Source: an uncultured bacterium (GTDB lineage Bacteria > Verrucomicrobiota > Kiritimatiellia > RFP12 > UBA1067). Taken from it: a stretch of 55,998 bases of DNA. Both the position numbers and the translations under genes were made by a program. This document shows, one piece after another, positions 1 to 55,998 of this stretch (its first letter is position 1; every line of letters starts with the position of its first letter). The notes under the pieces are model-generated. The model saw nothing but the letters and a program-made list of their open reading frames with translations, searched no databases and was not told the DNA's origin. Location: positions 1 to 55,998 of the forward strand of contig CACYNF010000004.1 in assembly GCA_902775595.1 (NCBI GenBank). The letters run 5' to 3'.

Positions 1-357
1 CGCAGTCGAGTAATACTGCATTCCATCGGCAATGGTGGCACCGTTGGACATTACGAGAATCCAGTTGTAGCTCTGGCCACTGGTGGCAGAACTATAGACA
101 TCGTTTCCCTTTCCTTTGCCACTCAGCACTTTTGCGCCACCATCGCTAATGTTGTATCCCGCAATGGTAGTAGCAACATCAGCGCCACCAGCATCCAATG
201 CGGCAATAGCAGCGTCAAAGTTGGAGTTGAGCACCATATAGACCGTTGCATTTGCGTAGGTCTTTGATCCATCATTATCCATACCCCATGCAGCTGTCGC
301 CGCATGAAGCGAACCCGCAAGCGCAATCGCCGCAAGGCCCATAATTAGTTTCTTCAT
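1..357 (-). CDS. PEP-CTERM-type surface protein of cassette A (3' end runs off window)
   Basis: ATG at 357 after AAGGAAACAAAAAG; MKKLIMGLAAIALAGSLHAATAAW signal peptide; open to base 1; same position as the PEP-CTERM genes of cassettes B-E (sorting motif itself outside window). Confidence 0.8.
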   Translation of the reverse strand, partial: MKKLIMGLAAIALAGSLHAATAAWGMDNDGSKTYANATVYMVLNSNFDAAIAALDAGGADVATTIAGYNISDGGAKVLSGKGKGNDVYSSATSGQSYNWILVMSNGATIADGMQYYSTA

Positions 358-450
358 CTTTTTGTTTCCTTTTCTTGGAGGCATGAGGTTCATCCCAATG
401 CCTCCTTGTTATTTGTTTTCCCAGGCGACACCATGCCGCCCATGAAATTG

Positions 451-1212
451 TTACGGATTGAACGTGAACGTCTCCGAGTCGGTCGCAAGGCAGTTGTCAG
501 GGATGACAATCCAAAAAGCCTTTCCAGCAGGAATGTCATCAGCAGCCTGTGCATATTCACCATCGCGCCACCAACCAGCGGCAAGTCCCTCGTCAGTATC
601 CTCGCAGTAGTAGAACTTCTTCTGATATGCTGCTGCAATATCACTCGTCTTAATCCAAATCTGCGGGCAGTCATCGAGGTCGCAGTCGGCGTAGTCAAGG
701 AGCGGCACACCGTCCGAGACCTGAATCTTGGACATATTGAGAGCGTTCGGGAACGGATTGGCTGCGATGATATATCCACCATTGCAAACGGGAACGGTAA
801 TCCCGCTCGTCATGTCGGCGACCTGCCCGTTGAACGAGATGGAGTAGGACGCCTTGTCGTAGATCGATGCATCGTCAGGAATGACAAGCCAGAAGCCGCG
901 GCCAAGGGCAACCATATCTGCGACGGTCGGCGCATATTCGCCATCCCGCCACCAGCCAGCATCAAGGCCCTCATCTGTATCCTCGCAATAATAGAACTTC
1001 TTTTGGTACGCTGCCGCCGTGTCACTGGTCTTAAGCCAGATCTGCGGGCAGTCATCAAGGTCGCAGTCAGCGTAGTCGAGGAGCGGAAGATCGGTGGTGA
1101 TCTGAGTGCCGAGGTTCGCGGCGTCGGCATCAGAACCGCATTCGTTGAACTGAATCGCCAACATGTTGTACGATCCAGGGACAACATCCCTCTGGACATA
1201 TCCGACAGCGTT
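451..1212 (-). CDS. Cassette A start-less variable 'NAVGY' protein fragment (253 aa, internally duplicated acidic domain)
   Basis: Frame reads NAVGYVQRDVVPGSYNMLAIQF...TFTFNP*; two near-identical halves (PLLDYADCDLDDCPQIWxKTSD...GWWRDGEYA); upstream in-frame sequence has no signal peptide and overlaps the recombination arm. Confidence 0.8.
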   Translation of the reverse strand, partial: NAVGYVQRDVVPGSYNMLAIQFNECGSDADAANLGTQITTDLPLLDYADCDLDDCPQIWLKTSDTAAAYQKKFYYCEDTDEGLDAGWWRDGEYAPTVADMVALGRGFWLVIPDDASIYDKASYSISFNGQVADMTSGITVPVCNGGYIIAANPFPNALNMSKIQVSDGVPLLDYADCDLDDCPQIWIKTSDIAAAYQKKFYYCEDTDEGLAAGWWRDGEYAQAADDIPAGKAFWIVIPDNCLATDSETFTFNP

Positions 1213-1318
1213 CGCAAATGGGCGGGAGACTGAATTATAGGCATCTTGTGATTTGAAGGGGGGCAGAGATGGTGCAGTAAAGTGCAGTGCGAGAAGGGGA
1301 GAATCGGGTAGATTATCG
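1198..1318 (-). repeat. Putative recombination site A: core CGAACGCTGTCGGATAT (1198-1214) plus arm with GGCAG/GTGCAG/GTGCAG direct repeats
   Basis: 13-bp core identical to 9148-9160, 9449-9461 and 17032-17044; arm closely matches the arm at 17045-17150 (ggcagagatggtgcagtaaagtRcagtgcRRgaaggggagaatMgggtaga). Confidence 0.85.
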
Positions 1319-1366
1319 GTGATGAGAAGGGGAGTATTTTCGCTTGGCAGTGGTGGCGACCTTAGA

Positions 1367-1468
1367 GTTCCCGCGTGGCTGAGGGGGCTCGACAAGTAGC
1401 ACGCCCAGGGGCCGATCACGCAAGATGAACACGTCGTCCAGCGGGCGAGGATTCTTGCCGAGCTGTAG
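1367..1468 (+). pseudogene. Remnant of the 3' end of a tyrosine recombinase paralog (SHOCT-like tail)
   Basis: 1379-1468 translates LRGLDK*HAQGPITQDEHVVQRARILAEL*, aligning without gaps to the integrase C-terminus LRQLEKLKRKSLISEEEYASTRSRILAEI* (12/29 identical); internal stop; same position and orientation relative to the arm as the intact gene. Confidence 0.7.
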
Positions 1469-1520
1469 GGGCTCATGGACATTTCGCCATTTGGTGCTAT
1501 TATTTGGTTGGCGGCTAAAA

Positions 1521-1805
1521 CATACCGCTTTATACTGCACAATCCGCTCGTTATACTGGTTTATACTGGCCTAAAATAGCGGTAAGAGAGTTCCGCGTAG
1601 ACCCATTAGCGGCAAGGTTTTCGGAGCCCCCAAAAACCGCGCAAGCCCCTTAAACCAATCGACAACTTTTCGATACTCCGCGACAATCCGCGCAATCCTC
1701 GCAAAACCCCAGTAAACACTATGCTTTCCTAAGCCTTCGCCGCGCTCCCCGCCCCACCCCGCGCAAGCCCCCGCAACCCGCCGCAAAACTGGTTTATAGA
1801 GATGT
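1521..1805 (+). repeat. 285-bp direct repeat R285, copy 1 (fused to cassette B at TGT|CGGCTAC)
   Basis: Same length and highly similar to 20550-20834; TATACTG x3 (1531, 1552, 1562), CCGCGCAAGCCCC x2; ends ctggtttatagagatgt. Confidence 0.9.
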
Positions 1806-2142
1806 CGGCTACCAGACCAAGGATGTGAGGCAGTACCTCTCGGTTCAGCTCGCGACATTTGAGGATGTCGCTGCGGAAGGCATGAACATCCAGAGCATCA
1901 AGCCCGTTGCACCAGACGGAGAGGCAATTTCATCTGGCGACTTTGAAATCCAGATTTATGATGCTCTCGGTTCCATTGTAACCTCCTATGCCTATGTTCT
2001 CGGCGAAGATATCGGCGATGAATATGTTGATGGTTGGTACGAGGAAGACTGGGAGACGCTTGTAAATAAAACATTCAATCCCGGCGAGGGCTTCAACGTT
2101 TCTGCTGCTAAGGTAGGATATCTGAAGTTTCCCGCTCTCTAA
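1801..2142 (+). CDS. Cassette B start-less variable 'VGY' protein fragment (113 aa, single domain)
   Basis: Frame reads DVGYQTKDVRQYLSVQLATF...GWYEEDW...FNPGEGF...LKFPAL*; same acidic/aromatic family pattern as the A, C, D and E fragments; no signal peptide. Confidence 0.75.
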   Translation, partial: DVGYQTKDVRQYLSVQLATFEDVAAEGMNIQSIKPVAPDGEAISSGDFEIQIYDALGSIVTSYAYVLGEDIGDEYVDGWYEEDWETLVNKTFNPGEGFNVSAAKVGYLKFPAL

Positions 2143-2224
2143 TGATTTGTGCGCGGCATAGGGTCGCGCGCGAAAACAACCAATGCCCTCTGTCAAAGGA
2201 GGGCAAACAAAAGGAAAACAAAAA

Positions 2225-2776
2225 ATGAAGAAACTAATGATTGCACTTGCAGCGATCGCAATGGCGATTGGTGTGCAGGCTGCGTCTGTTAAGTGGACAG
2301 CAACAAATGTTTATGCTGGCAATTCAACAGACAAGGTCGGGGGCGTAGCCTACTTCCTGACCACCGACATGGCATCAACCGACTCGTGGGCGAACCTGAA
2401 AACCGCCTCGGAATTTCAGACTGCACTCGCTGGCAAGTATAGTTGGACACCAAGCACAGCAGGCACATACAGCATCACCTCTGCTGGAGCTGTGCCCAAT
2501 GCGACTTTGGGGCTCGAAGATGGTACTGCGTATACAGCGTATCTACTCATCTTTGACACTGCGACAATAACGGATGAGTCGAAGTACTATATTACCAATA
2601 CAAAAGAGTTTTCGACATACAACGGTACTTCAACCGCTTCTATTGCGTTTGGAACTCAGGCAAATGCTTCTCAGGCTGCTGGTGGCTGGGCGACGGTTGC
2701 CGTTCCTGAACCGACGAGCGGCTTGCTGATGCTCCTCGGCATGGCGGGGCTTGCGCTCCGTCGTCGTCGCGCCTAA
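2225..2776 (+). CDS. PEP-CTERM surface protein (cassette B)
   Basis: MKKLMIALAAIAMAIGVQA signal; C-terminal VPEPTSGLLMLLGMAGLALRRRRA; AAGGA RBS. Confidence 0.95.
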   Translation: MKKLMIALAAIAMAIGVQAASVKWTATNVYAGNSTDKVGGVAYFLTTDMASTDSWANLKTASEFQTALAGKYSWTPSTAGTYSITSAGAVPNATLGLEDGTAYTAYLLIFDTATITDESKYYITNTKEFSTYNGTSTASIAFGTQANASQAAGGWATVAVPEPTSGLLMLLGMAGLALRRRRA

Positions 2777-2798
2777 TTCGTTAGTCGCATAGCAATGG

Positions 2799-2830
2799 AA
2801 AGCCCGTCCGTGATTGCACGGGCGGGCTTT
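2799..2830 (+). terminator. Stem-loop after PEP-CTERM gene (terminator/attenuator-like)
   Basis: aaagcccgtccgtg-attg-cacgggcgggcttt; identical copy at 10801-10832. Confidence 0.75.
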
Positions 2831-2865
2831 CTGTTTGACTATGCTAAAGTGGAATGAGATGTTCT

Positions 2866-3702
2866 ATGATCGCGCCTCCGAAAACTGACTCAAATTGCAC
2901 CGACTGCAAGTGCCAGCAGCCCACCATTGGCTTGCTTTGGAAAGGTCTGGCGGTTGTCGTAGTTATTGCGATTGCCAGCGTCGTGTTCTTCTTCTCCCGC
3001 AAAGACAACAACGTTCAACCTGAAATCTCTGACGATGCGCGAACTACCGCCCTCAAGGAAGTGCAGCCAACAAAGTCAAGGGCAAGTTCCCAGGACACTG
3101 CCCTTCCTCGCTCCACTACGAAGGATATTGCTACGGTCGAGAACGAGCAACAGAAAGCCGCGCCGAAGTCAAACTCCCCCTGGGCGAACAAGCCGCCGAG
3201 GGTGATAAAGCATCGAGAATCAGACAAGAAACCTCGCCGATTCGTGTATGATTCGGAAGAGTTGATAGCCAATTTGCTGGAGATTGAACCCGGAACTCTT
3301 ATGTTTGGCGAGTTGCCATACGGCAAGCGGTTCAACGAGGACTTCAAGCAGGCCATAATGCAGAAGGTCAAAATCAACCCCGAAGACGACGAATATACAA
3401 AGGAACTCAAGCGGCAGGTGCAAGCGGTCAAGGATGACTTCAAGCAGATTCTTATAGACGGAGGCGACGTCGGGGAGGAAATGCGCAAGGCCCGCAACGA
3501 GCTGAAGGAACTTGGAATGTTCAAGGAGTCGCTTAGACGCGAGCTGTTTGAGCTCCGCAAGAGCGGAGAGTATTCAAGCGACGACATGAAGGACTTTATA
3601 ACTGCGGCGAACAAGATGCTCGAGGCCAAGGGGCTCCAGCCGCTGAAGGTTCCGCGCGTATTTTTGAGAAATCTCGAACTTAAGGAAGGTAAAACCAAAT
3701 GA
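2866..3702 (+). CDS. Cassette B gene 3: single-TM membrane-anchored hypothetical protein
   Basis: N-terminal TM, low-complexity linker, conserved helical domain (EPG...F...ELK...ANKMLEAKG); paralog of 6850-7818, 10854-11696, 14800-15705. Confidence 0.85.
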   Translation: MIAPPKTDSNCTDCKCQQPTIGLLWKGLAVVVVIAIASVVFFFSRKDNNVQPEISDDARTTALKEVQPTKSRASSQDTALPRSTTKDIATVENEQQKAAPKSNSPWANKPPRVIKHRESDKKPRRFVYDSEELIANLLEIEPGTLMFGELPYGKRFNEDFKQAIMQKVKINPEDDEYTKELKRQVQAVKDDFKQILIDGGDVGEEMRKARNELKELGMFKESLRRELFELRKSGEYSSDDMKDFITAANKMLEAKGLQPLKVPRVFLRNLELKEGKTK

Positions 3703-4520
3703 AGAGCATATTTACAGTATTCTGCCTTGCGGCCTGCGCGTCGTATGTCGCAATAGCAGCCCCAGCCAAGCTTACCCCAGAGCAGATAAAGGCAAAGCAG
3801 GAGGCCTTTGCGAAGCTTTCCCCCGAAGAGCGTCAGAAGGCGATAGAGGAAGGCCGGGCGCACTTCCTCGAACGCACGGGCGGCTACGTCAGGAACACGG
3901 CGGGGCAGAAAGGCCGTGTGCTGATCGCTAACGCTCAGAAGTCGGTCCCGCTTGACGGGGTCCGCAAGTCCGTGACGAAGCTTGCCGAGCAGATGAAGAT
4001 TGCCATAGACATCGAGGCCATCGACGGTGCCGACACGGGAAATGCGGCGGCTTTCCTGAAGGACAGGAAGGCAAACGCGGTGGTCTACATTGTCGAAACT
4101 GGAAAGTCGCCACTGCTCGTCTCCCCAGACGAGTGCTGGGCAACCGTAAGCGTGTCAGCCCTTGGCGACGCCAACGCTACGTCCCGCCTCGAAAAGGAGA
4201 CCATGCGGGCGCTGACGTTCCTCTGCGGAGGCACGGCGAGCGGATACCCCAATCCGATGACATATCCCGTCACGGACGTCCGCCAGCTTGACCTGATCGA
4301 CGCACCCGACCTGCCAATCGACGTGATCCAGCGCATGCTTATGTACCTCGAAAAGCTCGGGGTGACGCCGTACAAGCAGGCCACGTACCGCACCGCCTGC
4401 AAGCAGGGCTGGGCACCAGCGCCGACGAACGACGTCCAGAAGGCAATATGGAACAAGGTCCACGAGATGCCCTCCGAGCCGATCAAGATCAAGCCCGAGA
4501 CCAGGAAGGTCAGCGAATAA
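3699..4520 (+). CDS. Cassette B gene 4: secreted hypothetical protein with conserved GWAPAPTNDVQKAIW tail
   Basis: Signal peptide; RTGG, L.SP...WA.V.V, KE..RA...L.G motifs shared with 6083-6853, 11717-12499, 14031-14798. Confidence 0.85.
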   Translation: MKSIFTVFCLAACASYVAIAAPAKLTPEQIKAKQEAFAKLSPEERQKAIEEGRAHFLERTGGYVRNTAGQKGRVLIANAQKSVPLDGVRKSVTKLAEQMKIAIDIEAIDGADTGNAAAFLKDRKANAVVYIVETGKSPLLVSPDECWATVSVSALGDANATSRLEKETMRALTFLCGGTASGYPNPMTYPVTDVRQLDLIDAPDLPIDVIQRMLMYLEKLGVTPYKQATYRTACKQGWAPAPTNDVQKAIWNKVHEMPSEPIKIKPETRKVSE

Positions 4521-4547
4521 CGGCTGTCGATCCGTCTTTGCCGAGCT

Positions 4548-5324
4548 GTGAAATACACATACGCATACAAGACGAGCGACGGTGTCCGGCACGAGGATTC
4601 GCTCGATGCCAACAGCCGTGACGAGGTCTTTGAGGTTCTTCGCGGGCACGGCATTAGGCCCATCAAAGTTGTCGCGGCGGACGGCTCTAAGGCGAACGGA
4701 GAGGTTCGCGGTCTCCGCAAACGCGCCGTGTTCGCCCTTGTTGCCCTCGCTGCAGCAGTCGCTGGTGTCGTCGCCTACTTCGGCGGGGAGCGCTCAGGCG
4801 CGGCCACAGCCGCCAATTACGCGATGTCCGCGCCTCGGCACCAGATTTACGGCGATCCGGCAACCGTCGAGGGGTTGGAGCGAGGCGACTTCGCGGCTCA
4901 TTTGCCGCGAGTCGGCGATCAGATGCTTGCGGTTTTTGCGCAACCTGGCAAGTTGATGTGCGCCAAGGGTGCGAATCCGAGGCGCATTGACGAAAAGAGC
5001 TACGGGGCTTTCGAAGCATACGCTAAGAACGACCTTGCCGTGGAGAATGACATAGCCATCAATTCAGCAGACTCACGTGAAATCACGGAACTGAAGCAGA
5101 TCGTGAACGGGATGCGCGAGGAAATGCGCGAGTACCTCGCCAATGGCAATGGAACGCCGCGTTCCTTCTGGCGACGGCTCAACGAGCGAACCGAGCAGGA
5201 GATTCAGATCTACGAGCGCACCCGCCGCGAACTGGAGAAAGAGACTTCCGAAGAGGTCTGGGAGCAGAAGAACGATGCCTTGCGGCGGTTGGGTCTGCGC
5301 ACAATTCCCAACCCCGGCGAGTAG
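4548..5324 (+). CDS. Cassette B gene 5: GspF/PilC-N-terminal-like domain + TM + helical domain
   Basis: MKYTYAYKTSDGVRHEDSLDANSRDEVFEVLRGHGIRPIKV resembles the PilC/GspF N-terminus; near-identical to 12496-13272. Confidence 0.8.
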   Translation: MKYTYAYKTSDGVRHEDSLDANSRDEVFEVLRGHGIRPIKVVAADGSKANGEVRGLRKRAVFALVALAAAVAGVVAYFGGERSGAATAANYAMSAPRHQIYGDPATVEGLERGDFAAHLPRVGDQMLAVFAQPGKLMCAKGANPRRIDEKSYGAFEAYAKNDLAVENDIAINSADSREITELKQIVNGMREEMREYLANGNGTPRSFWRRLNERTEQEIQIYERTRRELEKETSEEVWEQKNDALRRLGLRTIPNPGE

Positions 5325-5327
5325 TCG

Positions 5328-6086
5328 CTACTCCAGCGATTCAAGGGTTAGCGGGCGGATGCCGAGGTTGCGAAGTTTGTCGTTCTGCGACTCCCAGTAG
5401 TTGATGAGAGCATTTCCGCTCATTGTCTCTTTGGCTCGCTCCAGATTTGCCTTTGTGCGCTCGTATGCGGCGATCTCGGCGTCTTGCCGCTCTGTCAGCC
5501 GCCTGCCATAACTAACGACACTACCACCAGCGGCGACGTAGGCACGCGCCTCATTCTTCATGCCCTCGACCATCGCCTTGATCTGCCGCGCCTCAAGTCC
5601 ATCTTCGGTTGCGACGGGAACACTGCGGCCAAGCGAGGACTCGATCTCCTCGACGGTCGTGTTTCTCTGCGCCGCCTTAACACCCGGCACTGCGAAGGAG
5701 GCGAGGAAGCGGTCTCCTTCGTGTTCAAACACATCGCTCCAGCCGGTCAGAATGCCTTTCTCGATAATGGCCGCGTCGCCTATTGGATAGCGGCGCGTCT
5801 GGTCTGACTGAAATGCATCCACCACCAGCGTCGGGCGGACAATGCGCAGAAAGGCCGCTGTCGCGCCCACTGCGGCAACGAACGCCACGAGGATGGACAC
5901 AGCTACAACTCGCCGACGGACACCCACGGGCGCGCCGTTGGCCTTGCTGCCGTCTGCGGCGACTACCTTGATTGGGCGGATGCCCCGCTCGCGCAACACT
6001 GCAAATGCGGCGTCGCGGCTCGCGGCTTCTATCGACGCCTCGTGCCGTGTTCCGTCCGACGTCTTGTAGGCGTAGGTGTATTTCAT
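5328..6086 (-). CDS. Cassette C gene 5: GspF/PilC-N-like + TM protein
   Basis: MKYTYAYKTSDGTRHEASIEAASRD...; near-identical to 13276-14034. Confidence 0.8.
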   Translation of the reverse strand: MKYTYAYKTSDGTRHEASIEAASRDAAFAVLRERGIRPIKVVAADGSKANGAPVGVRRRVVAVSILVAFVAAVGATAAFLRIVRPTLVVDAFQSDQTRRYPIGDAAIIEKGILTGWSDVFEHEGDRFLASFAVPGVKAAQRNTTVEEIESSLGRSVPVATEDGLEARQIKAMVEGMKNEARAYVAAGGSVVSYGRRLTERQDAEIAAYERTKANLERAKETMSGNALINYWESQNDKLRNLGIRPLTLESLE

Positions 6087-6853
6087 CGACCCTTCTTCGG
6101 ATCGAATTCAATCTTCATGGGTGTAGCGGGCACGGCGTGAACCTTGTCCCAGATCGCCTTCTGCACATCGTTCGTCGGCGCGGGTGCCCAGCCCTCCTGG
6201 CAGGCCTTCTTGTAGGTGGTCATTATGGCGGGACGCACATCTAGAGTTTCCATATACCCCTTGAACCTCTGTATCACGTCCACTGGCAAGCTCAAATCAG
6301 GATTCTTATCAAGGTCTGCGTGGTTGACGATGCCGCGAGTTAAGGCGCGTGGATACTGCGAGTTCGCCGCTCCGCAGAGATATGCAAACCCCCGAGACAA
6401 CTCCTTCTTGACGCGCGCCTCAAAGAATGCCGGACGCTCTTCCTTGGCTATTGGCGCAACGTTCACGAACGCCCAGCGGTTCTCGGGAGCCACAAGTATT
6501 GCAGGTAATGAGGCATCGTCAATGATGAAGAGCGTTGCATTGCCCTCAATCTTGGGATTCTTAAGGTCAAACGATGTTCCGCTCTTAAGCGAAATCTTGA
6601 ACCGTGTCTCTTTCGCGAAGTACGCGACAGATTCCTCGATCCATGCCTTTGGAATGCGGGTCTGGCAATCTGCGTACACAATTTCACCCTGTTGTGTGCC
6701 GGGCTTTACAATGCGCCCGCCTGTACGCTTGTCAACCTCTGCCTGATGCTCCGCTCTGCGAATAGCGAGTTCTTCAGGAGTGACGACTTCTTTAGCGTAT
6801 GACGTCGCTGCAAATACCACGACAGCGGACGCAAGAATTAGCATGTTCTTCAT
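6083..6853 (-). CDS. Cassette C gene 4: secreted hypothetical protein
   Basis: Signal peptide; GWAPAPTNDVQKAIWDKVHAVP tail; 4-bp overlaps with both neighbours. Confidence 0.85.
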   Translation of the reverse strand: MKNMLILASAVVVFAATSYAKEVVTPEELAIRRAEHQAEVDKRTGGRIVKPGTQQGEIVYADCQTRIPKAWIEESVAYFAKETRFKISLKSGTSFDLKNPKIEGNATLFIIDDASLPAILVAPENRWAFVNVAPIAKEERPAFFEARVKKELSRGFAYLCGAANSQYPRALTRGIVNHADLDKNPDLSLPVDVIQRFKGYMETLDVRPAIMTTYKKACQEGWAPAPTNDVQKAIWDKVHAVPATPMKIEFDPKKGR

Positions 6854-7818
6854 TGTTTGTTCTCCAGTTCTGTCATTAGTTTTCTACGGGTTATCGGGCC
6901 AAACTTCATTGGCGCTATTCCTTTGGATTCAAGCATCTTGTTGCAGGCTTCAAGCAGGGTTTCTACATCCTTTTCGGTAGTGCCTTCTGCACGGCGGAGT
7001 TCATTGAACTGCTTTCGCAGTTCCATTTTGTATCGCGCCAGGTCTTGAAGTTCCTGCCGTGTGTCGAGCATAATCTGCTCAATGTCCTCGCCCCTGTCGA
7101 GAGCGTCCTTTAGTTGTAGCTTCGCGGCAATGACGTCGCGCTTGAGCTGCGCCTGTTCAGGTGTGTCGTCCTCGGTCACGATTATTGGCGTTTTCAGAGA
7201 TTCGAGAAACTTCTCCTTGAACCGCCCAGTATAGCGTGCCGGTCCGACAAGAGCATCGCCAGGCTTTATAGAGAGATAGCAAGCTATCTCGTTGTCGCAG
7301 GCATGGTCAAAGATGTGGTAAGCACCTTTAGCTCGCGAGGCGACCGAGTTGGTAATCACGCCTTGACGTCTGTGCAGACGCCCTGAAGGTAGAAGGACAT
7401 ATCCATTGACAACCTCGCCGACCTTTGTAGGCCGGGCATTTGGATCGGGTTTCGGCGGCTCAACTTTTTCTTCGACAGGCTTGGGCCGTGAAATCGCAGG
7501 TCTAACCTCAACGATTTTTGAAGGCTTTTTAGGAGCGCTAACTGTTTTAGGATTCGGACTCTCCGTTCTTGTGGCGAGCAAGTACCACGCAGTAAAAGCA
7601 AGGCCGACAACAGCCGCCCCAGCCACAATGCCTCTAACAATCTTGGGTGACTGGCAATGTGCTCTTGCTCGAGGACGCTCGCGTGCACCTTCTTCAATTT
7701 TGATGGCTGATATGCCTTTGTCCGCAAGAACCTTGAATAGTGCTCCGCGGCTTTCGGCCTCGAACACATCGACTGTCGGACTGCCGTTCTTGGCTCTGTA
7801 TGTTATGCTCCAGTTCAT
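6850..7818 (-). CDS. Cassette C gene 3: membrane-anchored protein, here with an extra PilC/GspF-N-like N-terminus
   Basis: MNWSITYRAKNGSPTVDVFEAESRGALFKVLADKGISAIKI; TM; TPIIVTEDDTPEQAQLKR domain shared with 10854-11696. Confidence 0.85.
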   Translation of the reverse strand: MNWSITYRAKNGSPTVDVFEAESRGALFKVLADKGISAIKIEEGARERPRARAHCQSPKIVRGIVAGAAVVGLAFTAWYLLATRTESPNPKTVSAPKKPSKIVEVRPAISRPKPVEEKVEPPKPDPNARPTKVGEVVNGYVLLPSGRLHRRQGVITNSVASRAKGAYHIFDHACDNEIACYLSIKPGDALVGPARYTGRFKEKFLESLKTPIIVTEDDTPEQAQLKRDVIAAKLQLKDALDRGEDIEQIMLDTRQELQDLARYKMELRKQFNELRRAEGTTEKDVETLLEACNKMLESKGIAPMKFGPITRRKLMTELENKQ

Positions 7819-7835
7819 CGTGCCTCTAAAGATTG

Positions 7836-7866
7836 AAAGCCCGCCCGCGCATCGCGGACGGGCTCT
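7836..7866 (-). terminator. Stem-loop after PEP-CTERM gene (cassette C)
   Basis: gcccgcccgcg-cat-cgcggacgggc followed by TTT on the minus strand. Confidence 0.7.
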
Positions 7867-7888
7867 CGCTTGTTATGCGTCTAATGAA

Positions 7889-8443
7889 TTAGGCGCGACG
7901 GCGACGGAGCGCGAGACCCGCCATGCCGAGAAGCATGAGCAGACCCGACGTCGGCTCCGGAACGGCCGACCACTTACCAGCGCCCTGGAAGCCAGTGCCT
8001 GCGGGAAGAGCAGACGATCCAGACTGCGCTCCGAATCCGACGTTCTTAGCGGTTGCTGTAGCGTTTGCCGTTACAGACTTTTCGTTCGAGAAGTACGCCT
8101 TGTCGCCATCAACAACGACGAAGTAGTACTTATAAGAACCACCTCCCTGCTCACCATTTTCAAAAGAGAGCCCAGAGAAGACACCCTCATTGAACGACGC
8201 GGTAGCAACATAGCCAGCGGTTGATGTTCCAATGGTCGTGTTGGCCTCTATGAGTGCGAAAAGCGCCGCCTGAGAGGTAACACCAGCATCAAACAGATAT
8301 CCCGTTCCCGTAAACAGAGCGGAATCGGCTGTTGAGCCGGAACCATTATACATGGAGTTCGCACTCGCTTTCCAGTTAGCCGCAGCCGCGTGAGCAAATA
8401 CAGCCGCACAAACGACCGCTGCAGCAATTATCAGTTTCTTCAT
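7889..8443 (-). CDS. PEP-CTERM surface protein (cassette C)
   Basis: MKKLIIAAAVVCAAVFAHA signal; VPEPTSGLLMLLGMAGLALRRRRA. Confidence 0.95.
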   Translation of the reverse strand: MKKLIIAAAVVCAAVFAHAAAANWKASANSMYNGSGSTADSALFTGTGYLFDAGVTSQAALFALIEANTTIGTSTAGYVATASFNEGVFSGLSFENGEQGGGSYKYYFVVVDGDKAYFSNEKSVTANATATAKNVGFGAQSGSSALPAGTGFQGAGKWSAVPEPTSGLLMLLGMAGLALRRRRA

Positions 8444-8501
8444 TTTTGTTTTCCTTTTGTTTTACATACCGCCAAACACCATGCTTGGCAGTTGCAAATT
8501 G

Positions 8502-9158
8502 TTAGTCGTTCAACTCAACGCCCGGAAATGTAATGGTGTTTCCAGCCTCGTCACTCTGGACCCAGAACGCCTGACCAGGAGCAAAGGTAACGTTTTCAGC
8601 GGGTTTTCCAGTGCTCTCATCAAGCCAGCACATCTTGCCCTTGACCATCGTCCAGTCATAGGTGTCAACCGTGTATCCTAGTTCATCAAGCGTGTTAAGA
8701 AAGACAAGGTCAACGGCTTCCTCGTTGCAAACTATGTCTTGAATATCAACGGCCACAGGGAAGCAGTTTCCGCACATCACAGAACCGCCTTCATCATCAA
8801 GATCAACTGTGACATCCTCGGTTCCAACTTGGCCAGAAGATTGGAACACGTTATTGGGCTCGTCGCTCTGCACCCAAAAAGCGGTACCCGGCTTAAACGT
8901 AATGTTCTCGGCGGGTTTGCCAGTGCTTTCGTCGAGCCAGCACATCTTGCCCTTGACAACGGTCCAGTCATATGTATCAACAGTATAGCCAAGGTTGTCC
9001 AGTGTGTTCAAGAACACAAGGTCAACCGCGTCCTCATTGCACTGGATGGTCTGAAGGTCAACAGCGCCGCCCTCAGTGCCGATTCCAAGGAACTGCGGCG
9101 TAACAATCACCGAGCCTCCATTGTTGTCGAGCTCGCTCTGCGCATACCCGACAGCGTT
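8502..9158 (-). CDS. Cassette C start-less variable 'NAVGY' protein fragment (218 aa, duplicated domain)
   Basis: NAVGYAQSELDNNGGSVIVTPQF...; in-frame TAG just upstream of the core; halves share AVDLVFLNTLDxLGYTVDTYDWTxVKGKMCWLDESTGKPAEN. Confidence 0.85.
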   Translation of the reverse strand, partial: NAVGYAQSELDNNGGSVIVTPQFLGIGTEGGAVDLQTIQCNEDAVDLVFLNTLDNLGYTVDTYDWTVVKGKMCWLDESTGKPAENITFKPGTAFWVQSDEPNNVFQSSGQVGTEDVTVDLDDEGGSVMCGNCFPVAVDIQDIVCNEEAVDLVFLNTLDELGYTVDTYDWTMVKGKMCWLDESTGKPAENVTFAPGQAFWVQSDEAGNTITFPGVELND

Positions 9159-9230
9159 CGTTAGCGTTGATATCTATGAAATACAAGCAGGTGGCAATTT
9201 AACGGTACAGTATCGGTGCAGAAAAGTGCA
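9144..9230 (-). repeat. Putative recombination site C (core 9144-9160 + GTACAG/GTGCAG/GTGCAT arm)
   Basis: atacccgacagcgttcg; tgaaatacaagca shared with site E; GGTGCAG begins 55 bp from the core. Confidence 0.85.
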
Positions 9231-9376
9231 TCGTTTTCGAGCAGAAAACGACTCCATACAATCCCTTGGACTCGGTATGATTCAACGCCCGAGTGTGCCA
9301 TTAAAGCAGTGTATCTTCACTTGGGTAAATGACCTTCAAAACTGCCTGGAACGGGCTCAGCAAGGGGCGTTTTTCC

Positions 9377-9465
9377 CTTCACTTTTCTGCACCTTAACTG
9401 CACTGTTCCATTAGGCTGGCACTTGCATTTAAAGGCTCACGCCATCTGCGAACGCTGTCGGGTAT
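9377..9465 (+). repeat. Putative recombination site D (core 9449-9465 + arm upstream), back-to-back with site C
   Basis: cgaacgctgtcgggtat; reverse strand reads gtgcagttaaggtgcagaaaagtg, with GGTGCAG 56 bp from the core. Confidence 0.85.
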
Positions 9466-10152
9466 GATACGCTCGCTCTGCGCGGCGGAAATCAGGCAAA
9501 GGGTGTTGGAGCGTCGTTCATTCCAGTCAGCGAGGGCGGCCTCAAACTCGGCGACATCAAGATTATTGGCTATGACACAACCGAGGGCTACGGAGACTTC
9601 GAGGTTCAGGCAAAGCAGCTTGATGGTTATGGACGTGGTGGTACAACTTACTTCTGGTGCGACTTTGAAGAAGAAGGCGATGTGTACTACGGCTGGTACG
9701 ACGAGGACATGAACGAGTACAACGATCTTGCCCTTGTTCCCGGTGAGGGCCTTTGGGTTTACTCCCCCAGCACAGATTTCCAGATTCAGAGCGCAGGAGC
9801 TGTTCCCAGCACGAGCATTGCCGTGGCGCTGCGCGGTGGCAATCAAGCCAAACTGGTTGTCAATCCCATGCCGACAACCATAACTTTGGGTGACGTCAAG
9901 GTTGATGGCTATGCCAAAGCCGACGGGTACGCCGACTTTGAGATTCAGGCGAAGCAGCTTGATGGTTATGGCCGTGGTGGTACAACATACTTCTGGAGTG
10001 ACTTCGAGGAGGAGGGTGATGTGTATTATGGCTGGTACGATGAGGACATGAATGATTATAATGATGTAGAGGTTGCCGCTGGCGATAGCCTGTGGATATA
10101 TTCTCCGAGCACTGACTACTCGGTTGTATTCCCAACGCCTCTCGCTGACTAA
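9451..10152 (+). CDS. Cassette D start-less variable 'NAVGY' protein fragment (233 aa, duplicated domain)
   Basis: SANAVGYDTLALRGGNQAK...; in-frame TAA at 9430-9432 with no ATG before the core; halves share DFExQAKQLDGYGRGGTTYFWxDFEEEGDVYYGWYDEDMN. Confidence 0.85.
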   Translation, partial: NAVGYDTLALRGGNQAKGVGASFIPVSEGGLKLGDIKIIGYDTTEGYGDFEVQAKQLDGYGRGGTTYFWCDFEEEGDVYYGWYDEDMNEYNDLALVPGEGLWVYSPSTDFQIQSAGAVPSTSIAVALRGGNQAKLVVNPMPTTITLGDVKVDGYAKADGYADFEIQAKQLDGYGRGGTTYFWSDFEEEGDVYYGWYDEDMNDYNDVEVAAGDSLWIYSPSTDYSVVFPTPLAD

Positions 10153-10217
10153 CTAAATTTGCTTCGTACACGGCATAGGGTCGTGTTGCAAAGTAAAACA
10201 AAAAAAAGGAAACAAAA

Positions 10218-10778
10218 ATGAAGAAAATAATGGTTGCAGCTGTTGCCGTCGCTTTTGCAGCGGTTGCTCATGCTGCTGCGTTCAACTGGTCGTCTTCCGG
10301 CACAAACGCCGCAAAGACATTCTACGGTCCTGATGGTGCGACTGCGCTCGCATCCGGCACGGTCGTGTACCTTCTTGACTCTGGCGTTTCCGGTAACAGC
10401 CAGGCCGACCTCGTGGCAGGTATCCGTGGCGGAAAGTCGATTACTGACTTCACGACGATCACATCCACAACGCTCGACTCCAACAGTCGTCTGACGGCCA
10501 AGGGGTTTGAGTATGGCACAGCAGGCAATGACTATAATTTCTATATGGCCATTGTCTCGGGTGATAATGTGTTCGTCTCGGCAGACAAGGGCGCGAGTGC
10601 GCAGGCCTCTGATACGGTTACGGTTGCATTCTCCGGCATAAAGACCGCCACTCAGACGCTTAAGGCTGATGGTGCGTATGCTGGTGGTGGTTGGTATGCT
10701 GCCGTTCCGGAGCCGACCTCTGGTCTTCTGATGCTTCTCGGCATCGCTGGACTTGCGCTCCGCCGCCGTCGCGCCTAA
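10218..10778 (+). CDS. PEP-CTERM surface protein (cassette D)
   Basis: MKKIMVAAVAVAFAAVAHA signal; VPEPTSGLLMLLGIAGLALRRRRA. Confidence 0.95.
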   Translation: MKKIMVAAVAVAFAAVAHAAAFNWSSSGTNAAKTFYGPDGATALASGTVVYLLDSGVSGNSQADLVAGIRGGKSITDFTTITSTTLDSNSRLTAKGFEYGTAGNDYNFYMAIVSGDNVFVSADKGASAQASDTVTVAFSGIKTATQTLKADGAYAGGGWYAAVPEPTSGLLMLLGIAGLALRRRRA

Positions 10779-10800
10779 TTCCGCAAGGGATCAACGCAGT

Positions 10801-10832
10801 AAAGCCCGTCCGTGATTGCACGGGCGGGCTTT
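10801..10832 (+). terminator. Stem-loop after PEP-CTERM gene (cassette D)
   Basis: Identical to 2799-2830. Confidence 0.75.
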
Positions 10833-10853
10833 ATCTCATGAGAGGAAGTCTGA

Positions 10854-11696
10854 ATGATTGCACCAAGAGCAACCGCAAAAACGCCACAGCGCAAACGGCC
10901 TTCAGTCATTGTCAAGGTAGCTATATGCTTGGGCGTTGTTGTTATTATCGGCATTGCGTTTCTTGTTTTCTCCAAAAACAATACTACTGAGCCTGCCAAA
11001 CTGTCGAGCAAGAAGCAGGCTCCCATTCAAAAAACGGCTCCGGATCGTTCTCTAAAGCCCTCTCACCCTGCATCAAATCCCACGCAACTCGTCAAGGATG
11101 CGGAGCTGCCTTATTGGAAGCGCGACGCGACAAACGGTCTTTCTGCGGCACAGATTCGGAAGTGGAAAGCTGAACGCCGCCCGCCACCAGGCATCACAAA
11201 CGATACCACGCGCACCGAGGCACCGCCTCAATACGCCATCTTCAACCATGTTTCCGAGAATGAAATCGCCTGTCTCCTCACCATCGAACCGGGGATGACC
11301 CTCGTGGGTGAGCCTTCTTACGGAAAGCATTTTGTCGATGACTTCATGAAGTCCTGTCAAACCCCAATTGTAGTTACGGAGGATGACACGCCTGAGCAGG
11401 CAGAACTTAAGCGATTGATGAACGAGACAAAGATCGACCTCCGCCAACGCATGGCGGATGGCGAAGACCTGGGGCAGATTCTACGTGACACCCGCCAGGA
11501 ATATGTCCGCCTCGCCGAATACAAACAGACACTGGAACACGAACTGAACGAATTGAAAAAGGACAACAGCCTCTCGATGGATGACATCGATGATTTTGTC
11601 AAAGCCGCAAACAAGCTCTTGGACGCAAAGGGAATCGCGCCCATAAAAATGACCCCAATCACACGTCGCATGCTTTTGCGCCGTCGAGGTCTTTGA
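10854..11696 (+). CDS. Cassette D gene 3: membrane-anchored hypothetical protein
   Basis: MIAPR start like B3; TM; ENEIACLLTIEPG...TPIVVTEDDTPEQAELKR. Confidence 0.85.
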   Translation: MIAPRATAKTPQRKRPSVIVKVAICLGVVVIIGIAFLVFSKNNTTEPAKLSSKKQAPIQKTAPDRSLKPSHPASNPTQLVKDAELPYWKRDATNGLSAAQIRKWKAERRPPPGITNDTTRTEAPPQYAIFNHVSENEIACLLTIEPGMTLVGEPSYGKHFVDDFMKSCQTPIVVTEDDTPEQAELKRLMNETKIDLRQRMADGEDLGQILRDTRQEYVRLAEYKQTLEHELNELKKDNSLSMDDIDDFVKAANKLLDAKGIAPIKMTPITRRMLLRRRGL

Positions 11697-11716
11697 TTTC
11701 AGAAAGGATGGAACAC

Positions 11717-12499
11717 ATGAAAACAATTATTTATGTACTTTCTCTTGTTGCCTTAATCCCAATGTCGGTCGTTGCGGCCGATATTTCAACTTCACCGGCA
11801 GATGCCGAAAAGCAAGGCGTCAAAAAGCGTGACCTGATACTTTACAAGCACAATGGAGGCGTACTGAAACGCCCAGACACGCAGAAAGGTGTCGTGTATT
11901 ACGTCAATGCGCAGAAACTGGCTCCTGTCGAGTGGCTCAAGCAGAATGCCGCCATTTTTGCGGAGAACATTAAGATAGCCATCGAGGTAAAGGATGGGGC
12001 GTTTGATTTCCCCAATCCAAAGATCCAAGGCAACGCAACTCTCTTTGTCGTCAACGACGAGTCGTTGCCCACCATCCTCCACGCTCCCGAATCTCGCTGG
12101 TGCTTGGTAAATGTGGCTCCGCTGGCAAAGGGCGCTGGAGAGAAGCCCCAGTTCTTTTCCGCCCGCGTCCAGAAGGAGCTGACACGCGCCTTTTCGCTTC
12201 TTGCGGGAACGCAGACATCAAACTACCCGAATTCACTTCTCGGCTGCGTCACAAAGCCTGAAGACCTCGACTTGTTTGCCGATTGCGTCTTGCCCGTAGA
12301 CATCATTGGACGCTTTGCGCCCTATCTCGCTGGCTACGGCGTAAAACCGTATGAGCAGTCCACATATCGCAAGGCTGTTCAGGAAGGTTGGGCACCCGCG
12401 CCTACGAACGATGTTCAGAAGGCGATCTGGGAAAAGGTTCACGCCATGCCTACGGAGCCGCTGAAGATCAAGCCCGAGACGAAAAAGCAGGAGAAGTGA
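11717..12499 (+). CDS. Cassette D gene 4: secreted hypothetical protein
   Basis: MKTIIYVLSLVAL signal; GWAPAPTNDVQKAIWEKVH tail. Confidence 0.85.
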   Translation: MKTIIYVLSLVALIPMSVVAADISTSPADAEKQGVKKRDLILYKHNGGVLKRPDTQKGVVYYVNAQKLAPVEWLKQNAAIFAENIKIAIEVKDGAFDFPNPKIQGNATLFVVNDESLPTILHAPESRWCLVNVAPLAKGAGEKPQFFSARVQKELTRAFSLLAGTQTSNYPNSLLGCVTKPEDLDLFADCVLPVDIIGRFAPYLAGYGVKPYEQSTYRKAVQEGWAPAPTNDVQKAIWEKVHAMPTEPLKIKPETKKQEK

Positions 12500-13272
12500 A
12501 ATATACCTTCGCATACAAGACCTCGGACGGCGTCAGGCATGAGGATTCACTTGATGCCGAGAGCCGCGACGAGGTCTTTGAGGTTCTTCGCGGGCGCGGC
12601 ATTAGGCCCATCAAAGTCGTAGCGGCGGACGGGTCGAAGGCGAATGGAGAGGTTCACGGCCTTCGCAAACGCGCCGTGTTCGCCCTTGTAGCCTTCGCTG
12701 CGGTTGTTGCGGGCGTTGTTGCCTACCTCGGCGGGGAGCGCACAGGGGCCGCCACAGCCGCCAATTCTGCGGCAAGTGCGCCGCGCCACCAGATATACGG
12801 TGACCCGGCGACGATGGAGGGGCTGGAACGCGGCGACTTCGCGGCGCATCTGCCGCGCACAGGCGACCAGATGCTCGCCGTCTTTGCACAGCCGGGCAAG
12901 CTTATGTGCGCCAAGGGTGCGAATCCGAGGCGCATCGACGAAAAGAGCTACGCGGCTTTCGAGGCATACACCAAGAATGAACTTGCTGCGGAGAACGACA
13001 TTGCCATCGAGCAATCCGATCTACGCGAAATCACGGAGCTGAAGCAGATCGTAAACGGGATGCGCGAGGAGATGCGAGAATACCTTGCAAATGGCAACGG
13101 CACGCCTCGCTCCTTCTGGCGGCGGCTCAACGAGCGCACCGCGCAGGAGATGCAGATATACGAGCGCACCCGACGCGAACTGGAGAAAGAGACATCTGAA
13201 GAAGTCTGGGAGCAGAAGAACGATGCCTTGCGGCGGTTGGGGCTGCGAACGATTCCCAATCCTGGAGAGTAG
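12496..13272 (+). CDS. Cassette D gene 5: GspF/PilC-N-like + TM protein
   Basis: GTG start overlapping upstream TGA; near-identical to 4548-5324. Confidence 0.8.
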   Translation: MKYTFAYKTSDGVRHEDSLDAESRDEVFEVLRGRGIRPIKVVAADGSKANGEVHGLRKRAVFALVAFAAVVAGVVAYLGGERTGAATAANSAASAPRHQIYGDPATMEGLERGDFAAHLPRTGDQMLAVFAQPGKLMCAKGANPRRIDEKSYAAFEAYTKNELAAENDIAIEQSDLREITELKQIVNGMREEMREYLANGNGTPRSFWRRLNERTAQEMQIYERTRRELEKETSEEVWEQKNDALRRLGLRTIPNPGE

Positions 13273-13275
13273 TAG

Positions 13276-14034
13276 CTACTCAAGGGATTCGAGGGTGAGC
13301 GGGCGGATGCCGAGGTTGCGGAGCTTATCGTTCTGCGACTCCCAGTAGTTGATGAGGGCGTTGCCGCTCATGGTCTCCTTTGCCCGTTCCAAATCTGCCT
13401 TTGTGCGCTCGTATGCGGCGATCTCGGCGTCTTGGCGTTCCGTCAGCCTCCTGCCATATTCGACGATGGTTCCCCCTGCTGCAATGTAGGCTCGCGCCTC
13501 GGACTTCATGCCATCGACCATCGCCTTAATCTGCCGCGCCTCAAGTCCATCGTCGGATGTGGGATTAATCTTTCGCGCAAGTGCGGACTCGATCTCCTCG
13601 ACCGTCGTGTTGCGTTGCCCTGCCTTTACACCAGGCACGGCGAAGGAGGCGAGGAAGCGCTCTCCTTCATGTTCAAACACATCGCTCCAGCCGGTAAGGA
13701 TGCCTTTCTCGACGATTGCAGCATCGCCTATTGGATAGCGGCGCGTCTGGTCTGACTGAAATGCATCCACCACCGGCGTCGGGCGGACAACGCGCAGAAA
13801 GGCCGCTGTCGCGCCCACAGCGGCGACGACCGCGACGAGGATGAACACAGCCACCACTCGCCGACGGACACCCACAGGCGCGCCGTTAGCTTTGCTGCCG
13901 TCTGCGGCGACTACCTTTATCGGGCGGATGCCCCGCTCGCGCAACACTGCAAATGCGGTATCGCGGCTCGCGGCTTCTATCGACGCCTCGTGCCGTGTTC
14001 CGTCCGACGTCTTGTAGGCGTAGGTGTATTTCAT
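13276..14034 (-). CDS. Cassette E gene 5: GspF/PilC-N-like + TM protein
   Basis: Near-identical to 5328-6086; ATG at 14034 overlaps the upstream stop. Confidence 0.8.
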   Translation of the reverse strand: MKYTYAYKTSDGTRHEASIEAASRDTAFAVLRERGIRPIKVVAADGSKANGAPVGVRRRVVAVFILVAVVAAVGATAAFLRVVRPTPVVDAFQSDQTRRYPIGDAAIVEKGILTGWSDVFEHEGERFLASFAVPGVKAGQRNTTVEEIESALARKINPTSDDGLEARQIKAMVDGMKSEARAYIAAGGTIVEYGRRLTERQDAEIAAYERTKADLERAKETMSGNALINYWESQNDKLRNLGIRPLTLESLE

Positions 14035-14798
14035 CGACCCTTCTTCGGATCGAACTCGATTTTCATGGGGGTAGCGGGCACGGCGTGAACCTTGTCCCAG
14101 ATCGCCTTTTGGTATTCGTTTGCAGGAGGCGGTGCCCATCCCTCGGCGCAGGCTCTCCTGTATGATGTGAGCTTCGCTTGTGCGATGCCCAGCTTCGCGG
14201 CGCTCTGCGACATCTCCCTGAATGGTTCAGGGCAGGGCTGCTCCATTTTGAGATTGTCGATGTCCTTTATTCCTGCGCAGGGTTTCATTACACAGGCTGG
14301 CATCTGGTTGTTTCCCCCACCCAGCATGTAGACGAGCGCCCTCCACACCTCCTTCGTTACCCGCTTGGCGAACTTCTCGGCATCAGGCGCATCCGCCTTT
14401 AGCGGGGCGACGTTCACGCTTGCCCACCCCTGCTCCGGCGCAGCGAGGATCGTCATCTTCGATGTTGCGTCGTCTTTTACCACAATGTACGCGCCAGTAT
14501 TGGCATCGGGGAGGTATTCCCGCGTCGGCTCTCCCTTGATGACCGTGGCTGAGAACCTCGGTCCTGTCGAGACGGCCTTCGCCAATGCATTGAAAATTTC
14601 GTCTGGCACTCCGCTCCGGGCATCGACAATCTTGATGCCCCTCCCCGTGGCGGGGGCTACGACGAAGCCGCCTGTCTTGCGCATGACCTCCTCGCGCATC
14701 TCGGCGGGGGTCTTTCCGTGTTTCCCGTCCGTTTTGCCTTCAGCGGCAATTGCGGCAATGCACAGTGTGGCCGCGATGCAAGCTATTATGTTCTTCAT
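14031..14798 (-). CDS. Cassette E gene 4: secreted hypothetical protein
   Basis: Signal peptide; KTGG, APEQGWASVNV, GWAPPPANEYQKAIWDKVHAVP. Confidence 0.85.
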   Translation of the reverse strand: MKNIIACIAATLCIAAIAAEGKTDGKHGKTPAEMREEVMRKTGGFVVAPATGRGIKIVDARSGVPDEIFNALAKAVSTGPRFSATVIKGEPTREYLPDANTGAYIVVKDDATSKMTILAAPEQGWASVNVAPLKADAPDAEKFAKRVTKEVWRALVYMLGGGNNQMPACVMKPCAGIKDIDNLKMEQPCPEPFREMSQSAAKLGIAQAKLTSYRRACAEGWAPPPANEYQKAIWDKVHAVPATPMKIEFDPKKGR

Positions 14799-14799
14799 G

Positions 14800-15705
14800 T
14801 CATTGTCTCCCTTGTTGGTTCCTTTTGCTCTTTATCGTTTGGAGCTTCTCCCTGATGTGCTGGCGAAGCTCGCGGTTCTCCGTTCCGGGCATCCTGATTG
14901 GCTCCGAGCCAAGTTCAATAAGTTTTTCGTTCGCCTTGTCGACGTATTCGCGGGCAAGCTCGACGTCGCCGCTTTTGTAGATGTCCAGCGCCTCATTCTG
15001 TGCCTCTATGCGGAGCGCGGCGTTCTCCCTGAGGAGCGACTGGTGCTGTGTCAGTATCTCGTAGACGGACAGCCCCTCGCTCTCCTTGATGGCCAGCACC
15101 TCCGCCCGCAGTTTAATCACGGCTTCCTTGGCGGCCCGCACTTCGGCGCTGTCGCCGTCCAGTATCTCGATCGGAGTCTCCAGGCTCTTCATGAAGTCGT
15201 GGTCGACGCTCTTCGTTATGGGCAGAGGCGGCATGTCGCGACCGGGTGGAGTTGAGGCGATCATGCCGAGAATCTGGTCGGAGCCGTTCGTGAAGATCGA
15301 CCTCCGCCTTGCGAACTTCTCCTTCCACTTGTTCAACCGGGCCTCCTCCGCAGCGGCTTCGGCATTGGCCACCTCATTGGAACTTGCGTCGGCGGCGTGA
15401 ATCAAGCGCCGAGCGGCACCGCCGGAAGATGCAGCAGCAGACTTGGGGGCTATGTCCTTCACTCGTCGCGTCTTTGGAGTGCCGAGCCTCCTGGCCTCCG
15501 CCTCATCCTGTTGCGCATGGTTGCATGAAAACAGCCACCATGCGCCACATGCCACTGCGACAACGGCAAGCGCGGCGAATGTGCCGCGCAGCCAGCCGCA
15601 CCTGGCGGACGGGGCGGGGCGACTCGTCGCGCGGCTGTCCGCCGTGCGATTCCCGTAGCCTTTGCGCGGCACATTCGCCGCGCCGCCGCTGCCGTTCCAT
15701 GCCAT
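14800..15705 (-). CDS. Cassette E gene 3: membrane-anchored hypothetical protein
   Basis: TM (TFAALAVVAVACGAWWLF); FMKSLETPIEILDGD...ANEKL domain paralogous to the other gene-3 copies. Confidence 0.85.
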   Translation of the reverse strand: MAWNGSGGAANVPRKGYGNRTADSRATSRPAPSARCGWLRGTFAALAVVAVACGAWWLFSCNHAQQDEAEARRLGTPKTRRVKDIAPKSAAASSGGAARRLIHAADASSNEVANAEAAAEEARLNKWKEKFARRRSIFTNGSDQILGMIASTPPGRDMPPLPITKSVDHDFMKSLETPIEILDGDSAEVRAAKEAVIKLRAEVLAIKESEGLSVYEILTQHQSLLRENAALRIEAQNEALDIYKSGDVELAREYVDKANEKLIELGSEPIRMPGTENRELRQHIREKLQTIKSKRNQQGRQ

Positions 15706-15724
15706 TTGTCGCTCCTCTGCATTG

Positions 15725-15754
15725 AAAAGCCCGCCCGATTTCTCGGACGGGCTT
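15725..15754 (-). terminator. Stem-loop after PEP-CTERM gene (cassette E)
   Basis: aagcccgcccga-tttc-tcggacgggctt with T-run on the minus strand. Confidence 0.7.
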
Positions 15755-15791
15755 CTCTGAATGCCGCGTTCGTCGCGGCCTTATTCCAGGA

Positions 15792-16307
15792 TTACGCCCT
15801 CTTGCGCTTCAGCGCGAGACCCGCGATGCCGAGAAGCATCAGGAGCCCGCTCGTCGGCTCAGGAACGGCAGCAAGCGTGTGCCAGTTCCCAGCTGTCGCC
15901 ATCTCACTTTTCGAGGCGAAGGTCTTTGCTGCGGGAGTAGCAGTATCTCCTACAGCAGTAGAAACTGTAGCCGCGGAGGAGACGTAATACTTGTCATCAC
16001 TGACAACTACAGCATACCACGAATAGTCTGTGCCTTCCGTTACCCACGAATCTTTTACCGTGATGTTTCCTGTCGAAGCCGTCATTGATCCGACTGATAG
16101 CGTACCTTTGGACTTGGACGCACTCTGAATGTCAGCCAAGGACATCTGCTTCGAGCTGTCATAGTCGGCAGCAAGAATCATATACACGTCAGCTCCATCG
16201 TAGGGCGAACCTGCGGCTTTAGTCGCCGTAAACGCCCAGCGGAATTGAGCAGCTTGAGAAGCGATGGCCGCCAATGCGACACACGCGACAATTACTAGTT
16301 TCTTCAT
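15792..16307 (-). CDS. PEP-CTERM surface protein (cassette E)
   Basis: MKKLVIVACVALAAIASQA signal; VPEPTSGLLMLLGIAGLALKRKRA. Confidence 0.95.
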   Translation of the reverse strand: MKKLVIVACVALAAIASQAAQFRWAFTATKAAGSPYDGADVYMILAADYDSSKQMSLADIQSASKSKGTLSVGSMTASTGNITVKDSWVTEGTDYSWYAVVVSDDKYYVSSAATVSTAVGDTATPAAKTFASKSEMATAGNWHTLAAVPEPTSGLLMLLGIAGLALKRKRA

Positions 16308-16358
16308 TTTCATTTTCCTTTGTTTTTCGCGCACGACCCTGTGCCGTACACAAAATTG

Positions 16359-17042
16359 TTACTTCGTGAATGTGATTGTCACATCCGTTCCAGCCTTGAA
16401 CCAGAAACCTGTCCCAACGGGAATTGTCGCTCCCTCGTCAGGACCACCCGCATCAAAATCAAACCAGAAGGAATCACCTTCAAAGTTGATGTAAAAGAAG
16501 TCAGAGTAGCCATCTGCCTTTGGAACGAGAATATGCGGAGCAGTTTCAACGAACGCAAAATCTTCATCAAAATCGACGCCGACTATACCCGAATATGTCA
16601 CACCAGAGACAGCGCAAGCGATGGGATATGGATTTGCAATCATGCTCCACTCGTCAGCTGTTGTTGAAACTGGTACCGAAGAATCGCTGACAACCTGGCC
16701 AGCGAAAGTAACGCTGCAATCTTCGCCTGACTGCTTGAACCAGATGCCCGTACCCGCAACAATGGGGGTTCCCTCGTCAGGGCCACCAGCATCAAAATCA
16801 AACCAGAATGTCTCTCCTTCAAAATTGATGTAAAAGTAGTCGGAGTATCCAGTCGGACTCGGAACCATGATGTGCGGAGCTGTGTCGATGAAGAGGAAGT
16901 CCTCGTCAAAGTCGACAGCACTATACTCTCCTTTGACCAGATTCGACAGAAGCGCATCGTTCCCATCGACTCCCTCGAACTGCACAGCCGTCAAGAGCCA
17001 TGCATCCTTCTTCGCCGTCACTGACGTATACCCGACAGCGTT
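16359..17042 (-). CDS. Cassette E start-less variable 'NAVGY' protein fragment (227 aa, duplicated domain)
   Basis: NAVGYTSVTAKKDAWLLTAVQF...; no ATG or signal peptide before the upstream TGA; halves share VDFDEDFxFxxTAPHI...YINFEGxxFWFDFDAGGPDEG. Confidence 0.85.
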   Translation of the reverse strand, partial: NAVGYTSVTAKKDAWLLTAVQFEGVDGNDALLSNLVKGEYSAVDFDEDFLFIDTAPHIMVPSPTGYSDYFYINFEGETFWFDFDAGGPDEGTPIVAGTGIWFKQSGEDCSVTFAGQVVSDSSVPVSTTADEWSMIANPYPIACAVSGVTYSGIVGVDFDEDFAFVETAPHILVPKADGYSDFFYINFEGDSFWFDFDAGGPDEGATIPVGTGFWFKAGTDVTITFTK

Positions 17043-17150
17043 CGTAAATGGGTAGGAGGCTGAAATACAAGCACTTTGCGTTTGCGGGATGGCAGAGATG
17101 GTGCAGTAAAGTACAGTGCAGGAAGGGGAGAATAGGGTAGAATATCAGAA
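17028..17150 (-). repeat. Putative recombination site E (core 17028-17044 + arm), directly upstream of the recombinase
   Basis: atacccgacagcgttcg; GGTGCAG at 17100 (56 bp from core); arm closely matches site A. Confidence 0.85.
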
Positions 17151-17176
17151 CGAAAATTATCAGAAAGGACAATAAG

Positions 17177-18439
17177 ATGGCACGCGAAAAAGGGATGGGT
17201 AGTCTTCAGCTCGAAAAGAGCGGGCGGTGGACGATGAGGGTCGGGATCAAGGGCAAGCGGTACAGCCGCTCGACAAGGACGACTGACCGCGAAAAGGCCG
17301 AGAAGTTCTTAGAGCGGTTCTTGAGTCCGCTGGGGCTCGGCTCGCGGCGTTTGCCGCTGGCGGACGTCTGGCTTGAGTACGTGAAGTCTCCCGATAGACG
17401 CGACCTCGCGCCGTCTACGCTCAATGCGAAGCGGCTCATCTGGATGGAGTTCGCCCGCTGGATGGAGCATCACCATCTCGAAATCGGTAATCTCGCCGAA
17501 GTGACTCATGAGGCGATTGCCGAATACCTCGCCTGCATTCGGGCAGAGGTGTGTGCATCGACCTATAACGCCCGCATCTGCGTGTTGCGGGAGATATTCC
17601 ATGTTCTTGCTGCAAAGGCCGGGCTTGTTGACGACCCTTGGGAAGGGGTGCGGCTCCACGCGGACGACTGCCACAGCCGCCGCGAGCTGACCCTCGACGA
17701 AATCGAGCGCCTCATGAAGGCGGCGGCAAAGGCGGGAGTCGAGTGGAAGCGGCTATTCACAATCGGAATCTACACCGGCCTCCGCCTCGGAGACTGCTGT
17801 TGTCTCGCTTGGAACTCGGTCAACCTCGAACGCGGGGTGATACAGCTCATTCCGACGAAGACGCGCAAGCACGCTCACGGCCAGCCGGTCACGATTCCCA
17901 TTCATCCGCAACTACTGGCGGAGTTGAGGGGGAATGGCGAACATGAAAAGGGGATGTTTGTGAATCCTACTTTGGCCGAGTATTACAAGAAAAACAAGTG
18001 GAGAATAAGTCACGGGCTGGAGCTGATCTTCAAGGCGGCGCATATCGAGACAAGCGTGAAGATAGAAGGGCGGCGAACCCGCACCCCGGAGGCTACGTTT
18101 CATTCTCTCCGACACACGTTCGTTTCGAGTGCCGCGAACGCTGGTGTTCCGCTTCCAGTCGTTGCGTCAATTGTCGGGCACTCTTCAACTGCGATGACGA
18201 GACACTACTACCACGAGAATGAAGAAATGCTCCGTCAGGCCGTCGCCGCAATCCCGAGCCTTGATGACTTGAAGGGTAGTAAATCTGGTAGTAAGCCGTC
18301 GAACAGTATTTTGCAGCCTCCAAGAAGCGCTCAAACCGTCGAGCAACGACTAAGGCAGTTAGAAAAGCTAAAGCGCAAGTCACTCATTTCAGAGGAGGAA
18401 TACGCTTCAACCCGCAGCCGAATTTTGGCAGAAATATAG
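17177..18439 (+). CDS. Tyrosine recombinase/integrase with N-terminal arm-binding-like region and C-terminal SHOCT-like tail
   Basis: Catalytic motifs TGLRLGD, HSLRH, VGHSS, MTRHY; RBS AAAGGA. Confidence 0.95.
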   Translation: MAREKGMGSLQLEKSGRWTMRVGIKGKRYSRSTRTTDREKAEKFLERFLSPLGLGSRRLPLADVWLEYVKSPDRRDLAPSTLNAKRLIWMEFARWMEHHHLEIGNLAEVTHEAIAEYLACIRAEVCASTYNARICVLREIFHVLAAKAGLVDDPWEGVRLHADDCHSRRELTLDEIERLMKAAAKAGVEWKRLFTIGIYTGLRLGDCCCLAWNSVNLERGVIQLIPTKTRKHAHGQPVTIPIHPQLLAELRGNGEHEKGMFVNPTLAEYYKKNKWRISHGLELIFKAAHIETSVKIEGRRTRTPEATFHSLRHTFVSSAANAGVPLPVVASIVGHSSTAMTRHYYHENEEMLRQAVAAIPSLDDLKGSKSGSKPSNSILQPPRSAQTVEQRLRQLEKLKRKSLISEEEYASTRSRILAEI

Positions 18440-18453
18440 CCGCCGAACTTGAT

Positions 18454-19887
18454 TCAGCCCCGCCTGCTGCGGCGGAAGCTTGCTATCCGGCGCTCTTCGC
18501 GGGCGCGGCGCTTTGCCATCTTCTCGTCGCGGGCTTTCTCTTCGTCAGTGCGGGAGTCGGCCGCAAATTCTGCAGCGACGGCAAGCGCCGCCTTTCGCGC
18601 CTCTCCGCGAAGGCCGCTGCGAGGGAAGAGATAGCGGAACGCAGGCAGCGCATAGCCGATTGTCGGGATAAGCATGAGGCATTGCCACCATGCGAGACCG
18701 GCGATGCGTAGGGCGCACGTGGACGCGAACGCGGCGATGTAGGCGACAAGGAGTAGTGGGTCGGCAATTGTCTGGCCCTCGAAAGCCACGTAGTTGAAGG
18801 CGGAGCACGCACCGAGCGCAAGAAGCGAAAGCGGGACAAGCAACGAGGCGTCCCGACCTCCGAACCACATTATCGTAGACGATGCGATTGCGAGCCCGAC
18901 TGAAAGCATCAGGGTGCGTAGTTCTACTGAACCGCGAGCGAGGTCTTTGTCGACGCCGCGCCTTGCGAGTTCTTCGGGTTCCGATGATATGGGGCAGTCC
19001 AACGACAGCATCAGCAGATAGCCGGGAACTATAGCCAGCACCGCGACAAGCAGCGGCCACGGTTTCTTAAGGGCGATCATCCACACGATTCCCGTGAGGA
19101 AGGAGAGGAAAGACACCGAGAACGGAAACCACGCTATGCGGACATCGGACAGGATCGCCTTCAATGCCTCCACGCCGAACGGCTGTGTGGGATTGGGAAG
19201 CGGGGCTGTGTGCGTGGCACGCGCGACTTTGGCGTTGCGGTAGTATATCTGCACCTTCTCGAGTATGTCGGCCTTCTTGAAGCGGCATCCAAGCGGGACT
19301 GAGGTAAAAGCTATCGCAGCCTGCGCCGCAACGCCCCATCCAACGCCAAAGGGGATGAACGCGGAGGCGACGATTGTCGCAATTAGCGTCCATTGCTCCC
19401 AGAAGAGATAGTTCCCGTAGTTGTATCCCGGCTTTTCGCGCCTAAAGGTGAAGGGCAGTGTGTACATCCCGCCGACGCATACCCAGAGCAACGGCCGGGG
19501 GACGGTGTATCCGCTTGCCGCGCCGAAGACGGTAAAGGCGACAGCCGCGAATCCTGCGAAGGAAATCGTCCAGTCGATAAGGAGGCATAGGTAGTCCCAG
19601 CGGACGGCTCTTTCTATGTGACCCGCCTCCGCGTCTTTCTGAAGCCTGTCTTCAGTCCACTTCCAGAAGAAGGTTCGTGCGGTCGATATGACAATGACAC
19701 CGAGGAAGGCGAGGAGTCCCCATAAGATTCTCCAAGCGCCATTTGCCACGATTGTGACTGCAGCACCAGCGAGGAACATCAGCTGGATGTAGAACCCGAG
19801 CGTGTTCTTGCCGCCCGCCGCCCTCTGTCGTAGGTCGCGGACTGTCGCCTTGTACTCGGCGTCCGTCATCTTTGCAACGCTTTTCAC
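18454..19887 (-). CDS. Multi-pass membrane hypothetical protein
   Basis: GTG start after AGGAGG, overlapping the upstream stop; many hydrophobic helices. Confidence 0.75.
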   Translation of the reverse strand: MKSVAKMTDAEYKATVRDLRQRAAGGKNTLGFYIQLMFLAGAAVTIVANGAWRILWGLLAFLGVIVISTARTFFWKWTEDRLQKDAEAGHIERAVRWDYLCLLIDWTISFAGFAAVAFTVFGAASGYTVPRPLLWVCVGGMYTLPFTFRREKPGYNYGNYLFWEQWTLIATIVASAFIPFGVGWGVAAQAAIAFTSVPLGCRFKKADILEKVQIYYRNAKVARATHTAPLPNPTQPFGVEALKAILSDVRIAWFPFSVSFLSFLTGIVWMIALKKPWPLLVAVLAIVPGYLLMLSLDCPISSEPEELARRGVDKDLARGSVELRTLMLSVGLAIASSTIMWFGGRDASLLVPLSLLALGACSAFNYVAFEGQTIADPLLLVAYIAAFASTCALRIAGLAWWQCLMLIPTIGYALPAFRYLFPRSGLRGEARKAALAVAAEFAADSRTDEEKARDEKMAKRRAREERRIASFRRSRRG

Positions 19888-20414
19888 TTGTGCGCCTCCT
19901 TTCTCCAGTCGCGGAAGGCAAGGGCAACTCTGGCTACGGCGAAGAAGGGGAGTGCGAATGCCGCGCCGTAGCTCGTCATGTCGTAGTTTCCGGAAGTCGC
20001 TATGGCGACGGCGACATAGAATGCGGATGCGCCGAGCATGGAAAAGACTCGGAGCGGCCTGTATTTGCCGGTGCACGCGAACGGCAAAGTCGCCGAGGCA
20101 GCGGCGATGGCGGCGGCCATCGCGCCTGCCGCCCAGGGGCAGGAGCCGTTGGATAGCTTCGTCGAAACGGCGAGCGCATATCCAGTCGCAAGCATCGCGA
20201 TCACGGCTTCGATCAACGCCGACGTGATGGGCGTCGACAGGAAGCCCGGCAACTTGAGCCCTTGGCTCGATTCCATGCTGATTATCTTCAGCACGGGAAG
20301 CATCGTGAAGGGGACCAGCGCAATCTTCCAGTCGTGCCCTACGGCGATGCCGACAACGGCAATGGCCGCAAACACAGCCATAAAGACGCAGGCGGTTATC
20401 TCGATCTTTTTCAT
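19884..20414 (-). CDS. Small multi-pass membrane hypothetical protein
   Basis: 176 aa hydrophobic ORF; TGCTATAAT 8 nt before ATG. Confidence 0.75.
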   Translation of the reverse strand: MKKIEITACVFMAVFAAIAVVGIAVGHDWKIALVPFTMLPVLKIISMESSQGLKLPGFLSTPITSALIEAVIAMLATGYALAVSTKLSNGSCPWAAGAMAAAIAAASATLPFACTGKYRPLRVFSMLGASAFYVAVAIATSGNYDMTSYGAAFALPFFAVARVALAFRDWRKEAHK

Positions 20415-20549
20415 GAAGAGGTATTATAGCATTTTTAGGTCTGAAGATGCCCTTGCCAATGTAAGTGAGACTTGTTGATGCTGCTCCCTGACTCGTAACT
20501 CCAACTCAACTTCTCTTCTGTCCCAATGTTTCCCTCGTCTCGCGATTTT

Positions 20550-20834
20550 CATACCGCTTTATACTGCACAATCCGTCCGTTATACTGGTTTATACTGGCC
20601 TAAAATAGCGGCAAGGGAGTTCCGCATAGACCCATTAGCGGCAAGGTTTTCGGAGCCCCCAAAAACCGCGCAAGCCCCTCAAACACATCGACAACTTTTC
20701 GATACTCCGCGACAATCCGCGCAATCCTCGCAAAACCCCAGCAAACACTATGTTTTCTGATGCCATCCCCACTCTCCCCGCCCCACCCCGCGCAAGCCCC
20801 CGCAACCCGCCGCAAAACTGGTTTATAGAGATGT
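20550..20834 (+). repeat. 285-bp direct repeat R285, copy 2 (no VGY cassette attached)
   Basis: Matches 1521-1805; ends in the palindrome AGATGTACATCT (20829-20840). Confidence 0.9.
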
Positions 20835-20929
20835 ACATCTTTTTTTGCCTATCAATAACTTTTCTGCCTAGTCGCATTGCTATATTAGGCAGAATATGGT
20901 AAACTATAGGCAGATAAACAAAGAAGAAA

Positions 20930-21982
20930 ATGCACATATTCGACTACGAGAATGCACCTAGCACCCTGCTGACGCCTGAAATCACGGCGCTTGTTGGTGC
21001 TATACGCGAATACAAGGGCAAGCAGGAACTCTATTTGAATGCCCGCGCCGACGTGCTTGACGCTCTGAAGGAGGTTGCAAAGATTCAGTCCACAACCTCG
21101 TCAAACCGCATTGAGGGGATTGCGACCACTGATGCAAGGATGCGAGAGTTGATGTCGCAAAAGACCATCCCCAGGAACCGAAACGAAAGGGAGATCGCGG
21201 GGTACAGGGATGTCCTTGCGACCATACACGAAAGCTACGACTTCATACCAATAAATCCCAATGTGCTTCTACAACTGCACAGAGACCTGTACTCGAAGCT
21301 CCCGCAAGGCATCGGCGGGCATTGGAAGCTCAACGACAATGTCATAGAGGAGACCGGCGCCGACGGAAAGACCTTCGTGCGCTTTCGCCCCGCAAGCGCG
21401 GTGGAAACGCCAATGGCAATCGAAACGCTTTGCGCAAACTACCGCAGGGCTGTAGACGAAGGCAGATTCGATCGACTTCTGCTGATTCCGATGTTCATCT
21501 TCGATTTCCTATGCGTTCATCCGTTCCATGACGGCAACGGACGGATGAGTCGACTTTTGACATTGCTGCTGCTTTACCGCTCCGGCTTTTTCGTCGGCAA
21601 GTACATCAGCCTTGAGATGCTCATCGAGAGTTCCAAGACGGAATATTACGAAGCATTGCAGACAAGTTCTTCCGGATGGTATGACAACGTCCACGACTTG
21701 AAGCCCTATGTGAAATATACACTCGGCATAATTCTGAAAGCATACCGCGAACTCGAGTCGCGGGTGGAGGGAATCATCAATTCTCGAATGAGCAAGTCGG
21801 ACAGGATTCGCGAAGTGTTCAAGACGACACTCGGGAAGGTCTCCAAGCGAGACATCCTCGCCAAGTGCCCCGATATCAGCACGGCGATGGTCGAAATGAC
21901 ATTAAAGGCAATGCTTGACGAGGGATCGATCAGGAAAATTGGTGGAGGCCGATCCACCGCCTATGTCCTCGCTGAGGGATGA
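20930..21982 (+). CDS. Fic family protein (AMPylase) with C-terminal wHTH-like region
   Basis: HPFHDGNGRMSR Fic motif; N-terminal SSNRIEG auto-inhibitory-type motif. Confidence 0.92.
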   Translation: MHIFDYENAPSTLLTPEITALVGAIREYKGKQELYLNARADVLDALKEVAKIQSTTSSNRIEGIATTDARMRELMSQKTIPRNRNEREIAGYRDVLATIHESYDFIPINPNVLLQLHRDLYSKLPQGIGGHWKLNDNVIEETGADGKTFVRFRPASAVETPMAIETLCANYRRAVDEGRFDRLLLIPMFIFDFLCVHPFHDGNGRMSRLLTLLLLYRSGFFVGKYISLEMLIESSKTEYYEALQTSSSGWYDNVHDLKPYVKYTLGIILKAYRELESRVEGIINSRMSKSDRIREVFKTTLGKVSKRDILAKCPDISTAMVEMTLKAMLDEGSIRKIGGGRSTAYVLAEG

Positions 21983-22044
21983 AGCAAAAAGGAGGCTTTG
22001 CAGCCGATAGGTCTCCCCTATGCTCAACTGAGACAACAACGAAA

Positions 22045-22067
22045 TCGTGGGGACAGACTCCACGAAA
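22045..22067 (+). repeat. REP-like GGGGACAG palindrome
   Basis: tcgtggggacagactccacgaaa hairpin related to 25002-25056 and 31275-31293. Confidence 0.55.
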
Positions 22068-22121
22068 CGCCTGTTTTTCAGGCGGTTGGCGGTTGAGGCG
22101 GGGAAGTAACATCGCGACCGC

Positions 22122-22151
22122 TTGACGTTGCTGTGTGCAGAATGATAGAAT
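22122..22151 (+). promoter_or_regulatory. Sigma70-type promoter for the Cas12a-like gene
   Basis: TTGACG-N18-TAGAAT with extended TG. Confidence 0.6.
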
Positions 22152-22190
22152 CTGACTCAACAGCAAGCAATCCAAAGAGCAGACTGCTAC

Positions 22191-24956
22191 ATGCCGCAGA
22201 ACAAGCTGAAAGAAAAAACCGACAGGTTCCTGGAAATAAGAAACCCTGAAAAGGCCGTGGGGCTGTGGTCGTGCCATGCCGACTTCTCCACGACGCTCAG
22301 GCCAGTGGAGCCGACGAGGACGACGCTTGGAAAGTTCTTCAACTACGACCTTGAGCGATTTGAAACTCATGCCGAGGCGCTGGAGATGATGAGGGCGAAG
22401 GGGTGGAAGAAGACACCCTCGCGCAAGCTTAAGGAATTTGCCGCGCAATATCTTGGCGAGAAGTTCGACGAAAACGGCAAGGGCGAGTGGGCGGCTGTTC
22501 CGAGGTGGTTCAGGGCATGGCGTAATTTCGCAACATGGCTGGCAGACTCCAAGACGGCAAAGCCATACACCGATGTCCGGCTGTCGTTTGGCAGCCCAAT
22601 GACGGGCTTTGACTGTTCGGCGAAAAGACACAGAACTTCTCGCGTAATCTTTCTCAGGAAGAATGGCCGCAAGTTTGTCGCGGTGATGTTGAAGGAAGGA
22701 TGGCGTGGCTGGCAGATCATCGAGAAACCGGCGTATGGCCCCGACCCATACGAGCGGCTGATTCTTTCGGGGGCGAAGGGCGCCGTCTGGCGGACTACAG
22801 ACGCGGACATGATCACGGAACTGGTGCGTGACAAGATGATGTGTCTCTTCGAGATGGAAGACGACGCGATGTTCGATGCGCTTACCGACGAGAGAAACCG
22901 CGAAGAAAATCTGGGGGCGATTTCGCGCGATTTCGAGTTTTATGTCCACGACCCCAATGGCGCGGGAGAACGGTTCTACATGACTTGGAGTGCGACATTC
23001 AATCCGCGCAAGCGCAGATATGAGGCGGGCGACAGACAAAAGCCGCGTCTTGTCGAAACGAGAGCTGAGGTTGGCAAGGGATGGATCGGTCGAAGGATAG
23101 AGGTGGCTGATCCGGCAAAGGCGGCTGAGGCGGCGAGGTGGGTAGTCGAGAATAACGGTTGCGTAGTCCTTCCGGAAAATTCAAAAGACGAGCTTCGCGT
23201 CGCGGTGATGCGAGCCCTCTTCTACATCACTTTCCCAGAGCGGGAGATTGACGCGCCTGGCGGTCTTTTGCGCGGCTATCAGCTTCCTGGACGAATGGTT
23301 CAGTTCGCCACGAAGAAGATACGGTACGATGGCAGCAAGGCCATTGTCGAGGATGTTCGCCAGAAATCGAAGTCTGCGATTGAGCGGAAGCGGCGGCTTG
23401 TGGTAGACACGCTTCTTGGCCGTGCCGCAAACGCCGTCGCGGTACGCAATGGTCTTGACAGGGAAGAGGCGCTGAAGCGCATTGAGAGGGTCGGCGGACG
23501 TGCGGTAATCGAGACTGCGGCATGGCGGTGGGGCTTTATGGACGGCAACGCGATCACGCTTTTTACGGTGACGCCGCAAGCTGGGTCGTTGAAGCTGCCA
23601 GACTTGTCTCTTGCTCTCGGTTTCGAGCATCGGCTTGGACTCGACGGCGGCAAGGCAACGGCGGGAAAGCTCGTCCAGACCGCGCAGATAACGCCGCTAC
23701 GCGATTCGGTGGACACGATGCGCTTCTGCAGGGAAGTGAAGATCAAGGCAAAGAGAGTTTCCGCGCCGCGTCGCGGAACCGAGGGAGATCGCGTTGCATA
23801 CTCGGCGGACACGGTGCGAATAATGCGCGACGAGGGGAACTACTATCTTCTTGCGATTCCGAAATACGCGCGATACAAGTATGGGCGAGACTTGCTTTTT
23901 GCGCCTGGGTCTGAATCGGTCGCCGTCCACACCTATCGCTGCGTTGCCGAGGGGGGGACGCGAGCGAGAGACCGCAGCCGCATGGAAGAGGAACAGCTGG
24001 ACTTCAACAAGATAACCGGCCTTGCGCGTGACGGACGCGTGTATCTTTATTCCCTTGATGTCGGGGGCGATAGATGGCTTTTCGATGCGGTTTACTCGAC
24101 TGAAAACAAGAGCCCATGCCGCATTGTCCCGACGATCCCGCAGTTGTTCCAGCTGGGGTCTGCCGCGAAGACGTGCCCATCAAGGAAGCAGAACGGCATG
24201 AACATCATTACCGATGTTCCGGTTGATGACGAAGTTGCCGTGGCGAAGATAATGTTTGTGTTCAATCCGACGGTGCCGCGAGACGGACGAAAGCGCGGAG
24301 GGCGTTCGTGGAAAGCATACTGTGACGCGCACCCTGACGATGCGGGGCGAGAGGCGGTAGTTTGGCCGACTGGCGAGGCGACGGAGAAGACGCTAAGGGA
24401 GTCGACTCTGCGCGTCGTCGAGGCAGACGGCGTTCTTCTGACGGACGAGAGTCATCTTGACGCGGCGCTTGATGGTATGGGATATGTAGTCACGCAGACG
24501 GACGACCCGCATGGAATAGGCGGGGTCTATCGCGGCTATATTATTTCAGATCGCGTTTTCAAGTTGTCTGATGGCCGCGACGAGTGGCGGGCTGCGGTAA
24601 AGGGCGACACGAAGCCCGATGGCAAGGCACAGGAAAAAGAGAAGCGTCTCCAAATGTCTGGGAAGCCACTTTGCGGAGTGCTGTCGTCAAAGGTCGCGGC
24701 AGAGGCCGAGAAGGAGTTTTCAAAGCTGATCGAGGCAGAAGTCCTTTCAGACAAGAAGACGGCAAGATTTTTTACCCTTGAAGCCCCCATCGTCATTGGT
24801 AAAGAGTTCAAGGACATGGTGTCGAGGGAGTTCAGGCGCGTTGTCTACACCGGCACGATGGGCTGGCGGAAGCAACTTGTCAGGCCGTCTCATGAGGTCG
24901 CCCTTGGCATCTGGCTTGCACGGCTAAGTGTGTCAACAGGAGCTGGTAAATCATGA
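22191..24956 (+). CDS. Hypothetical protein with two tandem degenerate Cas12a(Cpf1)-like WED/RuvC-II modules; predicted nuclease-dead
   Basis: Collinear Cas12a-like motifs RNFAT..KPYTDVRLSF, IFLRKNGRKFVAVM, ITELVRDKMMCLFEM, FDALTDERN, ERFYMTWSATFNP, VVENNGCVVL, LFYITFPEREIDAPGGLLRGYQL; second set IMRDEGNYYLLAI, ITGLARDGRVYLYSL, LFDAVYSTEN, MGYVV...GGVYRGYII (comparison from memory, not a database search). Confidence 0.7.
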   Translation: MPQNKLKEKTDRFLEIRNPEKAVGLWSCHADFSTTLRPVEPTRTTLGKFFNYDLERFETHAEALEMMRAKGWKKTPSRKLKEFAAQYLGEKFDENGKGEWAAVPRWFRAWRNFATWLADSKTAKPYTDVRLSFGSPMTGFDCSAKRHRTSRVIFLRKNGRKFVAVMLKEGWRGWQIIEKPAYGPDPYERLILSGAKGAVWRTTDADMITELVRDKMMCLFEMEDDAMFDALTDERNREENLGAISRDFEFYVHDPNGAGERFYMTWSATFNPRKRRYEAGDRQKPRLVETRAEVGKGWIGRRIEVADPAKAAEAARWVVENNGCVVLPENSKDELRVAVMRALFYITFPEREIDAPGGLLRGYQLPGRMVQFATKKIRYDGSKAIVEDVRQKSKSAIERKRRLVVDTLLGRAANAVAVRNGLDREEALKRIERVGGRAVIETAAWRWGFMDGNAITLFTVTPQAGSLKLPDLSLALGFEHRLGLDGGKATAGKLVQTAQITPLRDSVDTMRFCREVKIKAKRVSAPRRGTEGDRVAYSADTVRIMRDEGNYYLLAIPKYARYKYGRDLLFAPGSESVAVHTYRCVAEGGTRARDRSRMEEEQLDFNKITGLARDGRVYLYSLDVGGDRWLFDAVYSTENKSPCRIVPTIPQLFQLGSAAKTCPSRKQNGMNIITDVPVDDEVAVAKIMFVFNPTVPRDGRKRGGRSWKAYCDAHPDDAGREAVVWPTGEATEKTLRESTLRVVEADGVLLTDESHLDAALDGMGYVVTQTDDPHGIGGVYRGYIISDRVFKLSDGRDEWRAAVKGDTKPDGKAQEKEKRLQMSGKPLCGVLSSKVAAEAEKEFSKLIEAEVLSDKKTARFFTLEAPIVIGKEFKDMVSREFRRVVYTGTMGWRKQLVRPSHEVALGIWLARLSVSTGAGKS

Positions 24957-24980
24957 GTTTCTGCTTATGTTCGCCGCATC

Positions 24981-25056
24981 AATTTCTGGGGACAAATTTC
25001 TGGGGACAGGCCCCGCGAAAGGACTGAAGAATAAGGGTTTCTTGGGGTCTGTCCCC
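24981..25056. repeat. REP-like inverted pair GGGGACAGGCCCC...GGGGTCTGTCCCC with a 14-bp tandem duplication
   Basis: 25002-25014 and 25044-25056 inverted; aatttctggggaca x2 (24981, 24995). Confidence 0.7.
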
Positions 25057-25104
25057 CACCGGATCCGACATGTCAGATTTTCCCTTTGGCGGCGAGTATA
25101 GGGC

Positions 25105-27240
25105 GTGAAGAGGAAAATAGCTTTTCTTGCCTGCATCGTCGCCGCGCTCGCGGCGGTGTTTCTCGTCTGCTCGTGGATGTTTATCGACTGGGGCGACGAG
25201 GGGTCTGACGAATATCCCGGCGGCACGATACTTCGCGATTCGTCGGGGAGGATCCTGCGCGTTACGCTTGGGCCCGGCGATGTCGACTGCAGGCCGTTCT
25301 ACGCCGCCTCTCGCGACGACTGGATCGTAAAGGCGCTCGTCGCGGCCGAGGACAGCTCCTTCTGGTCGCATCGCGGCGTGAGGCCGATGAGCGTCCTCCG
25401 CGCGGCGTGGCAGAACATCAGTTGCAGGCGGCGCATCTCCGGCGCATCGACAATCACGATGCAGGCGGTCCGTCTCTTGAGGCCGCACCCGAAGAATCTC
25501 TGGTGGAAGTGGAAGGAGGCGGTCAAGGCCGCCAAGATGGAACGCGCGAAGCCGAAGCAGTGGATCATCTCCCAGTACCTGAACCGTGCTCCCTTCGGCT
25601 CCAACTTCGTCGGCATCGAGGCGGCTTCGCAGGGATGGTTCGGAAAGGGCGCGAAGGATCTTGGACTCGGCGAGGCCGCGATGCTCGCTGGGATGGTGCA
25701 GGCGCCGACGCGCTTCCGCCCCGACAGGTGGGGCAGCCCCGAGCGGCGCGCACAGGCGTTCAGGCGCCGCGACTATGTTCTCGAGAGGATGCGGGCGCTT
25801 GGATACATCACCGACGAGCAGCTCGAAGGCGCTCGCTCCGTCGAACCCGAGGTCCGCCGTGCGCCGCGTCCTTTCCTCGCGCCGCATTTCTGCGACTGGT
25901 ACATTTCCGAGCACGGCCTTCGCGGTGGGCGCGGAGGTGTCGACGTGACGACGGCGCTTGACGCCGACATCCAGCTTCTGTGCGAGCACGCCGTTTCGGA
26001 GGCGGCGGAGAAGGGCGGCTTTTCGTCTGCCGTCGTCGTGATGAAGCCCGCGACAGGCGAGATAGTCGCGATGGCCGTGAGCGGCGATTATTTCGACGGC
26101 AAGGACGGGCAGGTAAACACCGCCGTCTCGCCCCGCCCCGCCGGCTCGACATTGAAGCCGTTCCTCGTCGCGCTTGCGATGGAGCGGGGTCTTGCGACCC
26201 CAGACCGCCGCCTCGTCGACTCGCCCATCTCGTTCAAGGGCTACCGTCCAGCGAACTTCGATGGCAGGTATCGCGGCCTCGTCACTGTGCGCGACGCCCT
26301 TGTCCTCTCGCTCAATGTTCCGTTCGTCCGCCTTCTCGACGAAGTGGGGGTCGAGTCCTTTGCAGAGGAGCTTCGCGCCCTCGGCTTCGGCCGCGTTCCG
26401 GAGGATCCCGCGTCCTGCGGCCTTGGAATGGCTATCGGCAATGTCGAAGTCTCGCTTCTTGAGCTCGTCCGCGCATACGGCGTCCTTGCGCGCGGCGGCG
26501 ACGGAAGGTTCGCGCCTGCATGCGCCTACCTCGTTTCCGACATGCTTTCGGGCAACGAGCGCTCGCACGCGGCGTTCGGGCATATCGCGGATGTCGCGGT
26601 TCCGCGCTTCGCGTGGAAGACTGGCACGTCGAGCGCCTACCGCGACGCATGGACGGTCGCGTGGAATCCTGAGTTCGTCGTTGGTGTCTGGTGCGGGCAC
26701 AAGACGGGCGGCTTTGGCGACAAGAGCGTCGTAGGGGCGAAGGCCGCCGCGCCTGTCGCGTGGAGCATCGTGCGACAGCTCTATCCTGGCGGCACGGGTC
26801 CCTGGTTCGACGAGCCGGATGGCGTGGCGAAGTGCGTCGTCTGCAGGAAGACGGGGCTTCGCGCCTCGCCCGACTGCCCCGAGACGGAGGAGGGGAGGGC
26901 GGTCAGGGGCCGTAGTTCGCCGCAGCTTTGCAACGTCCATCGGCGGGGGCCCGACGGGAAGATGATCGAAGAGGGCCGTCCCCCGCTCTCGCTCGTGAAG
27001 CCCGAGGACGGCGCGCAGTTCCATCTCGTCGCAGGTTCCCTTGAGCAGCGAATCGTCTGCCAGGTCGGGGAAGTCCCGCCCGACACCCGGCTCTGGTGGT
27101 TTGTCGACGGTGCGCCAGTTGGCGAGACTGTCGGGCGCGGCGCATTTGCCGCGGAGATGGCGCAGGGCGAGCATGTCATCACGTGCGCCGCCGAATCCGG
27201 CGACGCCGTTTCGGTCACCGTGACCGTCCTTGTCGATTAG
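25105..27240 (+). CDS. pbpC: Penicillin-binding protein 1C (transglycosylase-transpeptidase)
   Basis: AEDSSF..H.G, GASTITMQ, GSTLKPF (SxxK), SLN, KTGT, C-terminal LWWFVDG domain. Confidence 0.92.
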   Translation: MKRKIAFLACIVAALAAVFLVCSWMFIDWGDEGSDEYPGGTILRDSSGRILRVTLGPGDVDCRPFYAASRDDWIVKALVAAEDSSFWSHRGVRPMSVLRAAWQNISCRRRISGASTITMQAVRLLRPHPKNLWWKWKEAVKAAKMERAKPKQWIISQYLNRAPFGSNFVGIEAASQGWFGKGAKDLGLGEAAMLAGMVQAPTRFRPDRWGSPERRAQAFRRRDYVLERMRALGYITDEQLEGARSVEPEVRRAPRPFLAPHFCDWYISEHGLRGGRGGVDVTTALDADIQLLCEHAVSEAAEKGGFSSAVVVMKPATGEIVAMAVSGDYFDGKDGQVNTAVSPRPAGSTLKPFLVALAMERGLATPDRRLVDSPISFKGYRPANFDGRYRGLVTVRDALVLSLNVPFVRLLDEVGVESFAEELRALGFGRVPEDPASCGLGMAIGNVEVSLLELVRAYGVLARGGDGRFAPACAYLVSDMLSGNERSHAAFGHIADVAVPRFAWKTGTSSAYRDAWTVAWNPEFVVGVWCGHKTGGFGDKSVVGAKAAAPVAWSIVRQLYPGGTGPWFDEPDGVAKCVVCRKTGLRASPDCPETEEGRAVRGRSSPQLCNVHRRGPDGKMIEEGRPPLSLVKPEDGAQFHLVAGSLEQRIVCQVGEVPPDTRLWWFVDGAPVGETVGRGAFAAEMAQGEHVITCAAESGDAVSVTVTVLVD

Positions 27241-27280
27241 CCGCGGCGGACCGAAGGGAATTTGGTATAATATCCGCCAC

Positions 27281-28039
27281 ATGAGAATCGTAGTGAAAGT
27301 TGGAACGCATGCGATCGCGAACAAGGCCGGGAAGCCCGACCATGCGGCGCTTAAGCGTCTTGTCGCGCAGTTGAGCTCGCTGAGGAAGTCCGGGCACGAG
27401 GTGTTCTTCGTCTCGTCTGGCGCTGTCGCCGCAGGCGTCGAGGCGCTTGGGCTCAAGTCGAGGCCATCGGACGTGAACGACGTCCAGATGTGCGCAGCCG
27501 TCGGGCAGGCGCGGTTCATCTACGAGTACGAGCGGCTTTTCGGCGGCCACGGCGTGAAGATCGGCCAGGTGCTTCTCACCCATTTCGATTTCGAGGACCA
27601 CCACCGGGCGCAGAACGTCAGGAAGTCGCTCGACCACCTCGTGCGGTCTGGGATCGTGCCAATCATAAACGAGAACGACGTCGTCGCGGATGAGGAGCTG
27701 AAGGGAAAGACGTTCGGCGACAACGACTGGCTGTCGTTCCTCATCGCGCGGCTCGTTAAGGCCGATGTGCTTGTCCTTCTCACGACCGTCGACGGACTTC
27801 TTGACGCGCATGGCAAGAAGATTGCACGCGTCGAGAGCTTCCGCAACATCGCGCGGCTTGTTCGCGCCGGCGAGAAGGGCTCGCTCTCGAAGGGTGGCAT
27901 GGACTCGAAGCTCAGGGCGGTCAAGGCCGCGGTCGCATCGGGCATAGACACCTACATCGCGAACGGGCGCAAGAGCGTACTCGCGCCTCTCCTTGCGGGG
28001 AAGCCCGTTGGGACTTTCTTCCCCGGCTCGGCGCTGTAA
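27281..28039 (+). CDS. proB: Glutamate 5-kinase (no PUA domain)
   Basis: IVVKVGT, VSSGAVAAG, PIINEND, FGDND, GGMDSKL. Confidence 0.95.
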   Translation: MRIVVKVGTHAIANKAGKPDHAALKRLVAQLSSLRKSGHEVFFVSSGAVAAGVEALGLKSRPSDVNDVQMCAAVGQARFIYEYERLFGGHGVKIGQVLLTHFDFEDHHRAQNVRKSLDHLVRSGIVPIINENDVVADEELKGKTFGDNDWLSFLIARLVKADVLVLLTTVDGLLDAHGKKIARVESFRNIARLVRAGEKGSLSKGGMDSKLRAVKAAVASGIDTYIANGRKSVLAPLLAGKPVGTFFPGSAL

Positions 28040-28058
28040 TCCGCTTCGAGGTGTCGGC

Positions 28059-28391
28059 ATGACGCTCAAACTCAACGGAATAGACGTCGACTGCGTGATC
28101 GGGGAGCGCCCCGACGAGCGCACTCGGCTTCAGACGCTGCGCGTCGACGTAGAGCTCGAGATTTCGGACGTTGCAGCCGATTCCGATTCGCTCTCCGACA
28201 CCGTGGACTACGCGGCGCTGACGGAGAGGATCCGCGCTGCGCTTGCATCTGCGAAGTGTCGCATGATCGAGCGCGCGGCGAAGATTGTGAAGGACGTCTG
28301 CCTTTCCGACGCGAAGGTGCGCGCGGCGAAGGTCTCCGTCACGAAGTCCGGCGCGGTTCCGCATCTCGAGTCGGCACAGGCGGTCTTGTGA
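28059..28391 (+). CDS. folB: Dihydroneopterin aldolase
   Basis: IG...ER...Q.LRVD, SDSLSDTVDY, MIER, VSVTK. Confidence 0.88.
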   Translation: MTLKLNGIDVDCVIGERPDERTRLQTLRVDVELEISDVAADSDSLSDTVDYAALTERIRAALASAKCRMIERAAKIVKDVCLSDAKVRAAKVSVTKSGAVPHLESAQAVL

Positions 28392-28411
28392 ACGCATGCG
28401 GGAGGAAGACG

Positions 28412-29035
28412 ATGAAGATAAGTGCAGTGATTTTTGACTTTGGCGGCGTGATGACGACTTCGACGATGCCTCAGCGCGTGATTGCGCTGGCGAAGGAGAA
28501 GTGCATCGACTGGAACGTGTTTGTCGACGGGTTCAACGCGCACCGCCTCGACTACGACGCCGGGCACATCACGCTTGGCGAGATGTACGCGCTTATATGG
28601 AGCGATGCGGGGCTTTCCGTCTCGGACGAGACGACTGCCGCGTTCATGAAGGCGGACGACGAAAGCTGGTGCTACCGCAACGAGAGGACGCTTGAGTGGA
28701 TGAAGGCGCTTAAGGGCCGCGGCTTCAGGATCGGCATTCTCACGAACATGGCGCCAAAGTTCGCTCGCGAGCATTTCAGGTCGCGCTTCGCCGACTTCAT
28801 CGCGCTTGCCGACGCGATGGTGATTTCGGGAGACGAGGGGATGGTGAAGCCGCAGAGGGAGATATACGACCTACTTCGTTCGCGCATCGGCCTTCCCGCC
28901 GAGGAGCTTTGCTTCATAGACGACGTCGAGAAGAACGTCAACGGATCTCGTGCGGCCGGCTGGAACGCCATCCGCTTCGTCTCGAATGACCAGGTCGAAG
29001 CAGACTTCGAGAAGTTCATCCTCGAATCCAATTGA
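28412..29035 (+). CDS. HAD-superfamily hydrolase
   Basis: IFDFGGV, LTN, KPQREIY, FIDD..N. Confidence 0.92.
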   Translation: MKISAVIFDFGGVMTTSTMPQRVIALAKEKCIDWNVFVDGFNAHRLDYDAGHITLGEMYALIWSDAGLSVSDETTAAFMKADDESWCYRNERTLEWMKALKGRGFRIGILTNMAPKFAREHFRSRFADFIALADAMVISGDEGMVKPQREIYDLLRSRIGLPAEELCFIDDVEKNVNGSRAAGWNAIRFVSNDQVEADFEKFILESN

Positions 29036-29080
29036 TAAGTGCCGATGGCAAGGCAAGTCCAGCCCAGGGAATTTAAAGGC

Positions 29081-30235
29081 ATGGAAAATCGTTTGCTTAA
29101 GATAGCCGGCAACCGACTTGTCTTTGTCGTGATCGCGTGGGTTGTTTCGCTTTTAGTGACGGCATGCGTGTTGCCGCAGGCGTTTGGAAGCTGGAGTGAG
29201 GCTGCGACGATGGCGGCGGCGGCTTTTCTGATGCTTGTGTTTGGCCCATATCTTCTTGTAGTCGGACTTTGCGGCGGAATGGTTGGCGATGTCGGCTGGG
29301 GGCTTGTGGCGATGGTGCCGTTTGTTGTTGCGCAGGTCGCGTTTCTGTGGCTTCTTTCGGGGAAGACATCGCTATGGCGGCGCCTCGGGCGCTTAGGTCG
29401 GCCAGCGCGGTGCATCGCCGTTACCGCTCTCGCGATTCTCTCGATAGTCGGCGTCTGGAGTTCGCTCCCGTGCGTCGATACGTACAAGGTTGCAGTAGGC
29501 GGCGATAAGATAAAGGGAGAGCCGCTTCGCTTTGTCGTCATTTCCGACTTGCACTCGTGCTACTATGGCTACAAGCAGCGCACGCTCGTGGACGCAGTCT
29601 TGCGTGAGCGTCCAGACGCCGTTCTGCTCGTCGGCGATATTGCGGACGACCGGCTTGCAGACAATAACGCAGCGATCCTCATCTGCCAGCTTGCTAAGCA
29701 ATTCCCCTGCATCTATGTCTCCGGCAACCACGAATACTGGAGCGAGCGCGTGGACGAGATAAAGGCCTGGATCCGCGGCTATGGTGCGACGGTGCTGGAG
29801 GGCGATGTACGCACGGTTGAGATAAAGGGAACGATGGTCGATTTCTGCGGCATCGACGACCCGACCTACATCCTTGGTTCGTGGTTCGGGCAGCTTAAGA
29901 CCGTTCACGAGAAGTCGGACCCAAAACACCTGCGAATTCTTCTTTCGCATAGACCCGAGTGCGCCGACATCTATGCGAGGTATGACTTTGATCTTGTCGT
30001 CGCAGGTCATTTACATGGTGGACAGTTGCGCTTGCCTTGGTTAGATGTAGGGCTCTACGGCCCGGCATGGGGCTATCGCCAGTTCTTCCCGCGGTATTCT
30101 GACGGCGTCTATGCGCTCAACGACAATACGCGCCTCGTCGTCTCGCGCGGTCTTGCCCGCGAATCTACGCCCTTGCCGCGTTTCTTCAACCATCCCGAAA
30201 TACTGGTGTTGGAAGTCGCCTCTGCGCCCCAATGA
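29081..30235 (+). CDS. Membrane-anchored metallophosphoesterase
   Basis: SDLH, GDIAD, GNHE, LSH, GHLHGGQ, VSRGL; N-terminal TMs. Confidence 0.9.
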   Translation: MENRLLKIAGNRLVFVVIAWVVSLLVTACVLPQAFGSWSEAATMAAAAFLMLVFGPYLLVVGLCGGMVGDVGWGLVAMVPFVVAQVAFLWLLSGKTSLWRRLGRLGRPARCIAVTALAILSIVGVWSSLPCVDTYKVAVGGDKIKGEPLRFVVISDLHSCYYGYKQRTLVDAVLRERPDAVLLVGDIADDRLADNNAAILICQLAKQFPCIYVSGNHEYWSERVDEIKAWIRGYGATVLEGDVRTVEIKGTMVDFCGIDDPTYILGSWFGQLKTVHEKSDPKHLRILLSHRPECADIYARYDFDLVVAGHLHGGQLRLPWLDVGLYGPAWGYRQFFPRYSDGVYALNDNTRLVVSRGLARESTPLPRFFNHPEILVLEVASAPQ

Positions 30236-30264
30236 TCTTCAATTTTTGATAAACTCTTCTTGAA

Positions 30265-31302
30265 ATGAAAAAGCCGGTGCCAGTCAAAATCGTCGAAGCC
30301 ATCGGGTGGGTATATATAGCGCTCGCGGTTTTACTGTTGTTTCGCGCCGTCATTGAGCTTCCCAGTGTGCCGGCGACAGAAAGCATCTGCATCGGTATAT
30401 GCTTCCTTGTTCCGACTTTGCTGGCCGTCGGGATGCTCGTTTCTCTACGACGTAGGCGACGTGGATGGTTTGTTGTGCCGAACACGATGTTGCTTTCTCT
30501 ATTGGTGGCGGGGTTGGCTTTGGATTCACTTGACCATGCTTCTGATGGATTGGTTATGGCGAGTGTTGTTTCGTCGCTTTTTCTTGTCGTTCCACTTGTG
30601 CTGCTCTATTTGCCGTCGTCTACCCTGTGGTTTAAGGAAAAGACGGCAGTGGCGGCTGAATCTAATGGGTGCCTGTCCTGTTTGGTTGCTTTCGCGACAT
30701 TTCTCATTACGGTTGCTTTGTTTGCGATAGTGTTTTCACCGGCAAGAGGTCGTATGATTCCCGGTATGGCGAATGTAATTTTGACGCAAGGCAAGGATTT
30801 GTCCTTGTGCATGGCGTATAACAATACGGCTCATGAGTCTGGCGAGGAATGGCTCGACATATTCAGTTGCACGAATTCGACGCAGTTTGTGCTGCTGTTG
30901 CGAGAGAAGTACGGTAAGGAACTTCGTAATGGGAACATCTATACGAATATCTGGTGCATAGCCGTCAATCCACCAGCTGATGATTCTTTTCCGCTGCTCT
31001 TCACATGCAACATCGATCCACGCGAACTCCTGTCACAGACGGAAGTGGATCGCAGTTTGACATTGACTTGCCCGAAGACATGGGGTGGAACCTGTTTAAG
31101 AATTTGCAAAAAGATGGCAGTGATTGTCCGTGCCGGCGGTGCTGCCCAGATAGAGAGAAACATATACCTTAGCCCGAATCGGATTTTCCCCGACGGCATC
31201 CCCAAGCCAAACCCCGACACCTACTTCCTGACCCCGACCGGTCGAGTGGATCTTGTTGAAAGGCAAGCGCAGTCGGGGACAGGCCCCGCGAAACCGTTGT
31301 AA
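30265..31302 (+). CDS. Membrane hypothetical protein
   Basis: ~5 TM helices plus soluble C-terminal domain; its 3' end includes a REP-like sequence (31275-31293). Confidence 0.7.
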   Translation: MKKPVPVKIVEAIGWVYIALAVLLLFRAVIELPSVPATESICIGICFLVPTLLAVGMLVSLRRRRRGWFVVPNTMLLSLLVAGLALDSLDHASDGLVMASVVSSLFLVVPLVLLYLPSSTLWFKEKTAVAAESNGCLSCLVAFATFLITVALFAIVFSPARGRMIPGMANVILTQGKDLSLCMAYNNTAHESGEEWLDIFSCTNSTQFVLLLREKYGKELRNGNIYTNIWCIAVNPPADDSFPLLFTCNIDPRELLSQTEVDRSLTLTCPKTWGGTCLRICKKMAVIVRAGGAAQIERNIYLSPNRIFPDGIPKPNPDTYFLTPTGRVDLVERQAQSGTGPAKPL

Positions 31303-31329
31303 AAGGCCTGTTTTCGCACGAAAAATCGT

Positions 31330-31786
31330 TTGGAGGTTCCCCAATTTTTCGGGCATGAAAACGGCCACACCCCAGTAAACAAAGGGTGAAGTGGCAATTT
31401 TCATTTTGCGTTAAGTGAAAATCCACTTCCGGTTTGTAATTGAACTCCGAGCGTTTGGGCTCTCGCGCGTGCCCTTGCGGCCGCTTCGCGGCTCGGGCTT
31501 CGCCCTCGGCCAACCCGACGCCTTCGGCGCGGGCGCATTCCCGCTTCGCCGCTTCGCACCATACAACGGCTATACATGTGCCGGTTGAAGTGTTTTTGGA
31601 TGCGGCTGTGCCGCATAAATCGGCCGAAGGCCGCTATAATCACTGCAAAACAGCGTCTCCTGATTATGGTTGAAAAGTGCGAAGCCGTGGAGCGGTAGCG
31701 AGAACATCAACCGTCGGAGTTTTTCCAAAACCGCGCAGAGGGTCGCAAAGGTTCGGCAGCCCAAAGTAAAATTGGGGAACCCCCAA
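31330..31786. mobile_element. MITE-like non-autonomous element (457 bp)
   Basis: 19-bp terminal inverted repeats ttggRggttccccaatttt (18/19 match); 9-bp target duplication AAAAATCGT at 31321-31329 and 31787-31795; no transposase ORF. Confidence 0.85.
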
Positions 31787-31833
31787 AAAAATCGTTGAGC
31801 GCAGCCAGTCAATGAGTTTGGTATAATATTACC

Positions 31834-32298
31834 ATGAAAATATCATTTTTGCGTGTTGCGGTCTGCGCGGTTGTCGGAACGATTGTGATAGGTGCGCTTA
31901 TTGCGTGCCTTTTTCTGCGCTCGCGGACGACCGGCGTCGACACTTCGACCGTTCGCAAGGAACTTCGCTTCTACCGCTCCGGCACGGAGTGGTTCGCGGA
32001 TGTTCCGCAGCATACCAGGGCCGAGAACCAGATGGTTGCCGGCGCGGACACGCTGCTGGAAGAAGTCTCCGATGGTGCCGACGAAGTGTTTGTAGTGTTG
32101 TCGTCGGACATTCCAGATCCTGGCGAATGGAAACTTCATCTCCACCTGGTAGAGCACGACAAGTTCGGCGCGACCTACAAGGTCAAGGCCGCCGGACAGG
32201 ATGGCGTCCAGATCGCTTGGCTCTGCAATGTCATGCACACCGTCTTCGGCGGCGAGCATCCGACAGACATCTACATCCACTCGATTTCCACTAAATGA
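31834..32298 (+). CDS. Hypothetical protein (DUF6717-like)
   Basis: LRFYR...WFADVP...MVAGADTLL...WLCNV..VFG pattern; N-terminal TM. Confidence 0.6.
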   Translation: MKISFLRVAVCAVVGTIVIGALIACLFLRSRTTGVDTSTVRKELRFYRSGTEWFADVPQHTRAENQMVAGADTLLEEVSDGADEVFVVLSSDIPDPGEWKLHLHLVEHDKFGATYKVKAAGQDGVQIAWLCNVMHTVFGGEHPTDIYIHSISTK

Positions 32299-32312
32299 CA
32301 TAAAGGAGCGAC

Positions 32313-33224
32313 ATGGCGACAGAAAACGACGACGGAAAAGAGGTGTCCCCCCAGCGGAGCAAAGGCGGCGCGCGGCGCTGGTATGGCGCGGCGCGAGGGA
32401 TGGCGATCGCTTTCCCAATCGTTTTTCTGCTGCCTGGCTTTGCGTTTTCCTATCTCCCGCTTGGTGCTGCGGTTGTCTCTGCGCTGATTGGCTGGATGGT
32501 TCCCGGTCGGCCTCATACCGTAAAAAACGCATGGAGGACGGTTGGCGAGTCGTTTGTATGGCTCGCTGCGGCTCTTCACCTTGCTCTGGTGGCGCTTTGG
32601 TTGTATCTAGCCACGGGACTTTTCGGGTTTCTGATCGACAAGAATTTCAGGTCTGCCGTTAAGGATGCTGACCGTATCGTCATACGCGACGGAGGAGGGC
32701 TCTGCCATTCCAAGCCAGACAAGGAGCCCTCGCTCTTTGAAATCACCAACAAGGCGGAGATCGCAGCGTTTAACGACATGTTCAAGTTCTCTGGTCGAAC
32801 AATGTCTTGCAAGTGCTGTGGTTATCCGGGTATAGACTGGTGGCGCGACGGTCAGTGCGTCGTTGTATCCGCGCTCCATCATGGACATGCGCTGCGCATT
32901 AGCGGCATAGGCGGAGACCTGCGCTTCACCATCGAATCGAGGCGTCGCGTTCAGGAGTGGCTCGAAACGCATTGCGGGCTTACTCCTGGCGACAATTCGC
33001 CGCGGTATCGTCGATGCATAATGGCTCGTGCGAGAATTGAGAGTGAGGTGCTTGATTTGGCGAAGACTAATGATAGCAAGAAGCCGACGATGGACGACCT
33101 TCGCGATGAGTTCAAGAAGAATGGCAAGGAGTTTCCGGCGTGTCCGGCCGGCGGCGAGTATTCGCTCACCTACGGCGAAGACGGAAAGCCAGTGGTTAAA
33201 TGCTCAGCTCCGCGCCACGATTAG
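32313..33224 (+). CDS. Membrane hypothetical protein with Cys-containing C-terminus
   Basis: AAGGAG RBS; 3 TMs; CPAGGEYSL...VKCS..H tail. Confidence 0.7.
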   Translation: MATENDDGKEVSPQRSKGGARRWYGAARGMAIAFPIVFLLPGFAFSYLPLGAAVVSALIGWMVPGRPHTVKNAWRTVGESFVWLAAALHLALVALWLYLATGLFGFLIDKNFRSAVKDADRIVIRDGGGLCHSKPDKEPSLFEITNKAEIAAFNDMFKFSGRTMSCKCCGYPGIDWWRDGQCVVVSALHHGHALRISGIGGDLRFTIESRRRVQEWLETHCGLTPGDNSPRYRRCIMARARIESEVLDLAKTNDSKKPTMDDLRDEFKKNGKEFPACPAGGEYSLTYGEDGKPVVKCSAPRHD

Positions 33225-33252
33225 GCCTGATGTGCTGTGATATAATATCGGC

Positions 33253-33843
33253 ATGGGGATGTTGCGAGAGGAAAATAAGGCGAGTGGGAAGCAGACGCTG
33301 CTCCATGTCTGCTGCGGGCCGTGCGCGAGCGCGTGCGTGCCGCGGCTAAAGGACGAGGGGCGGGAAGTGACGATGCTTTTCGCCAACTCCAACATCGACA
33401 CCGCCGAGGAGTTCGAGCACAGGCGCGCCGAGGCCGAGCGGCTCGCAGCCCACGACGGCGTTGCGTTTGCCTCGCTCCCCTACGACCACGCCGACTGGCT
33501 CGAGAAGGTCGCAAAGGGCTTCGAGGATGCGCCCGAGAAGGGCGAGAGGTGCGCGAGATGCTTTCGCTACAATCTTGGCAAGGCGGCGGAATGGGCGGCC
33601 GCGCACGGGTTCGACTCGTTCACCACCTCGCTTACCGTCTCGCCGCACAAGCCAAGCGAGGTTGTTTTTTCTGCAGGGCGCGAGGCCGCGGAGAAGGGCG
33701 GCGCCGGCTTTCTTCCCGAGGACTTCAAGAAGCGCGAGGGCTTCAAGCTCTCCGTCGCGCGCGCGAAGGAGCTCGGGCTCTACCGCCAGTCCTATTGCGG
33801 CTGCGAGTTTTCGCGTCGCGGAACTCGGCCGGCTGTGGTATAA
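33253..33843 (+). CDS. queH: Epoxyqueuosine reductase QueH
   Basis: [37 protein letters not shown]. Confidence 0.9.
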
Positions 33844-33851
33844 TATCGGGC

Positions 33852-34316
33852 ATGAGAAAAGACCTTGAGAAGCTCAACGCCCTCGGCCGCTCCGTCGCCG
33901 CGCCGAAGGACTACGATCCGGCCGTTCTCGACGCGTTCGAAAATCGCCACCCCGGGCGCGACTACTGGGTGACTTTCACCGCGCCCGAGTTCACGACTCT
34001 CTGCCCGAAGACCGGCCAGCCCGACTTCGCGATGCTTACGATCCGCTACATCCCCGCGAAGAAGCTCGTCGAGTCGAAGTCGCTGAAACTCTACCTCTTT
34101 GGCTTCCGCAACCACGGCGACTTCCACGAGGATGTCGTGAATGTCATATACGACGATCTCGTAACGCTCCTTAAGCCGAAGTACATGGAAGTCTACGGCA
34201 AGTTCGCCGCGCGCGGCGGCATCACCATCGATCCGTTCGTGAACGGCGGTGTCGGCGCGAAGTACAAGGCGCTCGCGGCAAAGCGCTTCGAGAGCTGGTC
34301 TGGCGTGCGCGGCTGA
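33852..34316 (+). CDS. queF: preQ0 reductase QueF
   Basis: [32 protein letters not shown]. Confidence 0.95.
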
Positions 34317-34317
34317 T

Positions 34318-35511
34318 ATGCACTTCTGGGGAATAACCGGCACGAACGGCAAGACCACCACCGCGTGGGTCTTCGCCGAGTTCGTAAATGCTTGGGGCGC
34401 CCAGCTTCGAGCCCGGGAGCGAGTGAGCGAGGCGGAAAGAGCAGACGGGCGAGCTCCGCTCTGCGGATACATTACTACCGTCGAGGCGTTTGACGGGGTG
34501 CGGCATTTCTACACCGGCTACACGACGCCGCCGCTCGCGCAGCTTAAGGAGATATACGCCGCGATGGAGGCGAACGGCTGCACCGACTGCGTGATGGAGG
34601 TCTCCTCGCATGCGATCCACCAGAACCGCGTCGGATTTGGCGAGGTCACCTCCTTTTCCGGCGGCGCGTTCACGAACATTTCGGAAGACCACCTTGACTA
34701 CCACAAGACGATGGAGGAGTACTTCCGCGTCAAGCTTTCGTTCGCGGAGCAGATCGCGCGGGGGAATCCATCCGGCAGGAAGGCGCCTTTCGCCGTCTGC
34801 ATCGACGGCGAAGGCGGCGAGAGAATGTACGAGGCATGCCGCGGAATTCCCGGACTGGACGCCTTCCCGGTCACGGCAAAACCCCCTGCATTCGACTTTT
34901 CGGGGCTGCAGCTCGTCGGAGACTACAACAAGTCAAACGTTGCGCTCGCCGCAGCGCTCGCCCTTGTCGCCGGCGTTCCGTACGATGCCATACAGCGCAC
35001 GATTCCGCTGCTGCGTCCGCGCTGGGGTCGGCTTGAGCTTGTCGAGAACCCGAGCGTCAAGGCGAAGGTCTATGTCGATTTTGCCCACACGCCCGACGGT
35101 CTTGAAAAAGTCCTTTCGGCCGCGCGCGGCTTCACGCCTCATGACGGCCGACTCTGGGTCGTCTTCGGCGCAGGCGGCGACCGCGATCCGATGAAGCGCC
35201 CTCTCATGGGCGAGGCCTGCGCCAGACTCGCCGACTCACTCGTCGTCACGAGCGACAACCCCAGGAGCGAAGACCCGGCGACGATCATCGACGCGATCGT
35301 CGCAGGCGTCGACCGCGCTGCGGCGCGTCCCCGGCTCGTCCGCATAGAGCCCGACAGACGCGAGGCGATCTTCTTCGCGCTCGCGAACGCCGCCTCGCGC
35401 GACGTCGTGATTATCGCGGGCAAGGGGCACGAGACGACGCAGGAGATCAAGGGAGTCAAGCATCCGTTCGATGACCGCGAGGTCGTCAGGTCCTTCTCGC
35501 ATATGGTATAA
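34318..35511 (+). CDS. murE: UDP-MurNAc-tripeptide synthetase lacking the N-terminal domain
   Basis: GITGTNGKTTT, MEVSSH, DHLDYH, DFAHTPD, DNPR, AGKGHE. Confidence 0.9.
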   Translation: MHFWGITGTNGKTTTAWVFAEFVNAWGAQLRARERVSEAERADGRAPLCGYITTVEAFDGVRHFYTGYTTPPLAQLKEIYAAMEANGCTDCVMEVSSHAIHQNRVGFGEVTSFSGGAFTNISEDHLDYHKTMEEYFRVKLSFAEQIARGNPSGRKAPFAVCIDGEGGERMYEACRGIPGLDAFPVTAKPPAFDFSGLQLVGDYNKSNVALAAALALVAGVPYDAIQRTIPLLRPRWGRLELVENPSVKAKVYVDFAHTPDGLEKVLSAARGFTPHDGRLWVVFGAGGDRDPMKRPLMGEACARLADSLVVTSDNPRSEDPATIIDAIVAGVDRAAARPRLVRIEPDRREAIFFALANAASRDVVIIAGKGHETTQEIKGVKHPFDDREVVRSFSHMV

Positions 35512-35519
35512 TCCCAAAT

Positions 35520-36365
35520 ATGAACACCGTCGAAAAACTGGCCGGCCTCATTCGCGAGACAAGCTCGTCTCTCCCCGAGGATGTCGAATCTGCGCTCGCG
35601 AAGGCGAAGCGCCGCGAACAGGGCGGCTCGTCCGCGTCCGTCGTCCTCGGGACGGTTCTCGACAACGTGCGCCTCGCGCGGAAGCTCGGCTCGCCGCTCT
35701 GCCAGGACACCGGGACTCTCGCGTTCTACATCGACGCGTCGCTTCGCCGCAAGGTCTCGCCCGCTGTCGTCAAGAAGGCCGTCGCGCTTGCGACCACGCG
35801 CGGGTATCTGCGAAAGAACTGCATCGACTCCGTCACCGGCAAGTCCTACGACGACAACTGCGCGGACGGGGCTCCCGTGATCCACTATGTCGACTGGGTC
35901 GAAAAAGGGTGCGTCAGACTCGTGCTGAAGGGCGGCGGAAGCGAGAACATGTCTCGCCAGTATTCGCTTCCCGACTCCACGCTCGGCGCGGGACGCGACA
36001 TCGCCGGCGTAAGGAAGTGCATACTCGACGCGGTGGTGAAGGCGCAGGGCTTCGGCTGCGCACCGGGGATTCTCGGCGTCTGCATCGGCGGCGACCGCGC
36101 GACGGCGTATGAAGTCGCGAAGGAGCAGCTTCTCCGTTCGCTCGACGCCTCGGGCGAGTCTTCCGACGCGGTGCTCCGCAGGCTCGAGAAGTCGATCCTC
36201 AGGGAATCTAACTCGCTCGGGATAGGCCCGATGGGGCTTGGCGGAAAGACTACGCTGCTCGGCGTCAGGATTGCGTCGCGCCCGCGCGTCCCGGCGAGCT
36301 TTTTCGTGACTGTCGCCTACATGTGCTGGGCGTGCAGGAGGGGGAGTTTGAAGTTTAAAGTTTGA
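35520..36365 (+). CDS. Fe-S fumarate hydratase/tartrate dehydratase alpha subunit
   Basis: PLCQDTG, KGGGSEN, GIGPMGLGG, MCWACR. Confidence 0.9.
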   Translation: MNTVEKLAGLIRETSSSLPEDVESALAKAKRREQGGSSASVVLGTVLDNVRLARKLGSPLCQDTGTLAFYIDASLRRKVSPAVVKKAVALATTRGYLRKNCIDSVTGKSYDDNCADGAPVIHYVDWVEKGCVRLVLKGGGSENMSRQYSLPDSTLGAGRDIAGVRKCILDAVVKAQGFGCAPGILGVCIGGDRATAYEVAKEQLLRSLDASGESSDAVLRRLEKSILRESNSLGIGPMGLGGKTTLLGVRIASRPRVPASFFVTVAYMCWACRRGSLKFKV

Positions 36366-36371
36366 AGTTGG
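36344..36371 (-). repeat. Heptamer tandem repeat (AACTTYA type)
   Basis: gagtttg aagttta aagtttg aagttgg; reverse complement of the 54818-54859 unit. Confidence 0.6.
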
Positions 36372-36398
36372 AGCTGAAAAACGACGGGAGGTCGGCTG

Positions 36399-39300
36399 AT
36401 GAAGAAACTGTCTGCTCGATGGATGTGCGCGCTTGCCGCGGCGCTCGCCGCGGGAGGCCTTTCCGCGGCCTGGGTTGACGCGAACGCCGGAAGCACCGAC
36501 GAAGGCGCTCCGTCCGGCGGGTCGCGCAACGGCGTTGTTGCCGACGCGATTCCGTTCAGCACGCGAGGGAGCTACTACACCGTGGACTACGTCGGCCCGG
36601 ACTCGGCGCGGCCGGAGCGGCTTCCCGGCGTGTGGGTCCAGACGATGGCAACCGAGGCGAGCGAGCGTTTCGTCGCGCGGCTTGTCCCCTATGTCGACGG
36701 ACGCCCCGTCGAGGACGTGAAGTTCGAGTGCCGTCCGTGGTCGGCGCGCATTGTCACTCCTTCGGGCGCGATCGCCATCTGCTTCGCCGATCCGCGCACG
36801 CTGCTGCTCCGCGGCGATTCCGCCGCGCTCTCGCTCAAGATCGACTTCCACCTTCCCGCGCCGTACCAGCCGATCTACGAAGTGCCCGTGCGCGGCGGCG
36901 GCAAGGCGGTGCTGGCCAACGGCTTCAAGAACGCCGCGAAGTTCCTTCTCGACGTAAGGAGCGGGACGGGCGAGGTCGACTGCGAGTGGGGTGGCCGCAA
37001 CGCGAAGACGAGCGCGCTTTTCGTCCGTCCGGAGGGTGGCCTTCCGCTCGAGCTCTCGATCAGGGATGTCGCGCCGGAATGGGACGGTTCGCTGCCGAAG
37101 GCCGCCTTCGACGAGTCCGCGAAGGCGCGACGCGCAGAGTTCGAGGGCTTTCTCGCGCGGTTGCCGTCCGTCGCGCCCAAGTACTCCGCCGCGCGCGAAC
37201 GCGCCGCGCATCTCCTCTGGTCCGCGGCGGTTGCGCCGCGCGGGTACATACGCCGCGAGTCGATTCTCATGTCGAAGCTCTGGATGAACAGCGTCTGGAG
37301 CTGGGACCATGCGTTCAACGCGATATGCCTCGCCGATACTGACTTCGACCTCGCCTGGGACCAGCTCATGTGCGTCTTCGACAACCAGGATGCGAGCGGC
37401 CAGGTTCCCGACGCGACGAGCGACGGAGCTGTCGTGTTCTCGTTCGTGAAGCCGCCGATCCACGGCTGGGCGCTGCGCCGCATGATGCGCGGCCGCGAGA
37501 TACCGCGTCCAAAGCTCGAGGAGGCGTACGCCCGCCTTTCGGCCGTGACGCGCTGGTGGTTCGAGCGGCGAGACCGCGACGGGAACGGCCTTGCGGAATA
37601 CGACCACGGCAACGACTCGGGCTGGGACAACTCGACGGCGTTCCTGATGCTGCCGCCGGTCGAGACGCCGGAGCTCCAGGCCTACCTCGCCGTGCAGATG
37701 GACGTGCTCGCCGATGTCGCCGAAAAACTTGGACGCGCGGACGAGGCGGCCGTCTGGCGCGAACGCGCGAAGGCGCTTGCCGCCAAGACGGAGAAGCTGC
37801 TCTTCGACGACAAGGGCCGCCCGCTCGTCAGGCAGGTCGCGACCGGGAAGACCGCCTCGCCGCCGACGCTTCAGACGCGGCTTGCGATGCTGGCCGGCGA
37901 TCTTTTCTCCGAGAAGGTGCGGCGCGAGCTTTCGCGCGAAGTGCGCGAGGAGGGCTACGGCATGGGGCACTCCCTCGCGTCGGAGCCCAGGAGCGAGTGG
38001 TTCAGGCGCAACGGGTACTGGCGCGGCCCCGTATGGGCACCGGCCGTGCTGCTCGCCGTCGACGGTCTCCGCGCGTGCGGAGACGAGGATTTCGCGAGGG
38101 AGGCCGCGCGCGAGTTCTGCGACACGGCGTCGAAGTCGAAGTTCGCGGAGAACTTCGACCCGATTTCGGGCGAGCCGCTGTGCGACCCGGCCTACACGTG
38201 GACGGCGTCGGTCTTTCTGGTGCTGGCGCACGAGCTTTCCGAGCCGTGCCGCGACAAGGTTCTGCTTCAGGCGCTTCCCGCGCGCGACTGGCGCGAAGCG
38301 ACGCCGCTCGGCAACGGACGCCTCGGGGCGCTTGTCCACGGCCGCGCTTCCGACGAACGCGTTACGCTCAACCACGAAGCGCTCTACAACTGGGCAGGCC
38401 GCGGCGAGATGCCCGACCTCTCCGCGCTCCTCCCGAAGGTGCGCGCGCTTCTCGCCGAAGGACGTTTCGCCGAGGCGAACCGGCTCTACCCCGACGCGCT
38501 GAAGGCGTCGGGCTACAAGGGCGCGACAGGCAAGTTCTTCCCGGCGTTCGACCTGTGCCTCCGCTGCGGGACCGACGGCGTCTTCCGCGATTACGCGCGC
38601 GAACTCGACATGACGCACGGCGTCTGCACGGTGCGCTGGGCCGACGACGGTGGAGATTGGGAGCGCACTTCGTTCGTCAGCTGCGCGAATGGCGCGGGCG
38701 GTCCTTTCGTCATGCGCGTCCGGCGCGACGGCAGGCCGTTCTCCGCCGAAGTGTCCCTGCCTCGCCACGACCTCATCGACTTTCCGGACTACGGCGGATG
38801 GGACGACTTCTCCGCCGAGGCGGGCGCACGGTCGGTCCTTTCCACCGTGAAGACGCCGGACGGTCTCTCCTTCTGCGGCATGGCGCGCATTCTGTCGACT
38901 GACGGCGAAGTCGCGAAAGTCGAGGGGGCGAAGGGGAAGATTCCGTCGCTCCGCGTCGAATCGGCGCACGAGCTCGTGCTTCTTGTCGATGTCAGGGACA
39001 GTGCGATCTCGTTCGCCGACTTAGAGGCATCGCTCGCGCAGCTCTGCGAAGGTCGCTCGTTCGACGCGCTTCTCGCGGGCCACTCCGCGGAGTTCTCGAA
39101 GCGCTTCTGCGCGGCGACGTTCTCCCTCGGCGCGGCGGATGCGCCGCGCGAGTCGAACGAACGTCTCCTGCTCGACGCCTATGCAAATGCGCCTGACGCG
39201 CGGCTCGTCGAGAAGATGGCCGACTTCGGGCGCTATCTTCTCCTCTCGTCCTCGGGCTTCGGCTGTGCGCGCCCCGCAAACCTCCAGGGCGTCTGGAACG

Positions 39301-40586
39301 GCGACTATTCGCCTGCATGGGGCGCGACGTACTTCCTTGACGAAAATGTCGCGATGATGTACTGGCAGGCGCTTCGCGGCGGAATGCCCGAGACGCTGCT
39401 GCCTCTTTTCGACCTGCTCGACCGCTGGAAGGACGACTTCCGGACGAACGCTCGGCGGCTCTGGGGCTGCCGCGGACTCGTTTTGCCCCTCTATATGGGC
39501 GACCGCGGCGGGCTCAAGGGCGACTTTCAGCCGCACTGCGTATACTGGACCGGCGCGGGAGCGTGGATTGCCTCGTTCCACTGGGACTACTGGCTCTGGA
39601 CGGGTGACCGCGCGTTTCTTCGCGACCGTGCGTGGCCGTTTCTGCGCGAAGTCGCGCTCTTCTACGAGGACTTTCTCTACGAGGGTCCCGACGGGCTGCT
39701 TCACGCCGCGCCAGCGGTCTCGCCTGAGAATTCGCCCGTCGTCGAAGGCGGCGCGAAGGTCGACGTATGCGTAGATCCGACGATGGAGATCGCGCTCGTG
39801 CGCGAACTTCTGAACCACGCGCTTGCCGCCGCCGCGGAGCTCGGGATCGACGACGCGCAGACCGCGCGCTGGCGCGCGATGCTCGCGAAGCTCCCGCCCT
39901 ACAGGACGAACGAGCGCGGCGCTCTTCGCGAATGGCTCGACCCGCGTTTCGGCGACAACGACCACCACCGCCATCTCTCGCATCTCTATCCGCTCTTCCC
40001 AGGGCGCGAGATCGCGCCGCACCGCGATGCCGCGCTCTTCGCGGCCGCGAAGAAGGCTACGGAGGCGCGGCTTGCGACTGGGCTGCCCGACCAGACGGGG
40101 TGGAGTCTCGCGCACATGGCCTGCGTGTGGGCTCGGCTTGGGGAAGGGGATCGGGCGCTCGGGTGCCTTGAGCAGCTTCTGCGCTGCTGCACTGGCCCCA
40201 ACCTCTTCACCCGCCACAACGACTGGCGTGGCATGGGCGTCACGCTGGAGATGCTGCACGGCACGACTCCGCCCATCCAGCTCGACGCCGCGTACGGTTT
40301 TTCCGCCGCCGTGCAGGAGATGCTGCTCGGCGTGGACGAGTCGTCGCTGCGCATCCTCCCTGCGCTGCCCGCGGCGTGGGAGCGCGGGTCGATGAAGGGC
40401 CTTCGCGCACCAGGCGGAGTCAAAGTCGACGCCTCGTGGGGAAACGGGGAGTGGCAGGCGGCGATTTCGCTTGGCCGAGACTTTCCCGCGCGGGGAATCG
40501 ACGTCTACACGCCGGGCTCCCCCGAACCGCGGCGCGTAGACCTGAAGCCAGGCGACGTTGTCAGGCTGTTCGGTCTTCTGAAGTGA
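36399..40586 (+). CDS. Secreted two-catalytic-domain glycoside hydrolase: GH63/MGH1-like + GH95 alpha-L-fucosidase-like
   Basis: Signal peptide; WSWD, KPPIHGW, DSGWDNS, YWRGPVW, ENFDP; then ALPARDWREATPLGNGRLG, ANLQGVWN, SPEN, HRHLSHL, TGWS, QLDA. Confidence 0.85.
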   Translation: MKKLSARWMCALAAALAAGGLSAAWVDANAGSTDEGAPSGGSRNGVVADAIPFSTRGSYYTVDYVGPDSARPERLPGVWVQTMATEASERFVARLVPYVDGRPVEDVKFECRPWSARIVTPSGAIAICFADPRTLLLRGDSAALSLKIDFHLPAPYQPIYEVPVRGGGKAVLANGFKNAAKFLLDVRSGTGEVDCEWGGRNAKTSALFVRPEGGLPLELSIRDVAPEWDGSLPKAAFDESAKARRAEFEGFLARLPSVAPKYSAARERAAHLLWSAAVAPRGYIRRESILMSKLWMNSVWSWDHAFNAICLADTDFDLAWDQLMCVFDNQDASGQVPDATSDGAVVFSFVKPPIHGWALRRMMRGREIPRPKLEEAYARLSAVTRWWFERRDRDGNGLAEYDHGNDSGWDNSTAFLMLPPVETPELQAYLAVQMDVLADVAEKLGRADEAAVWRERAKALAAKTEKLLFDDKGRPLVRQVATGKTASPPTLQTRLAMLAGDLFSEKVRRELSREVREEGYGMGHSLASEPRSEWFRRNGYWRGPVWAPAVLLAVDGLRACGDEDFAREAAREFCDTASKSKFAENFDPISGEPLCDPAYTWTASVFLVLAHELSEPCRDKVLLQALPARDWREATPLGNGRLGALVHGRASDERVTLNHEALYNWAGRGEMPDLSALLPKVRALLAEGRFAEANRLYPDALKASGYKGATGKFFPAFDLCLRCGTDGVFRDYARELDMTHGVCTVRWADDGGDWERTSFVSCANGAGGPFVMRVRRDGRPFSAEVSLPRHDLIDFPDYGGWDDFSAEAGARSVLSTVKTPDGLSFCGMARILSTDGEVAKVEGAKGKIPSLRVESAHELVLLVDVRDSAISFADLEASLAQLCEGRSFDALLAGHSAEFSKRFCAATFSLGAADAPRESNERLLLDAYANAPDARLVEKMADFGRYLLLSSSGFGCARPANLQGVWNGDYSPAWGATYFLDENVAMMYWQALRGGMPETLLPLFDLLDRWKDDFRTNARRLWGCRGLVLPLYMGDRGGLKGDFQPHCVYWTGAGAWIASFHWDYWLWTGDRAFLRDRAWPFLREVALFYEDFLYEGPDGLLHAAPAVSPENSPVVEGGAKVDVCVDPTMEIALVRELLNHALAAAAELGIDDAQTARWRAMLAKLPPYRTNERGALREWLDPRFGDNDHHRHLSHLYPLFPGREIAPHRDAALFAAAKKATEARLATGLPDQTGWSLAHMACVWARLGEGDRALGCLEQLLRCCTGPNLFTRHNDWRGMGVTLEMLHGTTPPIQLDAAYGFSAAVQEMLLGVDESSLRILPALPAAWERGSMKGLRAPGGVKVDASWGNGEWQAAISLGRDFPARGIDVYTPGSPEPRRVDLKPGDVVRLFGLLK

Positions 40587-40655
40587 AACGTCGATTCCGG
40601 CCGAGGGGTATGCGAACGAAAATATGGTATAATCACAGGCAGGGCAGATTCGCAG

Positions 40656-41222
40656 ATGAAAGAGCTTACATATCCGTTTGACGAGAGGCAGATCCGCGCG
40701 CTGAAGGCAGGCGACGCGGTCGAGATTTCGGGGCTTGTCCACACCGGTCGCGACAAGTTCCACAAGTTCTTCGCCGACGGCGGGAAGATAGCCGTCGATT
40801 TCCGCGACGGTGCACTCTACCACTGCGGACCGGTGTGCGTTAAGGCGGGTGACGGCTGGAGGGTCGTCTCGGCAGGACCGACGACGAGCGTGAGGGAGAA
40901 TCCCTACGAACCGAAGTTCATCGCCTCGTCCGGCGTTCGCATCATCATCGGGAAGGGCGGTATGGACGCGGCGACTCTCGCCGCGATGAAGAAGCACGGC
41001 TGCGTCTATGTCCAGGCCGTCGGCGGAGCGGGTGCGCTCTATGCGGCGTCTGTGAAGCGTGTCGCGGGCGTTGACCTCTTTGAGGAATTCGGCGCGGCCG
41101 AGGCGTGCTGGCATTTCGAGGTCGAGGGCTTCCGCGGCGTAGTCGCGATGGACGCGCACGGGAATTCGCTATTCGACAAGGTAGCGTCGGCCTCGGACGC
41201 GCTGCTTAGGGAAATTCTCTGA
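40656..41222 (+). CDS. Fe-S fumarate hydratase/tartrate dehydratase beta subunit
   Basis: TGRD, YHCGP, AGPTTS, IGKGG, MDAHGNSL. Confidence 0.9.
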   Translation: MKELTYPFDERQIRALKAGDAVEISGLVHTGRDKFHKFFADGGKIAVDFRDGALYHCGPVCVKAGDGWRVVSAGPTTSVRENPYEPKFIASSGVRIIIGKGGMDAATLAAMKKHGCVYVQAVGGAGALYAASVKRVAGVDLFEEFGAAEACWHFEVEGFRGVVAMDAHGNSLFDKVASASDALLREIL

Positions 41223-41401
41223 CTCGGCGTTCTACGTCCTGGACGTGTCCCGCGAGGGTGCCCTGTGTCCCCGACTCAAGCATCAGCTTCGTTCGGCTGA
41301 ATATGGCCGGAGGGTTCGTCTGCGATTTAGCGGGGCCGGCATTCGCCGGCCCCGCCGTATTCGGGACGGCAACAATAGCGCGTCCCGTCTTGGATTCGTC
41401 C

Positions 41402-41617
41402 TTACTTCGCGAGCGAATCGACGGCCTTGCCGGCTTCGTCTGCGGCCTTGTCGGCAGCTTTGTCCGCGTCCTTTGCGGCCTTGTCGGCGGCCTTCGAGAG
41501 GTCCTTGCCGGCCTGCTCCATCTTTTCGGAGAGCGTGGGCTCCTTCTTCTCGCATCCGGTGAAGAGGACGGAGGAAGCGAGAGCGGCCGCGACTGCGGCG
41601 ACATACATGCACTTCAT
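41402..41617 (-). CDS. Small Ala/Lys/Asp-rich lipoprotein
   Basis: Lipobox LFTGC; AAGGA RBS; TGGTATAAT upstream (41680-41688, minus strand). Confidence 0.75.
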   Translation of the reverse strand: MKCMYVAAVAAALASSVLFTGCEKKEPTLSEKMEQAGKDLSKAADKAAKDADKAADKAADEAGKAVDSLAK

Positions 41618-41763
41618 TTTTGTTTTCCTTTCGATTGCGAGCCGTGGCGGACACTGTGTCCGTTCCGTGCAGGCGCGAGTATTATACCATATTCCGGCCC
41701 CGGCTTTCCCGCCGCAAGGCAGTCATGCAGCATAGCGGCAGGATTTGGTATAATATCCCAATC

Positions 41764-43497
41764 ATGAAATGGACCAAGTCTCTCATCCAGACGCTCCGGG
41801 AAAATCCCGGTGACGCAGAAATCGACTCTCACAAGCTCCTTATCCGCGCGGGGCTCGCGCGCAAGGTCGCAGGCGGGCTCTATGCCTACCTGCCGCTCGG
41901 GATGCGCTCGCTGAGGAAAATCCAGCAGATAGTCCGAGAGGAGATGGACCGTGCCGGCGCGCTCGAGATCGTCTCGCCTATCCTCCAGCCGGCGGAGCTC
42001 TGGCGCACCACGGGACGCTGGGACACGATGGGTCCGAACATGTTCAAGCTCCGCGACCGCGGCGAGCACGAGTTCGCGCTCGGTCCGACGGCCGAGGAGG
42101 TCTTCACCGACCTCGCGAAGTCGCTCATCAGCTCCTACCGCCAGCTGCCCGTCACGATCTACCAGATCCAGTGGAAGTTCCGCGATGAGACGCGCCCGAG
42201 GTTCGGGCTCATGCGCTCCAAGGAATTTCTGATGAAGGACGCGTACTCCTTCGACGTCGACGCGGATGGCGCCGACAAGAGCTACTGGAACATGTACCAC
42301 GCCTACGAGCGCATCTACGAGCGCTGCGGGCTCAAGGCCGTCCCCGTGCAGGCCGACGGCGGCGACATGGGCGACTCCATGACGCACGAGTTCCACGTAC
42401 TCGCCGACGCGGGAGAGGACGGCATTGCCTTCTGCGAGGGCTGCGGCTACGCGGCGAACCTCGAGAAGGCGGAGCGCAGGGTCGCGCCGCGCGCAGACGC
42501 CGACTGCCCCGCGTACGAAGAGGTCCACACTCCCGGCGCGAAGACGATCGACCAGGTCGCCGCGTTCATGGGCCTTCCGGGGTCCGCGTTCGTCAAGTCG
42601 CTTATATACTCCGCCGACGGAAAGCCAGTCATGGTGTGCGTAGAGGGTGATCGCGACGTCAACGACGTGAAGCTCAAGCGCTTCCTCGGCGCCAAGAAGG
42701 TCGAGCTCGCGGACTTCGAGACGGTGCTCAGGGCCTCCGGCGCGAACGCGGGGTCCGTCGGCCCCGTAAAGCCGGCGGACGCCTCCCTCCGCATCGTCTG
42801 CGACATCGCGCTCAAGGGCGCGAAGGGACGCATCGTCGGCGCGAACAAGGACGACTACCACCTCAAGAACGTCGACCTTGCGCGCGACTGCAATATCGCG
42901 GACGCGGACTTTGCGGACCTCGTCATCGCGAAGGAAGGCGACATCTGCGCGAAGTGCGGCAAGCCGATGGCGATCAAGCGCGGCATCGAGGTCGGGCAGG
43001 TCTTCAAGCTTGGCACGAAGTACTCCGCCGCGTTCAACGCCGTCTACAAGAACGACAAGCTCGAGGACCACGTCATGATCATGGGCTGCTACGGCGTCGG
43101 CGTTTCCCGCACCCTGCAGGCCGTCATCGAGCAGAGCCATGACAAGGACGGGATCGTCTGGCCCGCGTCCGTCGCGCCGTACCAGGTCGTCGTCGAAAAC
43201 CTCGATCCCGACAAGGAGGAGGTCACGAAGATCGCCGACGACCTCGAGTCTGCGCTCGAGGCGGCTGGAATCGACGTAATCGTCGACGACCGCGCGGAGC
43301 GTCCCGGCGTCAAATTCAAGGACGCCGACCTGATCGGCTTCCCCGTCCGCGTCGTAGTCGGCGCCAAGGGGCTTGCCAACGGCGGCGTAGAGATCAAGCG
43401 CCGCTGCGACGACAAGTCGAAGATGCAGATCGTCGCGCCAGACGCGGCCCTCGAGGCGATCAAGGCGCTGCTTGGAGATCCCGCCGTCAGGACTTGA
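41764..43497 (+). CDS. proS: Proline--tRNA ligase
   Basis: SHKLLIRAG, LGPTAEE, KFRDETRPRFG, GIEVGQVFKLG, MGCYGVG. Confidence 0.97.
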   Translation: MKWTKSLIQTLRENPGDAEIDSHKLLIRAGLARKVAGGLYAYLPLGMRSLRKIQQIVREEMDRAGALEIVSPILQPAELWRTTGRWDTMGPNMFKLRDRGEHEFALGPTAEEVFTDLAKSLISSYRQLPVTIYQIQWKFRDETRPRFGLMRSKEFLMKDAYSFDVDADGADKSYWNMYHAYERIYERCGLKAVPVQADGGDMGDSMTHEFHVLADAGEDGIAFCEGCGYAANLEKAERRVAPRADADCPAYEEVHTPGAKTIDQVAAFMGLPGSAFVKSLIYSADGKPVMVCVEGDRDVNDVKLKRFLGAKKVELADFETVLRASGANAGSVGPVKPADASLRIVCDIALKGAKGRIVGANKDDYHLKNVDLARDCNIADADFADLVIAKEGDICAKCGKPMAIKRGIEVGQVFKLGTKYSAAFNAVYKNDKLEDHVMIMGCYGVGVSRTLQAVIEQSHDKDGIVWPASVAPYQVVVENLDPDKEEVTKIADDLESALEAAGIDVIVDDRAERPGVKFKDADLIGFPVRVVVGAKGLANGGVEIKRRCDDKSKMQIVAPDAALEAIKALLGDPAVRT

Positions 43498-44113
43498 GGA
43501 TCTGCTTGCGGAGCGCAAGGGCGACGGCTTCGGAGCGGTTCGACACTCCGAGGCGCGCGAAGATCGTCGACAGCTGCTTCTTGATCGTGATCTCCGACAG
43601 TCCGTATTGCTTGGCGATGTCGGAGTTTGACTGGCCTTGTGCGACTGAGGACAGTATCTCGAGATGACGGTCGGAGAGCTTCGGGGTTATGTTGTCCTCC
43701 GCCGCCTGCCTCATCAGCCGCTCGGGGATCAGGCGCTTGCCTGCGACGATGTTGCGGATTGCGCCGATAAGTTCGTCTGCGGCCGTGTCCTTCATCAACG
43801 CGCCGTCTGCGCCGTTCATGATGGCGTCGGACATTTCCTTTGAAGTGGCGAAGGATGTAAGGACCATTATCTTGATCTCGGGATAGGCGTCGTGGATGAG
43901 CTTGGTCGCCTCGGCGCCGCTCAGCTCCGGCATCATCAGGTCCATGATGACGATGTCGGGTTTAAGCGCATGTGCGAGCTCCACTGCCTGGCGTCCGTTT
44001 TTGGCCTCTCCCACGATCTTCATGTCCTCTTCGCAGTCGATCAGTGTCGAGAGGCCCATGCGCATGAGCATGTGGTCGTCGGCAAGCATGATTCTGATTT
44101 GCGCTTTTTTCAT
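43487..44113 (-). CDS. NarL/LuxR-family response regulator
   Basis: LADDH, MDLMMP receiver domain; LSDR..EIL...GQSNSDIA HTH. Confidence 0.93.
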   Translation of the reverse strand: MKKAQIRIMLADDHMLMRMGLSTLIDCEEDMKIVGEAKNGRQAVELAHALKPDIVIMDLMMPELSGAEATKLIHDAYPEIKIMVLTSFATSKEMSDAIMNGADGALMKDTAADELIGAIRNIVAGKRLIPERLMRQAAEDNITPKLSDRHLEILSSVAQGQSNSDIAKQYGLSEITIKKQLSTIFARLGVSNRSEAVALALRKQILKS

Positions 44114-46227
44114 GGCGTTTTCACTTCCTTGGTCTTTGTTGCGGGCAGAGGTATGGCGACTACGGCCTTTGTTCCGTTGCCGGGCCTTGAGTCGATGGAA
44201 AGGGTGCCGTTGAGCTTTTCGAGCCGGTTTCGTATCCCCTCTATGCCGAAGTGCCCCTGGATGGGGCCTACGCAGTTCTCGGGGTCGAAGCCGCTCCCGT
44301 TGTCGCGGACGGAGAAGAGGATGCGCCCAGGTTCGATGCTTCCAGCGACCTGGACTTCCGTTGCGGCGCCGTGGCGTACGGCGTTGCCCGTAAGTTCCCG
44401 GACGATGGCGAGAATGGCGTGTGCCGTCGTGTCCTTGAGGCGGCTGCGAGGAACGTTGAAGCGCACTTTTATTGCGGCGTTGCCGTCGATCTGGTCGAGC
44501 GTCCTGCGGATGGCCGTGGAGAAGTCGGCTTCGTCCAGCGTGTCGCTTCTAAGGTCGAAGAGGCACTGCCTGAGCTCCGTGCGGCAGGAGTTGAGCATCT
44601 TGTCGGCCGTTTCGATGCAGCGTCGCGCGACTGCGGGGTTGCTGTTCAGCGTTTTGGCGCTCGCGGCCACCTGGCAGGCGACGCCGGCGAGCTCCTGGGA
44701 GAGCGAGTCGTGGAGTTCGACGGCGAGCCTTGTGCGCTCGTCTGTCTTGAATTCCGCGATTGCATGGGCGACCTGCTCGCGGTAGAGTTCGCGGCCGCGC
44801 TGGCTTACGAGCTTCTGCAGTATCCGGTTCCAGATGTATACGCCGATCAGCGCGGCGACAAGGATGGAAATCACGACAAGCAGCCTGAGCGGGGTCCACC
44901 ACGGAGGGCGGGCGATTATCCTAAGGTCTTCGGGCGAGCGGATTACGACGACCAGATTCCTTATCCGCGGGAAGATGTCGTCAGGGGTCCACTTGTCGAT
45001 TTCAAGGAGGCAGCGCCCCGTGACCTCGAGTTTTGTGCCAAGCGCTATGTCTGCGGCGGCGGCGCTGTGCTGGCCAAGGTCGACTTGAAGCTTGAACGGG
45101 CCGCAGGCGAGCAGCAGCCGTCCGGCGCCGTTTGGCGAGGGTGCGCTTTGTACGATGCCCTGGATCCGCATCAAACGCCCGTGGCTTGCCGGGTCGATCG
45201 CGTTTGGCCCGCCATTGCCGCCGAAGACGGACTTGATGTCCGTGATTGCCGATTCCCGCTGCGGCACCGTGGTGCGAGGTTCTGCGCGTACTATCGCGCG
45301 GGAAAGATTGACTCGGAAGAGGTCGGTCTCCGGATATCCGGCGGCAGTCACCGTGTCTCCCGGCTGCGGGGTGGACTGACCATGGGCGAGAGTTGCGTTG
45401 ACGATGCGGCCGTCCGATGTCCGCACCATGAGATGGTTCCCGCCCCAGACGGCGAGGACTTCGCCGGAGACTGTCCGCTTGCCGCGCTTTGCGATTTCCC
45501 GCGGAGTCCTGTAGAGGGCCTTTTCGAGCGGTGGAGCGGCGAAGGGGTCATCAAGGGCGGGAACGACGACAGTGACATGCGAACGGTCGTCGACGTAGAT
45601 GAAGGGGCCTGAGAACTTTCGGCTGCCGCTGACGGTGCGCAGGAAGCGCCCGGCGATCCGTACTCTTGCATCGCGCAGTGACTCGAGGCCTGGATCGGTG
45701 CCGGGATCCACATGCAGCGCCACCGGCAGGACGTCTTCCTCGTCCTTTAGGATGAGAAACTGGTTATGGGAGTCTATTTCGTCGGGGAAGGTGTCAATCA
45801 CAGTGCCTTCGGTAATGACTGTGTGCAGATGGTGCTTCTCGTCGCTGATGTCCCGAAGTGGTATTTCCACGCTCGGCGACACGGATTCCATTCCGACATG
45901 CGATATGTCCTGCGCGGCGATGTATATCTCCTGGTGTGCGGACATATGGGCCCGGCCGGTCACGGCGATTTTCTCGCCGGGAACGGGGCGGTATGAAGAG
46001 GCGTTGGAAATCTCAATCCAGCCGTTCGTGTCGCTTAGGATGATATAGTTGTCGAGAGATGCGTTGAGCGCCTGAACGGTGCCTGTGATGCAGAACGGCG
46101 CATAGCGGTGGCTCGGATCGTCGGCGAAGTCGTTTAGCTCGGCGATGCTGTGCAACATCGAGCAGTCCGGAGTCGCCGTGGCGGCGATTCCAAGCAGGAA
46201 TGCACAGGAAATGGAGGAGGCGAGCAT
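44110..46227 (-). CDS. NarX/UhpB-type sensor histidine kinase with large extracytoplasmic region
   Basis: ERTRLAVELHDSLSQ, NAVRHG, DNGSGF, HFGIEG; TM after PPWWTP; start placed at MLASSIS after TGGTATACT. Confidence 0.9.
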   Translation of the reverse strand: MLASSISCAFLLGIAATATPDCSMLHSIAELNDFADDPSHRYAPFCITGTVQALNASLDNYIILSDTNGWIEISNASSYRPVPGEKIAVTGRAHMSAHQEIYIAAQDISHVGMESVSPSVEIPLRDISDEKHHLHTVITEGTVIDTFPDEIDSHNQFLILKDEEDVLPVALHVDPGTDPGLESLRDARVRIAGRFLRTVSGSRKFSGPFIYVDDRSHVTVVVPALDDPFAAPPLEKALYRTPREIAKRGKRTVSGEVLAVWGGNHLMVRTSDGRIVNATLAHGQSTPQPGDTVTAAGYPETDLFRVNLSRAIVRAEPRTTVPQRESAITDIKSVFGGNGGPNAIDPASHGRLMRIQGIVQSAPSPNGAGRLLLACGPFKLQVDLGQHSAAAADIALGTKLEVTGRCLLEIDKWTPDDIFPRIRNLVVVIRSPEDLRIIARPPWWTPLRLLVVISILVAALIGVYIWNRILQKLVSQRGRELYREQVAHAIAEFKTDERTRLAVELHDSLSQELAGVACQVAASAKTLNSNPAVARRCIETADKMLNSCRTELRQCLFDLRSDTLDEADFSTAIRRTLDQIDGNAAIKVRFNVPRSRLKDTTAHAILAIVRELTGNAVRHGAATEVQVAGSIEPGRILFSVRDNGSGFDPENCVGPIQGHFGIEGIRNRLEKLNGTLSIDSRPGNGTKAVVAIPLPATKTKEVKTP

Positions 46228-46286
46228 TTGGCGAAAGTATACCACAGTTAACGCATCTTTCGCAATGCGATATTTGCGTTTCTTCT

Positions 46287-46353
46287 GTATACATTCGTAT
46301 ACATGGCAGTATACCGCTGTATAATTGCTTGGCGAGACGTCATTTCCTATAAT
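46287..46353 (+). promoter_or_regulatory. Operator (GTATAC x3) plus -35/-10 promoter upstream of the 46400 gene
   Basis: gtatacattcgtatacatggcagtatacc; TTGCTT-N17-TATAAT; 26/29 identical to 47525-47553. Confidence 0.75.
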
Positions 46354-46399
46354 AATACTGCTATATTGCACAAGCAATACGCTGAAAGGGAGAACATCA

Positions 46400-47524
46400 A
46401 TGACAAAGTTCTTTTTATCCTCGTTGCTGTCTGCAGCCGCGGTCGTGTCCGCATTTGGCGGTTTCACGAAGTCGATCACTTTCACGACTTCGGGCTATCA
46501 AGGTTCTGGGCCGTTGGTCAGCTTTCCTGTTCTTGTGAAGCTCCCCGGGTCTATTCATGGTTTCGACTACGCGGATTTCGGCGGCACGACGAATCTTGTC
46601 TTCAGGGATTCCGCGGGCAATGCGATTCCGTACGAAGTCGACACCTGGAACACCACGGGGACCTCGCTCGTATGGGTCCGAGTTCCCTCGGTCACGAAAA
46701 CGACGGTGTTCCATATGCACTACTGCGGATCGGGTGATACGGTCAACAACCCTACCGCAACCTGGACGGGTGCGAACTACGTCGGCGTCTGGCATATGGA
46801 CGAAACCAGTGGCACGGTTGCCGACGCGACGGGCCATGGGCTTACAGCAACGCCGATGGGTGATGCGAGCGTGAGCGCCCGCTACTCGGGAACGGACGCG
46901 CCTATTGGCCATGCCCGGCAGACCGGAACAGCTTCTGCCAAGGGATATCTCACGATTGCAGACAATAACCTACTCGATGTAGGTGATACGTTCACAATGT
47001 CCGGCTGGGTGTATTTCACCGACATTCAGAGCGGCAAGGCAGAGAGAATCTTTTCACGCAAGGGCGCGTACGGCGATCAAAATGGCTGGGAAATCGAGAT
47101 GAATGCCGGCAGCGACAATGCTTTCTCGGCGCGCGGCTCTCACAAGGACAACGGAAAATCGGGAGGTGGCGCTGCCGGGTGCACGGGTAATTTCAGTCCG
47201 TCGCTGAAGAACAAGTGGACGCATGTGGCGCTTGTCTACAACGGGACGCAGCTTACGGTGTGCAGCAATGGTTATGAAATTGCTACGGGAACAATTTCTG
47301 CGGTCCAAGACAACGACAATAATCTCTCAATAGGATGCAATGCGACAGGAACTGAAGCTGGATACTTTCATGGTTATTTTGACGAATGCCGGCTTCTGGA
47401 CGCGGTTGCGTCGGAGGACTGGATTGCCGCGGAGTACGCGACTGTCGCGAGCGCTACGTTTGTGACGGCGGGCGACGTTGAGGAAATCGGCGGCAAGTCC
47501 GGTGCTGTGATTTTCGTGCGGTGA
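46400..47524 (+). CDS. Secreted DUF2341 + LamG/ConA-like domain protein
   Basis: Signal peptide; FPVLV..FDY..L.F...IPYEVDTW...VWV; VWHM, WTHVALVY, GYFDE.R. Confidence 0.8.
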   Translation: MTKFFLSSLLSAAAVVSAFGGFTKSITFTTSGYQGSGPLVSFPVLVKLPGSIHGFDYADFGGTTNLVFRDSAGNAIPYEVDTWNTTGTSLVWVRVPSVTKTTVFHMHYCGSGDTVNNPTATWTGANYVGVWHMDETSGTVADATGHGLTATPMGDASVSARYSGTDAPIGHARQTGTASAKGYLTIADNNLLDVGDTFTMSGWVYFTDIQSGKAERIFSRKGAYGDQNGWEIEMNAGSDNAFSARGSHKDNGKSGGGAAGCTGNFSPSLKNKWTHVALVYNGTQLTVCSNGYEIATGTISAVQDNDNNLSIGCNATGTEAGYFHGYFDECRLLDAVASEDWIAAEYATVASATFVTAGDVEEIGGKSGAVIFVR

Positions 47525-47591
47525 GTATACCTTCGTATACGTGGGAGTATACCTCGGAATAATTGTTCGACATCTGCGCATCTGCTATACT
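47525..47591 (+). promoter_or_regulatory. Second copy of the GTATAC operator plus promoter, upstream of the 47623 gene
   Basis: gtataccttcgtatacgtgggagtatacc; TTGTTC-N17-TATACT at the same spacing as copy 1. Confidence 0.75.
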
Positions 47592-47622
47592 TTCGGCGTC
47601 ACCACAAAAAAGGGAGATGCAA

Positions 47623-50600
47623 ATGAAAAAACTCGTTTCTGCCGTACTGCTGACTTCGGGGTTTCTGGCCTTCGGAGACGATGTCGCGACGCTTGAGGCC
47701 GGGCTCAAGTCGGACATCATGACGATAGTCAACCAGGTGAACCCGATCGATTCTGCGACCGGCAAGCGCAAGTACATCTCGTTTGCATTCATCACTGACT
47801 TCCACAAGTGCAGGCGCGTGGAAGGGGATGATGCCGCGGCGAATCCGGTAAAGACGTATTGGTATGGGTCGGCCGGCGTGCTTACCGAGTCGGAGCAGTC
47901 GATTCGCCTGCTGGGTTCGCTCGCAACGGACGCCGGGCTTGACGCCGTCATTGCCGGCGGAGACTTCGCGACCGCGCCGATCATCGGCGACGGAACAAAG
48001 GTGGGACTGACGGAAGAAGAATATACAAACGAAATCTGGAACGTGAAGGCGATGTTCAACCAGCATGTTCCCTCGACGATCCCGCTCTTTGCGATAGACG
48101 GCAACCACGAGCGCAGCTATTCGCTCAACGGCGCCGACATGCACATGTCGGACGATGCGTGGGCGTACGTGCTCACCAACTTCAATACGTCCGCGTCCGT
48201 CGCGCAGGCGCACAACGTCGACGTAACCTACCATCGCGATCTCGCCGCCGCGAAGCTCGGCGACAACGCGACCGGCGCCTACACGGGCAACTCCTACCAC
48301 ATCGACCTTCGCCGCCTTGTCGCATCGGGCGGAAACAACGTGCGCATCGCGTGCGTGAGCATGTACGACGGCGCCGCCGGAGCGAATCCCGCGTACCGCG
48401 CCTACGACGCCGCGCAGTTCTACGACGCGTCCGGAAACCTGTACGACGCGGCGCTCACCCCGGAAAACACGGTCATCGGCATGGTCGCGCACGGGACGGA
48501 AGAGAAGCTCGGCGGGACGATGGCCCGCGCCGCCGCGGGAACGCTCATGAACGGCTTTATGAACGGCTACACGAACCCGAAGGCTCACGCCGGCCCCTGG
48601 AATCTCGGCGTGCAGGGCAGGGCGTTCTTCGGACTCGTCGCCGGACATCTTCACTTCACGAACACGAAGGAGATCACGGATCCGTACGACAACCTCGTGA
48701 ACGGGGACAACACGACCTACGCCTCCGCAGTCTCCGTCGCGAGCGCCTATGGCGTCAATTACCCGGCCAAGCCGAACCAGCACGAGCTCGGGACGGAGGC
48801 CGCCTATCACTTCAGCATCTTTGTCGTCGACACGGACAGCAACAAGCTCCGTGAAATCCGCCTCGGTGGATGGTCGACGAATCCGGTGACAAAGGAGGCT
48901 CCCGTCGTGCAGCTCCACGACTTCAACCTCCGCACGCATCTCGCCCCGTCGGTCCAGACGCCGCCTGTCCTCGGCACGGTCAATGTTACGCCGGCGGTAA
49001 CTAACGCGACGATCTCCGGCGCGATCTCTTCGCTTGGCTCCGGCGCGACCGCGTGCGACGTCTATCTCGCGCTCGGTGCGAGCGCGAACACGCTCGGCGC
49101 GGCGACGAAGATCGCCGAGGGCGCGACGGCGTCGTTCAGCTATGTTGTCTCCAATTTGACCGCAGCGACGACATACTACTACTCGCTTTCGATCTCCAAC
49201 AACGCCGAGACCGTGATGGGGGCGGTGAAAAGCGGAAATTTTACGACCGGGGCCGAGCCTGTTGACCCGGGTCCCGGTCCCGGCCCTGGACCTACTCCCG
49301 AACCTGGCGAGGCGATTCAGCCTGGCGAGACGGCTGCCGAGACGCGCCAGACGATACAGGACGCGATCGACGCCGCAGTTCCGACGCAGGGAACCGTCAC
49401 GCTTGGCAATGGCCTTTTCGACATCGACGCGCAGCTGATGGTCACTGGCGGCGTCACGCTCGTCGGCCAGGGATGGGAGAGCACGACGATTCGTTTTGCG
49501 GGCACGAAGGCGGGATCCGAGAATCGCGTCGCGAACATTGACGGTGGCAGTATTCTTGCTCACGTCACCCTGACCGGCGGCAAGGTCGACAACAATGAAA
49601 AGTCCGGCGGCGGTGCGTATCTTACCGACGGCACGATCTCCTGGTGCTGCATCACGAACAACTACGCGAAGCGCAGTTATGGCGGCGGCGGCGTCTTCAT
49701 CAGCGGTACGGGCACAGCGAAGATCGACCACACAATCATTGCGGATAACTCGGCGGCCACGGCCTTTCTCAACGGCATTGGTGGCGGCATCGGCATCCGC
49801 GGAAGGTCGGGTCTCCGCGTCGAAATCGATGCCTGCCTCGTCTACGGAAACACGGCAGGCGCGTCTGATCGCACGAGCCACGGCGGCGGCATCGCCGTCA
49901 CGGGCGTGGCGGCGCAGGACAGCTTCACGACGGTCATACGCAACACGACGATTGCAAACAACAGCGTTGTCGGCGCGGGGCTTGGCGGAGGGCTCTATAT
50001 CGACCAGGCCGACACGACGCTGATCAACTGCATCGTCTCCGGCAACACGGCGGAAGCTGCCGCGACGGCCGGCGATGCGGATGTCGCGTACAAGGACGCA
50101 ACAGTCGCCTCCGCGGTCGGGACCAAGACTGTGACTTGCCTCTTCGGCGGAACGCTGCTCTTCGTGGACACCGCGAACAGCGACTACCATCTCGCCGCGA
50201 CTTCGCCTGCGATCGAGGCGGGCACGGACTACGCCGGTCTTGAAAAAGACCTCGACGGCAAGTACTTCTCCTACCTGAAGCCGGCGATTGGATGCTACGA
50301 GTACGGCGAATACGGTCCGCGTCCCGAAGACGAGTGGGACATTCCGGGCACTGACGGCGGCATTAAGGGTCTCGACGATGGTCATGGCGGGAAGATCATA
50401 ACGTTCACGGCGATTGCGCGTGACGGCGAGACGGTTGCGGTCGGGTTCCAGGCTGCGGAAATCGGCGCGAACGTCGGCGCGTCCTTCGGTCTCGTCTGCA
50501 AGGACAATCTCGAAGACACGGAGACGTTCACGCTCAACGCGACCCTCACGGACATCGAGGGTGTGCTCGGTGAGCTCCAAGCCACCACATCTAAGTCGCA

Positions 50601-50634
50601 GCTCTTCATCGTCGGCATCGGTGCGGCGGAATGA
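47623..50634 (+). CDS. Large secreted modular protein: metallophosphoesterase + Fn3-like + PG linker + right-handed beta-helix
   Basis: TDFH, GGD, GNHE, GHLH; LTAATTYYY; PGPGPGP; repeated GGG/IxxN motifs; DYHLAATSPAI. Confidence 0.8.
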   Translation: MKKLVSAVLLTSGFLAFGDDVATLEAGLKSDIMTIVNQVNPIDSATGKRKYISFAFITDFHKCRRVEGDDAAANPVKTYWYGSAGVLTESEQSIRLLGSLATDAGLDAVIAGGDFATAPIIGDGTKVGLTEEEYTNEIWNVKAMFNQHVPSTIPLFAIDGNHERSYSLNGADMHMSDDAWAYVLTNFNTSASVAQAHNVDVTYHRDLAAAKLGDNATGAYTGNSYHIDLRRLVASGGNNVRIACVSMYDGAAGANPAYRAYDAAQFYDASGNLYDAALTPENTVIGMVAHGTEEKLGGTMARAAAGTLMNGFMNGYTNPKAHAGPWNLGVQGRAFFGLVAGHLHFTNTKEITDPYDNLVNGDNTTYASAVSVASAYGVNYPAKPNQHELGTEAAYHFSIFVVDTDSNKLREIRLGGWSTNPVTKEAPVVQLHDFNLRTHLAPSVQTPPVLGTVNVTPAVTNATISGAISSLGSGATACDVYLALGASANTLGAATKIAEGATASFSYVVSNLTAATTYYYSLSISNNAETVMGAVKSGNFTTGAEPVDPGPGPGPGPTPEPGEAIQPGETAAETRQTIQDAIDAAVPTQGTVTLGNGLFDIDAQLMVTGGVTLVGQGWESTTIRFAGTKAGSENRVANIDGGSILAHVTLTGGKVDNNEKSGGGAYLTDGTISWCCITNNYAKRSYGGGGVFISGTGTAKIDHTIIADNSAATAFLNGIGGGIGIRGRSGLRVEIDACLVYGNTAGASDRTSHGGGIAVTGVAAQDSFTTVIRNTTIANNSVVGAGLGGGLYIDQADTTLINCIVSGNTAEAAATAGDADVAYKDATVASAVGTKTVTCLFGGTLLFVDTANSDYHLAATSPAIEAGTDYAGLEKDLDGKYFSYLKPAIGCYEYGEYGPRPEDEWDIPGTDGGIKGLDDGHGGKIITFTAIARDGETVAVGFQAAEIGANVGASFGLVCKDNLEDTETFTLNATLTDIEGVLGELQATTSKSQLFIVGIGAAE

Positions 50635-51746
50635 CATCAGTGAAGACGCTTCTTGTCATCGTCCTGGCTGCGGCCTGCAGCGCTGTGTCTGCCGTGGAGC
50701 TGATGCTCCCGGCGGAAGGCGCTACGGTGCCGCTTCTTAGCGACGGGCAGAAGGCGTTCTTCGACTCGTCCGACGAGGAACGTCTTGCGAAGGCGGGTGA
50801 TGCCGCGTACAGGGCGGATCTACTGGCGCTCGGGTGGTATCCGCAGCCGGTCGTGTTCGTCTGGTCTGGTATAAATTCCCGCAAGGAGCGTCTTCGTTTC
50901 CGCATTTGGCGCGAGGATGATGACGTGTGCGTTTGCGACACGAACTTTGTCTATCTCACGACCGGGCGGTTTGAGTGGGACAACTTTAGGGTTGGTTGCC
51001 GCTATCGTTGGTCTGTCGATGTTGCTGGGAAGGGCTCGGCTACAGGTTCGTTTTTCACCGAGGACCGACCGCCGCGCCTTATACGCATCCCTGGCGTTCC
51101 GAACGTGCGCGACCTTGGCGGCTGGCGTACTGCCGACGGACGGCGTGTGAAGCAGGGACTCCTCTACCGCTCGGCGAACCTTTGCGAGAACGCATCGGAG
51201 TGCCCCGGCGAACTGCCCCGCATGCGTCTTGACGATTCGGGCGTCAACTTCATGACAAATGCGCTCGGCATCTGCACGGAGCTTGATTTGCGTGGGCCAA
51301 AGGAATGCGAAGGGCTCGCGGGCTCGCCGCTTGGGCAGTCTGTGCACCGCATGGAAATCTCGTCAGGCTGCTATTCCCAGATGGACGAACCATGGGCGAA
51401 GGAGGCGTGCCGGAAGGCGCTTGAGCTTGTGAGCGACGAGAAGAATCTGCCGCTTCTCTGCCACTGTTCGAGCGGACAGGACAGGACGGGGACGCTTGCG
51501 TTCTTGATAAACGGACTTATCGGCGTATCTCCCGAGGACCTTGTGCGCGACTGGGAGGCGTCTGCCCTGTGGAAGGACGAGCACGACTGGTTCAACCGCA
51601 ACAACACATACGCCGCGCTCCTCTCCGTTATTGGCAAGTATCCGGGTGAGACGTTGAACGAGCGAATCGAATCCTATGTGAAGTCCACGGGTTTTTCCGA
51701 GAAAGATATTGCGCGTCTCCGCCAGCTGATGCTCGAGAGCGACTGA
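50631..51746 (+). CDS. Secreted protein-tyrosine-phosphatase-like (PtpB/IphP type)
   Basis: NVRDLGG, LYRS, DLR, HCSSGQDRTG. Confidence 0.88.
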   Translation: MTSVKTLLVIVLAAACSAVSAVELMLPAEGATVPLLSDGQKAFFDSSDEERLAKAGDAAYRADLLALGWYPQPVVFVWSGINSRKERLRFRIWREDDDVCVCDTNFVYLTTGRFEWDNFRVGCRYRWSVDVAGKGSATGSFFTEDRPPRLIRIPGVPNVRDLGGWRTADGRRVKQGLLYRSANLCENASECPGELPRMRLDDSGVNFMTNALGICTELDLRGPKECEGLAGSPLGQSVHRMEISSGCYSQMDEPWAKEACRKALELVSDEKNLPLLCHCSSGQDRTGTLAFLINGLIGVSPEDLVRDWEASALWKDEHDWFNRNNTYAALLSVIGKYPGETLNERIESYVKSTGFSEKDIARLRQLMLESD

Positions 51747-51797
51747 CCGGGAATGTTGCTGGCTATGTGCGGAGATATCATGCGGAGCCTGCGTGGC

Positions 51798-52961
51798 TCA
51801 CGGGGGCGCACGGAAAACGGACGGACTATATCCGAACGCGGCCTTGAAACGGGTGTTCATGTGGCTCGCGCAGCAGAAGCCGCATTTTTCGGCGACTTCG
51901 GACAGCGGCAGGGACGTGTTCGAGACAAGCCGCACAGCCTCGTTTAGCCGTATGCGGATTATCTCGTTCTTCAGCGTGTTGCCAAGCACAAGGTTCGCCT
52001 TCATTTCGAGGGAACGCTTCGATATGCGCAGTTCCTTCGCAATGTCGTCGATGGTGCGGGCCACCGAGAGGTCTTTTCGCACTATGTCGAGCGCCTTGGC
52101 TAAATATGCGTCTGGCACCACGGTCTTGTCGGTAGATTGCCTTGTAACGATTCGCGGGAACGCAAGGTCGACAAGCGGTTCGGCCTTGCGTCCGTTCATG
52201 TGCGCGTCAAGCAACTTTGCGCAGAGGATTCCGGCGTTACGTCCGTCCAGCGCAATTGATGAAAGCGATGGAGTCGACGATTCGCAAAGCACTTCGTCGT
52301 TGTCTGTGCCGAGGACGGACAGCGATTCCGGAACTGCGATGTCAAGTTCGGAGCAGAGGCTCAGAATCTGGAGTGCGCGTCTGTCCCACGCGGCGTAAAG
52401 GGCTGTCTGCGGTTTCAGCGAGCGCAGCCATTCGGCCAGATGGGCGGACTCCCTGTCAAAGTCTTCGCGCTCGCCCTTTGGAGCCCCGGGGAACGCGTTG
52501 CACTCAAGGCCCGCTGCGGCGAGTCGATTCCTCATTCCCTTTAGGCGACGCTCGCACCAGGCCGACGGCTCGGGTGTCCCGACAAAAGCAAAGCTGCGGA
52601 AGCCCCTGTCTAGAAAATATTCCGCAGCGGATTTTCCGACATCCTCCTGTACGCGAGCTATGAAAGTCGTGCGTTTCGGAGGTTTTGACGCCGCGCCGCA
52701 GGGTGGCGTCGGCGGATTGATCAGGACGGCAGGCGTTTTCGTCGCCAGGATGCGGTTCATCTGCCGGCGCTCGCGAACAAGCGCTATGACGCCGCTGCAA
52801 CCCCAGCGGCGAAGTTTGGCAAGGCCTTGCTCATAGCGGCTCCCGGTCTCGAAGTGGAACTGCCACGGTCCGTGCGCGTGCCCATATGCGAGCACGCCTT
52901 CAAGTATCTGCCGGTGCAGGAACTTGTCGGACGGCAATATGATCAGGACCTTCGCCTTCAT
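51798..52961 (-). CDS. XylR-like regulator (ligand-binding domain + AraC HTH)
   Basis: AAEYFLDRG, VPESLSVLGTDND, LSSI, VAEKCGF...F....GYSP..FR. Confidence 0.9.
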   Translation of the reverse strand: MKAKVLIILPSDKFLHRQILEGVLAYGHAHGPWQFHFETGSRYEQGLAKLRRWGCSGVIALVRERRQMNRILATKTPAVLINPPTPPCGAASKPPKRTTFIARVQEDVGKSAAEYFLDRGFRSFAFVGTPEPSAWCERRLKGMRNRLAAAGLECNAFPGAPKGEREDFDRESAHLAEWLRSLKPQTALYAAWDRRALQILSLCSELDIAVPESLSVLGTDNDEVLCESSTPSLSSIALDGRNAGILCAKLLDAHMNGRKAEPLVDLAFPRIVTRQSTDKTVVPDAYLAKALDIVRKDLSVARTIDDIAKELRISKRSLEMKANLVLGNTLKNEIIRIRLNEAVRLVSNTSLPLSEVAEKCGFCCASHMNTRFKAAFGYSPSVFRAPP

Positions 52962-53088
52962 GCGGGGATTATACCATAAATATATCCGCGGCGCATGAGG
53001 CGCGTTTCGCATTTGTTTATATTCTTTTTCGCGTTTATTTGTTGCCGCGGCCGAGTGCGTTTTGTAAAATGTCCGCGTGAAGGTGAAC

Positions 53089-54825
53089 ATGGACAGTCTG
53101 GACTTCCTTGCCATAGGGCTATTCTTCGCGGCCCTTTTCGGCATTGCGGCGGCGTGCTCGCGCCATGCGAGCAAGGACGCCAAGGACTTCTTCCTCTCTG
53201 GGCGTTCGATGCCATGGTGGCTCATCGGCGTCTCCATGTGCGCGGCATCGACTTCGACGAATTCCGCGAACATGTTCACCGAATTCATTCGCAACTCCTC
53301 CCTTGGCGAGAACTGGAAGTGGTGGGCGTTTCTCCTCACGGGCATGCTCACGGTGTTCGTCTATTCCAAGCTGTGGGTGCGCTCCGGCGCCAAGAGCGAC
53401 ATCGAGTTCTACGAGCTTCGCTACTCGGGCAGGGCCGCGGCGTTCCTGCGCGGCTTCCGCGCCATATATCTCGGGCTGGTGTTCAACGTGATAACGACCG
53501 GCCTCGTGATGCTGGCGGCGATAAAGATAGGCCAGACGCTGTTCGGCGTCGGGCAGTGGACGGTTGTCGCGGTCACGGCCATCGCCTCGATAGTGTATTC
53601 CGCCGTGGGCGGATTCCGCGGTGCGATATACACGGACTTCTTCCTCTTTGTCGTCATAATGGTAGGCGCGGTCGCGGGCATGTACTACGCCGTGAACCAT
53701 CCGGCCGTCGGCGGCTTCTCTGCGATGATGTCGAACCCTGCCGTGCAGAGCCATCTGGCGTTTTTCCCCGATCCATCCAACACCGATCTTTTCGTCGCCG
53801 TGTTCGTGATTCCGGTCGCGATCCAGTGGTGGAACGTGTGGTATCCAGGTTCCGAGCCGGGTGGCGGCGGCTATATCGTCCAGCGCATGCTTTCCGCGAA
53901 GAGCGAAGGGCATTGCGTCGGCGGCTCGATACTGTACCAGGTCATCAACTACGCGATCCGCCCTTGGCCGTGGTACCTCACCGCGTTCGCCTCGCTCATT
54001 GTGTTCCCCGACCTCGCATCGCTGCAGAAGGCGTTCCCGAACGTCAATCCCGCGCTCGTCAAGGGAGACCTCGCATATCCAGCGATGCTTACGTTCGTGC
54101 CGAACGGCTGGCTTGGAGTCGTTGCGGCTTCCATGATGGGCGCACTCTTCTCCACGGTGGCGGCGCACCTCTCCATGGGGTCGAACTACATCGCCAACGA
54201 CTTCTGGAAGCGCTTCGTCCGCCCGGAGGCCGACGAGCGCGAGCTTATCGTCGTCGGGCGCGTCACGGTCGTAGTCCTCATGGCTCTCACCGCCGTGATC
54301 TCCCCGCTCCTCATTTCGGCCGGCGCGGTCTTCAACCTGATTCTGCAGATCGGCGCGGGCACTGGACTCATCTATCTCCTGAGGTGGTTCTGGATGCGCA
54401 TCAACGCGTGGAGCGAGATCACGGCAATGGCCGTCTCGTTCGCGGTGGCCGTATTCCTTCAGCTTGTCTACCCGCATTTCGGCTGGCCTGAGCTGGCGGC
54501 CTGGCACCGGCTCCTTATCGTGATGTCCGTCACGACGGCTGCGTGGGTAGGCGTGACTCTCCTCACGCCGCCGACAGAAGCGGCGAAGCGCGCGGCGTTC
54601 CAGAACAAGATCCATGCCAGCGGGCACGACATCGCATGGGGAATGCTGGCCATGACGGTTTCATGCGCCGCCATCTACTCGCTCATGTTCGCGGTAGGCG
54701 GCTGGATCTATGGCCGCATCGCGTTTGCCGCAGCGCTGACGAGCGTGTCCGTTGCCGCGGGCCTCCTGCTGATTCCCGTCTTGCGCCGTCTCAACCCCAA
54801 GTCCACATGCGATTGTCAACTTTAA
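53089..54825 (+). CDS. Sodium:solute symporter family transporter
   Basis: FFLSGRSMPWW, GG..GAIYTD, YIVQRMLSAK; multiple TMs. Confidence 0.93.
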   Translation: MDSLDFLAIGLFFAALFGIAAACSRHASKDAKDFFLSGRSMPWWLIGVSMCAASTSTNSANMFTEFIRNSSLGENWKWWAFLLTGMLTVFVYSKLWVRSGAKSDIEFYELRYSGRAAAFLRGFRAIYLGLVFNVITTGLVMLAAIKIGQTLFGVGQWTVVAVTAIASIVYSAVGGFRGAIYTDFFLFVVIMVGAVAGMYYAVNHPAVGGFSAMMSNPAVQSHLAFFPDPSNTDLFVAVFVIPVAIQWWNVWYPGSEPGGGGYIVQRMLSAKSEGHCVGGSILYQVINYAIRPWPWYLTAFASLIVFPDLASLQKAFPNVNPALVKGDLAYPAMLTFVPNGWLGVVAASMMGALFSTVAAHLSMGSNYIANDFWKRFVRPEADERELIVVGRVTVVVLMALTAVISPLLISAGAVFNLILQIGAGTGLIYLLRWFWMRINAWSEITAMAVSFAVAVFLQLVYPHFGWPELAAWHRLLIVMSVTTAAWVGVTLLTPPTEAAKRAAFQNKIHASGHDIAWGMLAMTVSCAAIYSLMFAVGGWIYGRIAFAAALTSVSVAAGLLLIPVLRRLNPKSTCDCQL

Positions 54826-54859
54826 ACTTTTAACTTCAAACTTCAAACTTTAAACTTTT
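54818..54859 (+). repeat. Heptamer tandem repeat, 6 x AACTT(T/C)(A/T)
   Basis: aacttta aactttt aacttca aacttca aacttta aactttt. Confidence 0.85.
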
Positions 54860-54863
54860 TATT

Positions 54864-55940
54864 ATGTCCTACGAAAAAGAACTGACAGCGGCAGAGGTCA
54901 AGGCCAAGGCGCTCGAATGCGGCGCCGACATCGTCGGCATTGCGCCAATGAGCCGATGGGAGGGCGTAGCCGACAAGCAGCATGACCCGCGCTACATCTT
55001 CCCGGACGCAAAGTCGATGATCGTCTTCGGCTTCCGCATCCCGCGCGGCTCGCTGCGCGGCGTAGAGGAAGGCACGCACTATCTCAACTACGCGACGATG
55101 GGCTACGCCGCGCTCAACTCCATCTACGGGCCGATGGTCCTGTGGGAGATGAACCGCTTCATGGAGGACCACGGCTACGAGGCCGTGCCCATGGCGAACG
55201 TCGGCGGCGGCGAGGCCGTGAACCCGCTTACCGGCAACTTCCGCAAGGGCTGGAGCCGTCCCGTCAGGCCGGGGCTCCCCGCGCCCGACGTCTCCGTCGA
55301 TTTCCGCATGGCGGCGTTTCTCGCCGGGCTTGGCGAGTTCGGCTACTCCCGCGCCTTCCTCACGCCGGAATTCGGCCCCCGCCAGCGATTCGCAATAATG
55401 CTTACGGACGCGGAGCTGGACGCAGACCCGATATACGCCGGCAAGATCTGCGACCACTGCATGGAGTGCGTCAAGAACTGCCACGGCAAGTGCATTTCGC
55501 CTACGGAGACCGTGAAGAAGACGATATGCGGGGTGGAGGTCGAATGGGCGAAGCGCGACGAAATGGCCTGCTCCAAGGCCTTCCGCGAGGGCGGGCTCAA
55601 CCGCGAGCTTTCGCCTTTCGACGGCAACTATCCGCGCAAGTACGGCTACGGCCTCGCGCACGAGGGTAGCTGCGGATGCATCCGCGCCTGCATGGTCCAC
55701 CTGGAGCGTCGCGCCAAGATGACTCACGGATTTCGCAATCCCTTCCGCAAGGAGGGCTGGCAGCAGTGGGAGATCGACCACTCCAAGCCATACGAGATTC
55801 CGGCGGACACGCTCAGGGAATACGAGGGCAACATCGAGTCGCACGATGCCTACACGAACTACAACATCAAGTCCAACTACGGCACGAAGGCCGCGGCGGG
55901 GCTTGTTCAGGACAACTCGTCCAGCGGAGGCGTGGCGTGA
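54864..55940 (+). CDS. QueG/reductive-dehalogenase-like 4Fe-4S protein
   Basis: GADIVGIA, AAFLAGLGEFG..FLTPEFGPRQRF, CDHCMECVKNC, CGCIRAC. Confidence 0.8.
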   Translation: MSYEKELTAAEVKAKALECGADIVGIAPMSRWEGVADKQHDPRYIFPDAKSMIVFGFRIPRGSLRGVEEGTHYLNYATMGYAALNSIYGPMVLWEMNRFMEDHGYEAVPMANVGGGEAVNPLTGNFRKGWSRPVRPGLPAPDVSVDFRMAAFLAGLGEFGYSRAFLTPEFGPRQRFAIMLTDAELDADPIYAGKICDHCMECVKNCHGKCISPTETVKKTICGVEVEWAKRDEMACSKAFREGGLNRELSPFDGNYPRKYGYGLAHEGSCGCIRACMVHLERRAKMTHGFRNPFRKEGWQQWEIDHSKPYEIPADTLREYEGNIESHDAYTNYNIKSNYGTKAAAGLVQDNSSSGGVA

Positions 55941-55998
55941 CCGAGAATTTCCCAGATGTCACGAGCGCCGAGATAAAAGCGCTGGCGAAGAGGGTCGG
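55937..55998 (+). CDS. Start of a probable second QueG-like paralog (truncated by window end)
   Basis: GTG overlapping the upstream TGA; MTENFPDVTSAEIKALAKRV resembles LTAAEVKAKALECG. Confidence 0.55.
   Translation, partial: MTENFPDVTSAEIKALAKRV

Follow-up and report, generated by a model that had tools for sequence, protein, structure and literature searches.

A probable store of silent cassettes beside an integrase-like tyrosine recombinase and its candidate arm sites in a rumen Kiritimatiellae-type bacterium

We regard, with moderate confidence, the region described here as the silent-cassette store of an exchange (multiple-inversion) system of the vsa/shufflon type, in which an integrase-like tyrosine recombinase would act on one-sided arm sites. 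The host is a rumen Kiritimatiellae-type bacterium, and by the window we mean the whole stretch of its DNA that was analysed, 55,998 nt in length. The store holds four 5'-truncated, two-repeat cassettes (A, C, D, and E), i.e., variable 3' segments that each sit behind the same in-frame core, as well as the genes that accompany them:

1-393, minus strand: PEP-CTERM paralogue, cut by the contig end
454-1212, minus strand: silent cassette A, 253 aa from NAVGY
1801-2139, plus strand: degenerate fifth cassette F, beginning GAT GTC GGC TAC (DVGY)
2222-2776, plus strand: small PEP-CTERM protein gene, downstream of a cassette
7889-8443, minus strand: PEP-CTERM paralogue
8505-9158, minus strand: silent cassette C, 218 aa from NAVGY
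9451-10149, plus strand: silent cassette D, 233 aa from NAVGY
10218-10778, plus strand: PEP-CTERM paralogue
15792-16310, minus strand: PEP-CTERM paralogue
16362-17042, minus strand: silent cassette E, 227 aa from NAVGY

Each cassette codes for the mature portion, beginning with NAVGY, of a secreted protein with two repeats and heads its own operon, namely the PEP-CTERM gene and the three conserved genes that follow each PEP-CTERM paralogue. In cassette A the two tandem repeats measure ~127 aa each, and the cassette matched no Pfam family. Neither a start codon nor a signal peptide was found upstream of the core at any of the four sites, and at C and D an in-frame stop lies 5 and 6 codons, respectively, upstream of the N of NAVGY. 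An earlier, sequence-only reading of this DNA had spoken of "fixed silent docks". The accessory repeats described below indeed sit on silent cassettes only, but that reading had missed that all four sites are silent. It had also overlooked the fifth, degenerate cassette F, a single repeat unit that has lost the left half of the core and carries no arm repeats.

The core, CGAACGCTGTCGG (N-A-V-G), is present in four exact copies that head the four cassettes at 1212, 9158, 9451, and 17042. A search of the window for CCGACAGCGTTCG allowing up to two mismatches found four matches, all of them exact, at 1202-1214, 9148-9160, and 17032-17044 on the plus strand and at 9449-9461 on the minus strand; ~0.002 exact 13-mers would be expected by chance (an arithmetic estimate for 56 kb and both strands). 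The whole 3.15-Mb assembly contains no further exact copy. Its one-mismatch matches are as numerous as those of a reversed control (eight versus eight), and none of the eight has a cassette-like context. The extended cores are located as follows:

1198-1214, minus strand: site A core (13-nt exact core at 1202-1214)
9144-9160, minus strand: site C core (13-nt exact core at 9148-9160)
9449-9465, plus strand: site D core, the sole site in the opposite orientation
17028-17044, minus strand: site E core, where nucleotide homology to two related genomes begins

Both orientations are present, D being on the strand opposite to A, C, and E. The extended 17 nt of site A read ..GGATAT, one base off C, D, and E. 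On the coding strand all four cores read ..AAC GCT GTC GG. TAT (N-A-V-G-Y), in frame with an open frame of 218-253 aa, which bears out at four of four sites the earlier claim that the core is embedded in the coding motif N-A-V-G and keeps the reading frame.

One could explain these sites without any recombination, as four paralogous gene starts that share a promoter or 5' leader, NAVGY being a conserved N-terminus only. A conserved block does precede four paralogous operons, and docks A and E are plain duplicates. However, sites C and D have no start codon between the upstream stop and NAVGY, the signal peptide is missing at all four sites, and no sigma-70-like promoter facing the cassettes was found in the C-D spacer. 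Moreover, complete genes of relatives (with promoter and signal peptide) join exactly at a NAVGY-type motif, without the repeats, and homology between genomes breaks at the core. We consider this explanation very improbable. A store of exchangeable cassettes is favored by the last of these observations: dock E and the recombinase gene show nucleotide homology to two related genomes (88.9% to L043 and 84.8% to L046) that starts at 17028, the first base of extended core E, and the cassettes to the left of 17028 are unrelated to those of L043 and L046.

On the non-coding side of each core lies a dock, composed of three C(T/G)GCA-type repeats that precede the Val codon by ~81, 70, and 60 nt. The repeats are given below with their distance from the core end, read on the plus strand for A, C, and E and as the reverse complement for D:

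1261-1287, minus strand: dock A arm repeats, GGGCAG 1261-1266 (+47), GTGCAG 1272-1277 (+58), and GTGCAG 1282-1287 (+68); CTGC[AC] on the coding strand
9205-9231, minus strand: dock C arm repeats, GTACAG 9205-9210 (+45), GTGCAG 9216-9221 (+56), and GTGCAT 9226-9231 (+66)
9378-9403, plus strand: dock D arm repeats, TTCAC 9378-9382 (degenerate; GTGAA, +67), CTGCAC 9387-9392 (GTGCAG, +57), and CTGCAC 9398-9403 (GTGCAG, +46)
17091-17121, minus strand: dock E arm repeats, GGCAG 17091-17095 (+47), GTGCAG 17101-17106 (+57), and GTACAG 17111-17116 (+67), with an overlapping fourth GTGCAG

The outermost repeat is degenerate at docks C and D. A strict triple, defined as three CTG[CT][AC] elements separated by 5-6 nt, occurs twice in the window and twice in the whole genome, in both cases at A and E; 200 Markov-1 resamples of the window gave a mean of 0.02 and a maximum of 1. 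The distances that had been reported between GGTGCAG and the core are exact (57, 55, 56, and 56 bp at A, C, D, and E). Docks A and E are 81% identical over 102 nt and, being duplicates of one another, leave three independent docks in the window rather than four.

To see how far this architecture reaches, we turn to related genomes. In an alignment of 12 silent sites (four from this genome, seven from the congener G003, and one from G001), conservation is limited to CTgC..tT..CTGCac.t.c.CTGCaC and TGTCGG.TA; between them, a spacer of ~55 nt keeps its length but not its sequence. Likewise, cassette sites in Kiritimatiellae metagenome-assembled genomes keep the repeats at the same offsets while their cores and ~55-nt spacers differ. 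A census of the window and loci L029-L122 collected 101 distinct GTNGGNTAY contexts followed by 150 or more open codons. Forty-one contexts, on 27 sources, fill at least two of the three repeat positions (11 fill all three), and none of the 41 has a signal peptide. Five contexts do have one, and these fill no repeat position in four cases and one position in the fifth. A further 17 contexts fill one position and have no signal peptide; several of the 13 cassette-like ones among them show a degenerate CGGCA at the same offsets. The periodic repeats that the sequence-only reading had noticed on the non-coding side are thus real and locked in position to the core across many genomes with diverged cores and spacers. 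The AAT(A/G)CAAG box that it had placed nearer to the core is present at all four sites of the window but is not conserved in other genomes, and is hence lineage-specific. In locus L102 the same repeats stand at the same distance before a different core, as an inverted pair flanking an orthologue of the recombinase. As is the case for heterobivalent (lambda/Tn916-type) integrases, the arm-type repeats are distinct and distant from the core.

The recombinase gene adjoins dock E, which lies 132 bp from its start codon, and a second copy has left traces next to site A:

1215-1465, plus strand: dock A and the relic of a second recombinase gene
17177-18439, plus strand: tyrosine recombinase, 420 aa

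Positions 1215-1317 share 81% identity with dock E and the promoter region of the recombinase, whereas 1367-1465 encode the last 33 recombinase residues, with an internal stop. Dock A is the relic of a second dock-recombinase module, which had previously been overlooked. The intact enzyme combines an N-terminal beta-beta-beta-alpha domain (~8-52), a SAM-like core-binding domain (65-146), a catalytic domain (171-350), and a SHOCT-like C-terminal tail. Residues 171-350 match the Pfam family PF00589 (Phage_integrase) with 90.6 bits (cut-off 27.1, E 1.3e-25). R203, H309, R312, H335, and Y344 are invariant in 10 orthologues and, from their positions, we take them to be the catalytic R..HxxR..H..Y residues.

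The N-terminal domain is modelled as three strands (8-12, 18-24, and 27-32) and a helix (38-52), with a pLDDT of 82-88 over residues 11-50. With the whole recombinase model as query, the best Foldseek matches include full-length lambda Int (353-414 aligned columns). When the N-terminal domain was compared by itself, ranks 17, 28, and 31 of 48,161 chains went to lambda Int residues 14-62, the lambda IntDBD-P'2 complex, and the HPI arm-binding domain, respectively. In VIA-align, lambda Int residues 14-62 (1z1b_A) reach a Z of 4.3, 2wcc a Z of 4.0, and HPI 3jtz a Z of 4.0 (rmsd 2.0, 23% identity), all below the top unrelated Z of 5.3. These weak matches to arm-binding folds hence fall within the search background and are no better than those to unrelated small domains. 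Foldseek, a PDB profile search, Pfam, and NCBIfam returned no arm-binding family for this domain; a weak DUF6538 match was seen in 6 of 15 orthologues. This domain is the best-conserved stretch of the protein: nine closer orthologues are 63-77% identical there (leaving aside a near-identical one, at 98%), and seven of these show 58-67% identity over the whole protein (leaving aside one at 85%). The likeness to the arm-binding domains of lambda/Tn916-type integrases that had been proposed for the N-terminal segment is seen in the layout, an extra beta-beta-beta-alpha domain before the core-binding and catalytic domains; in fold it is weak, and no arm-binding family matched.

This leaves room for an exchange system that is real but whose repeats are bound by another factor, either a host architectural protein or a silencer/insulator that prevents docked cassettes and their operons from being expressed, with the N-terminal domain serving, for example, multimerisation or regulation. 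Such a division of labor would agree with the lack of a sequence family or clear fold match linking that domain to arm binding. Terminator-like hairpins also adjoin the repeats at docks C and D and extend into the outer repeat (two found versus 0.5 expected), so that some of the T-rich sequence around the repeats could have an insulating role; and since the C-D spacer showed no sigma-70-like promoter directed at the cassettes, silencing is a plausible need. We nevertheless find another binder unlikely. The fixed distance and helical phase to the core in 41 sites with unconserved spacers fit an accessory site for recombination better than a silencer, the same repeats precede a different core beside a recombinase orthologue, the loci inspected share no candidate DNA-binding gene, and the N-terminal domain is the part of the orthologues that is conserved best. 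The recombinase itself is the more probable ligand of the docks.

An exchange system also needs a place of expression. No such context was found in the window or the assembly (which is 86% complete), i.e., the constant 5' part of the shufflon/vsa type was not encountered. With all four sites silent, inversions among them alone would change nothing; given the completeness of the assembly, the expression site may be unassembled. In relatives it is present as a single site consisting of a promoter, a signal peptide, and ...ESAN(V/I)VGY, without repeats. A constant 5' part ending in the site was found in G003, L065, L076, L081, L037, and L135, and at six of six signal-peptide sites tandem repeats are absent from the 200 nt upstream. 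The congener G003, for example, has a 274-aa gene that starts MDYKKMIAALAVAASATGFAVESANV|VGYQNK.. behind TTGACA-17-TACAAT, in the opposite orientation to its seven docked cassettes. Metagenome contig L135 carries a homologue of cassette C (69% identity, 217 aa aligned) as a fusion to MKKLIALAAVATCGAAFAVESANI|VGY. The C-type cassette is thus known in both states, expressed on L135 and docked behind a stop codon in this genome.

Critically speaking, the store could also be an inactive relic in this strain, with sites and docks inherited from an active ancestor, no switching, and operons that are silent or run from other promoters. The locus does show decay: cassette F no longer has its dock and retains only half of its core, and the second recombinase gene has been deleted down to the 33-codon remnant with its stop. 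Promoter-like matches at 1476-1557 (four versus 0.4 expected) could independently drive the F operon. Furthermore, the assembly is without an expression site, and Logan contigs (four runs, one study) agree with the reference arrangement across both C-D and E and list no joints between cores, although such contigs drop rare variants. On the other hand, the cores are identical over 13 nt (17 nt in three) while the flanking cassettes share <25% protein identity, pointing to ongoing selection or homogenisation, and the recombinase gene is intact, coding for the full set of catalytic residues. The contig starts inside module A of an incomplete assembly, and contigs of relatives often end right beside the recombinase-proximal dock. 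We hold a relic to be quite improbable; the strain may still switch.

The exchange could proceed as follows. In place of a promoter and signal peptide, a cassette carries a dock with three repeats in helical register and a ~55-nt spacer. The neighboring recombinase would put its small N-terminal domain on the repeats and its core-binding and catalytic domains on the core, with the intervening spacer bent. The loaded dock would then capture the sole repeat-free expression site (promoter, signal peptide, ...ESAN(A/V/I)VGY), and strand exchange inside the VGY codons would invert the DNA between the two sites. This would bring the silent cassette and its operon under the promoter, whereas the previously expressed cassette would inherit the dock. 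Since the repeats are one-sided, the products share the architecture of the substrates, and the reaction would be reversible without an excisionase-like factor. The earlier proposal of a phage-type integrase repurposed as an invertase survives in part: the coding core, the position-locked repeats, and the extra N-terminal domain speak for it, but the arm-domain fold match lies within background and the assembly contains no expression site.

Several known systems share parts of this architecture. The vsa locus of Mycoplasma pulmonis has one expression site with a promoter and a signal-peptide 5' end, and silent genes without that end; the recombination site lies within the coding region, inversion fuses a new 3' part in frame, and the tyrosine recombinase HvsR is encoded at the locus. 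Truncated silent genes, an in-coding site, a locus-encoded tyrosine recombinase, and a single expression site (seen here in relatives) are common to both. What differs here is that the silent genes carry three periodic accessory repeats ~55-80 nt away on the non-coding side while the expression site has none, that the recombinase has an extra N-terminal domain, that whole operons travel with each cassette, and that the host is a Kiritimatiellae-type bacterium. The Rci sites of the R64/IncI shufflon are short (a core and one conserved arm of ~12 bp) and are not known to have distant periodic repeats. There too, multiple inversions swap 3' parts behind a constant 5' part, sites are asymmetric, and the recombinase is encoded beside the segments; the constant part here, however, is only a signal peptide and ~6 residues.

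In the Rin shufflon of Bifidobacterium prophages, a tyrosine recombinase exchanges the variable segments that encode the C-terminus, using short and asymmetric crossover sites, and its authors ask how inversion wins over deletion (PMC6109161). Such sites likewise lie upstream of each variable segment here, and compared with the Rin system as outlined in that source, the present one combines an extra N-terminal domain with arm-like repeats. In lambda, as far as the sections cited here describe it, a single arm carries three adjacent arm sites that IHF bends back, and the loaded attP captures a naked attB (PMC4880445). Shared with that account are the small N-terminal domain before the core-binding and catalytic domains, the single arm with three adjacent direct repeats, set off from the core by several helical turns, and the armless partner site (cf. 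attB); the dock resembles attL (core and P' arm). Against it stand arms that are one-sided only, products that equal substrates with no need for a Xis-type factor, inversion within the chromosome instead of integration/excision, and a core formed by a coding motif; an IHF-like site was not identified here. A survey of tyrosine recombinases, in the part consulted, ties the arm-binding (AB) domain to mobile-element integrases of phages and ICEs (PMC8138268). The present enzyme has the same three-part layout as these complex recombinases (small N-terminal, core-binding, and catalytic domains) but belongs to a chromosomal cassette store, and its N-terminal domain falls in no Pfam arm-binding family. 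Mobilisation of a phage or integrative element does not describe the locus: no phage or ICE genes were seen among the ORFs of 1-20100, the sites head paralogous chromosomal cassettes, and relatives keep the same store and one expression site.

In short, the recombinase appears to serve the variation of a surface or secreted protein, and the organization of the store suggests that the bacterium can probably switch which version of the secreted protein it makes.

The 13-mer CCGACAGCGTTCG occurs in four exact copies in the window, starting at 1202, 9148 and 17032 on the forward strand and at 9449 on the reverse strand. On their coding strand all four cores read AAC GCT GTC GG. (N-A-V-G), followed by TAT (Y). 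The sequence-only reading had placed the core inside a coding motif, and this holds for all four copies, which continue in frame into open frames of 218-253 residues. The assembly comprises 3.15 Mb in 203 contigs and is 86% complete, the window being one entire contig; elsewhere in it there are zero exact copies of the 13-mer, and the eight one-mismatch matches equal the reversed-pattern control count, with none in a related context. The features concerned are the following.

1212>454, reading frame of cassette A
9158>8505, reading frame of cassette C, with an in-frame stop shortly before N
9451>10149, reading frame of cassette D, with an in-frame stop shortly before N
17042>16362, reading frame of cassette E
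1801-2139, + strand, degenerate cassette F, starting GAT GTC GGC TAC (DVGY), a single repeat unit
17177-18439, + strand, recombinase gene, 420 aa

Each cassette is otherwise a tandem pair of ~104-127-aa repeats, and pairwise identity among the cassettes is below 25%. Pfam assigned no family to the five cassettes, and their look-alikes in the ESM Atlas fall in unnamed clusters only. Upstream of A, C, D and E both a start codon and a signal peptide are absent in all four, the stops at C and D lying 5-6 codons ahead of N; in cassette F the left half of the core is gone. Behind every cassette follows a module of a small PEP-CTERM protein gene (Pfam PF07589) and three conserved genes, and the five modules are laid out as divergent and convergent pairs. 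We consider it very probable that the locus is a cassette-exchange store with its crossover within the NAVGY codons, equal in logic to the M. pulmonis vsa/HvsR locus and the R64 shufflon.

Among the operon genes (4548-5324, 5328-6086 and 6850-7818, and their paralogues), two of the three conserved proteins share an N-terminal motif, MKYTYAYKTSDG.. or MNWSITYRAKNG.., which we take to resemble the N-terminal domain of GspF/PilC-type platform proteins; the one protein scanned against Pfam had no match. Two of the small PEP-CTERM genes are followed by the same 32-nt sequence, AAAGCCCGTCCGTGATTGCACGGGCGGGCTTT (2799-2830 and 10801-10832), an exact repeat that forms a hairpin and is probably a shared terminator. 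Contigs of the Logan read assemblies are broken at it in four of four runs.

On the non-coding side of all four cores lie three repeats with a 10-11-nt period. Measured from the core, the central GGTGCAG begins at 57 nt in A, 55 in C and 56 in both D and E, exactly the values given in the sequence-only reading. Counted from the Val codon on the coding strand, CTGC[AC]-type words stand at about -81, -70 and -60, the outermost being degenerate at C (ATGCA) and D (TTCAC). Only the two sites A and E match the strict triple, both within the window and across the entire genome, against a chance mean of 0.02 per window (200 resamples). These two docks, as we call the repeat triplets with their spacers, are duplicates (81% over 102 nt), so that the window holds three independent docks. 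Dock E extends up to the start codon of the recombinase gene, 132 bp off. An AAT(A/G)CAAG box, considered as a conserved bending-protein site, was dropped as a general element for want of conservation outside this genome. Just outside docks C and D sit terminator-like hairpins, at 9230-9252 (-) and 9362-9379 (+), each facing its own cassette and with its T-run overlapping the outer repeat (two found versus 0.5 expected by shuffling).

The same architecture extends well beyond this genome. Orthologues of the recombinase (45-96% identity) are present in 14 of 24 sampled congeners and in many MAGs, mostly labelled Kiritimatiellae, Kiritimatiellia or Verrucomicrobia, from ruminant and human gut. 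In congener G003, one contig (C14) carries seven docked cassettes, all on the same strand, with a differing core (..GTT GTC GGC TAY CAG AAC AAG, VVGYQNK) and with the three repeats recurring at -81/-80, -71/-70 and -60/-59. On its opposite strand there is one complete gene of 274 aa, in which MDYKKMIAALAVAASATGFAVESANV runs directly into VGYQNK...; it has TTGACA-17-TACAAT in front, and the repeats are absent. When 12 silent sites from three genomes are aligned, only the three repeats and TGTCGG.TA are conserved, the ~55-nt spacer keeping its length and not its sequence. G003 also has two docks with full repeats and spacer and no VGY core (L036 ~16341 (-) and L039 ~6986 (-)), which instead enter the 3' end of an operon gene (..KFDPKKGR*) and may be products of aberrant exchange.

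This division between docked and expressed sites was surveyed in 101 distinct GTNGGNTAY contexts, each followed by 150 or more open codons, taken from the window and loci L029-L122 of relatives. At least two of the three repeat positions are filled in 41 contexts on 27 sources, and a signal peptide is found in none of these 41. Five contexts do have a signal peptide; four of them have no repeat position filled and one has a single position. In a further 17 a single position is filled and a signal peptide is lacking; several of these are cassettes with degenerate CGGCA repeats at the same offsets. The remaining 38, with no position filled, are mostly unrelated genes by sequence, although one of them (L071 +2385, VESANI followed by VGY) looks like an expression site missed by the signal-peptide pattern. 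Tandem repeats within 200 nt upstream were absent from all six signal-peptide sites inspected; a seventh candidate, in L075, was dropped, its sequence being unlike a signal peptide.

One cassette type occurs in both states. A homologue of cassette C, 69% identical, is fused to MKKLIALAAVATCGAAFAVESANI directly before VGY on metagenome contig L135, and metagenome contig L136 carries a docked cassette of the C type. Dock E and the recombinase gene share nucleotide homology with two related genomes (88.9% and 84.8%) that starts at 17028, exactly where the extended core begins, with unrelated cassettes leftward. In L102, from another MAG, this recombinase family has a second kind of target: sites at 9951 (-) and 13106 (+) carry the three repeats at an unchanged distance from a different core, ATGT(CG)TACGAGAACGTTTCA; these cores sit in the leader of PEP-CTERM protein genes, as an inverted pair flanking a recombinase orthologue. 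Contigs of related MAGs (G001 C27, G011 C167 and G012 C203) frequently end 170-330 bp past the recombinase start, at the adjacent dock, as would be expected of assembly heterogeneity at a recombination site.

The recombinase has a Phage_integrase catalytic domain (Pfam, residues 171-350, E 1.3e-25), preceded by a weak SAM-like match for the core-binding domain (residues 65-146) and followed by a weak SHOCT-like match in the C-terminal tail. R203, H309, R312, H335 and Y344 are invariant across ten orthologues. Its best-conserved stretch is N-terminal, with 63-77% identity in nine closer orthologues (one near-identical, at 98%, aside), compared with 58-67% over the whole protein in seven of them (one of 85% aside). 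Low-complexity insertions of 30-75 residues occur in several orthologues (from L034, L016, L019 and L015), ahead of the SHOCT-like tail and between the catalytic beta-hairpin region and the helix that follows it.

The N-terminal domain (residues 8-52) is predicted to form three strands and a helix, with a pLDDT in the domain model of 82-88 over residues 11-50 and an average of 76. With the whole model, Foldseek places full-length lambda Int among the best matches (353-414 aligned columns). For the domain alone, Foldseek against the PDB returned nothing at E <=0.001, a PDB profile search gave chance-level matches only, NCBIfam gave none, and Pfam on residues 1-164 found the SAM-like domain only. 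DUF6538, presumably a family located at the N-terminus of integrases, matches weakly in 6 of 15 orthologues. Against structure representatives, the domain scores Z 4.3 with lambda Int residues 14-62, Z 4.0 with the lambda IntDBD-P'2 complex, Z 4.0 with the arm-binding domain of HPI integrase (rmsd 2.0, 23% identity) and Z 3.9-4.6 with AP2 domains. As unrelated chains reach Z 5.3, the model is consistent with an arm-binding fold and does not establish it. We lean modestly towards the repeats being arm sites of this recombinase.

The mechanism we propose builds on several observations, namely the anatomy of the sites, its conservation, the repeat-free expression sites of relatives, the one cassette type seen both docked and expressed, and the between-genome breakpoints at the core. 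The N-terminal domain would bind the repeats and the C-terminal domains the core, with the spacer bent between them, and the loaded dock would capture the repeat-free expression site. Strand exchange within the VGY codons would then invert the DNA between both sites, so that a new cassette, along with its operon, would follow the promoter and signal peptide and the former one would end up docked. The signal peptide ends in ..A-F-A, followed by V-E-S-A-N, which puts the exchange point some six to eight residues past the mature N-terminus; the motif would be conserved because exchange falls just inside the mature protein.

In lambda, as described in sections of PMC4880445, Int bridges arm and core on the P' arm: IHF brings three neighbouring arm sites back, and the loaded attP captures a naked attB. 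Dock and expression site here resemble attL or attP versus attB: as arms flank the core on a single side, and in the silent partners only, the loaded dock would play the part of attP or attL and the single expression site that of a naked attB. The invertases and shufflon enzymes known among tyrosine recombinases have been described as 'simple', with no arm-binding domain. The Rin shufflon paper (PMC6109161) states this lack for Rin and the Xer-like invertases, and a large survey (PMC8138268, in part) ties that domain to mobile-element integrases. We advance only tentatively, at somewhat below even likelihood, the idea that a lambda-like heterobivalent integrase, now domesticated, operates an antigen-type switch in the chromosome with one-sided arms on its silent partners only.

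In the present strain an expression site was sought by core pattern, by mismatch contexts and by six-frame scan, and none was found in the 86%-complete assembly. The scan, for a signal peptide or (E/D)(S/T)xNx ahead of VGY, gave zero matches. Likewise, tblastn with the cassettes and operon proteins found no additional cassettes in this assembly, the sole match off this contig being on contig C85, where the third operon gene has a paralogue of 28% identity. In five genomes with close recombinases, AACGCTGTCGG occurs at three docked sites only, its other matches lying in unrelated genes. Without an expression site, inversions among the four silent sites alone would have no effect. The locus also shows signs of decay, namely the degenerate cassette F and a recombinase remnant.

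Evidence from reads comes from Logan contigs for four runs that belong to a single study, one run being possibly the source, and rare variants are dropped from such contigs. They confirm the reference arrangement across C-D and across E, and among the joints listed for the four runs none is core-to-core. Seven of the ~59 listed contig ends lie no more than 30 nt from a core (1206; 9145; 9174, twice; 9463; 9486; 17058); as a trace of switching these are a hint at most, the ends listed being a selection. A C-by-D flip of the 288-bp spacer was rejected as their cause (predicted branch 9160/9161 versus observed 9145/9174), and the listed joint 19000>1521 reflects a 285-bp repeat instead of a rearrangement. 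In three of the four runs cover is sparse or absent over bins 1-1268, the part with cassette A, and present from 1269 onward, missing cover not being evidence.

This 285-bp direct repeat (1521-1805 and 20550-20834; 94% identity, 19 kb apart) occurs nowhere else in the genome. Three TATACTG(C/G) words mark its left end and ..TTTATAGAGATGT the terminus of both copies, after which copy 1 runs on into cassette F (CGGCTAC..) and copy 2 into ACATCT, giving the palindrome AGATGTACATCT. In the related locus L046 the element directly follows the recombinase stop codon. Beyond dock A, the recombinase remnant (1367-1465, +) comprises the last 33 codons, with a stop inside, and shares 73% identity with the C-terminal end of the L046 enzyme (E 2.7e-10); dock A with the remnant looks like a duplicated dock-recombinase module minus most of its gene. 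Four sigma-70-like promoter matches fall in 1150-1850, versus 0.4 expected. Three (1476-1557, +) are directed at cassette F and its operon, the fourth is at 1659-1687, and the best is TGGACA-16-TATTAT with TG (10 of 12); the F operon might thus be expressed independently of any switch. Past copy 2 (20835-21300), inverted TGCCTA/TAGGCA words lie upstream of a gene whose product starts MHIFDYENAPSTLL.. and, we assume, resembles Fic-family proteins; a homologue adjoins a dock in G003 (L036 15141-16190).

Partner choice, and how inversion is favoured over deletion, are posed as an open question in the section of the Rin shufflon paper concerned (PMC6109161). If the proposal is true, partner choice would be imposed as dock by expression site and not dock by dock, which would avoid cassette loss and be a built-in answer to how tyrosine-recombinase shufflons control site pairing. 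Because the repeats are one-sided, substrates and products would be alike in form, so that each product would be a fresh substrate and a directionality factor would not be needed. Integrase-style arm repeats on silent cassettes only, here and in many relatives, offer a natural system for this question, which is thereby testable by a simple plasmid inversion assay; one-sided arm control may also interest the design of recombinase-based shuffling tools. Among the papers that our literature search listed, none concerned such a system in Kiritimatiellae, and none joined PEP-CTERM and shufflon. For the gut and rumen Kiritimatiellae, the locus points to a widespread, undescribed system for varying secreted proteins together with their PEP-CTERM partner operons.
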